A DNA stretch of 64,000 bases from Moniliella sp. 'wahieum' (GCA_003971905.1 RSEE01000003.1:1-64000), one strand, 5' to 3'. Positions 1 through 64,000 are shown, counted from the first letter of the stretch. Notes: a model not told the origin generated them from the sequence alone. Numbers and translations: made by a program.

Positions 1-29
1 ACCCAACCCTAACCCTAACCCTAACCCTA
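1..29. repeat. Telomeric repeat tract (CCCTAA)n, left chromosome end
   Basis: Window begins acccaa-ccctaa-ccctaa-ccctaa-cccta(g): the C-rich strand of the TTAGGG telomere in the orientation expected at a left end. Confidence 0.9.
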
Positions 30-85
30 GGGGAGGGCCGAGGGTAGATAGCGAGCTACCCGAAGGGGAGAGAGTTATGCCGAGG

Positions 86-468
86 CGATAGCTCGCTATA
101 AAATCGTCCGCTCTATGCAGCATATGCCCTCCGTTTTCCCATCCGACGCCCCGTTCAAAAGTTACACCCCACCCACCCTAACCTAACCCCCCTCACCCAC
201 CCCACCCTAACCCTCACCCCCCTCACCCACCCCACCCTAACCCTCACCCCTCACCCACCACCATGCCTGACACACCCCCCCGACACACCACCATGCCTGA
301 CACACCCCCCGATGGCCTCGACGATAGCTCGCTACGAAATCGTCCGCTCTATGCAGCATATGGCCTCAGATTTCCCATCCGACGCACCGTTGAGAAGTTA
401 CACCCACCCATCCCTAACCCTACCCAACCCAACCCAACCCGCCCTAACCCTAGAGGGGGAGGGGCCGA
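86..468. repeat. Telomere-associated cassette: ~100-bp direct repeat (86-187 / 322-422), each copy ending in variant telomeric repeats
   Basis: cgatagctcgcta..aaatcgtccgctctatgcagcatatg..tttcccatccgacgc..aagttacaccc..ccctaacc occurs at 86 and 322 with a few substitutions. Variant units ccctca/cccaa/ccctaa lie at ~175-260 and ~412-452. The junction motif ccctaaccctag-g(n)aggg(g)ccgag occurs at ~20-42 and ~442-468. Confidence 0.9.
256..312. repeat. ~30-bp tandem duplication
   Basis: caccaccatgcctgacacacccccc(c)ga at 256-283 and 286-312. Confidence 0.9.
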
Positions 469-507
469 GTATACGCCCCCCATACCCCCCCTCCAAACAC
501 CCTGTGT

Positions 508-625
508 ATCCGCGGCCATAGAACTGTGAAAGCACCGCATCCCGTCCGATCTGCGAAGTTAACCACAGTATCGCCCAGTCAGTACTACGGTGGGGGACCA
601 CGTGGGAATCCTCGGTGCCGCGGTT
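508..625 (+). rRNA. 5S ribosomal RNA (basidiomycete type)
   Basis: 118 nt: atccgcggccatagaactgtgaaagcaccgcatcccgtccgatctgcgaagttaaccacagt...ggtgggggaccacgtgggaatcctcggtgccgcggtt. It has the conserved eukaryotic 5S motifs, helix I (ccgcggc/gccgcgg) and helix II (actgtg/cacagt) pair, and an oligo-T follows. Confidence 0.97.
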
Positions 626-626
626 C

Positions 627-631
627 TTTTT
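627..631 (+). terminator. RNA polymerase III oligo-T terminator of the 5S gene
   Basis: ttttt immediately 3' of the 5S end. Confidence 0.8.
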
Positions 632-1552
632 GCCCCCCCTCTTGGTACGTGCCCCCCTCCCGCTCTCCTTTTGCACACCCACCCCCATCGGCAGGGCTCC
701 CCCCGTTCTAATACACCCCGCCCCATCGGCCACCGTTGCGGCGCTACACCCCATTCTACCCCCCATCTTGAACCCCCGCCCATGCCCACAACTCTTCCCC
801 CCGCGCCCCCACGCCGCCCACACTTCCTTCCACCCCCCTCTCCACTTCGTTCTAATACCACTTGGCCGTACCTCCAACGGTTTAGGAGCTACAGCACTTC
901 CCCCGCATGCTTCCCCCTATAGAGCACGTATATAGTCGCTGCCCTGCCCACCGCCCCCCCTCTGTAACCTATAGAGCCCGTATATATACAGTTTTGCGTC
1001 CGGGTGCAGCATCGTGCTTCCCTCGGTACTGTTCACCTTATAGCGTGTACACCCTCGAAGCGCGGCTTGGAATTATAATTAACCCTAGTTCATTCTGTTG
1101 CTGCGGAGTCGCAACCCTAGTGCCCCGTTTGCCAGTGAACTGTGTGTTTTCGGGCCTGCCCCCCATCCTCTCACCACCACCCCCCCCCACCACACGTATG
1201 CCAAAGCATCGCCCTGACCACCGCCTTCAGCATGCGTGTTAACTCTGTCGGATGAGCTCCGCGACGTGACCAATGCCGGGCCATGCACGGCATCGGGCGC
1301 GCAGAGCCACGTTCGATCCGTCCCATCCGGTGCTCATTTCCCTGGGCCATTCGCCCCCTCCCACAACACAGTCTTCCCCTTCCAATTGCCATTTGTGTGC
1401 GGGCGAAGCGCGTAAGCTGAGGAGCGCAACGACATACGGAACGCCAGCTTACTCATCAGCTGAACGCATACCCTGCTTGGAGTAACTAGTAAGTCACCAC
1501 TATTGCTTCGCTTGCTCATCGCTAACTGTCCAATGTGAAGATATGATATGCC

Positions 1553-2300
1553 TTGCGGGATGCACTTGTCCCTATCTACTACGTTGCGAAACCACAGCCT
1601 AGGGATTGGGCTAGGCTAATACGGCGGGGCACGAAGGTTTGTACGACGACGATGCGCCCTCGACAATGCGAGCGGTCCTCCCGCTTTGGGCATACGGCAG
1701 CGGTCTGCCAACAAGCGGCGACTGGGGGCAAGAAGTGCGGCCTGTGCCGCATCCCCGGCCACCGACGCGGCCAATGCCAAGACCTGATTGATGCATAGAT
1801 CAGGGCGATTGCTCGCAAGAAAGGGGTACCCCTGAGCAAGTCGAGTGCAGCGCAGAAGACGTCGTGGCGAACGGGCCGGAGCGAATCGGAGTGGCAGCAG
1901 CGGCTGCTGCGTTGGATGCGTCCCGGACAAGCGCGCGTGGTTCATCTGGAAATGAACGTGGTCGTTTACTACTCCCCTCCGAGTCGGGGGGAGTCTTTTG
2001 GCGGCGGTCAAGACGCCAGCGAGGCCCGCGACAGGGACGATCGTGGTCGTGGGACGTCAATGGGGCCGGTGCGCCGGTCGACGCGGAGGGCAGCGCTCAA
2101 CGCTGTCTTTGCGCGCAGGGCTGTCGTTGCCGAGGCGGCCTTGGTCCCCTTGCCTGGTGGATCCGGCGATGGGCTGGAGTCGGGCAAGGAAGGAGGGAAC
2201 GGTGTGGGAAGCGAGGGGGGTGGATGGAGGGCGAGGAGGCCGACAATGAGGGCGAGGGGGGCAGCTCGGGGCGAGGGCGTGCTCGAGGCGGCCTCTGGTC
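1553..2300 (+). pseudogene. Degenerate ORF with two Gag-type CCHC zinc knuckles (member of the subtelomeric family)
   Basis: CERSSRFGHTAAVC (decayed) and CGLCRIPGHRRGQC (perfect CX2CX4HX4C). The frame continues past one TAG (1796-1798) into AAQKTSWRT..RGRGTSMGPVRRS..AALVPL, which is conserved in the copy at ~18570-18835. Right limit approximate. Confidence 0.6.
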
Positions 2301-2351
2301 TACCCCCCCCCCCGTCTAGCCCCTGGCGAAGCTCCTTCCCAGTGCAAAGAA

Positions 2352-2950
2352 AACAGTGCCATGTTCACCAACGTCGCCTGGGGCACCATGCTAGCCATCG
2401 CCACACACGCTCTCACACGTCGCTCCTCCACCAAGCTCGTCACGTCCACCAACACTGCCACCACAGTAAACGCCACTACTAAGCAGGTGCGTTGTTGCAG
2501 CGTTGGACATACGTCTGCATGCACATCCCGCCTCCCTCCTGCTTCTATTCTGCACCACCCGCGTACTACTCTGCATTGCCCCCCCCCCCAGGCCCAGCAT
2601 ACGGCTCCACGCACCGGGCATATGCCATTTGTCGTTCTTAAGGTGGGCCTTTCGGCCATCCTGTTTGCCCAGTACGTGCCGACTCTGGCGTATCCCCTTA
2701 AAACGCCCTTGCCTCACACCACCGCAAACGTGTCGATCCTGACGTGTTTTCCTCTCTCTCTCTTACTATAGCGGATTCTTCCCTCGTGACCACTACCACA
2801 TCATGGTCCCCGCCCTGCTCGACAACCCACTGCCTATCCTGGGGGGAACTGACGAGCCTGACTGGGAAACCCGGTCGCGTCAAGTGATCCGGGTCAAAGG
2901 GGATACAACAGTGCCATGTTAACCAACGTCGCCTGGGGCACCATGCTAGC
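2352..2950. repeat. 44-bp direct repeat (2352-2395 and 2907-2950) flanking 511 bp
   Basis: aacagtgccatgtt(c/a)accaacgtcgcctggggcaccatgctagc, one mismatch. Confidence 0.95.
2835..2905 (+). ncRNA. Degenerate type I hammerhead ribozyme-like motif
   Basis: Core CTGACGA 2849-2855; stem II GCC-tgact-GG (one C short); GAAA 2866-2869; stem III ACCCGG-TCGC/GTGA-t-CCGGGT; GTC cleavage triplet 2893-2895; distal stem I TATCCT/GGGATA. Proximal stem I does not pair. Confidence 0.5.
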
Positions 2951-5900
2951 GGGGATGCCCTTGTGGAACATCACATACGAGTCAGTATCAATAGGCGCCG
3001 ACCAACGCGACCCTCGATGTTATTGTCTCGCTACTGTCTCTCGCCGGCCTATCTATCTGCAACCCGCCAAGAAACGGTTTGCCACTGCGTAGGAGCGACT
3101 CTGGCATGAAAGTGGTGGCAAGTAGCCGCTGCAGCCCTTTTATGAGTCCCCATCGGCCCTCATACCGCCCTGGCCCAGCTCTGTCTGGAAGGACGCAACT
3201 GAGTGCCGATGACTATGCCCCGAATCGGCAGTGGTTGGACGAACGGCTCTCCCCAGCCCTGGCGACTTTGGATGATCTCAAGAAGCACGATCAAAACCAC
3301 AATCTGTGCCACAGTGGCTGTCCTGGCTCACTGTATCGGTACGTTCGATGACGTCCATCCGTTGGATGCTCTTCTTCCTTCTGCACACCGCCGCGGTAAC
3401 AGGTGCGACGAAAGGGAGTGAAAGAGAGAGAGAGAGCGCGAGGAGGAAGAGGTGCTAACCCGCACATGTCTCATGAGCAGATGAGGCACCATCCCAACTC
3501 TCACAACTGCGCAAGAATGCACGCTCTTTACCCGATACACTGTTGATCTCAATGTTGTACCTCAACTCCCGTCTTGGTCAGCACACCACGGGGGGGCGGG
3601 GACCACAACGTGTTACAACAACTGGAATGATACGGAGGACCAACTGGCGTATCTGGCGGCCAAGAACGTACGTATACGATCATGGTCTTTTCAGGGTCGT
3701 GGCGCAGCCCCACTAGAGAAAGAACCGGAGGGGATGATATACTTACTGGATTCACTTTGCTTAACAGTTTGACCAAGCTTCGCAAGATGCCGAGGACTGG
3801 ACCGCCAAGTTGTTTGTGCCATGGAAGGCGCTGCCCACCCCGCGAAGGAGCAGCCCCTTGAATGATAGAGTTGCCTCCTTTGACTGGACCACTATGCATG
3901 GTTCAGTGTTGACGAGCACCTCAGTGGTTCATCCCTTGCCGCTCTTCTACCTTGCTCCAGCTACGAATGTTCCTCTTGACGGGATATCAGGGCGTGGCAA
4001 GGCTGCCATCGGCACTGGTGTTCGGTTTATGACTGTCGCTGCCCTGCTGGCCCATTGTGATGGCGGTACGTTACCTACATTCTCTTGTACAGTCCAAGTT
4101 ACTAACAACCAAAGCAGATCAAACACCGCACCATAAGCAACTGGGACGCGCGTACTCAAGCAACGAGGAACCTGCCTGGATCAATACCCCTTTTCCAGGC
4201 ATACGAGGTACGCGGTGGCCATGGACGCACTGCCCCACTTGACGATGGGCAGCTGCACTGGCAAAAAAGTACCCGCTCCACTCCCCCTTCGGTGGGGTCT
4301 ACTCGGACGATCCTCATTGCCATTTGGCCGGGCAGGGACGTGCGAAGGGGGTGTCGGACCTGCATCCGGGTCTTTTAGCGGCCGGGCGCTGCCCCTACGG
4401 GATAGCCAGCTGCTTCTGGGCAACATGGCGGACGCCTTTAACGCCGTCTGCAGCGCTTCCGGCTGCAGTGCGGGTCTGGAGCGGCTGCTGCTCGTGCGAA
4501 AGGGAGAGACTAGGTTGGTAGTTTTTCTTGGCCGCAACGAGAGATGTTAGGCGACACACAGCGAGCACCCCGACGAACAACAACAATCGACCGCCTCGGC
4601 GCTCGGCGCCCTCGCGAGTCCGAGGAGCAGCTCGCAGGGCAACGCCATGGACATGGCCTCGACGCGAAGCAGCTGCAGAGCATGGTGCTGGGCGGGACAA
4701 CGGCCAAGGGGGTAGCCCAATGGCTGCTGCGGCGGGGACAACGGGGACGACGGCGGTGGAGGCGTGAGGGGGGGACGAGACGCGAGGGGAGGCAGGATGC
4801 ACACCAAAAGGCGCGCTGCGTGTCGGATGGGCGGGTCGGTAGACAAGGCGCCGCTTGCGTGGTCGCTTTGCTGCCGCGTGGCAAACGCCTACTGCTGTCC
4901 CCAAGAATCGCAGCGCAGGTTGGTTCGTGGCCAGGTAAGGACGGGCCAGCCAAGGAGCGGGTACGTGGGCCGGAAAGCCGCGCGCGGCGAGGCCAGTGGC
5001 GGGAGCGTGGTGCCGATATGGGTGCGGGTGCCCCTCTCGGCACAGCGCTGGGCCGTCGGTCTCGCGGCGAGCGTTGCGTCGTCGCGTGTGGCCGCCGCGT
5101 CGGTTGGCGCGCCCACGCTGTTGCATTCATCCACATTGGCTGCGACCCCACCTGCAACCCTAGCACCGCGCTGAATTTAATCTCATCGCGGGGGGGGTTT
5201 TGCTTGTGCCACCAACCAGCACTTCGGGCCGCTGCTGCAGCTCGTGTCCTAGCTTCTTCTTTTCTCGCTGACACCAAGACGGATGTGCTCATGGCGCCCT
5301 TGCCTCCGCTTCTTGCTGCCCATCCTTGTCCATGCAGCTCCCGATGCAGGCATCGGAGGGGGCCTTGTGGCGGGCGGCGGCTGGGACGAAGGCCTAGGCG
5401 ACTGACTCCAGCAGCAGGCCGAGCAAGGCGCGCTGTTCCCTCACCCTCCCATCGCGAGTCATCGGTACGACGAACCTGGCCTTCTGTGCAACCGTGGCTC
5501 GTGTCCTTCCCGATTCGGCTGCTTCTGCTCAAAGCGCGGTCGACACGATGCGTGGCGGAATGCAAATCAACCTGAAGGCGGCCCACCCTTGAGGTACTGA
5601 CAACTGGATTGTGTGTGTGTGGAAACGAGGGCAGCAGTAGGGATCGTCCACTTCCCTTTGCTGGTCAGCAACATGCATCACGCACACCTCTCAGAGCCAG
5701 CAGCGCCCCAACCAAACGCAACACCACTCGCAGATGATTCATTTGCCCGTATTTGCCGCCCTCCCATTTGCGTTGTTTTCCACATTGGCCACCGGCAGCG
5801 CGCCAAGCTCACTCCCCGATGGAGCGCCGACAATCTGCTTGTATCGATTTTAGTTTTCTCCCCAAATCGGCCGTGCTTGGGCTCCCAAGAACAACCATTT

Positions 5901-8399
5901 GCCACAAATTGGCTTGGTGGCAACTGGCGTGCCCAGAAGAAGTGGAACCCTTGCCTCTGAGTAGCTGTGCGTGCGTTTGGGCTTGTCGGAGTGGCGTGAA
6001 GCACCAAGTTTTTGCCACATCAACCTTTGGAGTATTCTTGCCATGGGTATGGGCTTACTTTGGAACGCGGGTGCAATAATGACGACAATCCGGTTTTTGC
6101 CAGCAGTTGCCTGGTAACGTGGGGTTGGATATGGGGCCCTCCATTGCTGTGAGGCTGCTCGTCCCACTGCTTCCTCCATCGACGAACGAGGCTGGGCTCT
6201 TATCGCTCATGTCCTCCATGGCGGTGTTGCGACCAAGACGGGGTTACGCTTCCGTCAAGGTACACTGTGACGCGGTGTGGCATCTCGTCGTTCTGCTTCT
6301 GTTGCGTTTACATCCGCAAAAGCCTATCGCGCCACCGCCTTCCTTTCGGCCTTATGGCCACGCCGGATGCTAGACGTGCGAATCCTTTTTCGCTGTCTTG
6401 CGCGGCGCTGGTACCGCTCTACCGACTATGTGTTTTCTGGTACGAAAGCACCCATGCCTTACTCTGCAGTGATGTACTGACCGGCGCACTAAACAGGTAC
6501 AAATATGCTTGCCGGAGCCGAATCGCCGATGGAAACAAGAAAATGATCTACCCACCATCTGCAGAGGTATCGCCTCCGCACCAGATTCATCACCCCGCCA
6601 AGCAGCGACAACTTCGGGTGGTAGCGGGGGGGCTGCCAGGTCCCGCCGCCTACGTGGACCGGGGGCGCTCCCAATAACACAATGGGCACGCTTTGCAAGA
6701 GAGCTTGGGGTCTATTATAACGACGTGGGTCGAACCATGGCCAGCGCATACTGAGACGTGTCGATGAAGGAGACGCGCATCCGGAGATGGCCTCACTCAC
6801 TCTTGAGGAATGGGGGCAGCATGGTGATGTGAGACCAACAAAAGGAGGAGCTGTGCTACTGATCGCCCCTCAGGATGTACCTAGTCGCGGCGCACACTTC
6901 TCTGGTGATTGGCCATCAGGATAGGCACAGCACGCCACCTTCATTGGTGTCGGTGTCGATGCTTGTACGTGGTCCATATTCTTCTGTTATGGCCCAAGTT
7001 GCTGACATTTCTCATTGGTCAGGCCCAGCACTGGAGGCAATCGGGTCGCACGCGTCATGCAGCCCTCCAACTCGTCACGTCAACGCCCCCCAGCCAGTCG
7101 TTCAAAGCACCAATTGAGGGTATGCCGATACGCCACTTCCCTGTTGCCCATCTGCGCTGCACCACAAGCCAAGGCAAGGCATGCTTCACAGCCCCGCAGT
7201 TGTGCCTTAATGGAAGGCCCCAAGTTGCCAACGACGAGCAAGTACTGTTCGATGCTGTTCTGTTGTGCTGGGCCATTCCGGACACAGAAAACGGGTAGGG
7301 GGCGAGCGGCCGCCGCGGGCTGCCTTCTGCACAGTCACAGCACTTCGAAAGAAGATGGGGGTCGGCGGCGACAGGCTTAGCTGTTGCCAGAGAGTACGTT
7401 TGTTGACCGAGCAGGCCGGCCCAGTCGCAGTTCCCTGGCTTACACGTGGACCAGAGGCTCGTCGTGGCCACGCAGGGGGATGAAGGGCGCCGCATCTCGA
7501 ACCCTGAAGAGGATGACGGTGTGGTTAGCGTCAATGAACCTCGCTCTCGATCGAATATTGATGATTGATGCGACGCTTCGCTCGCCGCGCTCGCCGGTCG
7601 GGTGGGCTGTCGACCACCCCCGAATCAGGGCCGTGTCGGAGCGAAATATCAGCGTCGCTCTTCTGTCTACCACTCCCTGATCATTCGCCACTACCTCATC
7701 AATTACATTTCCTCGTTCCCCCTCCCCCCACCCTCAACCCCTGCTGGGCCAGGTACCCACACGACGAGCTCCTGGTACGGCTCTTGCGTCATGCCCTTGT
7801 GCTTGCAAAGATAGCGGTTGTCATCGCGACAGCCGTCGTTGAGCAGCGGCCCAGTTAGTCGCTCGAATTGTCTCGTTCCACCTGTCCCGCAACAATCAGT
7901 ATCCCAGCGAGCGCATGTGTACCGCAGGTCCTAACCAAGAGAAGCAAGGCGGCGGGTATGCCATCCCGTCAACCTGGTCTGGCTTAATGGCCGTCTCACT
8001 ATTTTTGTCCCAAGTGGATCTAAGCTGTCTTGCTCGTGCTTGCTCGTGCCTTACGTGCACATCTAAGGCGCATCATCTTGGGGAATTCGTTGCTGACACT
8101 GCATCCCGGGAGCCCAAACATGTCCATTCATTCCTTGGGCTGCCCGGCATATATCGCAGCGATCCCACTACACAGACGCCTCTGAACCCCACCGCTCAAG
8201 GGGCATCATTCGCTCATTCGCCATCAAATGGCCGCGTAGCGGCTGCAATGTTGGGGACTGGTTCCGCTATTCTTCCAGTGCGGCGGCGCAGCTTCATGAG
8301 GCCCTGGTACTGTTTGCGTGCAGTACTGTACACCTTGTCCATGCCCTTCAAATGTGGCGCGAGGTCGCTGCTGTTACCAACGATAAGATTACCTGCTGT

Positions 8400-11300
8400 C
8401 GATATGGGCGGTTTATCTGGAACACTTGGTGTGCACAATCGTTTTGACGAAGCTTGCTGGTTCCCATTGTGGTGATGGTACGTTGCCCCTGCTCTATTGT
8501 ACTCTTGTGGTGCGAGGTACTGACAACCACAGACCAAACACAGTACCAGCAGCAACTGGGACGAAAGTGCTTGCCCAAAGAAACTGGCTGAATCGACGCG
8601 TACGCGGTGAAAGTGCCAGCACTGCTCTGCTTGACGATGGGCAGCTGCCCTCGCAAGGCAAGTGCGCGCACTGCTCTCCCCTATGTTGTACGGAAGGTGC
8701 GGGTTGGGCTTTGGGCCGCAAGAGACGTGCGCAACCAGTGTCCGACGCGCTCCACGCGCCTGCTTCAGCAGCTGTGCACCAGGCCTGCGTGGAAGCGAGC
8801 TGTGCCTGGCCAGCACGGCGGGAGCCTTGCCGCCGTCGGCAGCGCTCCCTGTTGCAGTGCAAGTCTGCAGGGCTGCTCCGGCGGCAGCGGACGCATGCCG
8901 AGCAGCCCCGCAAGCAACCGCACTCGACCGTCTTTGCGCGAGACGTGCAGAAAGAGCTGCTCCCGTCGGGGGTTAATGTTTAACGTGCGTTTGCCGCCGC
9001 GCTTGGCGCGCAGAAGTTCCTCCACCTCGGCCGCGGCCATACCGCCCAAGCCTAGCCCCGCGCCAATTCTAGCCTGGCTGCGTTTGGGACCGGTTTGCCT
9101 CTCCACGACCAACATGCTGGGACTCTGCTATGCCTCGTGTCCTTGTTTCCTTCATCCTCTCGCTACCCGCCAAGCCGGATGCGTGCTCACGGGGGGGGGC
9201 ACGCCCCTGGGCACCACTTTTTGCTGTCCATCCTTGTCGATGCAACACCCGAACTGGCTGCGAGAAGGCGGTTGCGTTACCGAGGTCGACACGATGTGCA
9301 GTGGTGGAATGCAAATATACTTGGAGGCGGCCCACCCATGGGGTACTGTGACTTCGATGGTGGCGATTCCTGTACGTGTTCATACCCTTCTGCTGGAGCC
9401 CAAGTTGCTGACATTTCCCATTAGCTGGACGCCGCTGCAGAGGCACTGTGTGCGTACTCCAGTAGCCCTTAACTCTCGCGTCGATATCCCCCAGCCAGTT
9501 GTGCAAGGTGCAGATGCAGGGAATATTGGCAAAAGCAGGGCACGCTTCCCGCCCCTTGCGGATGCGCCGGCAGTGAACGCCTCCACAGCTGGCGAAGAGA
9601 CGATGCTGCTCGATGCTGCTGTGTCGCGGGACGGGTGCGTAGAACCGGCCCGGGGGGGCGGGCGCGGCTGCTCTTAATTCCCTCGTTGGACTCTGACGAG
9701 GATGGAGACGGGTTGATGAGCCTCACTCTCGATTGGATACTAATCATGATGTGACTGCCTCGCTGGACGCTTGTTTATCAGGTGGACTGGCGACCACCAC
9801 CTAACCCGAGCTGTGCCAAAGTGAATCCTCCACCTCGCCCCTTTTGTTCGCCGCTCGTAGCAGGGCTGGGCCCCATTGCGTCTCCCTGTGTTCTCCCTTC
9901 CCCAACTCGCGGCCCCCACACCTCCGCTGCCCCCACAGACGCCAGCTCATCTCCCACAGTGGCTGGGCGTTCCTCAACATGGAAGCGCATTGATCCCCAC
10001 CCAAGACTTATGGAATGGGCCCGGCCTGGTTCCAGCAGCAGGTCCAAGCTCTTCTCAGACGCACTCCCGGCACAGACCGCAAAGACCTCCACGATCCACA
10101 ATCCCTTTCACACGGCGAACGCATTCCTCGCCTCATGCTTGCTGCCGCCGACCATCAGCGCATTTCATACTAAAGCCAAAAACGATGATCTTCACGGCCC
10201 TACTCAATACCGGGGTCATGATTCTCTCTACTGTTTTACATGTACGACGACGATCCCCACCCACACTTCCTCTGGTATAATGTACTGACCGACGCGCTTG
10301 TGCAGGCCCGAACGTACAGGCACGGGTATGCAGACGGGGATGGACCATCAAGAGTGTCCGAGAACTAGGGCAAGGACATGGATCAAACCGCTGCCCGCTT
10401 TTCATTTATGTCGAAGATGTTAGCGGTTCTTTTGGAAGCTGCCAAGTCATATGCTTCCAGGCTCCGCCTCGTCTTAGGCTACTATCCTACTGCTGCATAT
10501 TAGAACTTTCTCCCTCCTCCCAGATGGGAATCAAATCCAAGGGAGAGTGGGGCAGATTGTGCGTCGGCTGGACATTTCGTCACGAACGTGATCGAGGCAA
10601 AGGGTCCGAGCAAGAAAAGGTTCCAAAACGCAGCGTACAAGATGTGCAAACGCAACGTGCCAAGATCGTGGGCTTCAGCATTGGGACTAGTATCACCTGA
10701 CTGATGTTCTGCAGGCCAAGAATGTGGATCAAACCGCTCGCTACCTCTGCCTGAAATCCCTCCCGTTGCCCCACGGGTTGTTCATTTTGCGGTTCGCGCT
10801 TGCAGCAACCCCTCCACCATCGTTTCGCTCGAGCGGAGAAACGAATCTGGCACGGGCCAAACTCCCGTGGGTAGGTGAGCAGCAATGGCACGAGGCAAGT
10901 CATCCGGGGCGACGATCGGGGCAATGTGGTCGGTCAATGGTAGGACCAAGTTGGCATCCTGATGCCCGTCGCTTTGGGCGGATCACTTTTGCTCTTTCCT
11001 CTTGGCTTTGCTCCACAGGCCAACGCATCAACTTGGCAGCGAGGCGAACGTATGGGTGGACCAGGTGATCGGCAGCCAACCAGAGGAATTCGATCCCACT
11101 CCTCGTCCTGGCACAAGAAAAAGACGACGGTTTTGCTCGCCCGCCAGCATACGAAGCTGCTGCCTGCTGTGACTACATCGCTCGGCTCTGGCTGATCGAG
11201 AAAGCAGAAGCGCTCAATCCCAGCTGGGGGTCGGTGGTGCCCTCAAATCCAGCGTTCACATTTCCTGGCCACGGGGTCATGACGGGGTTGCGGGACATTC

Positions 11301-11885
11301 CGGGCACTATGGTAGAGCCCGAGCCATTCAACAACCCGCAGTGATCGGGCGCTCCTACGCCACTGTCACCCGCGCTGAGATCGCGATGGCAAACGCAGGT
11401 GCTCCAAAGAGCCCATCCATATCCAAGCCTGACCCCTTCGTCCTTTGGAGACAAGACGCGCAACGTCTATTCTACGTCGTATTTGCCATCCGCTCGCCGT
11501 CGTCCCTCAGGCACACGCGCTGTGTAAGGAGATGAACACCTTGTTCGACGCGGAGGCCAAAGCAAAGCACCAACGTACAATCCTTTTGTGCAACGGGTGC
11601 CTAGCTCTGTTCCCTTGGTCTTCCCTGCGGGTGACTCCTCCGTGGTTACACTGCCGCTGTGAGAGCTAAGGTATAAGGGGCACCCATCCAACCGCGCCCC
11701 TGTAAGACATGTATCAAGGTGCTTTGCTTGATTTCCCTGCCGACCACGTTGCAAAACCACAGCCTAGGAGCCAGACTATGCATTGTGTTTGGCTGCCCAA
11801 GAATGCAAGACGAGCAAGATGTGTATCCGCAGAACGTTCTGGGCTGCGTACGCTAGTTTGGCCACAAATGTATCCAAGGCACTCT
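8400..11885 (+). repeat. Subtelomeric degenerate repeat family, copy B
   Basis: Colinear with 14890-17950 at ~6.0-kb offset. Anchors: 8971/14971 (ggttaa.gtttaac.tgcgtttgccgccgc), 9713/15683 (ttgatgagcctcactctcgattggatactaatcatg), 10364/16331 (actagggcaaggacatggatcaaacc), ~11035/17019. Confidence 0.85.
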
Positions 11886-12169
11886 TGAATGGAGATGGGG
11901 CGGGCAATGAAAACGTATTCCTTCTCACCTTTCCACCGCCACATTCTCCTCAGCCTTACATGCCGCCTGGAGGTCGTGGCGAATCATGTGTCCCCTTCCG
12001 TGATGCGTGAACGAGGCCGGTGGGAACTAGCGTAACACCAACAGCTCAGGCGCGCACGCCCAAGCCAGGCAGTCGATGTCGGCTGTGCTCAGCCTAATCT
12101 GGCAGCCGAAGCGGACAACCCGGCAGTTCCAATTCGGATCCATTCGAGTGGTGGAGTGCGCTGTGCCCT

Positions 12170-13785
12170 CGCCGCCGGGCAGCACAATGGTACGGCGTTG
12201 GTTCAAGGAGGCGGTCGGTCGATTGGGAAGAGTTATCATCCCGACGATTTTGCCGCGTTCAACCTGCTTGCCCTGCCGAAGGCGGGCTTGCGGGGGGCTC
12301 TTCGGCCGACGTTTGTGCCACGCTCAAGGCCTATTCGGAGGTGGCTTGGCCGCCAGCTATGGAGAAGGGCTCTGCAGAGCGCTAGCGTTCCGATGATTTG
12401 ACCTGTGCACACCGCCAGGTCAAAGAGGGAATGCTGGGGCGTGCGGCGCGCACGTTGCATCCCCCGGATGCGCGTGGTGGTTTTGGACGGAAACGGTTGA
12501 GGCCCTGGTGCAAGCACCCTGCAGGCCCGAAGAACCCGCTGGCTGGTTTGGAAATGTCGGAGCGGGCCCCGCCTGGTTTAACAGGCGACCCGCAGCGGCG
12601 GACGCCGGTGAGCCTGGTTTTGGAGTTGGATGAAAGCAGCTTTCCCGGGACGTGGGGGGAGGCGTGGGCGAATGGTCGGTCCTCTTCTCCAGTTGGCTTT
12701 AAAGCACGATGACTTTAGAGCGGCTCTCAAAGCCACGGCATTGCCATGTTTCATGGGACGTGCCCGGGTGCTCAGCTGTTGTGCACCAGTAGGTTGACGG
12801 CGCTTGCCAAGCCTGACGGCGAGTGAGACCGATCGCCTGTGGTGAGCTACTTTACCGCGTAATGGCCAAAGCACTTCTTCTTCATTTGGATGTGGCTACT
12901 CCTCTGCTCCACACGCAGTTGGGCGTCAAGTCCAAGGACGGGGTGGAGCCGATTGTGCGGCTTATGGATCGTTTGGTTAGTGGGGAAGAAAGGGACCCGG
13001 CTTGGGCCAAGTTCAACTGTGTGCTGTCGTTGGACTTTAAGAATGCGTTCAACTGGATCTACCGGGCAGCGGTGGCCCAGGCGGAGAGTGGCTATTCGTC
13101 CGAGCTCCTTCCTTTCTTTCGTTGGGCTTATGGGAAGCACACCCAGTTGGTGTTGGGTGGTGCAGGCAGCTTTGGAACCCTCCTTAGCCAGCAGGGAGTG
13201 AGGCAGGGCGACCCCTTTGGGCCCTTCTTCTTTTCTGTCGGCATCCGCAGTATGTTCGAGCAGCGCAGCGCACGTTGGGCGACGATGGGTTGGTGGTGTC
13301 CTATTGGATGTCACTTATGTATTGTCGCGCAACGCCCATGCGTTGCAGCTGGTCTCGCGTGTCGTGGCGCAGAGCAAGACGGGGCTGGAATCAACCTGAG
13401 CAAGAACGAAGACTGTCTCGACGCAGAAGTTGCGTCTGGAGGGCGGCACCTTCCTCGGCTCGTGCGTGGGTCCCAGGGAAGCTCGGCTCGCTTTTCTGCA
13501 GGCAAAGATGGAGGCTCAGACGGTGCTTTACCCCTCCTTACACGGGATGCCGCTGCAGGACCGCTTGCTCTTGTTGTGCCTGGCTCTGCAGCAAAACTGC
13601 GGCACCTGCTCCGCTCGATGCGGACAGACGACCTGGCGGACCAGCTCCACCAGATCGACGAGCAGCTCTGGCGCGAGGTGAAGGCAATCGGGGGAGCGGA
13701 TCCGAGCAAGGAGGTCGGTCAGAAGTGGCACAGGGTTCTTTTCTCCTTGCCAGCTCGTATGGGTGGCTTAGGCGTTCGGGCGCCA
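12170..13785 (+). mobile_element. Truncated, frameshifted CRE-clade non-LTR retrotransposon (Cnl1/MoTeR/SLACS-like) reverse transcriptase
   Basis: Motifs in order across frames: LLALPKAGL, VKEGMLGRAARTL, KHP, KPDG-VRPIACGELLYR, QLGV, SLDFKNAFN, WAYG, SQQGVRQGDPFGPFFFS, decayed YLDD at ~13300, INLSK, LGSCVG, KLRHLLRS, SLPARMGGLGV. No C-terminal zinc finger or restriction-like endonuclease; the sequence switches to the subtelomeric family at ~13790. The 5' limit may extend to ~11890. Confidence 0.85.
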
Positions 13786-13789
13786 ACAG

Positions 13790-16700
13790 TGGTGACATTC
13801 CGGTTGGTTCCATCCACAGCTACTGGTAAGGTGCGATTGGATATGATGCCTTCCATTGCTGTGAGACTGCTCGTACCCCTGATGAGACTGGGCTCACATC
13901 GTTCCTGTCCCCCAGGGTGGCGCCTTGGCCAAGATGGAATCGACGCTGGGATCAAGGCACACCTTGACGCGATGTGGCATATCGTCGGTCCGCTTCTGTT
14001 ACATCTGGCACACCTCTCGCGCCCCACCTGCCAGGCCGCCCTACCACCACGCCGGATTGCCAGACGTGCCAATCCCTTTTCACACTATCATGCTCGATGT
14101 ACCCACATCTGTTCATCAGGTACGAAGTCACCAAGCCTTGCTGTGGTGCAATGTACTGACCAGTGCGTTAACCAGGTGCGGATATGCCACAGGTGGAGAA
14201 TAGCCGATGGAAAAGCAAGTGATCGCCCCGCTCTCTCCAGAGGTATCGCCTCCGCATCAGGTTAAACACCCGCCAGGCAACGACAACCTCGGATGGTCGC
14301 GCGGCCGGTTTGAAAGGGGCCCGTCCCAACGTTAACCGGAGGGCGCTGCAGATGAAAACAACGGTTAAGCACTACAAGAACCTTAGGTGCAAGATAAAGG
14401 CATGGATCGAGTCATTACCAACTTCTGCCGCAATGTGGTGCAGGAATCAGGAACGCGCTTCTACAGATCGCCTCGCTCAAGCCCGCGGAATGAGGGTCAG
14501 ACATGGGAGTGTACGGCCAACAGGATGAAACGCAGGTGCCACTAGTGGTGTCCTTCGTGATGTGCTCAGCCGCGGTGCCCGCCTCTTTGGGCTTACCTAC
14601 CGATCCATGAGGGCCCAGCGCACCCACTGTGTTGGTGGGGATACCTGTACGTTGTTCATATTTTCTGCGGTGGCCCAGGTTGCTGACATTTCGCATTGTC
14701 CAGACGCAGTCGGAGCGCCCACATTCGTATAGCCGTTGCCACATCAACGTCCCTCAGCAGCCGAGCAAAGCGCCCAAGGAGAGAGTACCTCCGCTGCGCA
14801 CTTTGGCCATAGGCAGCACCATTGGCAAAGGCAAGGCACGCTTCGCACTCACCCGCGGCTGCAACAACCGCGCCAGATGGCAGCGGCGCAAGCAAACCGA
14901 GCAGCCTCGCGAGCAAACGCAACCGACCGCCTCTGCACGAGACGCGCAGCAAGGGCTGCTCCCGCCGCGGGGTTAACGTTTAACATGCGTTTGCCGCCGC
15001 GTACTTGGCGCGCCGGAAAGTTCCTCAACATTGGCCGTGGCCACCCCGTCCAACCCCCCCCCCCTCCTCGATTCCGGCCTGGCTGCGCTTGCGACCGCTT
15101 TGCCTCTCCACCACCAACACGCTCGCGTTCTACTCCGCCTGATGTCCTTGCTGTTTAACCGGACGCGTGCTCACGGGGGGGCACGCCCCTCGGGTCCGTT
15201 TTTGCTGCCCATCATTGTCGGTGCAGTACCCGAGATTGGCATCGAGAGCGCGGCTGCGTTACCGGGTCGAACGATGCGCAGGGGGGGATGCAAATCAGGC
15301 GACCCACCCATGGGTACCGTTTCGATGGTGGCGATTCCTGTACGTGTTCATACCCTTCTGCTGGAGCCCGAGTTGCTAACGTTTCCCATTAGCTGGACAC
15401 AGCTCCAGAGGAACTGCGCTCGCAACCAAGCAGCCTTTAACTCGTCGCATCCACGTCCCCCCAACCCGTTGTGCAAGGCGCCAATGCAGGGAATATTGGC
15501 AAGGGCAGGGCACGGTTCCCCCCCTCTGCGGATGCGCCAGCAGGGTAGGCCTGTACGGCTGGCGAAGAGCAGATGCTGCTCGATGCTGCTCTGTTATGCG
15601 GGACGGGCGCGTTAGAACAGGTCCGGAGCGCGCGGCTGTTCTTCATCCCCCTCGTTGGACCCCTGAGAGGATGGAGACCGGATTGATGAGCCTCACTCTC
15701 GATTGGATACTAATCATGGGTGACTGACTGCCTCGCTGGACGCGCTTGTTTATCAGGTGGACTGGTGACCACCACCTAAATGTGCCAGAGTGAATCCTCC
15801 GCCTCGCCCCTTTTGCTCGCCACTCGCACCAGGGCTGTGGCCTATTGCGACTCCCTTGTTCTCCCTTCCCCAACTCGCGACCCCACGTCTCCGCTGCCCC
15901 GCACAGACCGTCAGATTCTCTCCCACCAGAGTGGCTGGGTGTTCCTCAACATGGAAACCTCATTGATCTCCACCCAAGACTTATCGAATGGGCCCGGCCT
16001 GGCTCCAACAGCAGGTTCAAGCTCTTCTCACACTCATTCCCGGCGCAGACCGCAAAGACTCCACGATGCACAATCTCTTCCACACGGCGAGCGCATTCCT
16101 CTCCTCAAGCTTGCCGCCGCCGACCATCAGCGCCTTTCATACTAAAGACGAAACGATCATCCGCCTCTCGCCCTATTCAATACGGGGGTCATGATTCCCT
16201 CTCTGGTTTTACATGTACGATGACAACCCCCACCACACTCCTCTGGTATGATGTACTGACCGACGCGTGTGCAGGTGGAACGTACAGTCACGGGTATGCA
16301 GACGGAGATGGAAAATCAAGAGTGTCGATCACTAGGGCAAGGACATGGATCAAACCAGTGCCGCTTTTCATTTACTTGGGAGGTGTTAGTGGTTCCTGTG
16401 GACGCTGCCAAGTCATGCTTCCAGGCTCCGTCTCGTCTTGGGGCCAATATCCTACTGCTGTATTAGAGTACCTCCCCCTTGTTCTCCCACAATGGGTAGT
16501 GGTGCAGATTGTTTCCGGCAGGGCGTTTTTTCGTCGCAGAAGGCGACCAAGGCGAAGGGCCCGAGTGCAAAAAGAAAAGGTGCCAGTGTTTACGTCGCTC
16601 GGATTAAAAAAAACACAGCGTGTAAGATGTGCAAGCGCAATGTGCCAAGATCGTGGGCTCTCTTTTGGTACTAGGATCAGGCGACTGATGTTGTTGCGGG

Positions 16701-19700
16701 CGAAGATTGCGGATCTGACTCTCGCAACCCGTCCTAGATGGCCGCGCAGCAGCGCCGGTTGTTCATGTTGCGGTTTGTGCTTGCAGCCAATCCTGCCATC
16801 TGTTTCCCTCAAGCCGGAGACGCAGATCTGGCGCGCACCAAACCCCCTGCGTAGGTGGGCAGCAATACACGAGGCACAAGTCATCAGTGGCGACGATCGA
16901 GGTGGTATAGTTGGTCAATGGTAGGAGCCAGTTGGCACCCCTTTGCCTGTCGGTTTGCGCAAATCAGTCTTTTGCTATCTCATCTTGGCGTTGCCCCCCA
17001 CGCCAACGCATCGACTCGGGCAGCGAGGCGAACGTATGGGTGGACTAGGTGAATGGAAGCGAACCAGAGATCTACGAGCCTGCACCTCGTCATGGACAAG
17101 GAAGAGACGACGGTATTGCTCGCCCGCCAGCGTACGACGCTGCTGCCTGCCGTGATTCCACGGCCTTGGCTCCTGGCTGATAGAGAACGCAAAAGTGTTC
17201 AACCAGAGCTGAAGGTCGGCAGTGCCCTCAATCTAGCTTTCACGTTTCCTGACCACGAGATCACGACTGGCTCGCATCTTTGCTTCCTCTGCCGGTATGC
17301 TGCTGTCGGTAAGAAATGCAATGAGCCGGGTCCCCACCCTGAGTACCTGTAGGTCTAAAAAGGACTGACATCACTGGGTGCCGCCGTGAGCAGGTGCTCC
17401 AAAAGGACCATCTATCGTACGGCATGACCCTTTGGTTCTTCGGGGCAAGGTGTGCGATGCCTGTCATGCATCGTGTCTGCCACCTGCTCGCTGCCGCCCT
17501 CTGGCACATACACTGTGTGTAGAAAGGGGATGAATCTCTTTGTCGAGACGGAGATCAAGGCAAAACACCGCAAGTACGATTCGAGTACAACGCATTCCTC
17601 TGTTCCCTTCGTATTCCCTGTTGGTGACGACGCCCACGGGTGAGCCAAGGCTGTTTTGGCGCACTAGAAGCGGAAAACAAACGCCCGTTGCCACTGCGCA
17701 TTCACCTTACTGTTCCGACTCCTGCGCTGTACAGCCAAAGGTATAAGGATAACCCCATGCAACCGCACTGCCAGCATGAATCGACTTTTGCTTGTTTTCC
17801 TATCGACCATGTTGCTGAACCACAGCCTAGGAACCGGGCGAGGCATTCTGGACGCATTGGATGTTGCTCAAGAACGCAAAATGAGCGAGATGTGTATTCG
17901 CAGAACGTTCTGCACTGCGTGCGCCACTTTGTGGGTTCAATGTGTCCAAGGGACCTGGTGTGCCACGACTCGAAGAGCGCGGCAGATGAGCCCATTCAAC
18001 TCGGTGTGGTGGGTCTTTGTGTCCTGGCATTTGGTGTAAGGAGGTGGTTCGAACTATCAGCCTCGCCATCAGGACGCCTGTAAGAGCGTGTGGGCACACG
18101 CAAGTGGTGAGGTCAATTCAAGATCCCCATCCCTATCACGCCGCCGATTGCAAGTGCGTGGTCAAGAATGGCCGGTCAGCATGGAGGGCTGGGCGCCCCC
18201 CAAGACACGCTGCGCCCATTGTCCACTTGTCTCTGTTCTTGCTTGTGGGGCATGTTTGTTTGATGGTTGACTCTGGCTGGCGACGTGAGTGCCGGGTTCC
18301 CTGATGTTGTCTTCGTACATTCATCCTCCCAAACAGCCGGCGGCATGGAATGCATGAGACTCACACCCTATCGAACTGTGTTTCCTCTGATCCACGCCCA
18401 AGCGCAAGGGGAACGGGCGATGGTGCGTAGCGGGATGCCGATCCGGTCTCTGGGCTGGACGAGGGGGGATGGGGGCGCAGGGCGAAAAGGGGCAGTTGGT
18501 GGTGGCAAGAGGCGTGATCGCGGTGCTTCTTGCTCGTGGCTCGCAGTCGTTGGATGCCTGAGCAGGTTCAACGCAGCGCAGAAGACATCATGGCGAACAT
18601 GTCGGAGCGAATTGGAACGGGCAGCTACAGCTTTTGATGGGTCCCGCGGGCAAGTGCGCATGGTTTATTTGGAAGCCAGGCATGGATGGGTTTACGCTGG
18701 CGGTGCCAGGAACAGGTGCAGTCGTGGTCGTGGGACATTGATGGGACCGGTGCGCCATTCACCGCGGATGGAAGCACTCACTGCTGTCTTGGCGCGTAGG
18801 ACTGCCGTTACTGAGGCAGCATTGCTTCCCTTGTACTATGGCCGATCTGAAGAAGTGTTGGTGCAAGCCTCGATGTTGTTTGCTTCGTCATTGTCGCTCG
18901 CCCGCATACTATCTACCCTCTCCTTTCAGCCCAAACTCGTGAAGAATGATTTTCCAGTTTTCAGGAATATATTTGTTCCCTTTAAACGGAACACTATTGA
19001 TCAGTGTCGACGAGCCTCTCAGTGCCCCACCCCTTGCCGCCTCATCTTCGTTACTCCAGCTACGAATGCCCTTCTTGACCGGCCTATCAGGAGGTATGAT
19101 ATGGCTGTCGTCGGCATTGTTCGCGTTGGATCCCTGTTCACTTTGTGGCCAGTACTGTGCACCTTGTTGATGCCCTAACCATATGGCTCGAGTCACCGCC
19201 ATTTCCAACGTGCCAGGGATAAACTGCCACTACCTAAATGGCGGTATGATCTATGCAACACTTGGTGCGTGCATGCGTCTTTTCCTGCCTTGTCAGCCCA
19301 GGTTTGGGATGATGGCAGGGTGCCCACGCTCTCTTGTAGGGTGTGAGTTGCTGACAACCGACCGACGCGTATCGAACACCACACCAGAAGCAACTGCAGT
19401 GGGACATACGTGCTCACACAAGGAAACTGGCTGAATCAAGGGTCCTATTCCAGGAATGCGAGGTGTGCGCCGTGAGCTAACCACTTGACGATGGGCAGCC
19501 GCACCTGCAAGGGAAGGGTGCGCAACCACACTCCCTTCGGCGGGGTCTGTACAGAAGGATCTGGTTGGACTCTGACGAGGAAGGGACGTGCAAAAACAAT
19601 ATCCGACCGCCACCCGCCTGCTTCACTGGTTGTGCGTCAGCTATGCGTGGCAGCGGACTGCGTCTGGCCAACACGGCGGGTGCCTTGAAGCCCTCTGCAG

Positions 19701-19720
19701 CGTATTCCGTGGCAATGCAT
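13790..19720 (+). repeat. Subtelomeric degenerate repeat family, copy C
   Basis: Contains homologues of both copy A and copy B segments (see those entries); many stops and frameshifts. Confidence 0.8.
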
Positions 19721-21757
19721 CAGCTCTGCGGCGGCTACTACTCGCAGGAAAGGGGGGGGTCGGGGTGGTGTGGACACAAACTGGATGCCAGCGAGATCTC
19801 AGTTTTCGCATCGAGCTCCAAGCGGTCATAGGGATCGCGACAGGTTGAAAACGCAGACATCTCGTCTCTGGGGCTGGGCCGACCGGCTGTCGGGCTTTAA
19901 CCCCGCGTCTCAGTTGGTTACGACAACTATTTCGAAACGCGTCAAGAGTTTGACCCCCTCCCAGCTATCGGAGCCCAGTTTTTTTGGTTCACACCCACAT
20001 TCTGCCGCATTTTTGAGCAGCCCATGCGTAATTTCTTGTCCTGAAGCTACGAGGGGCGACCTCGAGCTGGGAGGTGGGACGCTGTCTGGCGAAATAGTAT
20101 GAGATCAGTGGTGCAACTCAACTCTGAGGGGTTGCCTGTACCGTATGTGTTGAGGAACGACGGCGGAGTGTCGTCATTAGATTGGCGATGACAGGAGGTG
20201 AAGAAGCTAATGGATCGGGGGGAAAGCCAAGAGCTATTGCTTACCAACAGAGACTGACAGGGCAGCAACGCAGTGGAGGAAGAAAGGGCGGGACAGACAA
20301 GGAACTAGGGAGCAGTTGGCATCTTTTCGCTCACAAGCTGAGAAGCCCAAAGATGATATGCTATGGCATATTGGCACACCATTTACGGAGCACCACTTTA
20401 GCTGGCTTAGCGTTTTGGCCTTATGTATCTCGTTTCTTCTCACCAGTCACTGTGACGGTAGTGATGGTGGCTGGCACAAGCAGTTCTCTTGGGACGTGAG
20501 GGTGATCGCCTGACCGGTTTGCTGCTGGACGTGGCATGCCGTAGCTCAGGGGCACTAAACCAGCTCACACCACAGCTCCTGTGCTGCATGCGAGGCCCTG
20601 CTGGACCTCCTTCTCTTCAGTAACTGTCCACCTAAGTGACCTTGTCCTAGTCGGGAACGTTCACAGGTACGGCAAGCAAATTGGTCCCAGCAAGCACCAG
20701 CTCGTCTCCGTCCACAAATCTGACCAGATCCTCTGCTCCTTCGTTCACCTCTGCACCGTGGGCGTTTCCCACCCTGTCAGGGGTGGGAAAGGGTGGAAGG
20801 TTGTACGAAAAAGGGGGTTTAGAATGGCAAACAATCGAATTGGGCAAGAAAGCGAGAGGAGGTACTGAAACAGCAAGGCGCATGTGGCTAATCGAAATTT
20901 CTGGTGTACAATCTTGTGGGCCTTGCCCACCTTGAATTTCGTACGTAGTCCTCACATATCTATCCGGAACCTTGTTACCGGCATTTTCGATTAGCTATGC
21001 GGGATCTTGCTTCGCCGTGCAAGTTGGTGACGATGATGATGCGGGAAGGCGTGGGGGGACGCGGATGGAAGAGATCGGCTTGTCAACCATACTTCTCGGG
21101 CTTGGGGACGCTTTCATAAGAGCCAGGATAAAGTAGCATAGACGCCACTCAGGTCTGTGGCGCTTGGTCCACACATTGCACCTCTCACAGTATAAGTAGG
21201 GTGTGCCCCGACTTGTGGATATACTGACTCTCTTCCAAGTTGTGCGTATACTTTTACTTCCTCCAGCAGCTCAGGCACGCCACAACCGCCTCTCCGTGTA
21301 TCAAGTCTGCCCGAGCTTGATGGGCGTGAGCGGCGCTATTGACCGTGGACGCGAGAGGGTGGGTGGTCAATCCATACGTGGTATAGTTGTTCTGCGCCGT
21401 TCCGACCCAGCGGGTACATACTCCGCACTCGTGCTTGCTCGTCTGTGTTCAGGCATGGGAACACCCATTTGCGGGGTCGCGCGGTATCCTATCCAAAGCA
21501 ATATATGCCTCTTTTTACTTCCATAATGTAGTACAATGGCACATCAATGTTCAACAAGGAGAACATGCGAGTCGGTCAACAAGGTCACACAGATGCGGAA
21601 CAGAATAGGAGGTGGGGAGAAGGTGAACACAGGAAGGCAAGGAGTACAATTTACAAAAGCAACGTTCACCCATGGCAGCCAAGCGCCCATGGCTGGTTTG
21701 CATGCCGAGAGAAACTGGGTCGGCACATTGGCGAATAAGGCTTATGGCGAATAAGGG

Positions 21758-22881
21758 TTACACGTTGAGCCATTCTGCTAGATCCACATCCTCTTTTACG
21801 AGAGACTCAGACTCGGGCGCACCCGCTTTGTCAACACCGGAGCAGACGGGCTCCGACGGGCTAGGTACCGAGTCAGTGTGGCCCCTCTTTCCTAGCGGGA
21901 GCATGATTTCAGGTGAAGAAGAAGTCAATCCCGGAAGGGGAGAGCCCATGCGGGAATAGGTAGGGGAGGATGCGGGGCCCAGCTGCATGCTGTCTCCGTC
22001 GGGGGTGAAGGGGTCAAGTGAGCCATGTCGGACGCCTCGGGGTCGGAGGATGGTTTGTCGGTCGGAATACGCACGAAAGAGACCCAAGCGTGGGACTTGC
22101 TGCGCAAAGCTGGTAAAGAACGTAGGGGGTGCCGAGGCGACAGAGGAAACCGAATGCAACGAAACTGGGGAGAGCGTGGCGGGTCGCAGTGGGAGCGCGT
22201 GGGACGGAGTGCGTGTGCGTGGTCGGCCTCGCTTGTACGACTTGAACTGTTTTGCCAATCGCAAAAGACCTGTCCGAGCAGGGGTGTTCGTTTTGGTGCG
22301 TGGGAGAATTGCACGCTCCTCGCCCAAATCATCCGTCGTTTCTCCATCGCTCTCCTCCTCCTCCCAGGGCCGAGCGGAGACCCCAAAGGGGGCCTGGAAT
22401 CGGCTCATGAATGTGTCTCGTGGCACGGGTAGCTCTCCTGTGTCGGAAGACGAGTCGGTATCTGTATCCATATCTAATGCCAACTGCTCCATTGCTTCCC
22501 CCTCCTCGTCCGCGTCGCCGGGATCGTCCCCGGCAGAGCCGTCGGTCCAGTCGCAAGCCAGCTCAAACGTGGGCGGAGGGAGGAGCGAGTCACTGTCCCA
22601 CCCAGAGGAGGAGGAGGGGCCGGCAATCGAGTGCACATGGTTGGCCGGGGCCAAGAAAAAGGGCGAGGCCTGCAGCTTGGCGGACCACGGTTGGAATTGG
22701 AACGATGGGTGGACGGATGGAGCTGTGACTGATGAACAGAGGCGACGGAGTGGGTTAGTCACACGGTTGCATTGCGGCGATGGACGGAAGGCAAGGGAAT
22801 GGAGGAGCACAGGGGCGGGAAAGGGGCGGACTGTGCCGGGAGCTACTACTCACGCGCAGACGAGGGCTGTGGCAGCGACAT
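21758..22881 (-). CDS. Hypothetical low-complexity (Ser/Pro/acidic) protein, ~332 aa, one intron
   Basis: ATG at 22881; intron 22853-22729 with GTGAGT donor, GACTAAC branch point and CAG acceptor joins MSLPQPSSAL in frame to the long ORF ending KEDVDLAEWLNV-stop. Confidence 0.75.
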
Positions 22882-23047
22882 GGTGGTGGGGCGGAGCGCA
22901 GGGGGGGGGCAAGCCCGGCCTTAGGACCAAGCAGAGATGCTCTGAGGGAAATATACCAGGCGCCCTGCCCCCGCCCGACCACACCACGCTACCCTACACA
23001 CACACCACATCACACCACACCACACCACACCATTGTGCCCAGCAGCG

Positions 23048-24270
23048 GACGCGTGACGCGTGACGACAGCACCCACGGAGCGGTGATGCGGTCGAAATGG
23101 ATGCGTGACGGCACGCCATGGCAACGCACCAGCCAGCCCCTCGGGCGCTGCCCCCGTGCGGGCCACCCCTCGGGCCCCAGCACGTCCAACACAAGGCCAC
23201 CAGGGATACTGGTCCTGTGCCGCATCACGCGGGCCCCATCGTTCGCCCCACTTGTCCCCGCACTGGCCGGATGCCAGCGTGGGCGAGCCAGCACTGCGCC
23301 GGCGGCGCTGGTTTTCGGTCGCGTTCTGTTAGGATTCGTATCTGAGACACAGCCTACGCTTGTTTCCAGCGTCGAGGTGACCGGTGAAGCTTGAAGCTTG
23401 AAGCTTCAAGCTTCAACTCAACGTACCTTTCAACACGGGAAGCTTCAAGTGCTTGACGCCTCACGCGATCCAGGTCGCTTTCTGCGTCCGCTGCTGCGTG
23501 TCGTGCTTCGCTCGTCTCTTTTTCGCTGCCGATGCGATCCATGATTGCGCGCGGGCCAGCTCACTTCGCCTGGCCACTGGGCGGGGGGGGGGAACCACCA
23601 CTCACTCCCTTGGCCTCAAGCTTGAGTTGAGGTGTCAGCATGGCGGGCAGCTGCCGGCGCTTCCCCCCTCGGCCTCAGAATCGTCGGTCATCGATGCAGT
23701 GTTTGTTATTAAAGGCTGGGTAGGCCTGGGCAGCCGGCACTAGGCTCTGCTGCTCCAGGACATGGGGCATGCATTCCTGACGCCTGGCTAGTGACTAGTG
23801 ACTAGTGACTAGTGGCTAGCGGACCAGCTGACGCGTGACGCGCGCGTGACGGCCAATTTAATCCACCCTGCCAAAACAGGCAGCCACGCACCATGCATCA
23901 TGCGCGTCATACCATCGAACCCTTTCTGTCGTTGCTTCGATCACTTCGATCACTCGATCACGCTCCTCCGGATCAGACACTGGCCCTCCGCCGTCCGCCT
24001 GCCATATAGCCCTCCCACCCGCTTCCACAAGTGCCCCCCCCCCCTCGCCCACTGCCCCCCAGCAGCTGCCTGGGCCATCAGCCAACCGGAGGCCATATGG
24101 CGTCCATCGCGTCCATCGCGTCCATCGCTTCTGGCGTCCACGGCGCGACAGGTGCCAGTTTCCACAGCATGATAAATCCCAACACACCCAACCAACCATC
24201 TCGGTACTCGGAATATTGGCAACCAAAACACCTTACATTTACAGAGGATCATCGATCACCGATCGATCAT
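23048..24270. promoter_or_regulatory. Intergenic cluster of 7-bp-period T(G/C)A + 4-nt palindrome arrays
   Basis: e.g. 23378-23415 TGA-CCGG-TGA-AGCT-TGA-AGCT-TGA-AGCT-TCA-AGCT-TCA; 23788-23819 (CTAG-TGA)n; 23829-23842 TGA-CGCG-TGA-CGCG. The pattern is directly seen; the regulatory role is inferred from position. Confidence 0.5.
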
Positions 24271-24959
24271 TGCATCAATATTCAATCCGCTTGAGACTGG
24301 AGTTCACTGCAACTTGTGGGGTAACTGAGGCCAATGTGCGCCGGAGGCCGCCGTGGATCCATCCATTCCGTATTCACTTGCCTCACAAAAAACGCACTGT
24401 ACAGGTATGGCTGCGCCGCGGACACAGAGCGCTCCGACGCGCAGCAGCTAGAGGGCTGGTCCAACGGTAGCCTACGGTAGCAAGAAGCCGGAACGAGGCG
24501 ACGAAAAGAGGGAAGGATGTGGCGGTGGTGCGGAAACGAGCAGCACGACTTGAGCAGAAAGGAGATGGGAGACAGCGGGGGTACGTCCGCTGAGCAGAGG
24601 AAGGTGTTGAATGACTAGCTTGACTCGACTCCATGAACAAAGTCACAAAGATGATGCTCTCTCGCATTCAAGTGTGAAGCTCGTTCGTTAAGCTTTTTTC
24701 AAGTCTGTGGTGTCCGCAAAGCGCTACTAGAAACGCCAGAGTGAGAGGCATTCCAGAGGCCCGAGTCAGGCCGGTTGAGGAGCTTGCACCGCTCTCAACG
24801 AGGGAACGCCAAATCTGGTCGTGTGTTCTCTCTTTATCTACATCCCCGCACTAGGGTCCCAACTACTTGGCCTCCCTTGCGTTTCACAGTGTTCGCGCGC
24901 TCAAGCGAAATCATTGGGACCATTGTGCGCGGAAACCGGTAGGCCTTCAATCCTCTCTC

Positions 24960-26770
24960 TCACAGCTCAGCCCAGTCGGCGGGGATGTGGCAGCGGGCCA
25001 TGCCACGCTCGTCGTATGCACCGGTAATGTAGACGTAGCCGGCCTTGCGGTCGACGGCAATGCTGGAAGGCGCGGTGGGGAGGAACCCCATTTCGTGGCC
25101 GGTGGCTGTCTCGACATTGAGCGCTTGCCATTCCGTCGAAGGGCGAGAGCGGAAGACAGAGGCGGGTGCATATTCTTTGGGGATGAGCAGCCCGCGCTCC
25201 CGCACTTGCTTCATCCGTTCGTACTCCCATGGGTGGGCCACCTGGTTCCCCAACCGCCAGACATATGTTACCTGTTCCACCGCCGTGCCCGGGCGTGGGG
25301 CCAAGGGGGAGCCCTGGGCGAGATGAGCACGTAGACTTGCGACCCACGCATCGAGTTCGATCGAAGAACTGCTGCCAGCGGTCCAGAAACGGCCGAGATC
25401 GTCAATGCCCAGTGCGGATGCCGGCCGAGCTGGGCGACGGGACCAAAAGTTGACAAAGGTGGGCAAGTAGGTAGCCACCTTGCGTGCCGGAGGCGCTACG
25501 CCACTCTCTTCTTCGGATGGAATGCCCTCCAACGCATCCTTGTACGTTTGGTACGGATCCGCCACCCCACCCCCGCCTCGACCCCCCGCACCCAATGTTG
25601 TTCCCATTCATGCACCGCCGTCTCCTCCGCACCAGTTGACAGCGTAAAGAGAATGCCGGCGGTAGAGTTGAACCCGGCCTTGGCACCACCACCATCCCAG
25701 GCCCGCACCGTTGGAGCAAAGCCAGGCCAAGATGGGATGGAAGATAAGATGAGGCCCGTAAGGCCCGCCCGCGCATTGTACATCCACACACCGCTACGAG
25801 GCGCCGCATACCGACCCGGACGCAGGAGGCGCATCACAAAACCCAAGTAGGAGGATGCAGTGGAAAACTTGGTGCCCGATACTGAGGGGTCGAAACTGGT
25901 GGGATCGGGCAGGGCCGAAAAGAAAAAGGAAGGTACTGCGACCAGTTGCGCATCCGACCGCTCAGCCACATGCACGTGCTGCGACGGTAAAAGGGGTGAA
26001 TATTGTTCTCGGAACAGGGTGAGGCGGTAGGGCGAGAGCGGCTTCTTTTCTCCCTCGGGAACAAAGTGGTCGGGTCCAAGACGGAGATGGTGCTGGAGAT
26101 GAGATGCGGGAGTGCGCGGGGCCGCGGGCAAACTGCCCAGGTCCCCCTCTTGCGCACCGGACGGGTGGAGCTGATGGACCAGTACATCCACCATTGATGC
26201 CTTGCCCGCCTCGGGTTGCGACGAAAGGAGCAGAGTCAAACTGTGTGGACTGGTTGCGTTTTCCCAGTTAACATCGAGGTTGCTCACCGCCAGCGCGAGC
26301 GGGTGGAAGCTGCCCCTGCTGGGCCAGTCGAGCACCTCCAGTTTCTGGGGACCATCGTCGCTGCGCGTGTCCCACATCCATACCCCAGCCTGGTCCTGGA
26401 AGGAGGGAGGAGGCGACTCCCAGGTGCCACTGGGGTCGTACCACAGCCGCGACGGGTCGCAGGTGACGTAGGCCATGCCCAGGGCGCGTGAAGCGTCACA
26501 TCGTCACAAAAGGCGAGGCCAGGTGCCTTGATCAGGGCGCACTCGTGGAGGTTGAGGGAGGGCTTGGGCTCGGTCACGGCGTGGAGCTTGACGTGGGTAT
26601 TGTCTGGCGGGGCGGGGCAGGGCGGGGGTTAGGGCGGGGGTTAGGGCGGGGCGGGGCAGGGCAGGGCAGGACGCAGCAGAATGACGGCGGGGGTGAGACG
26701 AACAGGGCAGGTAGGTGGATATGGCAAACAGCGCGGCGAACACGCTGCTGACGGCGACGGGGACCATCAT
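24960..26770 (-). CDS. Serum paraoxonase/arylesterase-like beta-propeller protein with N-terminal signal/anchor
   Basis: Hydrophobic N-terminus MMVPVAVSSVFAALFAISTYLP; in-frame intron 26703-26604 (GTTCGT..CTAAC..CAG); motifs ECALI..FCDDVTLH..AYVTCDPSRLWYDP and FHPLAL typical of fungal PON-like proteins; C-terminus AVDRKAGYVYITG. Several 1-nt frameshifts. Confidence 0.6.
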
Positions 26771-27060
26771 CCTGCCGAGGAGGAGGCGATGCAGGCGATG
26801 GGAGGTGGTGGCGGGGGGGGCGGATGCGCCACCTGCTCCACCCCCGAGGGCAGGAGAGGGTAGGTCGACAGACAACACGTGGTCGGGGGATGCGGAGTTG
26901 CACCGATGTGACAGCGCGTCCTCTCCGAAGCTTCGCGGCGCCACCGCATCGACATCCTCCATCCTCCATCCCGGTACGGTCCCCCACGCACGCCCAGCCC
27001 TCCTTCTATCGCCTATCGCTGCCGAGCGCATCGGATGGGCAGAGAATTGATCATGTCCCA

Positions 27061-27393
27061 TCAGTTCTTGCTGGCCGTCGAGCCCTGCACAAAGAAGGCC
27101 GACTTGGACGCGTACACCAGCGACACGTCAAACGCCGTCTCGCCCACCGCCAGGTACGTCCCCAGCAGCGAGCGCGGCGTCCCCTCCGGCACCTGTGCCA
27201 GGTCAGGTGTCAGCCCGACGCCCGCTTCAGCCCCGCAAGGCCAAACGAGAGCAGTGTTGCGTCGATGGTGAGATGTACGGCTTTGCCCAGCAGCTGTCGA
27301 GGACACGCCGCAGCACGCAGAGCGGGGAGCGGGGAGCGGGGAGGTTAGCATCCAGCTACGGCCCTGGGGGAGGCGGCGGGGACGTACTCCCAT
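27061..27393 (-). CDS. Small DUF1748-family fungal protein (~80 aa), one intron
   Basis: ATG GGA, intron 27387-27294 (GTACGT..GCTAAC..CAG), then LLGKAVHLTIDATLLSFGLAGLKRASGLTP..YLAVGETAFDVS..SAFF, matching the DUF1748 pattern. One G is missing in a homopolymer near 27213. Confidence 0.75.
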   Translation of the reverse strand: MGVRPRRLPQGRSWMLTSPLPAPRSACCGVSSTAAGQSRTSHHRRNTALVWPCGAEAGVGLTPDLAQVPEGTPRSLLGTYLAVGETAFDVSLVYASKSAFFVQGSTASKN

Positions 27394-27664
27394 AGTAGTT
27401 GAACCAGCGGGAGTGATGGAGGGGAAGGGGGGGATGGGACACTGGTGGTGGAGGTAACGGCAAAGACTCGAGCAATGTTCCGTTTACGCCAGCAGACCCC
27501 ACCGCCCGGCGGCACACTGCCTCCCCGCCCGATCGGCCGACTGCCCCCGCCGGACCGGGCTTTAAGATCTAACACCTGGCTGCCGCTGGCCCAGGCGCGG
27601 GGGGAGTGCTCTGAGCTCGGCGCTCCGGCACGCAAGTGCAGCACTCAGGTTAGTCGCTAGCAAG

Positions 27665-30600
27665 CTACCTGGCCTCAGGCCGAAGCCATGGCATGTGGGT
27701 ACGCCCACCCTCTTCAGATCGGTCTGCTCCCGCCTCCGCCTCCTCCTCCTCCATCCGCATCGGCGACAACCCTCCCCCCGCGTCCTCCGCCTCGGGCAGC
27801 ACGCCCGCGGTAAGGGCTGGGCAGTGGCCAAGTCGGGCGAAACCGGAGCCGGGCCCACGGTGGGGACGCGGCGCGACGAATAGGTGGTCAGCGATAACTG
27901 CGGCCGGCGCAGGCTGCTCCGTCCTGCTGTCGTGGGCCCCTGGCTGCTCAGTGTTGGCGTTATCGGCCGTTCAGCCACAGCCGCCGTTTCGTTCGAGCCT
28001 GGTGTAAGTGCCGACCAGGACGGTGCGTCCTCCGGGTAATCTGACTGCGATGGTGTGGGGGAGAAATGGCGCGTTCTCCTCCTCCAGCGCCGCTTCCCGG
28101 GCATTCTCCTCAATGAACGACAGGATCCACGGGTGCGCTCGCAACTCCTCCGCCGTCGGACGCTCGTTGGGGTCAATCGTCAAACAGCGTGCGATAAAGT
28201 CAATCCCCTCTGCCGACAGCTGCGACGGATCGGGCAGGGGTGGGTGCTCCCGGCCATGCCAACACGTAGAATGATCGCACACTGATTGTCCAGCTTCCGG
28301 GGCCGTTCTCCCGTCACACACTCCAACACCACGCACCCGACACTCCAAATCCATCACACCCTTTTTGCTCTTGTCCACCCCTGACATCAGGTCGGTTTGG
28401 ATCACCTCGGGCGACATGTACATCGGAGTGCCCTGCAGCGAGTTCATTGGTGCCTTCTTATCGTCCAGGTTGCGTAACGACCGCATTGTCCTCCCATGTC
28501 CCGACTGCGCAATCGTGTCGGTATCGTTGGCCAAGATCTTGGCGGCTCCAAAGTCAACGTACTTGATCACCCCATACGGATCCAACAGGATGTCTGGCAA
28601 AAAAACGCGTGGTCTCGTTAGCTCCTGCCTATCCACAAGCGCACCAAGAAATGGCAAAAGGCTTACTCTCGGGCTTAATGTCGCGGTGCACAATACCCAT
28701 GCCATGCAAATAGCTAAGTCCGTCGAGCATCTGCAACGCGTAGAACTGTATCACCCGCTCGTCGGTGATCGGACCATCTCGAGAAGGTGGGCAAGGGAGC
28801 CACCCTCTCAGTACTCTTCAAAGATATACACCTTGTCGCGATGCACCTCGATTCCATAATATTGGACGACATTGATGTTGTCCAACAGTTGCATCACCGT
28901 CAGCTCGTCCTTGATCTGCTGGAAAGAGCCGGATGAGAAGCAATGTCTTGGAACTTGATCTCCTTGACCGCCATCATACGACCCGTGTCCAGATCCAGCG
29001 CGGAATAGACCGTGCCAAACGTACCTGACCCCACCACCTGGCCCATTTGCCAATGGAACGCAGACGAGGACTGAGCCAGCGACTGTAACCCGCGGTCCTC
29101 AATACGTGAATCATCAAGCACCCTGCCACAGAACTGCAGTTCGCGCAAGTACTCGTCCTTCCGGGTTTCCAACTCGTCAAGCGCACGCATCCGCTCCTCT
29201 GCTCGCCCAGACTGCTGGGCATTGAGTAGCATCGCAGCCACAGCAGCCTCCGATTGCTGGTGCGGTGGAAGGCCCCTCCGCACTTCCTCCACCTCAATCT
29301 CCTCAGCCGCCTGGGCCGTCCTCTGCGCTACCTGCGCCAAGGCCAGCTTTTGCGCCGCTTCGCGCGCCTGGACGGTCATGCTCGACCGCGCGCCCAGAAT
29401 GTCAAAGTGGGGGATCAGGAGACGGATGCAAATACCCACCTTGGTTTTCAGCAGGACATAGTCCTTCTCCTGGAGCTTGAGGATAGTATCGCTATTGGTA
29501 GAGATGAGGCATCTTCCAGCGCAGTGACGGCCCACTTGAACGTACGACGATCCGTGGGCACACAGTCGTCCGTGATGAACGAGATCCAGTATTGACAATG
29601 GACAAGTGAGCAATCGCCACGTTCATCTCTGCCCGCCTTGGCGGACGCAATAAAGGGTAGCGAGCGCAGGGCATGTTCCGAAGCAATCTGGTAACATCTC
29701 TGTATCAGCTCATCACACTCCCCCCCTTTTCCTTGCTCTTGACCGCGGGGTCATACTGCTGGAATCGAAGCCGCTTTCGCTGCTTAGGCACCTCGGTGAT
29801 GATCGCCGCTGCCAACTTATAAATGCCCTGGTTGATTTTGCCACCTCCTTCTGGACCGAGTGGATGTGGGCCATGTACTCTGCCACCGTCTCCAGCGGGA
29901 AGGCCGCGCAGTTCACATTGGCCAACGTCTCCGACCGGGCATGCGGTCGCTCACCCTCTCCCTGTCGGAATGGTCAAAGGCACCATAGAGGTGGTCCTTG
30001 CAGTGCTGGAGTTCGGCACGCGAGCCATCGGCCACCAGCCTAAACCGGTTGGCGTGCATTTGGATGTCCACCTCAGGGGTATCTAATGGCATCACCTTTC
30101 CCGTCCAAACAAAGTCGTCACGCAGAGAAGCAGCAGCAGGTACTGGCACCACCTGTCGGCCGCAGGACTTGTTCCCGTGAGCCGTCAGCATGGGCGGTGT
30201 CAATTGTGCGAATGCATCCTGACCCCAGACGTTGTACTGGTCCAAGCGCTGATAGCGCTTCAGGTTCGCCCGGGCGGGCGGATGAGACGAGCGCAAACAT
30301 TTTGTCAGAAGGTCCCGCACCAGCTCGGTCTTATCGTGCAGGGAAGGCAGTGCCAAAACATAAATCCCCCGCTCGGAAAGGTAGTGCAAGTGTACAAGGA
30401 AGAAGCCGGCGTCTTGAAGCGTCCGCAAGAACCAGCCTCGTCGCTCGGGCTGGAGCGAAGCCAAGTCGTACTCGGCGGCGTTATCGAGGCGGGCACGAAT
30501 GTCGTGTGAAAAGGCAAGGAGACGACGCGATCGAATCCGCACATTCTCCATCACAGCTCGAATTCACGTCTCGGCCTCGCGCAGGTCCATTAGCAAATGG

Positions 30601-32393
30601 CCTGTGGTTAATCCTCCAATCGTGGTTGGTCGTCGATTCGTATTCTCCCCTTGCTCGTGTGCTGGACGATTAAGTGGGAGCGCCTCGCTCCACAGGACCG
30701 GCACGTCAATCTCACGGTAAAAATACTGCTCGATACGGGTAAAGAGCTACTAAGTGGGTTAGAAACGCGTGATGCGAGAACTGCAGAGCAAACCCACCTG
30801 GTTCACTATCCTTGTAATTCGGTGGGCCACAATAATGTCCCCACCCTTGATGGAGGCAGCGGTGTGGAGAAAGGGCCGCTCGGGCTCAAGGATCTCAGTT
30901 TCTTAAAACGCCGAAACCTTGAGCTTTCGGTCCAGTAGGTTAAAGAAGAGAACCAACGCATCCTTCAGTACGTGGTCGAAGGAGTCCCCGTCGGACGCGG
31001 CAGTCTCGGGTGGATTCCAGCCACGCTCGGGATTTGGAAGAAGGAAGAGCGCATGTTCATCCTTGATCTTGCATGCTAGCGCTAGTGCCGAACGCACATC
31101 GAGGATGAACAAGTCGATGATCTTCAGACTTGGGGATTGCTGTCGCAGTGTCAGCTCGTACGACAGCCGTACCTTCAAAATCCCCTCCATGAGCGCAACA
31201 GGCAGATTGGCGAGCTGCATGAGTTGGTCTTGGTACGACGGCAAACCAATCTGGCTGTATTGCTCATTGTGGTCCGTCAGGGACTCACGGGCCTTGGTGA
31301 GCATGGCGGTCATGTAGCGGAGTGTTCGTTTCTCAAATGCCTGGCTCAGAGCCTTGTCCTTTAACAGACGCTCGACAAGCGGCTCCTCGCTATTGCTGCC
31401 GGTCCGTGCGGGTGTGGATGCAGCCATGTCCTCTGTCGGTCCCAACGGCAGTGTCGTGGGCAAGTGCACTTCCAGCGAATCGGATCCGGTCCAGCGGCGC
31501 AGAACATCGAGCTGGATCCGGATCAGATTGGAGCAGTACCAACTGTAGAGGGCGGCGAGGCGGTCCTGAATCTCGGACGTGCCCCAGCGGGGAGCGACTT
31601 GGACCATCTTGCGTACCGAGGGGAACTGCTGTTCGATCTGGTCCACCCGGTCCAGTAACTGTCCCACCGCGGTAAACGCATCCTCGTGCGCGCTCTCATT
31701 TGGCTCGACACGGAACACGAGCACAGCGTCAATCAGCCCGCCCAGCAGTTTGGGCCAGCCGCGGTGAAGCAGCTGGCGCTCGCGGGCAATGAGGGTGGGC
31801 GAGGACCGACGATGAGCGCCGGTGCAGAGATAAGCCCGGAGCTCGATCCAGCGCTGGTACATGCTCTCCGTCTTGGTCTCCTCGGGCGAATCGACAGAAA
31901 TGATGCGCTGCTCTCGGAGCGCAGCACCTCACTCCGCAGCGTGCTTGGCACATGGTCTGCCACTCGAGCCGCTCGTGTGGCGTGTCGGCCTGGGCGGCCG
32001 GCGGGAGCGCGAGCGTGGCGGGGTCGGCATCCGGCTCGTCGTCGCTGGGAAGGGTGGCAGGTGTGGGCAGCACGTGCTCGCGCTGGGCAGAAAGGGCGGG
32101 CGAGTGGAGGAAGCGCTCCTCCTCGACGCGGGGGCAGGTGCGGCGGAGGAAGCGGGCGACGGTGCGCTGGGCGAGATGGTCGCCGACAGCCCGTGGCGGC
32201 GGGCGGCTGTCCATCGCATCCTCGGGCAGCGCCGGCGGCGGGGGGGGGGTCGGCTGACCATGCGCCGGGCAGCGGGGCTGTCTGGCGGTGGTCGGGGTGG
32301 TGGCCGAGGTGGTGGCCGGGGACGCTAGTCGAGTCGCTGGCAGAAGGAGGCCGGCTGGGTTGCTCCGGAGTGGTTAATGTAGCCTGGCGGCAT
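27665..32393 (-). CDS. SSK2: Ssk2/Wis4-family MAP kinase kinase kinase (HOG pathway)
   Basis: N-terminal ERLEWQTM..SEVLRSE and W(I)ELRA motifs; kinase motifs WQMGQVVGSGTFGTVY, MMAVKEIKFQD, NVVQYYGIEVHRDKVYIFEEY, IKYVDFGAAKIL, NSLQGTPMYMSPEVI, DPNERPTAEELRAHPW. Many frameshifts; start and stop approximate. Confidence 0.92.
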
Positions 32394-32556
32394 ATGAATA
32401 TCAACCCCCGGCGGCGTGCGGGGCTGGACAACGCACATCCAAGCACAAGCACAACTGCAGCCAACGCGCCCGAAATCGAAATAATCAATTCCATCCTTTC
32501 TTCTGCCTCTGCACACCACCGCCGCCGCCGCCATCGGCCTCATCGTCCCCACCACC

Positions 32557-33398
32557 ATGGCCGCCGCCGACACCGCCACCGACGCCGCCCCCGCCGCCGC
32601 TGCTGCCCCCCCCCCACCAATCCGCCCAACGCCACTATTTATGTGCGCAACGTCCAGAGCAAGATCAAGCCAGCCGAGGCCCGCGCCCAACTCTACGCCC
32701 TCTTCTCTACCTATGGCGCCGTGCGCGCCATCACCCGCCCAGGACGCGGCCAGGCGTTCATCGTATTCAGCGACAAGACCGCCAGCCGGTCCGCCCTCGC
32801 CGCCCTCCAGGGCTTCCAGTTCTACGGACGCCCATTGCATCTGGAATATGCACGCACCCAGTCGGCCGCGACCATCGTTGCCACGCTGGGGCCGGCTGCC
32901 CTGCACGATCCAGCGGTGCGGGCGACGATGCATCCGCAGCCTCTGAAGCGCGCACGCACGACATCGCCTTCTCCCGCGCCTTCGCACCCGGCCTCGCCCT
33001 CCCCTTCCCCGACCCCCGACGCAGCCATCGCTGCACCAGCTCCGCCCAATGCGGTTGCTTCCGAGGAGGAGGAGGAGATGCAGATGGACGACGACCAGCC
33101 GGCGCCAGAAGCTGTGCCCGAGGAGCGCAGCGTCTCTTTGTCAGCCTCGGATCTTCCCAAGGAGATTACGAGAGAAATGTTGGAAGCCCTGTTTGCGTCG
33201 TAGGTTGTCCTCCTCTTTTTGCCCAAGGTCGTCACTGACCACCTCTGTACACAGCCAAGATGGCCTGCGCGCTGCTCGCTTGCCGACGGAAGCGCCACGA
33301 TTGCGTTCGTGTCACGCAAGGCCGCCAAGGCGGCCCTTGCAGCTCTTGACGGTTTCCGCCTCACTCCCCACGCCCAGCTCCATTTGCGGCTCCCGTAA
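32557..33398 (+). CDS. U1A/U2B'' snRNP protein (two RRM domains), one intron
   Basis: PPNATIYVRNVQSKIK..QLYALFSTYG..RGQAFIVF..ALQGFQFYGRPLHLEYARTQS (RRM1); DLPKEITREMLEALF..ALAALDGFRLTP (RRM2); intron 33200-33254 (GTAGGT..CTGAC..CAG). Confidence 0.88.
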
Positions 33399-34084
33399 TC
33401 ATGCGAATACGCCTGTACAAAAATCTACGCTCATTTCCCATGCAGCCATGCCCAGCTAAGTGGCCCCACAACTCCCCTCGTACCCGTCCCACTCTGGCTC
33501 GGACTCGGGCTCTGCCAGCCGCTCCGGGGGCGGCGCACCAGCTTGTGTCACGGCCTGTTTTCATTCCCCTGGCTTGCGCGGGCGAATGTGGCCATACGCA
33601 GTGCTAGTGCCGTGGAGGAAGTAGACAAAGATGTTGTGTCATCAGACGGCTTCCCAACTGGTAGAGACAAAGAAACTGGCGTTAGAAGACCTGGCTGTCC
33701 CATCCCAAGCCCGGACACCCATCCGGACAAGTGGTAAATCAGCCTCCGGACTGTGCTGGCTCGGCCCCTTGCCTGTCCAGAGCAAGAAGGCTTGCCGGTG
33801 GTGGGAGCAGCCCCGGTGCAGCGCCCCCGCTGTTCCTGAGAGACAGTTTGGTAGCTACTTAAAGCGTAACAACCCAAGCTCAGAACTGAGTCGGTGAGGG
33901 TGGGACAACGTGGAAGACGTTTCTACGAGATGCATAAAAAAGCGTGGGCTTCCGCATGGCAGTGATTATTGTGTCCAGCAGGGGTAGGCTCTGTGTCCTC
34001 CGGCGCATAAGCTCTCTAGATCCGACGTCTTCGCCGTTCCTATGTCCGTAGACTTATAGCAACATCAAGTCGGGTATGATTACA

Positions 34085-37000
34085 TTAGTCCTTGGTTGCC
34101 GCCACCCTCCCAGCTGCTGCTGCTCACCTTGTCTCCCGCTTGCGACTGCGGCGCGGGCGGGCTCGATCTTTGGCCCGCCGGGCAGCCTCGCGGACGCGGA
34201 AGCGTGTCAGTTCCCGCTCCTCGGCCTGGACCAACACGCAGAGGCGGTGGTCCAAGGCTGTCGCCTCTCCCGCTGTGCTTGTCTCGCCCGAATCGCCCCT
34301 CTCTCCCTCGCGTTACGTCCGGAAGCGCACACGCATCCCACCGCCTAGGGCCGATGGCACCCATGCCGTCACGCTCGCTCGTACCTCGAGCGTGTGGCAC
34401 AGGTCGATCCCTGCCTCGCCCGGATCACGCGGGAGCCAGGGCATGTGGATCGGCTTGACGCTGCGCGGGGGGCAGTAGTGCGCCATCTCGTCCACATGGT
34501 CTTCCCCACCAGAGCGTGTGAACGGAGTGCTGGTGGGTGGGGAGGGGAAGGGTGAGCACCATTGGGTTTCTACTTCTGCTGCTTTTGTTTTTGCTTCGGA
34601 TTCTGCTTCTGCTTCTGCTTCTCCATTTGCTACTGCGTCGTCGCCAGCAGCAGCAAGAACCAGCTAGAGCAGAATCAATAGCCAAGCATCGGCCTCATGG
34701 GCAGGACGCTTAGTCTGCCCCTCCAGCTCCACACCAACCTCGCCCATAGCCCGTGGCCACTCCCCACTTTTTCCCGCCACGTGTCCAAGGACGGCACGCG
34801 GTGCCACTCCCTCCATCGTTCAGGGAAGGGGGGAGCAAGCTGGGTTTGATGGAGCTGGGAACAACGTCGCTGGTAGGGGAGGGGACTTGGTGGAAACCAG
34901 ACGAGCTTACCAAGACCGGTTCCTCCTCCTCCTCGCTCGCTTCGGTGGTCTCGCAGGCCTCGCGGGTTTCAGCGTCACAGGCTTCATGGGTCCCATCAGC
35001 GTCACCGTCTCCACCGGCCAGGCAGCCTGGCGACCCTGCCTGGCACGGCGAGTTTTTCCCCCGCCGAAGCCAGGCGAGCGGGCCATGTTGCCCACGCATA
35101 TTCCTGCACATATTCCCACCAGGGCAATGCGCGGGCATGGGGGGTGGCCAGCCCAGGCAGCTACCACGGCGCGTCGGCGGGCGGGGTGAAGAGCCAGGTT
35201 GATCTGGCCCCGGTTCGTGGCCATTGGCACACCACAGCTCGAGGAAGCGGTGGTAGGTGCGAGGTAGGATGGGTCCCGGGGCGCCGCAGGCAGCACCGGC
35301 ATCCGTCCACCGCACGGGGAGCGCGCTGTCCCATTCTGGGGTTTCCACAGGCGGGGAGGAAACGGAGGGGGGCAAATGTGGCGGGGTGGAGGGATGCCGC
35401 ATCGAAAGCAAGCTTCGATCGTGTCGAGGTACCGGATCTGGGAGCGGAAGACGTGTGAGAAGCAGCTTGAGGCAGCACGGTGCAAGGGAGAAGAAGGCGG
35501 TGAAGACAAGGTAGACGCACGTTCTTTAGTCACAGAGAGAAAGATGAGAAAGACACTTTGGCCGACGAGGAGGCTGTCGAGGGAAAAGCGGAGGATACCG
35601 GACCCCCAGAGTAAGCCGTTGGTCTCCATGTAAGTGCGGAGGAAGGTCCACCAAAGGAGCGCTTGAACACCGTCCTGCAATGTGTTAGTAGACCTTGTCC
35701 ACGGAGGAAGGGGAAGGGGAGGGGGGTACGTACAAGGCTACCAACCAGTATACCAGTCCAAACGGTAGTACGAGGGGTTAAGCAGTGTAAAGACAAAGAG
35801 GACCGCCATAATAAGTAGGTGCTGAGGCAGCCACTGGGATGCGTATATAGGTCGTGGGTGGGAAGCAGTGAAGCGGCCGCGCGGGGTAGAGGCGCGCACG
35901 GCAGCTACATGGCGAACCACGCCCATGCATCGGCCACGAGGCAAAGACAAGATGGGTGGCCATGGTGAGCATCAGATAGGATACAAAGAAGGGAGCAGCT
36001 GCTGGGAAAGAGAAGGCGATGCTGTTGAGGATGGGGGAATGTTTATGCCGACCTGGATCAGAGCCGACTTGAGGGCAGTGGTGCCAACGGTAAAAAAAGG
36101 GAGGAGTGATCATGGTGAATTCAGTAGCGGCAGAGAACCGTGTCGTACAACTTGGATCGAGTGGGTAGTGCCTGCCCACGTGCGGTCAGCTGGAAAATCA
36201 TCTCGGGCACCAACATGTTCAGCAGAGAGACCAAGAGCGACGGTAGGGTGACAGAGATCCACGCCTCAGCCGTGGGAAACGATTGAAAAGATGCTCCACG
36301 CCAGGAAAGACGGTCTTAAGCGTCTCAACGTTGGTCAAGACCGAACTAACAATCGACAGTGGGAAGATCCAAAGTAAGGTACAGGTCCAAAACAGCACCC
36401 CGGTACCCTTTCCCCCACAGAGATTGTGAGAAAAGCGGGCACCAATGTGAGCCCAGTCCAAGTCGCGCGCCGCGGGCGCCGGAGTGACCCGTGGGTGTCG
36501 TAGCATTGCCATCTCCTGCAACATAAGACGCGCTTGCCGTGGATCACGGAAAGTGACAAAGGCAGTATTCGTGGCCTTGGCGGGTGGAGGGTGGGCCAGG
36601 GCATGGGAAAGGTAATTGTACTGGTGGTCCAATAGTCAATTGCCGGAAGTGAGTTCCGCGCTTCACCATCGCAGGGTGCTTCTCTGATGCGGATGGGGTT
36701 GGTACGGCTGGCTTGTGCAGTGTCTCTTGGGAGACCGAGGAGTGTGTCCCATGCTCTGCCTTCGGTCCAGCTCTCTGGGGGAAGAGCCGTAAGGGCGGAA
36801 GGAGGGTGTTTCCCCCGCAGGGCGGCAAGCACATTGTTCATCAACTGTACATGTGCCTTTTCCAGTCCATTCCGTGCTTTCTCCCAGCGGGTCAGCAGGT
36901 CCTGATATTCCCCGCTCTTGGGTACCAACAGTTTGTTGGACGGGGGAAGATGGTCACCAGGAAGAAAGGCCAGGCGCTGTTCGAAGTAAGTTTGGACCGC

Positions 37001-37994
37001 CCCTGGGATTGGAGCGTGGGGGGCAGGGTGTTCGACCATCAGCGTCCGTACCTCCACGGCCCCCACTCGGGATCCCTCTCTGCCTGGCTTACATTCCAGA
37101 ACGGGTGCAACGCTGAGGCGGCGTATCCAGTTTGGCGTGCTCGTGTATCCCGCTCTTGGGATGAAAAGAGATGCATACAGTCGGGGGGCTGTTTCGTGGT
37201 TTGTTCTTGGAATGAAGAAAGGCGGTCCCGCGTGGGCGAGGAGCAATCGCAGGCGCATTCGAAGCGCCCCCCATCCAATCCAGACCAGCGCAGCCACCAG
37301 GTAACGGACATCCACCAAAGGAGGATGAGGTGGACAAAGAGCAACCGTCGGCCACGGGAGTTGGGGGCAAGTACGCAGTCTTTACCCTGGCAGTTGGGAT
37401 CGGCGGGATGGTTGACAGCGAAGAGATGGAGGCACGGTCATGTCGGGTGTCAGGGGTGTTGGAGGAGGAGGTATGTGGATGGCCCATGAGGGTGGGGCAA
37501 GTGGTGAGGGTGGTGGAGGAGACACCAGTAGGTGAGGCCCGCAGGAAGCGGACGTACAGCGCAGCGTCCAGACCGGCGTGCGTGGCGAGCGCCAAGTCGG
37601 TGATGCCGAGTGCCTGAGGGATCCAGAGAAGAGGCCAGCGGGCGGGGGCAGGGGCGGGGGTGCTGGGGTGGAAGGTGCGGGGGAAATACATGTGGGCCGC
37701 ATGCCAGTCCTCGGGGGTGGTGCCGCGGCCATTGGGGTAGTCGGCCAGAGTCTGGGTTTGAGCCTGGGCCTGGGCCTTTCGGGCCTTCTCGCCTTTGCCA
37801 CCGTCGTCGGCTTCGCCCCCGTCCTGGCCATGCAGTGGATGATGAGTGGGAGCGAAGCGAAGGGGCCGGCGGCCGAGCTGTCGCAGAACCTCAAAGGCGA
37901 TCAGGCACGAGCCGGCGGTGCCGGCAAGAATGTAGGCGGTGCTGACCAGCCCCTGGTAGGTGGGGTTGAAGTTCTTCGACTCATAGTCGCTCAT
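34085..37994 (-). CDS. CSC1/OSCA/TMEM63 (DUF221) family cation channel
   Basis: N-terminal TM segment after MSDYESKNFNPTYQGL; WPLLWIPQALG..HAGLDAALYVRFLR; TAFVTFRD..QA; PAPAARDLDW; C-terminal WLPRDPG. Many frameshifts; 3' end approximate. Confidence 0.85.
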
Positions 37995-39682
37995 CCTCGC
38001 GCGTTGGTGGCAGAGGAGAGGCAGGCGGTGGCGGCGACGGCGAGGGAAGCAGCGCCTCGGCGGGCCTGGTGGCCTTGGAGGTGTGGGCGCGCATTTCAGC
38101 CTGGCCTGGCCAAATAAAAATACACAGCCTCGTCGCCCGCGCCTGTCTCGCGCTGGTCGGGAGCAGGCGGGCACGGGGGCAGTCGCGCCCCGGCCCCTCC
38201 GACCGGGGGGACGGGTGATCGGGTGATCGACGATCGACACTCGGTGACGTGAGTGGCGGCAAGGCAATCGCAGCGGCCGTTGAGCCGCTCTGGCCTGCTC
38301 TGCGTCTGAATATTGAATCCGGCCCCTGTCATTTAATCGAGGAGCATCGCTGTGCGCTTGTATGTTGTGCCGCGATCCAAAAGGAGCACATGCATCATGC
38401 ATCACAGTCGTTCAACGGTTCAACGCTCATGTTGATTGTTGATGCGCTCTTTACCGTCGCAGCAAGCGCAAGCGCCTGGGACTCGGTCCTCTGACTGTCT
38501 CGCTTGTTCCTGTTTTGGGGATTGAACAGCCATATGTATACAGCCACGCGTGCTATCTCTGGGACGAGGTGGCCTCCCTCTTTTGACGTGGGAGCGCCCA
38601 ACTGAGAGGTTATTGGAACGGCTTCTCGCGAAAAGGAGAAATTGAACGGCCCACAGGGGCATCGGCCGGACGCTGCGAAGACACTAGGATGTCGCAGGTG
38701 CGTTTGGACGGAAGGGGCAAAAAGCTGGGGCAAAACAGATGCCTGAGTGCCTGAGACGCCGTGTTGGGGACACAGCAATATAATGTTTTTGTGTCCTGGG
38801 ACGGTGGGACTAATGAGAAGCGTTGTGACGTCATACATAGCTTGCCCACAGGCTAACGCCGTGTGCCCCAAGGCACTGAGCCAGCCCACTCGTGCGCGAC
38901 CTCGCCTCTCCTGTGTCGTGTCGTGACCACTACCCCTCATCTCTTCGCTCCACTCAATACTTCCTTGCTTCTCTTACCGTCTGGTCTGCTACTCACTACA
39001 CAGCCGAGAATGGTGTTGCAGGTGTCAAATTCACCTGACCACAAGTTTTTCATTATCGTTCGGTGCGGGGCAATCGGCCACGGGTTAGAGGCCAACCAGC
39101 CTAACTCACAACCGTGCATACGCTGCCCTTGTACCGTTCCTCTGACACCCCCTACCCCCACACTCAAGCGTGACTGTGTCCCCCTACTTAGTGCGTCCTC
39201 TGGATACCCCACACCCGCTGAGGATAAGTTACAGCTGTGTTCCCTTACAGGGTCTTGACGCCTCGTCAGAATCGCAGCACGACGGCTGACCTGCCGCTGG
39301 TCCTAGTCGGTGGCATACAGATGACGCACGATGAGGATGCCACTAAAACACCAACAGGACGATATAGTACAGACAACCTCCAACTCTTTGCAGAAAGTGC
39401 AGAGCCAGGTGCGAGGTTGGCGTGGGGTGCACGGCCCATGCCATGTGAGGCCACCAATCTTTGGCTGGGTCCAAGGGCCAGTCCGATGGCTAGTTGGCCG
39501 ACTGGACTAAGGCCTAAAGAGCGGGGGAAAGAGCGCGTCATATGGCTTCTACCCCATCTGAAGGCGGTTCATGGATTGGGCCGGAGCTACCACAGTAGCT
39601 GCCTTTAGGGGCTCATCAACCACGCTGCCTTCGGACAGAAAAAAAGAGAGGCGAGAGACCAAGAGAGGCCGGAGACATGAAA

Positions 39683-40180
39683 TCAACAACAGTTAAGACA
39701 TAACGTGTATACAAAGCGAGAACTTAGGGAAGCACGTCTTGAAAAGGTAGGAGAGCGGAGGGTGGTTTGTGGTGGCGACAGCACATCCCTGTTGAATAAA
39801 GCGGCGTGGACGGTTGCGCAATGTTCTGACGTAAGCCGGGCGTGACACGGGCGTAAGAGGGAGTCACCCGCGCACATGGGTGATTTAATAAAACAGAGAG
39901 CTCGATGCCAAGTTTCGACCTAATAGCACGTGCAACCCAGCCACCCACCGCCACAACCCGCGGCTCAGCCCAGCCCTTCAGTACAGACGCACGGTAAAAG
40001 CAAGAGGAGTACGCATACCGGGCCGTAGGCCCGGGTGGTCCTCTAGTGGGTGATAAATTCCCTCCAGCGTGGAACGGTGGACCGGTGGCTAAGGTGGCGA
40101 CGGGGGAACGGTGGCTACGGTGGCGAGCAAGCACCAAGCACCAAGCACCTGACCGGGCCGTAGGCCCGGTGGCCCTCTAG
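39683..40180 (+). mobile_element. Putative non-autonomous Helitron-like element with two tandem 3' termini
   Basis: Two copies of the hairpin ccgggcc-gta-ggcccgg, each followed 7-8 nt later by CTAG|T (ends 40046 and 40180). A candidate A|TC 5' end at 39682/39683 is tentative. Short tandem repeats (ggtggnnn, caagcac) lie between the two ends. Confidence 0.5.
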
Positions 40181-40598
40181 TACCATCTATATACCGCGTC
40201 ATCAATCTGACGACAGGACGTGATCATGTATTGCCGTTATTGCCAGGCAGAGCTTCCAACTTGCCTGAGAGGAGTAATGCAAACGATGCTACAAGGCTAA
40301 TATCAAAGAACAACAGAATGAGGGCACAGAATCGGGGTGATTTGATAAAGTCAAGCGAGTGTTGTGGGGTGGGCTCAAAAGGATTACACGCAGGATACAA
40401 GCAAAGAACGCAGGACGCATAGGCACATAGGGACTAGGAGGGGAAAGAGGGAGAGGAACAGAGAAAACCAAACAAGAAAAAAGAAGAAACGAAAGAGAAA
40501 AGGACCTTGACTAAAACACTTCCTTGTTCCTTTACTGGTGAGGAAACTCAAGTGAAAGAAGGATTTCCTTGACAATAGCACAGCATTGCATAGTGGCA

Positions 40599-42912
40599 CT
40601 ACTCAATCTTGGGCTGGGTCAGCGCCTCGCGCGACGAGTAAACCTGGTTCAAGTGATAGGAATCAAACGTGGTCTGGGACTGTTGGGCGCCATGCTGGGC
40701 AGCCAAGCCGTCGGTACTGGCTTGGTTCCAGTACCCCGACGTGGACGCGTTGGCGGCATACGAGTAGCCCGCCTTGGTTTTCCTCTCCGCCGCGCCGCGG
40801 CGGCACAGGAAAAAGACCAGGCCAGCAATTGCCAGGAGCGCCGCGACGCCGACGCCGATGCCGACACCGAGACCGATCTTGGCGCCCGAGCTTAGGCCCG
40901 AGCTCGAGCCGCTGGGCCCAGCGCCGGCCTTGGCGCCGTCAACGGCGCCCGTGCCCACGTACACTTTGCTGGGGGCCGCGTTAAAGGCAGAGTTGTTGAC
41001 CGCGGTGTACAGTGGCGACAGGGCGGGGCCCACTTTGGGCGTCCAGGGAGCCATGCCCACCGTACTCATCGACTCGCCAATCGAAACAAACTTGCCCTGC
41101 GACGGAACACCGCCAATCGTGACAAAGAGCAACGCGGGCCCAACAGTAAGCAGATTTGGGTTGGCCGGGAGCGGGTTGATAGTGAAGACGACGCTGCCAT
41201 CCTTCTGGACCTCGTAGGTGTGCTCCAGCTGGACAGAGCGCTGTCCCATGTTCATAGCGTGGGGGAAGCCAGGGCGGATGATCATGACCTTGGCGCTGGC
41301 TGCCAGGGCGTTGGCAGCCTTGCCCATCGATGCGGCCGGCAGGGTGATGTTGAATGCACTCCCACGAAGGGGATGGTGTCAGGCAGACCTTGGGGCTGGG
41401 GGCGCGGGGCAAAGTAGTATCCGGGTACCATTTTTCCACCACATACGTCGTGTTGTATCCTTGGGGCGAGGAGGCAAGGGGCATGAGCTCGTTCACGTCA
41501 TTGTGTGGGTTGCTTCCCGCAATCAGCACCGCACCATCAGGCGCAAGAATGGCAGAGGAATGGTAAAGACGGGCATAGGCACTCTTTCCAAAGTTGGCGT
41601 CCGTCAGGCGCTTGCCCTTGGGCTGCAACGGGTCGTACAGCAGCGGCGTCAAGGTCGGGCCGGAGGACATGCCTTCCAGGTGCACCTGCTGACCATTTAG
41701 ATTGATGATGTTCCACGTTGTGTTGCCGTAACCAGCGGTGCCATTCTCGGCGCCGTTAACGATAAGCATCTGGCCCGTGGGCAGATGAACAAACTGGCCC
41801 ATCGACCTCCCCGGGCAGATCGTCCTCTTGTACAAACGCCGGTTGGCCACCATACTCCCATCTGCATTCTCGGGCTGGATTGAGGCGCAATTGCGAGAGG
41901 CTTGGGTCTCGTACATGTTGACGTTGGGCGCTGTGTAGTTGCCCCAGTCATCGTCGGTTGCGAGAACCATGCCACCACAGAAGAGAATCTCAGGAGTCCA
42001 CTGTTGGCCGGTGTAAGCGGCTTCATGGCCGTAGCAGCAGATGCCGGGTACACGCGGATGACGCCGCCAGTGTGTCGGGCAAGGGGGTCTCGACGTTTTG
42101 GTTGTGATCCCAGAGAACGTTGGACACATTGGCGTTCATGAAGATCTTGCCACTGGGCATCAGGAACATATGGGGGTACATGTTGAGACCGCTGGTAGTT
42201 GTCATGAACTTGGACATTTGCATCCCAGCGAAGGATCCCTTGGCCGTAATGTTGGTACGGTTGGGGAAGTACTCGTAAGTGGGGTTGGCGCCGCCCATGT
42301 CCAGGTTGGTGATGGACCCACCGCCGGTGGAGGTGGCGAAAGTGGGGTCGGTGTTGGGGGTGTTACGGTTGATGTAGCCGCCGGAGGTGGATCCACCCAT
42401 GATGACCATTTCTCCAGTAGCCACACTCTCGATGGTGGGATACCAGCGGTTGGAGCTCATCTGCAAGTGGCCGTCATCATCCCAGTTGTACCCGCTGGGC
42501 TGAAGGTTGAGAATGTCAAGCAGGCGGACCGCCTTGCGTCCGTCCTTGGACTGGTATGGGTTGAAGCTGTCGGTCAGGGCCACATTGCCGTACTTGACGG
42601 CCTGGTTGCCGCCAAAGACAGCCCAGGTGCCGTTAGGCAAGGTGCCGCCACCAGCACAGAACGCGTTCGTCTCCACGTCGACCGCGCGCACGGAACCATC
42701 GGTGAGGTCCACAAGGGAACCCCAGACAGGCTTGCCCGAGGCCAGCTTGGTGGGGTTGCCCTCGACCTTATCGAGAACAAAGGCGGTGTTGTTTCGACAA
42801 GGCCGAGCATCATGGCCGAGGCGAGGGAGTCCTTGGTCAACACCTCGAACGACATGGGCGTCCCCGCGAGCGCCGGGAGGGCAGTGGCCAGCACAGCAAG
42901 AGAGAGTAGCAT
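40599..42912 (-). CDS. glo1: Glyoxal oxidase / copper radical oxidase (AA5_1) with signal peptide and C-terminal transmembrane helix, Glo1-like
   Basis: Signal MLLSLAVLATALPALA; motifs NAFCAGG, RWYPT, NMYP, RSMG, RLYHSSA, GSNP, HAMNMGQR, GVPSQGKFV; TM IGLGVGIGVGVAALLAIAGLVFFLCRR. This is the architecture known for Ustilago Glo1. Frameshifted in this assembly. Confidence 0.88.
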
Positions 42913-43654
42913 AACGAAGGGAGAGCTGTCCAGCGCACGGGGAGGGCCGCCGAGGGCAAGTTGGGAGGGTGGTGGTGTCGCAACAAGATGGACCGGGCCG
43001 CGACGATCCCAAGACGGGTCGGGGGAAGAAGAGCGTTGGACGTTGGTGAGCCATGCTCAGCAGGCCGAGGCTCAGCACTGGCTCAGCCCGAGCGCTCGAC
43101 GGGCACCCTGGGCGTGCTAGTGCAGAGGGGCAGCGAAAGGTGGAGCACCCTGGGTGGCCAGCACGGCGCCAGCTGTACATCCACGCGGACGCGCTGCGGC
43201 GGGCAGTGCCTGGCAGTGCCGTGCCCCGCTGCAGGCCGCAGGGAGGGGTGCGGCACGGGGCCAGTGCCGGTGGTGGCGGTGGGCGTTGGGTGCGTTGCCA
43301 CGCTGGCTTGCTGCGGAGTTCGTGCGCTGCCGCTCGGGGCCAGCCGGCCTGCCTGGGAAGGGGGCGAGCCAGCCGGACGAGGCGGTCGAAGCGAGCGGTG
43401 CAGCCGACGTGGCACACCAGCCACCCAGCGCAGCAGCAGCGGACTTGGTGCGACCAGGCATCTGTTCCCAGCACCGAGTGCCCGCCGGTGGGGGCTGCCC
43501 GAAATAGTGCTCACACTGTGCTAGTGACTGCAAAGCGGGTGCATGGTGGAAGCGCATGCGTGTTGATCGAACCCTTGACAGTCTTCGTTTGCCGCTCGGA
43601 TCTGGGATCGGCATGCCGGCGCTTTGATCGATCTCACTGCTTTGAAACCGCTCT

Positions 43655-44181
43655 GCGCTCATCGATCACTAGTTGCTCTGGTGATAGTGACGCGTGACGC
43701 GTAATGCGCGTAATGCGCGTAATACCCCTGACGGCCTGACCGGTGAGGATATTGATTTATCGCTCCCACTCAATGAGCCCCGGAATGCAGGCTGGCAGCT
43801 AACCGGCTATGCGCGCTAACCTGAGGTTAAGCTTGAGGGAGGCTTGGGGCCTGAGGCGTGGTTATATTTAATGGTTATCGATTACCCACTGGTCGATCGT
43901 CGATGATCTCCACGGCGCGTAGGAAGATGGTACGCGCTACGCGGTACGCGGTACGCTTAGGGTGCATCGGCTATCTCGCGATATGTAGCTGTCGCTTCCC
44001 CACCGCACCTCCCCATTCGTGTCGCGCAGGTGTAGATCCCCAGTGCCGAGTCTAAGATCCAAAGTCTAACGTCTAATCGTGCACCACGCAAGTGCGAACC
44101 TTGTCGATCCCATGTCACATGTGACATGCGACGCATCCGACCGTGGACGTTGAACGTTGAACGTTGAACGTTGACCGTTGA
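43655..44181. promoter_or_regulatory. Intergenic cluster of 7-bp-period T(G/C)A + 4-nt palindrome arrays upstream of the glyoxal oxidase gene
   Basis: 43655-43672 GCGC-TCA-TCGA-TCA-CTAG; 43688-43701 TGA-CGCG-TGA-CGCG; 43733-43746 GGCC-TGA-CCGG-TGA; 44111-44128 CATG-TCA-CATG-TGA-CATG; 44147-44181 (ACGT-TGA)n. Confidence 0.5.
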
Positions 44182-45624
44182 ACACGTGGAACAGCCAATG
44201 TCCTCCGTTGCGTCTGGACTCGATCTTATAATGTTGGGACATTGAGGGCTTCTGAGATGTGTGCGTTTCGTTATCTTCCCTGCGAGGCCTCTCTCCCCTC
44301 GTGTTCCTGGGGACGAGGGCCGAGAGCCCTACCACTTTTTTAGTTCTTTTCTCGCTTCCGGTTGCCGTCTCTTCGTTGTTAGCTGTGCGTGCGGGAAGAG
44401 GTGTTTCCCCACATCCCCCGCTCCTATGTTCCTGAGTACTGAATTGATGTGGGCTGTAGATCCCGTTTACCCTCGCATTTCTGGTTTGCGTCTCGTCTAT
44501 TATTCCTTCGTATCATCAGTCGCTGAGAGAGCTTCGATGATTGATATACCGTGGTGGCACAGAGGGTTTTGCCAGTTCAAGCGATCCTCATCCTCACTAG
44601 TCACTGCCAATCAATCCTCCAGGATTGTCTTCGGGTGCATCTTGTCCTCTCAGCCCCATTTTTTTGCAGGGCTCCCACGGTGTTGTGGAGAACGGACACC
44701 GCACTGTGGGGACCTGGGTATAGGACAGGGTATATAGGTTTATGGGGTGCTTTCCCGCGGAGAGGAGAGAAGGAGCCACTCGTAGTTAATCGAGCCATAA
44801 ATGTACTTTAGTGAGACGACGCAGGCAATGGCGGGGTTGGCCAGGTCCTGCGGCGGAAACAACCACACAACTCTCGCCTCTTGTGCAGGATCGTGGCGGA
44901 GTCCATATGTAACTAATACGAGAAACAGTTTGGGTGCACTTTATTGACGGCAATGGTGAATGCCCCACAAAAGGACACTCGACTTCGACATGGCAATAGA
45001 TGTGGGCGAGGGATACTGTGGAAGAGCAAGAGCTATGGCCATCGGGGAAGCTGTTAGTAAGAAAAACGAGAGTGAAATGGCCATACGCTCAGGCTGGTTT
45101 TGTGCGAAGGGATAAGTATACTATTTGAGGGTTGTGTTGCGTCGTGGCCCTTACACGTCCGTAACACTAATAGCAATACTCTCTCGGCTAATGTCGTGAA
45201 GAGTATGATGCCCTACGATAGATTTATAGTGGTAGAAAGAAGTATTCAGTGTACTCTTGAAATCAACCCTCCCAAGATGCGACTCCGTTCTCAACGGATA
45301 GTACCATTCAGCCCAGACGGAAAGCGTTGAATGGCAAAAACTATATATGTTGTGTTGCGTGTTTCCAGCTACAAACATACAAGGGAGCTATCCTCCGGAA
45401 CGATACATCAACTAGCACAAGAAGTTCTACACTACACACATAGATCATAAGAATTAGCATCGCCAATACTACCGTCATCTCTGTTGTGGTGAACGTCTTA
45501 ATTCTCTCGAGGAACACTTTGGTCCTCTTCATTCTTTGCTATCGGACATTTCAATGACTGTATTGCTTGCACTTTCCCAAAAGTATAGCCTGAAGGTCTC
45601 AGTTCGAAAGGGAAGGAAAAAGTG

Positions 45625-45729
45625 TGAAAGCAGAGGGATTTGAACCCCGAATGTCGCAGTACCCCATCGTATATTCAACGGAAGACATAAGACTTGAATG
45701 CGATGCCTTAACCGCTTGGCTATGCTTCC
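45625..45729 (-). tRNA. Intron-containing tRNA with CAA anticodon (Leu-like), short variable loop
   Basis: Acceptor GGAAGCA/TGCTTTC plus discriminator A; D arm GCC-AAGCGGTTAA-GGC; anticodon stem TCGCA/TGCGA with loop TTCAAG|C; 33-nt intron 45692-45660; T loop GGTTCAAATCC; T5 terminator 3 nt downstream. The 5' strand of the T stem is one base short. Confidence 0.8.
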
Positions 45730-46797
45730 GACGTGTGATAGGAACCACCGCATTGTTTTGCTTTTATCTAGCGCAGCAAAAACAAGTAGTGAGAAAGAGT
45801 GAAGCTAATACGCAAGAAGCTCAACGAGCCGGATGGTAGCCGTGTGGTCGAGCACACTGCAGCAATGCGATTACTGACACCACCCCATCCCTGTCCAGAA
45901 TGCCAGGTGACAAAAAGTCGAATGTGTTTGTGCCTGCCCTAAACTGGTGGGTCGAGACGGATGGTGGCCCCCAATTATGACGTTGCCCCCAATGCCATGA
46001 TCTAGACCGTGTTGGTGGGTTGTGGAACGCTAGGTCATCGTAACAAAACGGCCTCAAGAACTAGGTCGCGTTCACACCCTTTTCGACGCCTCCCATCCCA
46101 CAGTATTTTTCCTTTATGGTCGGTTCGTCGGCCCGTTACCTTGTCCCTCTTTGTGCCATTCCAACTTGCCGCTTCAGAAAAACGGCCTCGCAGTTCCAAT
46201 TTGCCAATGCTTCTCTACTACCGCTGACGCCGAATCGGCCGAGCCTGGGCTTAGCAAAAGTCGTCATTCCATATGGAACTGTTGGGGCGGGGCATACCCT
46301 CGTGGTCACTAGCTATTGTACGAAAACACGTTCCTCTTTTCTTTCGCCTCCTAATTCACTGTTAATACCAAACTGCCCACTGCACACAGGCAATTCTAAC
46401 CTACTTGGACCTGCCCTCAAAACCGGCTCAGAGATGGGAACCACCCACCTGAGTTGAGCTTATGGCTTGCCTGCCAGCCTTGTTGTTTACTACCTGATAG
46501 CTTGATCTTACGGCTTGCTACCCTAAGATCGGAATTACGAATATATTGAATCCCCTGTGCCTAGCCGCCAGAGGACTCTCTCAGGCCGTCCACGCTTGGG
46601 GGGTTGCCTTGCTCTGGGGCCACACCCGGACGCTATAGAGGCGCTACGATAGGATGCGAAGAGGAGGCTTGAAGCTTGACAACCAGGAGCGCATGAGCTA
46701 TATGTGGCTGGTTCCATGGAGCTCCCAACAAGGGAAAGAAAAGGGAAAGGAGGAACCCTGGATGGTCAGCGAGGCGGGAGGCATTGGCCGTTTAGCG

Positions 46798-49700
46798 TTA
46801 GCCGTTACCCCGCGATGCGACAGAGGTCGTTTGCACAGCCGCCTTCTCTACTTCCTCAAACGCGCGCTGATTCTTCTCCGAGTGGCACTCTTTGAGCAAT
46901 TCGGTAAACCGGGGCGCGTCTGCCAACGACACGCCCGTCCCGCCGCCGCGAGTGAGAGCAACGGTGGTGCGGAAGACGGTGTTCTGCGCCTCGGCTACCG
47001 CTCCAGATCTTGTTGCGTTGCATCATTTTTGACCACTGTCTGGTGCGCAAGATGGTGATCAAGTGGGTCGCAATCAGCTCCCCCTTCCTCGCCACCTGCT
47101 CGGGCGCAATTGCAGTCAAGCGCACCAGAATCATCCCGCACAAGGAGCGGATACTGGCGTCGCTATCGTTCAGCCCGGCCACGACGGCGTCCGTGTAGGT
47201 GGCCAAGTCAATCTTGGTGTACAGGAAACGAATCCAGCAGCGGAGCAGCGCATCGAACGCGCCCTTGCGCAGGTCAACCCATCGTCAAGCGTCAGGAAAA
47301 GATACCCATGGGATGGAGCGCTGCAGCTCGCCCGAGGCAGCGTCTGCTCATACACTACCGGCATCATCTCCCCCACCGTGTCTCGCAGCAGATGGGGCTT
47401 GTTGTAGGCCACACTGGTGAAGGCCCGCACGGCTTCGCGCCGCACCGCATGGTCCGGGTCGGAGAGCCAGTGCAAAAACGTGGACACCGACGAGGCAAGC
47501 AGTGTATCGTACGTCCCTCGCGGCTCGGTGAGCGTGATGCGAAGCGCAATCAGGGCCACCTGCTTGATGAGGAGTCGGTCTGCTTGGCCAGATCCACCAA
47601 TTGCGGAAGGTAGCGCATCATGTCGGTCAATGTCAGCCGGCCCAAACATTCCGCGCCCAAAACTCGGTTGGCCTCGTCGCCTGCCTTGGCCGCCGAGGCC
47701 AGCATGGTAAAGATACTAGCTGGGAGGGAAACCGTTGTGGCAGCCATGGGGGAGATCCCCCGGCCCCGTGGTTCGCGCAAGGTGTTGGGAGTAGGAGGGG
47801 GAGCGTCACACCGACAATCAGTTCCTTTAGTGCGGTCAAAGCCAAGGATTGGTCACGACTGTCCCCTCCCAGCTTAGCCTGGATCACAGGCAACACAGCG
47901 GCCATGTTTCCCAACGCAAGCGCACCCAGGGATATGCCAGCAGTCCGACGCACCTCCTCCGATTCGGAAGACCAGTAGGCAAGGACCTCATCCAACAATC
48001 CCGTGCCCGTCACCAGGTCCTTACCCCGCCCAATCTCACCGAGCACAATCAGACCAAAGAAACAGACAACTCATCATGGGCCTGGAGGCACGCCTGGCCT
48101 GTTGCCACCGCCTTGATGACCAATTCAGAAGGGACATTGGAGCGTAGCGATGCACCAATGGCCTTGGCGGTTACCGTGCGGGTTTGGAGGGCGGTGAATG
48201 TGCGCCCCTGCGCCGCTATGGGGGAAGAAGTATCCGCTGCAGTGGCCAGTACGTTATCAACCGCCTTGGCGTCGGAGAAGAGATCCTCCAACACTGATGG
48301 CAATAACGCCGGGGCCACCGTGGCCAAAGTGGAGAAGAAGTCGAGAAGGGAGGCGATGGTGGTGGTCAGCAGGAGTGGGCTCTGCACCGTTGCCCTCAAT
48401 TTGGGCCAGGCCGAGGAGAGAAATTCGGATTGGGCGGCGGGCTGGGTCGCAAGCGTTGCATCGATCACCTGGAGCGAAAGAGGCAGCAGGGGGGCATCAA
48501 ACGAAAGCGAGGCGAGGATGAGCGAGGCGTTTCCCTGTCGAGCGAGGGCAGGTAGGGAATGATGGCCGCCAAACCGGTCAGGGCTTCGGACTTGATCTCG
48601 GTTTGAGCGTGGCGGAGCAGGCTTGCCAGCTCGGTGACGCACGAAGCGAAGAAGGCGTCCACCTGGGGCCCCTTAATTTCGACCGAGCCGCGCATGGCCA
48701 CAACGAGCTTGATCGTGGCCTGACGCGTGGTCTCATTGTGCAGCCGGTCCAAGAGCAACGGAAGCAAGGTTGGGAATTGGTCCTCCACTTCCCCACCGGC
48801 ATTGGCAAGGATGACACTCAGAGTATGAAGTGCATCAGTACGGATGGCCTGGTCGGCGTCCGAACGTTCCAATCGTCCAATCACAGCCGAATAGAGGGGA
48901 CGGACCAACTGGCTATGGTCCACCTGTCGCCTGGGGAACCTGCTGTGACTGGTGCCACGAGGGAGGCAGTAGTAGCCAGGCCGGCAGACGAGATCTTGTG
49001 CAGGTTATCCCCGATCGAACTGATCAGGAAAGGGAGGACCTGTCCCAGCTCGTTCTCAAAGGTCGAGGCTGGGTGGAGATCAAAGATGAGGGTGAGTAAG
49101 CCCAGCAGGTCGACCTTGAGCGAAGCACTGTCGCTTGCGGTGCTTGCTGTTTCCTTAAGAACCACGTCGATCTTGGCCAGGAACGTGGCCACGTAGGGGT
49201 CCAATCCGCCATGAAGGAGCAGGATGAGATGACGCAAGTGAGAGACAATAGGTACGGGTCTCGACACTCTTGGACGAAAGCTCCTTGTCTACGCTCTTGC
49301 AAATGGATGGGGCCAAGGCTGCGATCCGCCCCCGCGGGGTCAAATCGTCGCTCATCTCCATATCGCCAAACTTGCGTTTAAGAGCATCTGCGCCAAGTGA
49401 GGAGACCGCCGCCGGGGCCGTGTCGTTCTGGCTTGGTTGCGCCGCTGCCTGCAGCAATGCGATCAGCGCCTTTATCACATCGATCCGGACCGTTTCTCTC
49501 GCGCTCCGAAATACGCGCAACCAAGGCCGGGGTAAGCTTGTCGGCAAGCTGGGCGAGTTGTTCGGGGTGGCGGTTCTTAGATGCCTCCTTGATGGCAGCT
49601 TCGAGGACGAGGGCTGAGGCCCGACGGACCTTCCACGAATTATCTTCGTCATCGCCATAGTCCTCAAGGTCAAGCTCGTCATCACTATCGGCAAAGTTGT

Positions 49701-50839
49701 CGTCCATGTACTCGTCGTCGTCGTCCCCGGTATCCCCAGCATAGTTGGGGTCAAACGTGAGCCCGTTCAAGGCAGCAAAAACGCAGCGGTCCACGAAGCG
49801 AGTCATCTCAGGGGCACAGTAACTCAACAGCTGCTCAAACGTCAAGAGACAGCTCTCGACCAGATCTGCATCCGTTTCGCTCCCATCCAGCTCAGCAAGG
49901 GGAAGGATAACGGGGACAAACTCGGGAAGTCGGCGGCCAATCCGACGCGGGGCCGACTTGGCCAATACACCGATCAGCTGAACCATGGTTCGGCGCGCGT
50001 CGGAGGTGCCGCGTTGGAGTTGAATCAGGGTGCGCGAGCAGAGCTCAGTGAACACATCGGACGCGGCTGAGCGTCCCAGAGCGCTGAGAGCAATAATTCC
50101 CGCTTTCGGACGCCCGCATTAGGGTGGGACAGCACACCAAAGAAGGCGTCAAGGGAGGTGGTTTGGAGCGTCTTTGATCCCTGGACGGCGGGGGCGAAAC
50201 GTTCAAAGATCTCGGTTGTGATGTCGAGGCTGTCGGTGAGCAGGCCTTGGCTTGCCCCCTTTCGTGGGACCACCTTCTCCACCAGACGATTGGCCACCTT
50301 GGCGACCAGGATGGTGGCCGACTTGGATTGGTTGGGAAGTTGCTGGACTACCTTTTTTAGGCCGAGCGAGGAGAGGTCACGCTGCTCCTCGTCGGTTCCT
50401 TCGGTATAGGAGAGGAGGCTGTTGACAATCACGTAGCGCTGTGCCTCGGAGATGCGTGTGACAAGGGAGCCTAGGCTAGAGGCAAGACGGGTAAGAAAGG
50501 GTGCCGACGAAGCGAAGCGAGGAGAGGAGGGGCACATACACTTGGATCATCATGTTCTTCACGTCGCCGTTAACGTCGGTAACAAACTCGAGAACTTGGC
50601 TGACCAGGGATGCTTCGATGTGGGGGTCGATGTTGTCGGCCGCGCTTGGACGTTTCCTTGTAGAGATCGGAGAGGGCCATGTACCTGTGGGGGATGGGAG
50701 AGGAGGGATGGAGGGCTGGGTCAGCGCAGGGCCGGGGGATAGGCGATAGGCTGGGCCCAGGGGAGACGCACCGGAGGTCGGGGTCGCTGGACTTCATCTT
50801 GTCCAGCAGCGGCTGGATGACGCGGGCGGTGAGCACCAT
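46798..50839 (-). CDS. CAND1: Cullin-associated NEDD8-dissociated protein 1 (TIP120/CAND1, HEAT repeats)
   Basis: LLDKMKSSDPDLR|YMALSDL, DEEQRDLSSLGLK, FDPNY, DDEDNSWKVRRAS, DRLHNETTR, LGEIGR, AECLGRL, AYNKPHL, LDDGL. Introns near the 5' end and several frameshifts. Confidence 0.93.
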
Positions 50840-50887
50840 GGTGGCGGCCAAGGGATGGTGAGGATGGCGGTGGTGATGGTGGGGAGG

Positions 50888-50926
50888 GGTGGAGGTGGAG
50901 GTGGAGGTGGAGGTGGAGGTGGAGGT
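50888..50926. repeat. (GGTGGA)n microsatellite just upstream of CAND1
   Basis: Six and a half perfect hexamer units. Confidence 0.9.
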
Positions 50927-51988
50927 CTTGTGCTTTACGGCCCACGACGGCTGCGCTGCCCACTGCCAGGGGCATACGTCAGCAGCTCACCGCGGTCATT
51001 GATCATCCATCCTGCGTCACGCATCATGCATCATGCATGGCAGCCACAACCACCCAGAGCAGCCCAGCGACGGAGGCCCGTGCACGCCCCCCTCTCCACT
51101 AGTTCAACATTCATCGGTCATCCCAGGAGCACGCAAAGTCGAAAAGGCGCAGGGCCCGCCTACAGTGCCCCCGCCTGGCTTACTCTTGAATACCATGCCA
51201 GGCGTATCCTACTCTTGCTGGTCACTCATCACTACCGCAACGACCTAGCCGAGCAGGATCCCTTTTGGAAGGCACGACGCCAACACACCCAAGAGTTGGT
51301 GCCAAAGGGGGTGCCAGTGGGATGGTAATGGCGATGGGAATGGTGACAGTGACGGGGGTGATGTTTTGCAACGACCATCTCGACTTTCTGGCGTGACATG
51401 CATGCCATGAGACACGACAAACGGGGCGAGCGGGTGGCGGAATGGGTACACAAGCACAGGCCTTTGTGGGTTCAGGCAACAGTACCACATGTGGGACAAT
51501 CACTCAGTCCCGCAACAGCCTCAAAGATCTATGTAGGATCCCAAGCCTAGCCATCCATCCTTGCCTTCTCCGAGCATTGCCCCATCCATCGATCCGCATT
51601 GTTCATCATTCATCATTCCACCTTTGTCACATTTGGCATTCAACATTCCACGATCAACGATTATCGATTATTGAGGTAACAGTCCATGGCTGTTCAACGT
51701 TCACCAGCTCCACGGGGCAAGTGCGAAACCATGGCGAGAGGGTTCACCATTCGGGGCAAAGCAAAACAAAAAAACAAAAAAGCAGCCAAACGACCACCCC
51801 ACCAGCACTGCAAAGGGGGGAACCCAACCGCCATCCTCTCGCACGGCCCCCCTCGCACATGCACCCACCAAGGGGGAAGGGGGCCAGGCCGGCGGCACAA
51901 AAACAAAAAACAAGTCAAGACAAAAGAAAAAGAAAAGAACGGTACACCCTCCCTTCTGCCGCCCTTGGGCCAGCTCCTTCTCACGTCC

Positions 51989-54923
51989 TCAAAAGAACCC
52001 GACTTTAGCCTGGCCGGCCGGAACGAGGTTGAAGAGAGGATGGACAAAGTAGCCCGTGCGGCGCGCGGCGGTCCACGCTTTCCATACGGCGTCCCTGGTG
52101 GACGCTGGAGCCGCCTCGTTGTGGCCAATCACCGTCAACGCGTCTCGGAACGTCGCCCGCTCTTCCGCCGTCAGCGCGGCAGCGGCAGCCATGAACATGG
52201 GGAACAAGTAGTTGCCGCAGCCGACCGCGACGCAGAATTCGCGCGCGCCATGCCACGTGGTTTGTGCATCGGGCGCACCCACGCTGCTGGCCAGGTCGGG
52301 CACCAATTCGAATTGCGAGTTGGTCCACACGTGCAGCACTTGCCGCGCACGCACCGCCGTACCGAAGGGAAGAGCGGGCCGACACGATAGATAGCTTGGT
52401 ACAGCAACAGCTGCGCGCTGCCAGTCGCACCATCTCGGCGCACCCAGGGGAACCGTAGTAGGACTGGGCGCGGGTGACGGCCAACATGGCCTGCGATCCA
52501 AGTGTGCGTTGGATGTCTTTGGCACGACGACGCAAGGGTGCAGGCAAGTGCTTGCCCAGCGACGCTTCGCCCCGTGCGTCCCGCAGTTCCCCACCCATGT
52601 CCCCATCGTGCAGCCCAACCCCCACGGGCGCACTGGCCTTCTTGGGCGAGCTGGTAAGGCTGTCTTCGTCCTCATACTCGTCATCCTCCTCTTCCTCTTC
52701 GTCCGAGGCAGCCTCGGCGGCATCCAGCACCGCAGCAAGACCGGCTGCCGACAGGGAAGAAGGGTTGGACAGGCCCGGGTTGCCTCCTAGGTCGCCCAGT
52801 GAAGGGGTCACATCGCACTCGCTGCGCAAGTGGGCAATGTCCGACAGACACTTAAGTAGCAAGTCAGGGCAGTTGCATGGGCTACGTACACACAGAACAG
52901 AACAGGTCAGCACGGTAGGAACAACCAACAAATGATGGCGCAGGGGAGACGTACGAAAGCGGGAACTGTTCCGATGCTGTATCTTCCTCCGCCAACGTGT
53001 TGTTCGAAGGCTGGCCATGAGGCCGGGCGCGCTTGGATTCCTTCTGGTCGGGTGGCTGCTCAATGTCAAGCAGAAAGTAAGGGCGTGTGCCCCGGGCAAG
53101 CGCGGACGACGTATCTGCCCAGACGAGCATCGACAAGCCCAGCGTCTCCACCCCGTGGCACTTGGACCAGCACAATCGTCGATTGCCACCCAAGATGAGG
53201 TGAGCAATCCGAATGGCTTCGTCCAAACTAGCAAAGTAGGCGTCGATGCTCACCTCGGCCCAATCAAAAATAGCCAGATTCATCGCAGCCAGGATCAAAC
53301 TGTCGTACCGCTTCACCACCTCCAAATCAATCGTACCGTCTGGGTTAGGCCAGCTGGTGAGGGGACCGGTGCGAACAGCGTTCACTTCGTCGTCCACCGC
53401 CTGGGATGCCATGCGACGCAAGTGGTAGCTGTAGCTCGTCAAATGACGATCGAGGTGCTGGTGGAGTGTCTGCTGAGAATGGAGCGAAGGGTCTTGCTGT
53501 GTCCCAGCACTGGGGGAGGAAAGCAGGTCAGACTTGTCTTTCGGCGGATCCAACCGAGGGAGCTCGAGCGAATCACGTCGGAGGCCCGCACTCCAGCGTT
53601 GGATCAAACTCAGGTCTTCGGGCCACCGCAGCTGTTCGCCGCCAATGTAACAGGCTGCCACCGCAGCGACCGACAAGCGAACGTAGGCCTGGGTGTCGAT
53701 CTGGGCAAAAAAGAGCGGACGATGCCCTCAAACAAACGGCTGTGGCCAATCTGCGAGGGGTGGCACCCTTCCACCCAACACGTAATCACCGCCCCATAGT
53801 AGCCTAGGATGCTCTCCTTGGTGCTGGGCCAAGGCGTGCCCTGCATGGCGGTCGGGGAAGGGCCATGGGGGAGGGCCGTAGGGGAAGGGCCGGCCTGCGG
53901 TCCCGGGGCGGCAGAGGGTGCAGTGGATGCAGTGGAGAAGTTGGAGAAAGAGGAGGAAGCGAGAGGCGTGGAGGCGGTGGGTGGCATCATGGCAGACAGA
54001 GACGGCATGCTGCCGGCGGCGGCCAAGTCGACGACAGGGTCCACGGCCCAGGCGGGGTCGAGAGGGACGGGCATCTGCAGGCCTGGCTGGTTCAAGTCGC
54101 CGGCCAGAGCGGGGCCGGTGGGGGTGGCAAGGCCGTCGAGCTGCGCGGGCAGCGGGTGGATGGCGGCAAGACAGCTGTCGCAGATCGGGCGGCCGGAGAG
54201 GAGGCAGTCGCCGACCGTGGGGCAGACGGCGCCCGCGCCGACTGTGGCGGGGGGGCGTGGGCGGGCAGGCCGAGGGGGATGGGCGCGGTGGCCTGGGCCG
54301 TGGGGCTCAAGGACAGGTCGCGCGGCGGGAGCGGCATGGGCGAGAAGGCAGGTGGGCGGGCGGGGGGGGGTGCACGTCGGGGCGGGTAGGGGCGCAGGCG
54401 GACGCTGCGCGGGGCCGGGGGCAGCATGGGCGAGGCGAGCGGGAGAGCGGCCTGGTACGACGCCGTGGCCGACGCGCGCTCGTACTCGGGCGAAGCCGCC
54501 CAGCCGGGGACGCGCTTGAGCGGAGGGAAGCCGAGGCACTCAAACCCCGCCCGCCGGCAGCGCATGCACCCGCCCGTCACCGGGTCGCGTTGCTGCGGGC
54601 CGACACAAGAGAGCAGCAGTCAGTCAGCCGCGGGAACACGCGCCTCGCAACACACAGAGCAGGGCAGCCAGACGTACGTCCTCGTTCTCCCCATCGCACT
54701 TCTTGCGACGGGCGCGGCAGGTGAGGCATCCGCGGCGCGTGCGGGTCACGCGCGGGCGCGGGGGACGGTCCTTTGCCTGCGGCCTGGGGCGGGAGGGCTT
54801 GGAGGCAGCAGCAGAGGCAGAGGCCGAGGCCGAGGCCGCCGAGGGCGTGCTGCTGGCGGCGGGCGAGGCAGGCGACGGCTTGGAGGTGTGGTCGGGGGAC
54901 GTGGCAGCAGGGGCGGCGTCCAT
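51989..54923 (-). CDS. Zn(II)2Cys6 transcription factor with fungal-specific C-terminal domain
   Basis: TRTRRGCLTCRARRKKCDGENED|QRDPVTGGCMRCRRAGFECLG, split by intron 54677-54593 (GTACGT..CTGAC..CAG); C-terminal LFPMFMAAAAA..EER resembles Fungal_trans_2-type domains. Frameshifted. Confidence 0.85.
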
Positions 54924-55599
54924 GGTGGGAGGCGAGAAGCTCAACCGCGGGGATAAGGATACGCAAAGATGCACCGAGTGCGGTTGTGCGTCTGGAGAAC
55001 AGGGGCCTGAGGGTACAGCGGCAAGCCAAACATATCCAACCCCGGGCAGAGGCGGTGGTTTGGGCGCGGAGCAGCGGGGGGGAGATGGGGGAGATGGGGG
55101 CGGGGGCGGTGGGGGCGCAGAAGACAGGCAAGAGCAGCAGCAGCAGCACCAGCAACAATAACAGCCCCAGCAACCCCGAGAGCAAGTGCCAGTGGTGGAA
55201 CAGACACGAGCAACTCCGAGCACAGCGCAACCGCCCAGCGGAGTGTGCACGCGCAGGCACTGGCCCACTGCCCCCGGCTGCATGTGCTCCCGCGGCCACA
55301 TGGCGCCTGTCTCGGCAACCATCCCCTGCAGCCGCCTGCAGCTGCCGAGCACTGCCCCTCCGCCCCTGCAGCCCAGCGCCCAACAACAGCCTATCCTCGC
55401 CCCACTGGTGCTGCTGCCTCCTGCCGCCCGGTGCCTACCGCCAACCCCAGCGCAGCGCCAGAGAATTGGTTCCCCGGGGGCGGCGCCGCTTTGCTCCGGC
55501 CTCACCGGCTCACCGGCACCACCAGGCCCCAGGCCACTGCCGCGCTGCTGAGTCTGCGGCCTTCTGCCTTGCGCTTATCGACCAGCGATTGCGCAGACG

Positions 55600-57801
55600 A
55601 TCGATTATCGGCTATCGCTATCGGCTATCGACTATCGACTGTCCCGTATCGACAATGGTTGCAACAGACAGAACATGGACGTTGAGCGGGCAGCGATATC
55701 GCTCGCGCCCCTTCTTTGCTGGCGGCCATGCAGATTGGGCTTCGCTGTCCGAGTGCTAGCGCCTGCCACAGCCGAGCAAATCCATCGGCTTGGCGACATC
55801 TCCGCTAGGTACAACGTCCGGATCTTGGGATCCCCTGCCACTTTTTGTCACTGCCACCGTCGTATGGACTGGCGGCGGTATCACTTGAAATGTACAAAGC
55901 ATTCAGAAGAATCAAAGCTTGCGCGAAGAACAAAAAAAAAAGTAAACCCCGCCGGAGATGTCGGGGATCATCGATCATCGATAGTTCAGTCCTCCATCCC
56001 TGTCAGTGTCCTGACGTAATGTGCCTGTGTGTGTGCCACACGTCATCTAACGGGGGGGCGGAACACTGGCGGAACGGGGCCGCCCGCGCCCAGGTCTTGA
56101 GATCTCAGATTGACTTCAGACAGGACAAAGTGGCGAGCCCCACCGTCTCTCAAGCTTGAGGTTCAAGCTCGACGTGCGTCTGAAGGAAAGGAGACCGGAT
56201 GCCAAGAAGGCATATGGAGCGAGCAGGAGTCTGCAGTCTGCGGAGGGAACTCTTCCGCCCGAAGAAGCGAACGGCACCGGGTCTCACAGGCCAGCTTGAA
56301 GCTTGAAGCTTGCTTGGAGCTTGAGCTCAAGTTGGACGTCAGTGAACTCAACGTGACTTCGCCGATCCTGTCCCCTCGTCTCTACCAATACATTCTTTGC
56401 CTCCCTTTGCACATGGCTCTCACTCGTATCGCCCCACCCTAACCCCCCCGCAGACCACAGAATCTCTCACTCCTCCTCACAGGTCGCCCCCGGTCACCCA
56501 CGTTGCCCCCGCCCGCCACACTGGGGCCATGGCGCTGGAAGCCTAAGCCCGGACCCTTCCGGTCAATGCCTTCCAATATTCCTTCCTGGAGGGCAGGAAT
56601 ATTCTGTAGCCTTTGTAGCTCGTGTGCAATGCAATACACACCATCAACTCTGTGCTCTCTGGTCTTCTACAGTGGGAGATGGAGCATGTGACCCGGTGGA
56701 GGGGTCCCGATCCCACATGCCCCATCGCTCCCACATGCGACAGCTGAAGTATTAACGCCCAGGAAGAGCTCAAGAGCAGCAAATGGAATGGTGGTCGATG
56801 GATTCAAATTGCTAAGGCGGTGGCGAATCCAAGTCATCATGGAGTCGGAAACGCCACGTCAGAAAACATCACACGCGCATCACACATGATGTCACTCGGA
56901 AGTTACCTTGGCCATAAATGACCAGAGGTCAACATGAAGTTGAGGACGTTGAGGGCTGGCTGAGCAGCTGCGATCTTTTTCTATGCGATGCTGAAACGGA
57001 CATATATGTTGACTCGTTTTGACAGCGGTCGGCGAGACATGATGACATCAGCTGCTGTCGCAAACAGTAGGTCTTTTTTTTTTACGGGTCCAGAGGGTCT
57101 GTGGCGGCTGGACGCTCTCACCTCTCGATCTCACCTCTCGTGAGAGACCGAGGGTCGCATGCACATCCGTCTCAATACTTTTCAGTAATGCTCGGCTTCC
57201 GGTCGGGGGGTCCAAACCAAAAGTTGCGCGAAGTCTGTATAGAACATCGGGCTGGTCCGATCAGCGCCTTCTGGACGAATATCGAAATGGACAGGCAAGC
57301 CAAAACAGCCCCTGGCCAGTACCATAGGCGCCACGAAGACGCAGATGCTTCTGTCTTCAATTTCAGCTTCCAGCTCTTCCAGCTTGGAGGTTACCGGTTA
57401 CCGCTCGCCGTCATTGGTCACACGCCTGTGCGGCGTGCGGCCCACACCTGCCCACACACGCGCTTACGGGAGCACGTCAGGCATGAGCCTCGGGGCTAGT
57501 GAGGCCTGAGGAGTGCTCCAAGATCGGTAAAGTCAGCCATTAATCATTGCTCCACAATCGGTGAAGCCGGTCATATATAGTCACCGTCGCAACACTAGCC
57601 TGCCTATAACAGCTTCTTACTTCTTTGTGGCGGCTGGGCGCCTCTCGGCGAGCTCCGATGGACGACAGCAAAACGAGAATCGGATCGGGCCCTGCCCGTC
57701 CCGGTACCTGCCCTTGTTCTACGCAGAAACGGTCCTAAGCGTTACCCAGCCGCCCCCCACGTCGGTGTTCTGAATCAGCATGCACCCGTGGTCACCGGTC
57801 A
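55600..57801. promoter_or_regulatory. Intergenic T(G/C)A + 4-nt palindrome arrays between divergent genes
   Basis: 55968-55981 TCA-TCGA-TCA-TCGA; 56098-56107 TGA-GATC-TCA; 56293-56310 AGCT-TGA-AGCT-TGA-AGCT; 57496-57509 CTAG-TGA-GGCC-TGA; 57792-57801 TCA-CCGG-TCA. Confidence 0.45.
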
Positions 57802-58186
57802 CCTCGGGCGTGTTGCCAGCCCGCGGTGGCTGGTGGCCGGTGGATCGAGTAAATAAACGCTAAACATCAACAAGAGAGCGTGTCGCTGAGCAAACGGAGC
57901 AACCCAGAGGGACCTGGTGGCCGCATGGCGTACACAGTAAGTCATGGTGACCATCCCACAGTTCTTTATATTTGTTTTCGTTTCGGCCTCTTCTGCCGCG
58001 AAGAGCGGCGTCCCGACTGCAGCCACCCCACCAGTAATCGACGACACACGGACCAAGTCTCGGCGCGGCCCACCTCCCTCCAGACAAGCCTTCAAGCATC
58101 AGCCTCCACCGGCGTCCGGCGCTGTGGACCCCACACTGCCCCACCATCGCCCCCGTCTCCGTTTCTTCTTCCTTCCCCACCACCCC

Positions 58187-60173
58187 ATGTCCCTCCTGCC
58201 CAGCGCCATCTGGGCTCTGCCGCCCGACCCCACCAGCACTGCGCCCAGCTGGACCCCGGCTGGGCCTCCCTTCCTACCCCTACCACCCTCGCCATCCACC
58301 TCCCTCCGCCGGCCAGCGCAAGTGCCCAAGTGGACCTGGCAGCCTTCACCGTCGTCCGCACCCGCACCGTGCCCAGCGCCTCTACCTCGCCCCCCCACCC
58401 CGCTGGCACGCCGCGGCCCGTGTCGCCCACGACCCCACCCGTCTCCCACAGCCGTGCAAACAGCAGCACTCCGTGGCAGCGGATCACCAAGCGGTCCGTC
58501 ACTTCCCCCGAACTGTCTTCCAAGTTGGGTGCCCATGCATGGCAATCGAGCTGCTCGCCCCCTCTCCGCCGGGCCGACAGACAGGGCCAACGGTGGGCAG
58601 TGCGGTGCGCTGGTCCATGCCGATACAGGTCGGAGCGTCGCGGCCGCAACGCAGGACGCCGCTTCTTCGTGTTTCGCGTGGAGGACGTGCAGACGGCCAC
58701 TGGCTGGGCCGCCACACTGGCGCCACTGCTGGGCATCCCCCCAGGCTCACCTCAACCGCACCCCGAGCCTCAATCTGGATTGGCGCCGTCGCCCGCCCGG
58801 ACGGATGCAGTCCCCCGTCTTGCCGACCCCGCCTCCGCCTCCGCCGCCGGTAGCCCGGCCAAGGTCAGCTTCCCCAGCCAGAATCGTCCCCACGAGAGCC
58901 AGCTCAGCTTGGGCAAGCTCTCGGAAGATTCGGCGGCTTCACCCTCGGGTGTTCGTCAGCCGGCGGTTTCGGTCGCCAGCCGCTTCGACAACGCCGTCGC
59001 CGTCGAGACGCGTGTCGCCGAGTAAGGCCAAGGGCGGGCTGTGGTCGCGTCTTCTGCCTCTTCGTGTAGGACCCCGCGTTCGTGCCTCTGTCTCGTTCGG
59101 TAACAGGGAGCAGTAAGGAGGCCTCTGCTGCCGCGACCCATACGGCGCACAGTTGGCCAGCCCACCCCCAACACCGTACCCCCCCGGTCGGGTTTGCCTC
59201 TACCGCCAGCACTCCCTCACCCCGGATCTTCAGGCCAGCTGTTGTCTCCGCGTAAGCCCTCGTTCCACTCTCGTTCGGGGTCCCGCTCGGTCCATGGTCT
59301 CTCTGGTACGGCAGAACCAGCGTGCCAACCTCACAGCAAATACGACATGCACAAACCTTTGCCCTTGCCCTTCCCGTCGCCCGCCTCTTCCCGCACCATG
59401 CTCTGGGACACCAATAATGCACTTCACCTCTCTGCACCTACCTACCCGAACCCATCCCCCGTCCCGTCGCCCGTCCCGTCGCCCATTCCGTCGCCCATCC
59501 CCTCGCCTGCGCTCACTAACCCACCCCAGAGCAAGGACACGTTCGCCGAAGACATCCCGCCCTGGTTGCATCAGTTCCGATCCCACGGTCCTGTCCATCT
59601 GCCGAATCAAGTGCCCGTATCTGCCTCCCGACCTCTGCCTACGTCCCGCCATGAGGCAGCCCTGCTTGGCCTCAGCGCATGTGTGATCCGACTCGGACCT
59701 TATCACATGCTGCGTCCATGCCAGTCCTGCGCGCGGGGGGGACGACGCCCTGTTGAAACGCCGGCTGGGCCTGCGTGGCTCCTTCGCCTTGACTGCCGAT
59801 ACGGTTGCTGGGCTGGCAGACCAATTAGCTTCGGGATCGAGCGTCGCATGGCACACCTCCCCCGCACCCGACTTTAACCAGCAGACGGTCCCGGACGCCC
59901 CGCCCTACGTTCCGTACCAGCCTACTTCTTTCCTTCCTCACCCGACGTGGCACGGTGATCCGTGCCTCCCCCTGCCACGTCTTCCTCCGAGTGGGGGAAG
60001 GCACTGCCGCCGCACCCCGACTCGCCCCCCCGCCAGCGCCCATGCGTACCGTCTCCAGCACCGCGTGGCCTAGGTACGCCCTCGCCCGTGCGGTGGTCAC
60101 AAGCCAGTGCCAAAACGTTTCAAGTCGGAGCTGGTCTAGCCTAGCCGCTCCCCCCTCTCGGGCTTTCACATGA
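58187..60173 (+). CDS. Hypothetical Pro/Ser-rich protein, possible N-terminal PH-like domain
   Basis: ATG in a ccaccccATG context; overlapping long ORFs joined by frameshifts; RFFVFRVEDVQTATGWAATL resembles the last strand and helix of a PH fold (inference). Confidence 0.5.
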
Positions 60174-62032
60174 CGCGTCACGACCGCTACACGTATCCCT
60201 TTTCCAGCCAGAGAAGGCCTCACCTGAACTGTTTCCCCGTCAAGCTGTGCCACCCGGGTTCCACCCAAACTGCATTGGTTTGGCTCCCTTTTCCCAAGCA
60301 GAGACTTAAGGCTGGCAGCATCGCAGCCCCCCTTGGGCACTTGGGATCTTTATATCTCTGCTTGTGCCTCACTTTCATGGGCCCTGGTGGCACCATTCAA
60401 AAATTACCACTGTGCAGTGGAGGGGGAAGACATCTGCTCCATTCTGCTCGTTTCCTCCCCCCTCATACACGTACTATAGACGCACACAGGAACCCTCTAC
60501 ACGTCCTCTCCTTCCAAAACCGCCATCTGCTGGCTCGCCACATCTCCCTTGCGTATACTCACCGGGACAAGAGTAGGAAAAGCGAAACGAATTGCTCCTC
60601 TCGCCCATGTGCGTGACCGATCTTTGATGGCCTTCTCGTATCCCCACAGACATAAAAGAAGCTTAAGAAAGTTTCCGACTCCCCCCAGGATCTGAAGTCA
60701 CTGATCAAATGGATTAAGCGTTTTTACTTGAACTAAGGTAGAAAAGCCGGAAGCCAGGAGCTACAGACGCCAACAGGCTTACAGAGAACAAGCTGCCGCG
60801 AAACCACTGGCACACTTTCCCTCGTTGTCTTTCTCATATAATACTGTCCAACAAAACGAGAGCTTCCATGGTATACACAGATGAAATTATAACAGTAACC
60901 GCCGCTCACACCTGAGTTTTCGGCGCACTGCCTGCCAGCACGTCGACATGGTATATGGTACCTGTTACAATCGTTAGACAATCGTTAACTTTTTTCGACC
61001 TTGCCAATCATTGGAAGGTGTGCCTCTAGCTTTACCGTTTCGGGAGTCCAGTTGATGTTACACTACCGCTGCCACCAGCTCACACTCTTTAATCCATCAG
61101 CACTGCTCCCTTTCCCTTCGTAAAATCTTTCACCCCCCCCTCCCCGCCCACTCGCGAGGGACCAGAGGGTTGTGTGTGAGTAACGGTCACCGACCGGAGC
61201 AATCGCAAATCACAGCCTGACGCCAGACCAGTGTGTAACCAATCTCATTTTCCGACGTGCCTCGAGAGGTTAGGAATGATCAAATTCAAAAGTTGGCAGG
61301 TCCTCCCTCGTGTCCACGCCCAATCTCACTTCTCTTGTAAGATGTAATGCAAGCGGCACACACGTGGAACCGAACAACAGCAGAAGAGCGAGTCCTCTTG
61401 TTGATATGGTTCCAATGCACATCCGTCTGCGCTATGATCGCCCACGGCCGGCGATATCGGTGAGTACAGAGTTTCGACATGTGGTATGAGGGGGTTAGAT
61501 ATCAAAGGTTAGATCTCAGATGATGATCATTATGATCTCGACGATGAATTTATTGAACCACACAGCGCGGGTGTGGCTCGTGTGTTCTGGCCGAAAATCC
61601 CATCAGTCCTTCCTCAGACATAGGAGTTTTGCATCCGTCGTGTTCTCTCTTTTGTTTTCCTTGTTCAACGGCCTACTTTAATAACCCCTACCGGTCACCC
61701 TCAATAAGGACCACAGGACTCCAGGTCTCATCAAAATGTCACCGTGTCCCCCCGCCAAACACCACAGCCATATTCTATTCACCGTATACAACTAGTATGA
61801 TGAACACATGCAAGCGCATTCTTGACGTGCTATTGCGCAACTCTCGGGGAGCCGAGGCTCTTCTCCCCTCAAAGTTCAACGGGGGTCATCTATATGATCC
61901 AGTTGTTTGCAATTATAAACTTGCATTGAACGCTCAAACGAAAATTGCGTAGTACGTTTGTGAACGATACTAGTACTGAGGGCTCCGTATTGGGTTGGGC
62001 TGTCCTGGGCGTCGGAGCGCTTGCTCACTCAG

Positions 62033-63157
62033 TGAGTACTCAGGCTAAGACTCAGCGCCGCAAGGCATGTGACTCAGAGCGGGAGTTTAGGAGAAAACGA
62101 GGATGGTGCATGTTACGTACCAGTCGTCTAGTTTGCCTGTTGCTGCTGCCACAAGTATAGAGGGGATGTCCCCAGAGGGGATTTGGGATTGTGCAAGATG
62201 ATGACGATGTCGATGATGGTGGATTGTCGATTGCAGCAGACGCGCAAGGGCCCGAACGCCTTTCCCGCTGGAAGCGCGTCCGAGGGCCTGTGGTACCTGA
62301 GCGCGGCCTGGCACTGGGCGCTTTGAGCGCCTTGAAGCTTGAAGCGTGAGCGCTGGAGCGCGGAGAGGCCGAGGCACTGCGGCGTGAGATTAGGCGAGCG
62401 TTCGTCGTATCCTAAACAAGCGGCTCTTTAATTAGGAACGGCCACCTACAGAACACTGCCGCCGTGCGTGTGAAGAAAAGCGGCAGGCGCGGGGGAGCGG
62501 GGCTAGTCACCAGTTCCAGCCACTAGTTACTCAACAAGCCTGAGCCTCAGGGCCACTCTCGTGTCGCCTCACGGCAACAAAGCAGCTGGCCCGACGCCTC
62601 CCGACGCCCACTTGGCAACCGGGCACGGAGAACTCGTTTGCGCTGAGGCTACGGCACGGCCCCCTGTGCTCTGGCGTGCTGCAGCGGCCAATTAGCTTAA
62701 TTAGGCCGCCATGCGGCCAGTGCCGATGCCCGCCCTCATCTGGGTGTCTCAAGCTTCTGCATCATGCATCACACATCATGGCGCTACACAGTGGCTCAGT
62801 GCTCAGCGAGCCTACAGCTTAGCGCTGATCAATGATCGATGATCTGCTAGTCATCGATACTGGATGATGCCAAGGCTCAGCCAGCACGGCGCCTGCCTTT
62901 GGACCTCCAGTCTCCAAAGCTAAAGAATGTGGCAAAAACTGTTTTGGTGCCACTGCGCTGCAACCCCTCTGACAAGAGCCCGAGGGCAGCCTTGGGCAGC
63001 CACCGTGCCGCCTCCAACCCCTCCTATCATCCACCCCCGCTGCGTCCATCCGTTGCCCTCCACCCTATCCGTCTGACACATCCGCCATATACCCCTCCCT
63101 CCGCCCGCGCCACACGTCTGGGTTCCGTTGTTCAACGTTCAACGTCACGTTCATGCA
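62033..63157. promoter_or_regulatory. Intergenic T(G/C)A + 4-nt palindrome arrays
   Basis: 62033-62042 TGA-GTAC-TCA; 62333-62353 TGA-AGCT-TGA-AGCG-TGA-GCGC; 62758-62771 TGCA-TCA-TGCA-TCA; 63132-63157 TCA-ACGT-TCA-ACGT..TCA-TGCA. Confidence 0.45.
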
Positions 63158-63401
63158 TGTCATCCGCTTGTCCCCGCTTTTCTTGCGCTGGGGGCCGATG
63201 GACCCTTCCCCGTTTCTTCGTGTTTTTCTTGCTCTCCACGCTGCAGTCTGCTCCCAGCCCACCTTAACTTGTCGTTGATTCCTGCCACCGCCACAGCACT
63301 TTCGTAACCGCATCAGCTACTTTTGCCGACCTCTCCCTGCCCCTCTTGTCTCCATTTCCTGTTGACCAACCCCTGCCGCACTTGCTCCCACCCCTCCCAG
63401 C

Positions 63402-64000
63402 ATGGCCGTGGCAGTGGAGTCGGCTCGGCCATTCGCCTCGCCTGCGTCTCCAGGTGTGGCTGGACCAGCGCCTGCGCATCACTCAGCTCCCCCGTCCACA
63501 CTGAGACCCCAACCTCCCAACCAACGGCCGCCCCGGGGGAGAGGAGGTCCTCCTGTCGGCCCTACGTTGCCCGAAGGAGCAAGAAGACCAAGACGACCGC
63601 CTGGCGCTCAGCGCAAGCCGCGTCGCTCGAGCGCCGAGGTGCATGCCGAACTGATGAAAGCCCAAGCAGATACCGACTGGCTCGAGGACAACGTATGTAC
63701 TGTTTGCTCCAAGGTGGTCACTGGGCGCGACTTGTATGTTCCCCCACTTGTCGCAGCGCGGATAGCGGGACTGCGGTGGGGCCGCCGCGCGGGGAAAGTG
63801 TGTCCAATTGGAACGCTGCGGGTCGCCTTTCGCTTTCGTTTTCGCGCCGCGCCTCGCTTCCTCTCTTGGCCCCAGGCTTGGTCTCCCCGTGCACGAGGGC
63901 ACGAGGCGCGATCCGAGCCCACCCTCGGGGCACACCTTGACCGAGTCGGAATCAGAAGTGACACCCGACCCACCGTCGACCGGGGCCGGTGCGGGAGCGG
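63402..64000 (+). CDS. 5' part of a hypothetical gene running out of the window
   Basis: ATG at 63402 after a pyrimidine-rich leader, open to a GTATGT donor at 63693 with a CAG acceptor at 63756. No recognisable domain. Confidence 0.35.
   Translation, partial: MAVAVESARPFASPASPGVAGPAPAHHSAPPSTLRPQPPNQRPPRGRGGPPVGPTLPEGARRPRRPPGAQRKPRRSSAEVHAELMKAQADTDWLEDNVCTVCSKVVTGRDLYVPPLVAARIAGLRWGRRAGKVCPIGTLRVAFRFRFRAAPRFLSWPQAWSPRARGHEARSEPTLGAHLDRVGIRSDTRPTVDRGRCGS

Follow-up and report, generated by a model that had tools for sequence, protein, structure and literature searches.

What has filled the intergenic DNA of the smut-related fungus Moniliella sp. 'wahieum' with short palindromes set between TGA or TCA trinucleotides, and is their symmetry kept? 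The window analysed here is the whole 64,000-nt stretch GCA_003971905.1 RSEE01000003.1:1-64000 of a 69.5-Mb assembly; together with 80 stretches of 10 kb it forms a non-random genome sample of 864 kb. An earlier note on this DNA had described T(G/C)A spacers alternating with 4-nt palindromes, and every example that it listed was recovered, at most 4 nt from where it had been placed. The window has a palindromic core at 38 of its 92 T[GC]A-N4-T[GC]A sites. All 38 fall among the 81 sites between 21 and 64 kb, where Markov simulations (60 each at orders 1, 3, 4 and 5) gave means of 2.0–4.8 and a maximum of 10. In the 864-kb sample the proportion is 700/1,522, with ∼6% expected, and the pattern is thus real and genome-wide. 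A two-unit pattern with AGCT cores has 2,457 matches in the whole assembly and its reversed control has none; at 80 loci from other fungi the pattern was not seen (0/84 and 24/292).

The spacer is broader than T(G/C)A. TCA and TGA are indeed prominent, standing far above the remaining 31 trimer spacer classes, but TAA and TTA also flank palindromic cores (135/310 in the sample), so that the spacer is better written T-N-A; N is identical on both sides in 757 of the 926 sites found in the 864 kb (∼1 per kb). All 16 four-nucleotide palindromes are present as cores in the sample, including the four all-A/T ones that had gone unnoticed (TTAA 26, ATAT 10, AATT 7 and TATA 5), and ATAT occurs in the window itself at 24275 and 38307. 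Of the 12 palindromes containing G or C, all of which had been reported from the window, 11 are found there with both spacers strictly T[GC]A; GCGC has one such spacer only (43655) or stands as TTA-GCGC-TGA (62819). The even 4-nt core is dominant, and odd cores are mildly raised (3 nt, 311/1,033 with 25% expected; 5 nt, 88/806 with ∼6% expected).

Coding-like DNA, assigned by an unsupervised codon model, is at background: 9 of 149 sites in its 163 kb are palindromic, against 909 of 2,190 in the remaining 691 kb. This bears out the claim that clusters are missing from coding sequences, a scarcity that we attribute to the shift of reading frame caused by a 7-nt insertion. No clusters had been noticed in the subtelomeric 1–20 kb either, which is right for the T[GC]A type (0/11 in 1–21 kb) but not for the T[AT]A type, with two sites at 1483 and 14973 (2/25). 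The placing of arrays upstream of genes is supported in part. With a crude gene model, their density per kb is lower in convergent gaps (0.49) than in divergent (1.36) or same-strand ones (1.30), but on the same model it does not differ between the halves of long same-strand gaps (1.60 and 1.68). The arrays are clustered, 55% having a neighbour within 100 bp compared with 24% of random TNA sites, a set that includes coding sites.

Each palindromic core consists of a flanking dinucleotide and its own reverse complement. A site ab-TNA-cd is changed to ab-TNA-cd-d'c'-TNA-cd or, in the mirror orientation, to ab-TNA-b'a'-ab-TNA-cd, a gain of seven bases of which five are copied forwards and two backwards at a T-any-A site (the 5+2 rule). 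Of the 1,192 sites of the form TNA-cd-nn-TNA-cd (both strands counted), 868 have the reverse complement of cd as nn (74.5 expected), and the same test gave values near chance when the first letter or the length was changed. A model in which 5 bp are duplicated and P bases stand at either end was rejected, as its alternative product is seen in 114 of the 1,192 against 868 for the 5+2 rule. Among isolated single scars whose two spacers share N (n = 296), 194 match one flank only, 31 match both and 71 match neither. When a site is hit again an array grows, and a hit in each of the two orientations puts two different cores into it. All 35 mixed arrays hold two cores, arranged in two blocks, with both outer flanks matching in 23. 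Slippage of a single microsatellite indeed cannot explain mixed arrays. Mixed arrays make up 22/111 of the two-unit arrays and 10/19 of the three-unit arrays, compared with 23% and 35%, respectively, in simulations of iterated events. There is also a minor 7+2 class, in which the whole TNA-centred heptamer is duplicated together with two inverted bases. Where two heptamer copies are separated by 2 nt, these two bases repeat the heptamer end in inverted form in 60/101 when TNA is central, in 14/37, 8/60, 11/52 and 6/44 when TNA is at other offsets and in 50/457 without TNA; this centring points to a 7-bp target duplication. A series test of the extent of the duplication gave no discrimination from a control that itself held mirror-orientation events.

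In the window, a TGA-CGCG-TGA scar at 23054..23063 matches both flanks, and the five-unit mixed array at 23378..23415 (CCGG, then AGCT four times) forms two blocks, the left flank predicting the left core. TCA-AGCT-TGA at 23616..23625 matches neither flank and is either decayed or due to chance. Within 23788..23851 there are a CTAG array (23792-23808) and a CGCG scar (23829-23838), the latter overlapped by a heptamer duplication with a 4-nt palindromic spacer (23834). The array at 23935..23961 has a period of 9 bp and belongs to the 7+2 class, as does the site at 56939..56954. TCGA and ATAT scars at 24249..24284, the second with an all-A/T core, match one flank each, and TAA-GATC-TAA (27563..27572), TAA-GGCC-TAA (39508..39517) and TGA-GTAC-TGA (44433..44442) match neither. 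Upstream of the minus-strand RSN1_TM gene lie an ATAT scar (38307) and a TGCA scar (38395), together spanning 38307..38404. The cluster upstream of the minus-strand glyoxal oxidase gene (43655..43884) holds TCGA at 43659, two CGCG units at 43688 running into a 7+2 array (43698-43723), CCGG at 43737, AGCT at 43827 and TCGA at 43875. The minus-strand CAND1-like gene has an AGCT scar (46670..46679) past its 3' end and a TGCA array (51017..51038) upstream. The left flank matches at the scars TTA-TCGA-TTA and TCA-ACGT-TCA (51661..51703), the right flank at TGA-CGCG-TCA (60171..60180) and both at the ACGT scar 63132..63146. Further sites are the TCGA (55968), GATC (56098) and AGCT (56150) scars with an AGCT array at 56293-56312 (55968..56312); CTAG-TGA-GGCC-TGA at 57496-57509 with a CCGG scar at 57792 (57496..57801); the GATC (61509), GTAC (62033) and AGCT (62333) scars (61509..62342); and a cluster of TGCA (62762), GCGC (62819) and TCGA (62833) at 62758..62842.

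A second copy of the region in the assembly (C61), diverged by ∼3%, served as the reference for indels, which in this two-copy comparison are differences with no direction assigned. The cleanest filled/empty pair is at 44594..44605 (plus strand), where TCA-CTAG-TCA-CT in the window corresponds to a single TCA-CT in C61, a difference that is not a tandem duplication. The window holds the empty form at 44236..44250 (minus strand; a single TNA site, pair at 44241) and at 62968..62976 (plus strand; a single TGA-CA site, pair at 62970), and C61 has the predicted insertion at both, of 7 nt with an ATAT core at the former and with a CATG core at the latter. At 44111..44183, with a CATG scar (44115) and an ACGT array (44151-44174), the C61 array is shorter and different, and at TTA-CCGG-TTA (57389..57402) the C61 copy has two extra units. 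Clean indels between the copies peak at 7 nt, with 13, 16, 25, 5, 10 and 6 cases at 5, 6, 7, 8, 9 and 14 nt, respectively. Of the 32 clean indels of 7, 14 or 21 nt, 19 obey the rule when one mismatch per unit is allowed (12 of them exactly) and 13 lie outside it; 10 of 6,400 shuffled inserts fit. Of the 12 exact cases, four can equally be read as exact tandem duplications and eight cannot. At L008:9481 a lone TCA in one copy corresponds to three TCA in the other, with two different cores that are each predicted by a flank. Three of the 19 fitting indels are double units where the other copy has no array, which is far above the number for independent hits, so that strong hot spots or local re-insertion must be assumed. 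The rate is ∼1 event per 130 substitutions between the copies (19 events, 2,515 substitutions). The five large insertions by which the copies differ were inspected, and in none were inverted ends seen together with a 7-bp duplication.

The same comparison speaks against the claim that core symmetry is what is kept. Substitutions affect 14 of 348 core positions (4.0%) against 3.5% in the flanks, so cores changed at least as often; not one of the 12 cores that changed has turned into a different palindrome, and the other copy has gaps in 49 of 136 motif instances. Symmetry arises with the scar itself and is not maintained afterwards. A recurrent mutational scar with hairpin opening, one of the origins that the earlier note had proposed, is supported by these data: the flank dinucleotide predicts the core, and the difference between filled and empty alleles is precisely the 7 nt that the rule demands. 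Repair of a 4-nt staggered cut, also proposed there, does not agree with the pattern, as cutting and filling in would give core next to core without a spacer.

We consider that the arrays are probably the scars of insertion of a cut-and-paste transposon and its excision through flank hairpins, iterated at hot spots. Such an element would insert by a 7-bp staggered cut centred on TNA, duplicating ab-TNA-cd, and would excise with formation of a flush hairpin on either flank. Each hairpin would then be opened two bases past its tip by a host nuclease similar to Artemis/Pso2, leaving 4-nt palindromic 3' overhangs, cd-d'c' at one end and b'a'-ab at the other. End joining would usually keep one overhang and remove the other whole, yielding the 5+2 product, and partial trimming would yield the minor 7+2 class. 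With every scar the number of TNA targets at the site would grow by one, hot spots in open non-coding DNA would be struck repeatedly and 7-nt insertions in reading frames would be removed by selection. Two marks of a transposon footprint are found: the remnant of a fixed-length target-site duplication, in the TNA-centred 7+2 class (60/101), and P nucleotides copied from the host flank, in the 868/1,192 sites (74.5 expected) and the filled/empty pairs. These footprints would arise on excision of the element. The isolated singles that match neither flank (71/296), the 13 of 32 clean indels outside the rule and the excess of mixed three-unit arrays over the simulation (10/19 against 35%) count against this reading. 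The arrays look like neutral mutational scars and not a protein-read code.

RAG and Transib nick flush at the border. Flank hairpins are established for hAT, Transib, MULE and RAG (PMC5499845), and Artemis opens hairpins at +2 with a dominant 4-nt overhang (PMC2175297). The likeness to P nucleotides at V(D)J coding joints and to Transib/RAG excision is close: when a flank hairpin is opened two bases past its tip, the two terminal flank bases and their reverse complement form an even 4-nt palindrome. Unlike those systems, the Moniliella joint would be made on a 7-bp TNA-centred duplication with one dominant product, and its scars are genome-wide, ∼1 per kb, and iterate into arrays. Our leading candidate for the putative enzyme is a CACTA/Transib-related (CMCT) transposase, a clade that includes Transib and RAG1 (PMC12810828 and PMC12730594). 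The genome shares Tnp2-type transposase genes with fungal CACTA/EnSpm and CMCT elements such as CNEST of Cryptococcus neoformans, but CNEST duplicates TA (PMC12810828) and no inverted ends were found at the three Moniliella loci. Published CMCT elements are reported to duplicate 2–5 bp (PMC12730594), against the 7 bp that we infer here. The words 'footprint' and 'excision' are absent from PMC12810828, and 'hairpin' from PMC12730594. Ac/Ds elements in plants, budding yeast and Candida albicans likewise leave short palindromic insertions with trimming at the empty donor site; Ds palindromes, however, have an odd centre, the unpaired complement of the element-adjacent base, and the footprints are heterogeneous (28 kinds in 128; PMC5873905), unlike the even centre and more uniform product in Moniliella. 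A palindrome centred on one unpaired base, as for hAT, is not the dominant form here. The hAT7 elements of rust fungi resemble the inferred element in their 7-bp duplication and in occurring in basidiomycetes (PMC12730594). The earlier note had suggested an analogy with intergenic repeats of Ustilago. Numerous short intergenic repeats are present in the smut fungus Ustilago maydis, where small 10-bp repeats were suggested to be transposon footprints; the passages on them in PMC4081816 give no sequence, rule or mechanism.

A search of ∼1.05 Mb holding ∼750 arrays, able to reveal only elements wholly inside one 10-kb stretch or the window, found no resident element that combines inverted ends with a 7-bp duplication centred on TNA. 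Inverted-end seeds with 5–10 bp duplications gave only chance or array-derived hits, and the three hits obtained from 12,747 pairs of identical nn-TNA-nn heptamers all came from arrays. Sequence shared after nn-TNA-nn amounted to 64 words, of which the 40 listed are homoeologous copies, tandem repeats or one retro-like family; two candidate end motifs after the heptamer occurred in seven places and one, with unrelated downstream sequence. Weak Pfam searches of the assembly gave no match to PF05699 (hAT dimerisation) or PF18758 (KDZ), for which the control matched nowhere either, nor to PF10551 (MULE) or PF13359 (Harbinger, DDE_Tnp_4). PF02992 gave two matches. Tnp2-type loci are present at C17, C62 and C34, that at C62 having been added by protein searches, and a search with the C34 protein gave no further locus. 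The C17 gene is shared with its C62 counterpart at 92%. No inverted ends (CA..TG) were found around the three loci.

These searches bear on the rather improbable alternative that the 5+2 rule operates without a mobile element, through a host or domesticated enzyme or through break-and-template-switch repair of fixed geometry at TNA in open chromatin. It would account for ∼750 arrays without a resident element in 1.05 Mb, for the very uniform product (868/1,192), for the repeated hits at single sites and close neighbours (55% against 24%) and for the Tnp2-type genes at C34 and C17 (the latter with its C62 counterpart), around which no inverted ends were found. However, the 7+2 class needs the whole heptamer to be duplicated before the inverted bases are added, as strand transfer and gap filling would give, and on paper a 7-nt staggered cut with hairpins and no gap filling would put the inverted bases on the wrong side. 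That a domesticated RAG-like host transposase, with the C34 and C17/C62 Tnp2-type genes as candidates, revisits TNA in open chromatin and rewrites promoter DNA is unlikely. A sequencing or assembly artefact is hardly credible: there are 662 clean 1-nt indels in 86 kb and frameshifts in conserved genes, but 72 of 87 ungapped motif instances are identical in the separately assembled copies, 15 carrying substitutions, and avoidance of coding DNA and of the first 21 kb would not be expected from an artefact.

A selected promoter, origin or chromatin signal that is recognised by its symmetry, as the earlier note had suggested, would fit the non-coding location, the sparser convergent gaps, the clustering and the T and A spacer positions, which differ between the copies at only 4 of 348. 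We regard it as very unlikely, since cores follow from flanks, arise at empty sites and are not conserved (0/12 compensated, 4.0% against 3.5%, 49/136 gapped), and frameshifting accounts for the absence from coding DNA; the comparison of core and flank between the copies already largely refutes it. Some scars may have a secondary use as putative binding sites. Slippage, or tandem duplication of heptamers palindromic by chance, agrees with the same N on both sides (757/926) and with the four exact indels that are exact tandem duplications, and some arrays may have been lengthened by slippage. Both flanks should match under such an origin, but they do in only 31 of 296 isolated singles, which rules out tandem duplication of palindromic heptamers; eight exact indels are not duplications, mixed arrays are about as frequent as iterated events predict and the pairs at 44241, 44594 and 62970 rule out either process as the origin, so that we hold it highly improbable. 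The direct repeat of TNA around a 4-nt palindrome recalls the footprint of a PIF/Harbinger- or mariner-like element that duplicates the 3 bp of TNA and leaves behind two bases from each of its ends. There the core would be fixed by the element ends, whereas the observed cores comprise all 16 palindromes and depend on the host flank, which rules out PIF/Harbinger or Tc1/mariner footprints; the weak search for DDE_Tnp_4 in the assembly also gave no match, and we give this origin next to no weight.

No description of the 5+2 rule was found in the literature searched, most subscription papers lying outside the search. If the transposon-scar reading is true, it makes a precise prediction: a 7-bp TNA-centred duplication, flush flank hairpins and opening at +2. 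Were the element related to CACTA, the scars would bear on the mode of excision of that group; were a domesticated transposase responsible, short tandem repeats and regulatory variation would come from a self-propagating process driven by an enzyme. Transposon scars would also provide a route to short tandem repeats besides slippage, in which two neighbouring bases predict each unit. Extrapolation from the non-random sample gives ∼60,000 sites genome-wide if the sample is typical, and the genome would thus record tens of thousands of transposon visits that are invisible to repeat annotation. At ∼1 event per 130 substitutions, such visits would be a major source of non-coding change in this fungus.

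The palindromic-core pattern of the window is real and genome-wide. Every example listed in the earlier note is present, and between 21 and 64 kb the 4-nt core reads as a palindrome at 38 of the 81 T[GC]A-N4-T[GC]A sites, compared with the 2–5 modelled from a Markov background. In a genome sample of 864 kb (80 stretches of 10 kb and the window) the core is palindromic at 700 of 1,522 such sites, and all 16 palindromes occur there as cores, including the all-A/T ones that had escaped notice on first reading. The effect is not limited to spacers with a G or C in the middle, as T[AT]A spacers behave alike (135/310). The two spacers share their middle base at 757 of 926 sites, and strong enrichment is confined to a core length of 4 nt. 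No arrays (several units at one site) had been noticed in coding sequences, which is borne out: coding-like DNA is at background (9/149) versus 909/2,190 in the remaining DNA. The arrays had also been placed upstream of genes; convergent gaps are indeed sparser (0.49 sites per kb versus 1.36 in divergent and 1.30 in same-strand gaps), but the two halves of long same-strand gaps are equal, which leaves a bias towards promoters only partly supported. In other fungi, 80 loci that surround relatives of one and the same gene did not show the pattern (0/84 at the 17 closest loci and 24/292 at the other 63).

The cores follow from their flanks. Our initial reading, tandem duplication of palindromic heptamers, was replaced after a one-sided flank test: at single sites that stand isolated and have one N in common between their two TNA spacers, the core is predicted by one flank alone in 194 of 296 cases, by both in 31/296 and by neither in 71/296. 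Of 1,192 TNA-cd-nn-TNA-cd sites, 868 have the reverse complement of cd as their nn (74.5 expected), and sites without the TNA start are at chance (554 versus 624). The rule can thus be written as ab-TNA-cd becoming ab-TNA-cd-d'c'-TNA-cd, or its mirror, where ab and cd are the flanking dinucleotides and primes denote complementary bases. The product is a 7-nt insertion of five bases forwards and two inverted (the 5+2 rule).

The window is a telomeric end of contig C3, with 59% G+C, in an assembly of 69.5 Mb in 223 contigs. Positions 1–626 hold telomere repeats with degenerate copies interspersed and, directly after them, a 5S rRNA gene (508–626); the subtelomeric part has a weak reverse-transcriptase match (PF00078, E 4e-4; 12817–14262). 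The genes beyond ∼21 kb include those for a protein kinase, an RSN1_TM protein, a CAND1-like protein and a glyoxal oxidase. Among the matches listed for the last of these, identity is 80% and 75% with the two closest proteins, 66% with that of Tilletiaria anomala and at most 55% with the other named smut and Malassezia proteins. Judged by this single gene, the organism is probably a smut of the exobasidiomycetes close to Tilletiaria. A tRNA gene of 105 nt, a length sufficient for an intron, lies on the minus strand at 45625–45729. A dispersed repeat with many genome copies (39785–40190) contains two copies of a short hairpin, each followed by CTAG, and these pairs suggest Helitron-like 3' ends. 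Comparison of 22000–63815 with contigs C61, C119, C92, C16 and C37 gave one 3%-diverged copy and several at 76–88% identity, which would fit a hybrid, a polyploid or a mixed assembly. Indels of 1 nt are numerous and conserved genes contain frameshifts, which points to unpolished long reads. The close copy, on C61, differs by 2,515 substitutions in 84,209 columns (3.0%). At window 45113–45122 it has an insertion of 608 bp (772–1379 of stretch L087) together with a duplication of 10 bp. A related insertion of 494 bp is found in stretch L098 and the family end recurs in at least eight of the loci examined; the family looks like a 5'-variable retro-type element.

Clean indels in 85.7 kb of aligned C3 and C61 peak at 7 nt (13 of 5 nt, 16 of 6 nt, 25 of 7 nt, five of 8 nt, ten of 9 nt and six of 14 nt). 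If one mismatch per unit is allowed, the 5+2 rule fits 19 of the 32 clean 7-, 14- or 21-nt indels, and 13 do not fit; 12/32 fit exactly, eight of which are not tandem duplications. Of shuffled inserts, 10/6,400 fit. Three exact fits lie in the window: 44594, which is filled in the window and empty in C61, and 44241 and 62970, which are empty in the window and filled in C61. This comparison of two copies leaves each individual indel unpolarised. The event rate is about one per 130 substitutions between the copies. At window 55837 an insertion of 7 nt, filled in C61, obeys the rule at CCA rather than TNA. As CCA is also the next-ranked trimer after TNA (36/178), the target may tolerate a C at its first position.

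Mixed-core arrays are explained in the same way. At position 9481 of stretch L008, where one copy has a lone TCA, the other has three together with two cores that differ, and each of these is predicted by its own flank. Each of the 35 mixed arrays holds two cores, arranged in two blocks, and both outer flanks match in 23/35. Two-unit arrays are mixed in 22/111 (23% in simulations of iterated events with random orientation) and three-unit arrays in 10/19 (35% simulated). A neighbour lies within 100 bp of 55% of arrays versus 24% of random TNA sites, a clustering that fits putative hot spots in open chromatin.

The earlier note held that core symmetry is kept while the core sequence turns over. 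Motif instances in the alignments number 136 if both copies are counted, and at 49 of them the other copy is gapped; the 87 ungapped instances comprise 72 identical ones, 12 with a broken core and three with a changed spacer. No changed core became another palindrome, and core positions are substituted at 4.0% (14/348) versus 3.5% in the flanks, with 4/348 at the T and A positions. Contrary to that claim, symmetry is written at birth and decays afterwards. We are confident that the sites are a stereotyped mutational scar and no maintained code.

In a minor class (7+2) the entire heptamer ab-TNA-cd is duplicated, with two inverted bases in addition; the site at 56939 belongs here, as do the arrays of 9-bp period at 23935 and 43698. 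When heptamer duplications with a 2-nt spacer have TNA at the centre, the spacer is the inverted end in 60/101, compared with 14/37, 8/60, 11/52 and 6/44 at other offsets and 50/457 without TNA. From this peak we infer that the underlying event duplicates seven TNA-centred bases. Insertion and hairpin excision of a putative transposon with a 7-bp TNA target is the most likely origin of the scars. Strand transfer by a transposase, together with gap filling, would produce a duplication of 7 bp around a symmetric motif. Flank-DNA hairpins are known for hAT, Transib, MULE and RAG (PMC5499845), Artemis opens hairpins mainly two bases past the tip to leave 4-nt palindromic 3' overhangs (PMC2175297) and Ds hairpins are, in yeast, a substrate of the Artemis-related Pso2 (PMC5873905). 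Opened in this way, the two ab-TNA-cd copies next to an excised element would be left with the overhangs cd-d'c' and b'a'-ab. If one overhang were kept and the other removed, the product would be exactly 5+2, base for base; if no more than two bases were trimmed, it would be 7+2. As each scar adds a TNA, repeated hits would build arrays.

A search of ∼1.05 Mb gave no insertion that combines inverted ends with a 7-bp duplication centred on TNA, and hAT, KDZ, MULE and Harbinger domains had no Pfam match in the assembly, these being weak tests. Tnp2-type genes are present at three loci: one on C34 (L105:3262–6872), with long open frames and flanked by arrays like an ordinary gene, and one on C17 (L104:4181–5985) shared at 92% with its counterpart on C62 (L106). 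No inverted ends were found at these loci, and the genes are candidates for domesticated transposases. Alternatively, a host enzyme may write the scars without any mobile element; in its favour are three events of two units each, at sites where the other copy is empty, which demand strong re-targeting. For the putative transposon, membership in any named family is not established, as hAT and CMCT each fail one defining feature. Published CMCT target duplications are 2–5 bp, unlike the 7 bp inferred here, and those of hAT7 of rusts are 7 bp (PMC12730594). Ds-type palindromes are described as odd-centred (PMC5873905), whereas the present scars are even-centred; they work like the P-nucleotide footprints of flank-hairpin transposases.

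Excision footprints are already known, and small repeats of Ustilago maydis were proposed to represent footprints (PMC4081816). The literature searched, mostly outside subscription journals, held no description of the 5+2 rule. One dominant 5+2 product at a 7-bp TNA target appears to be new, as do a density of about one per kb and the iteration of such scars into arrays with predictable units.
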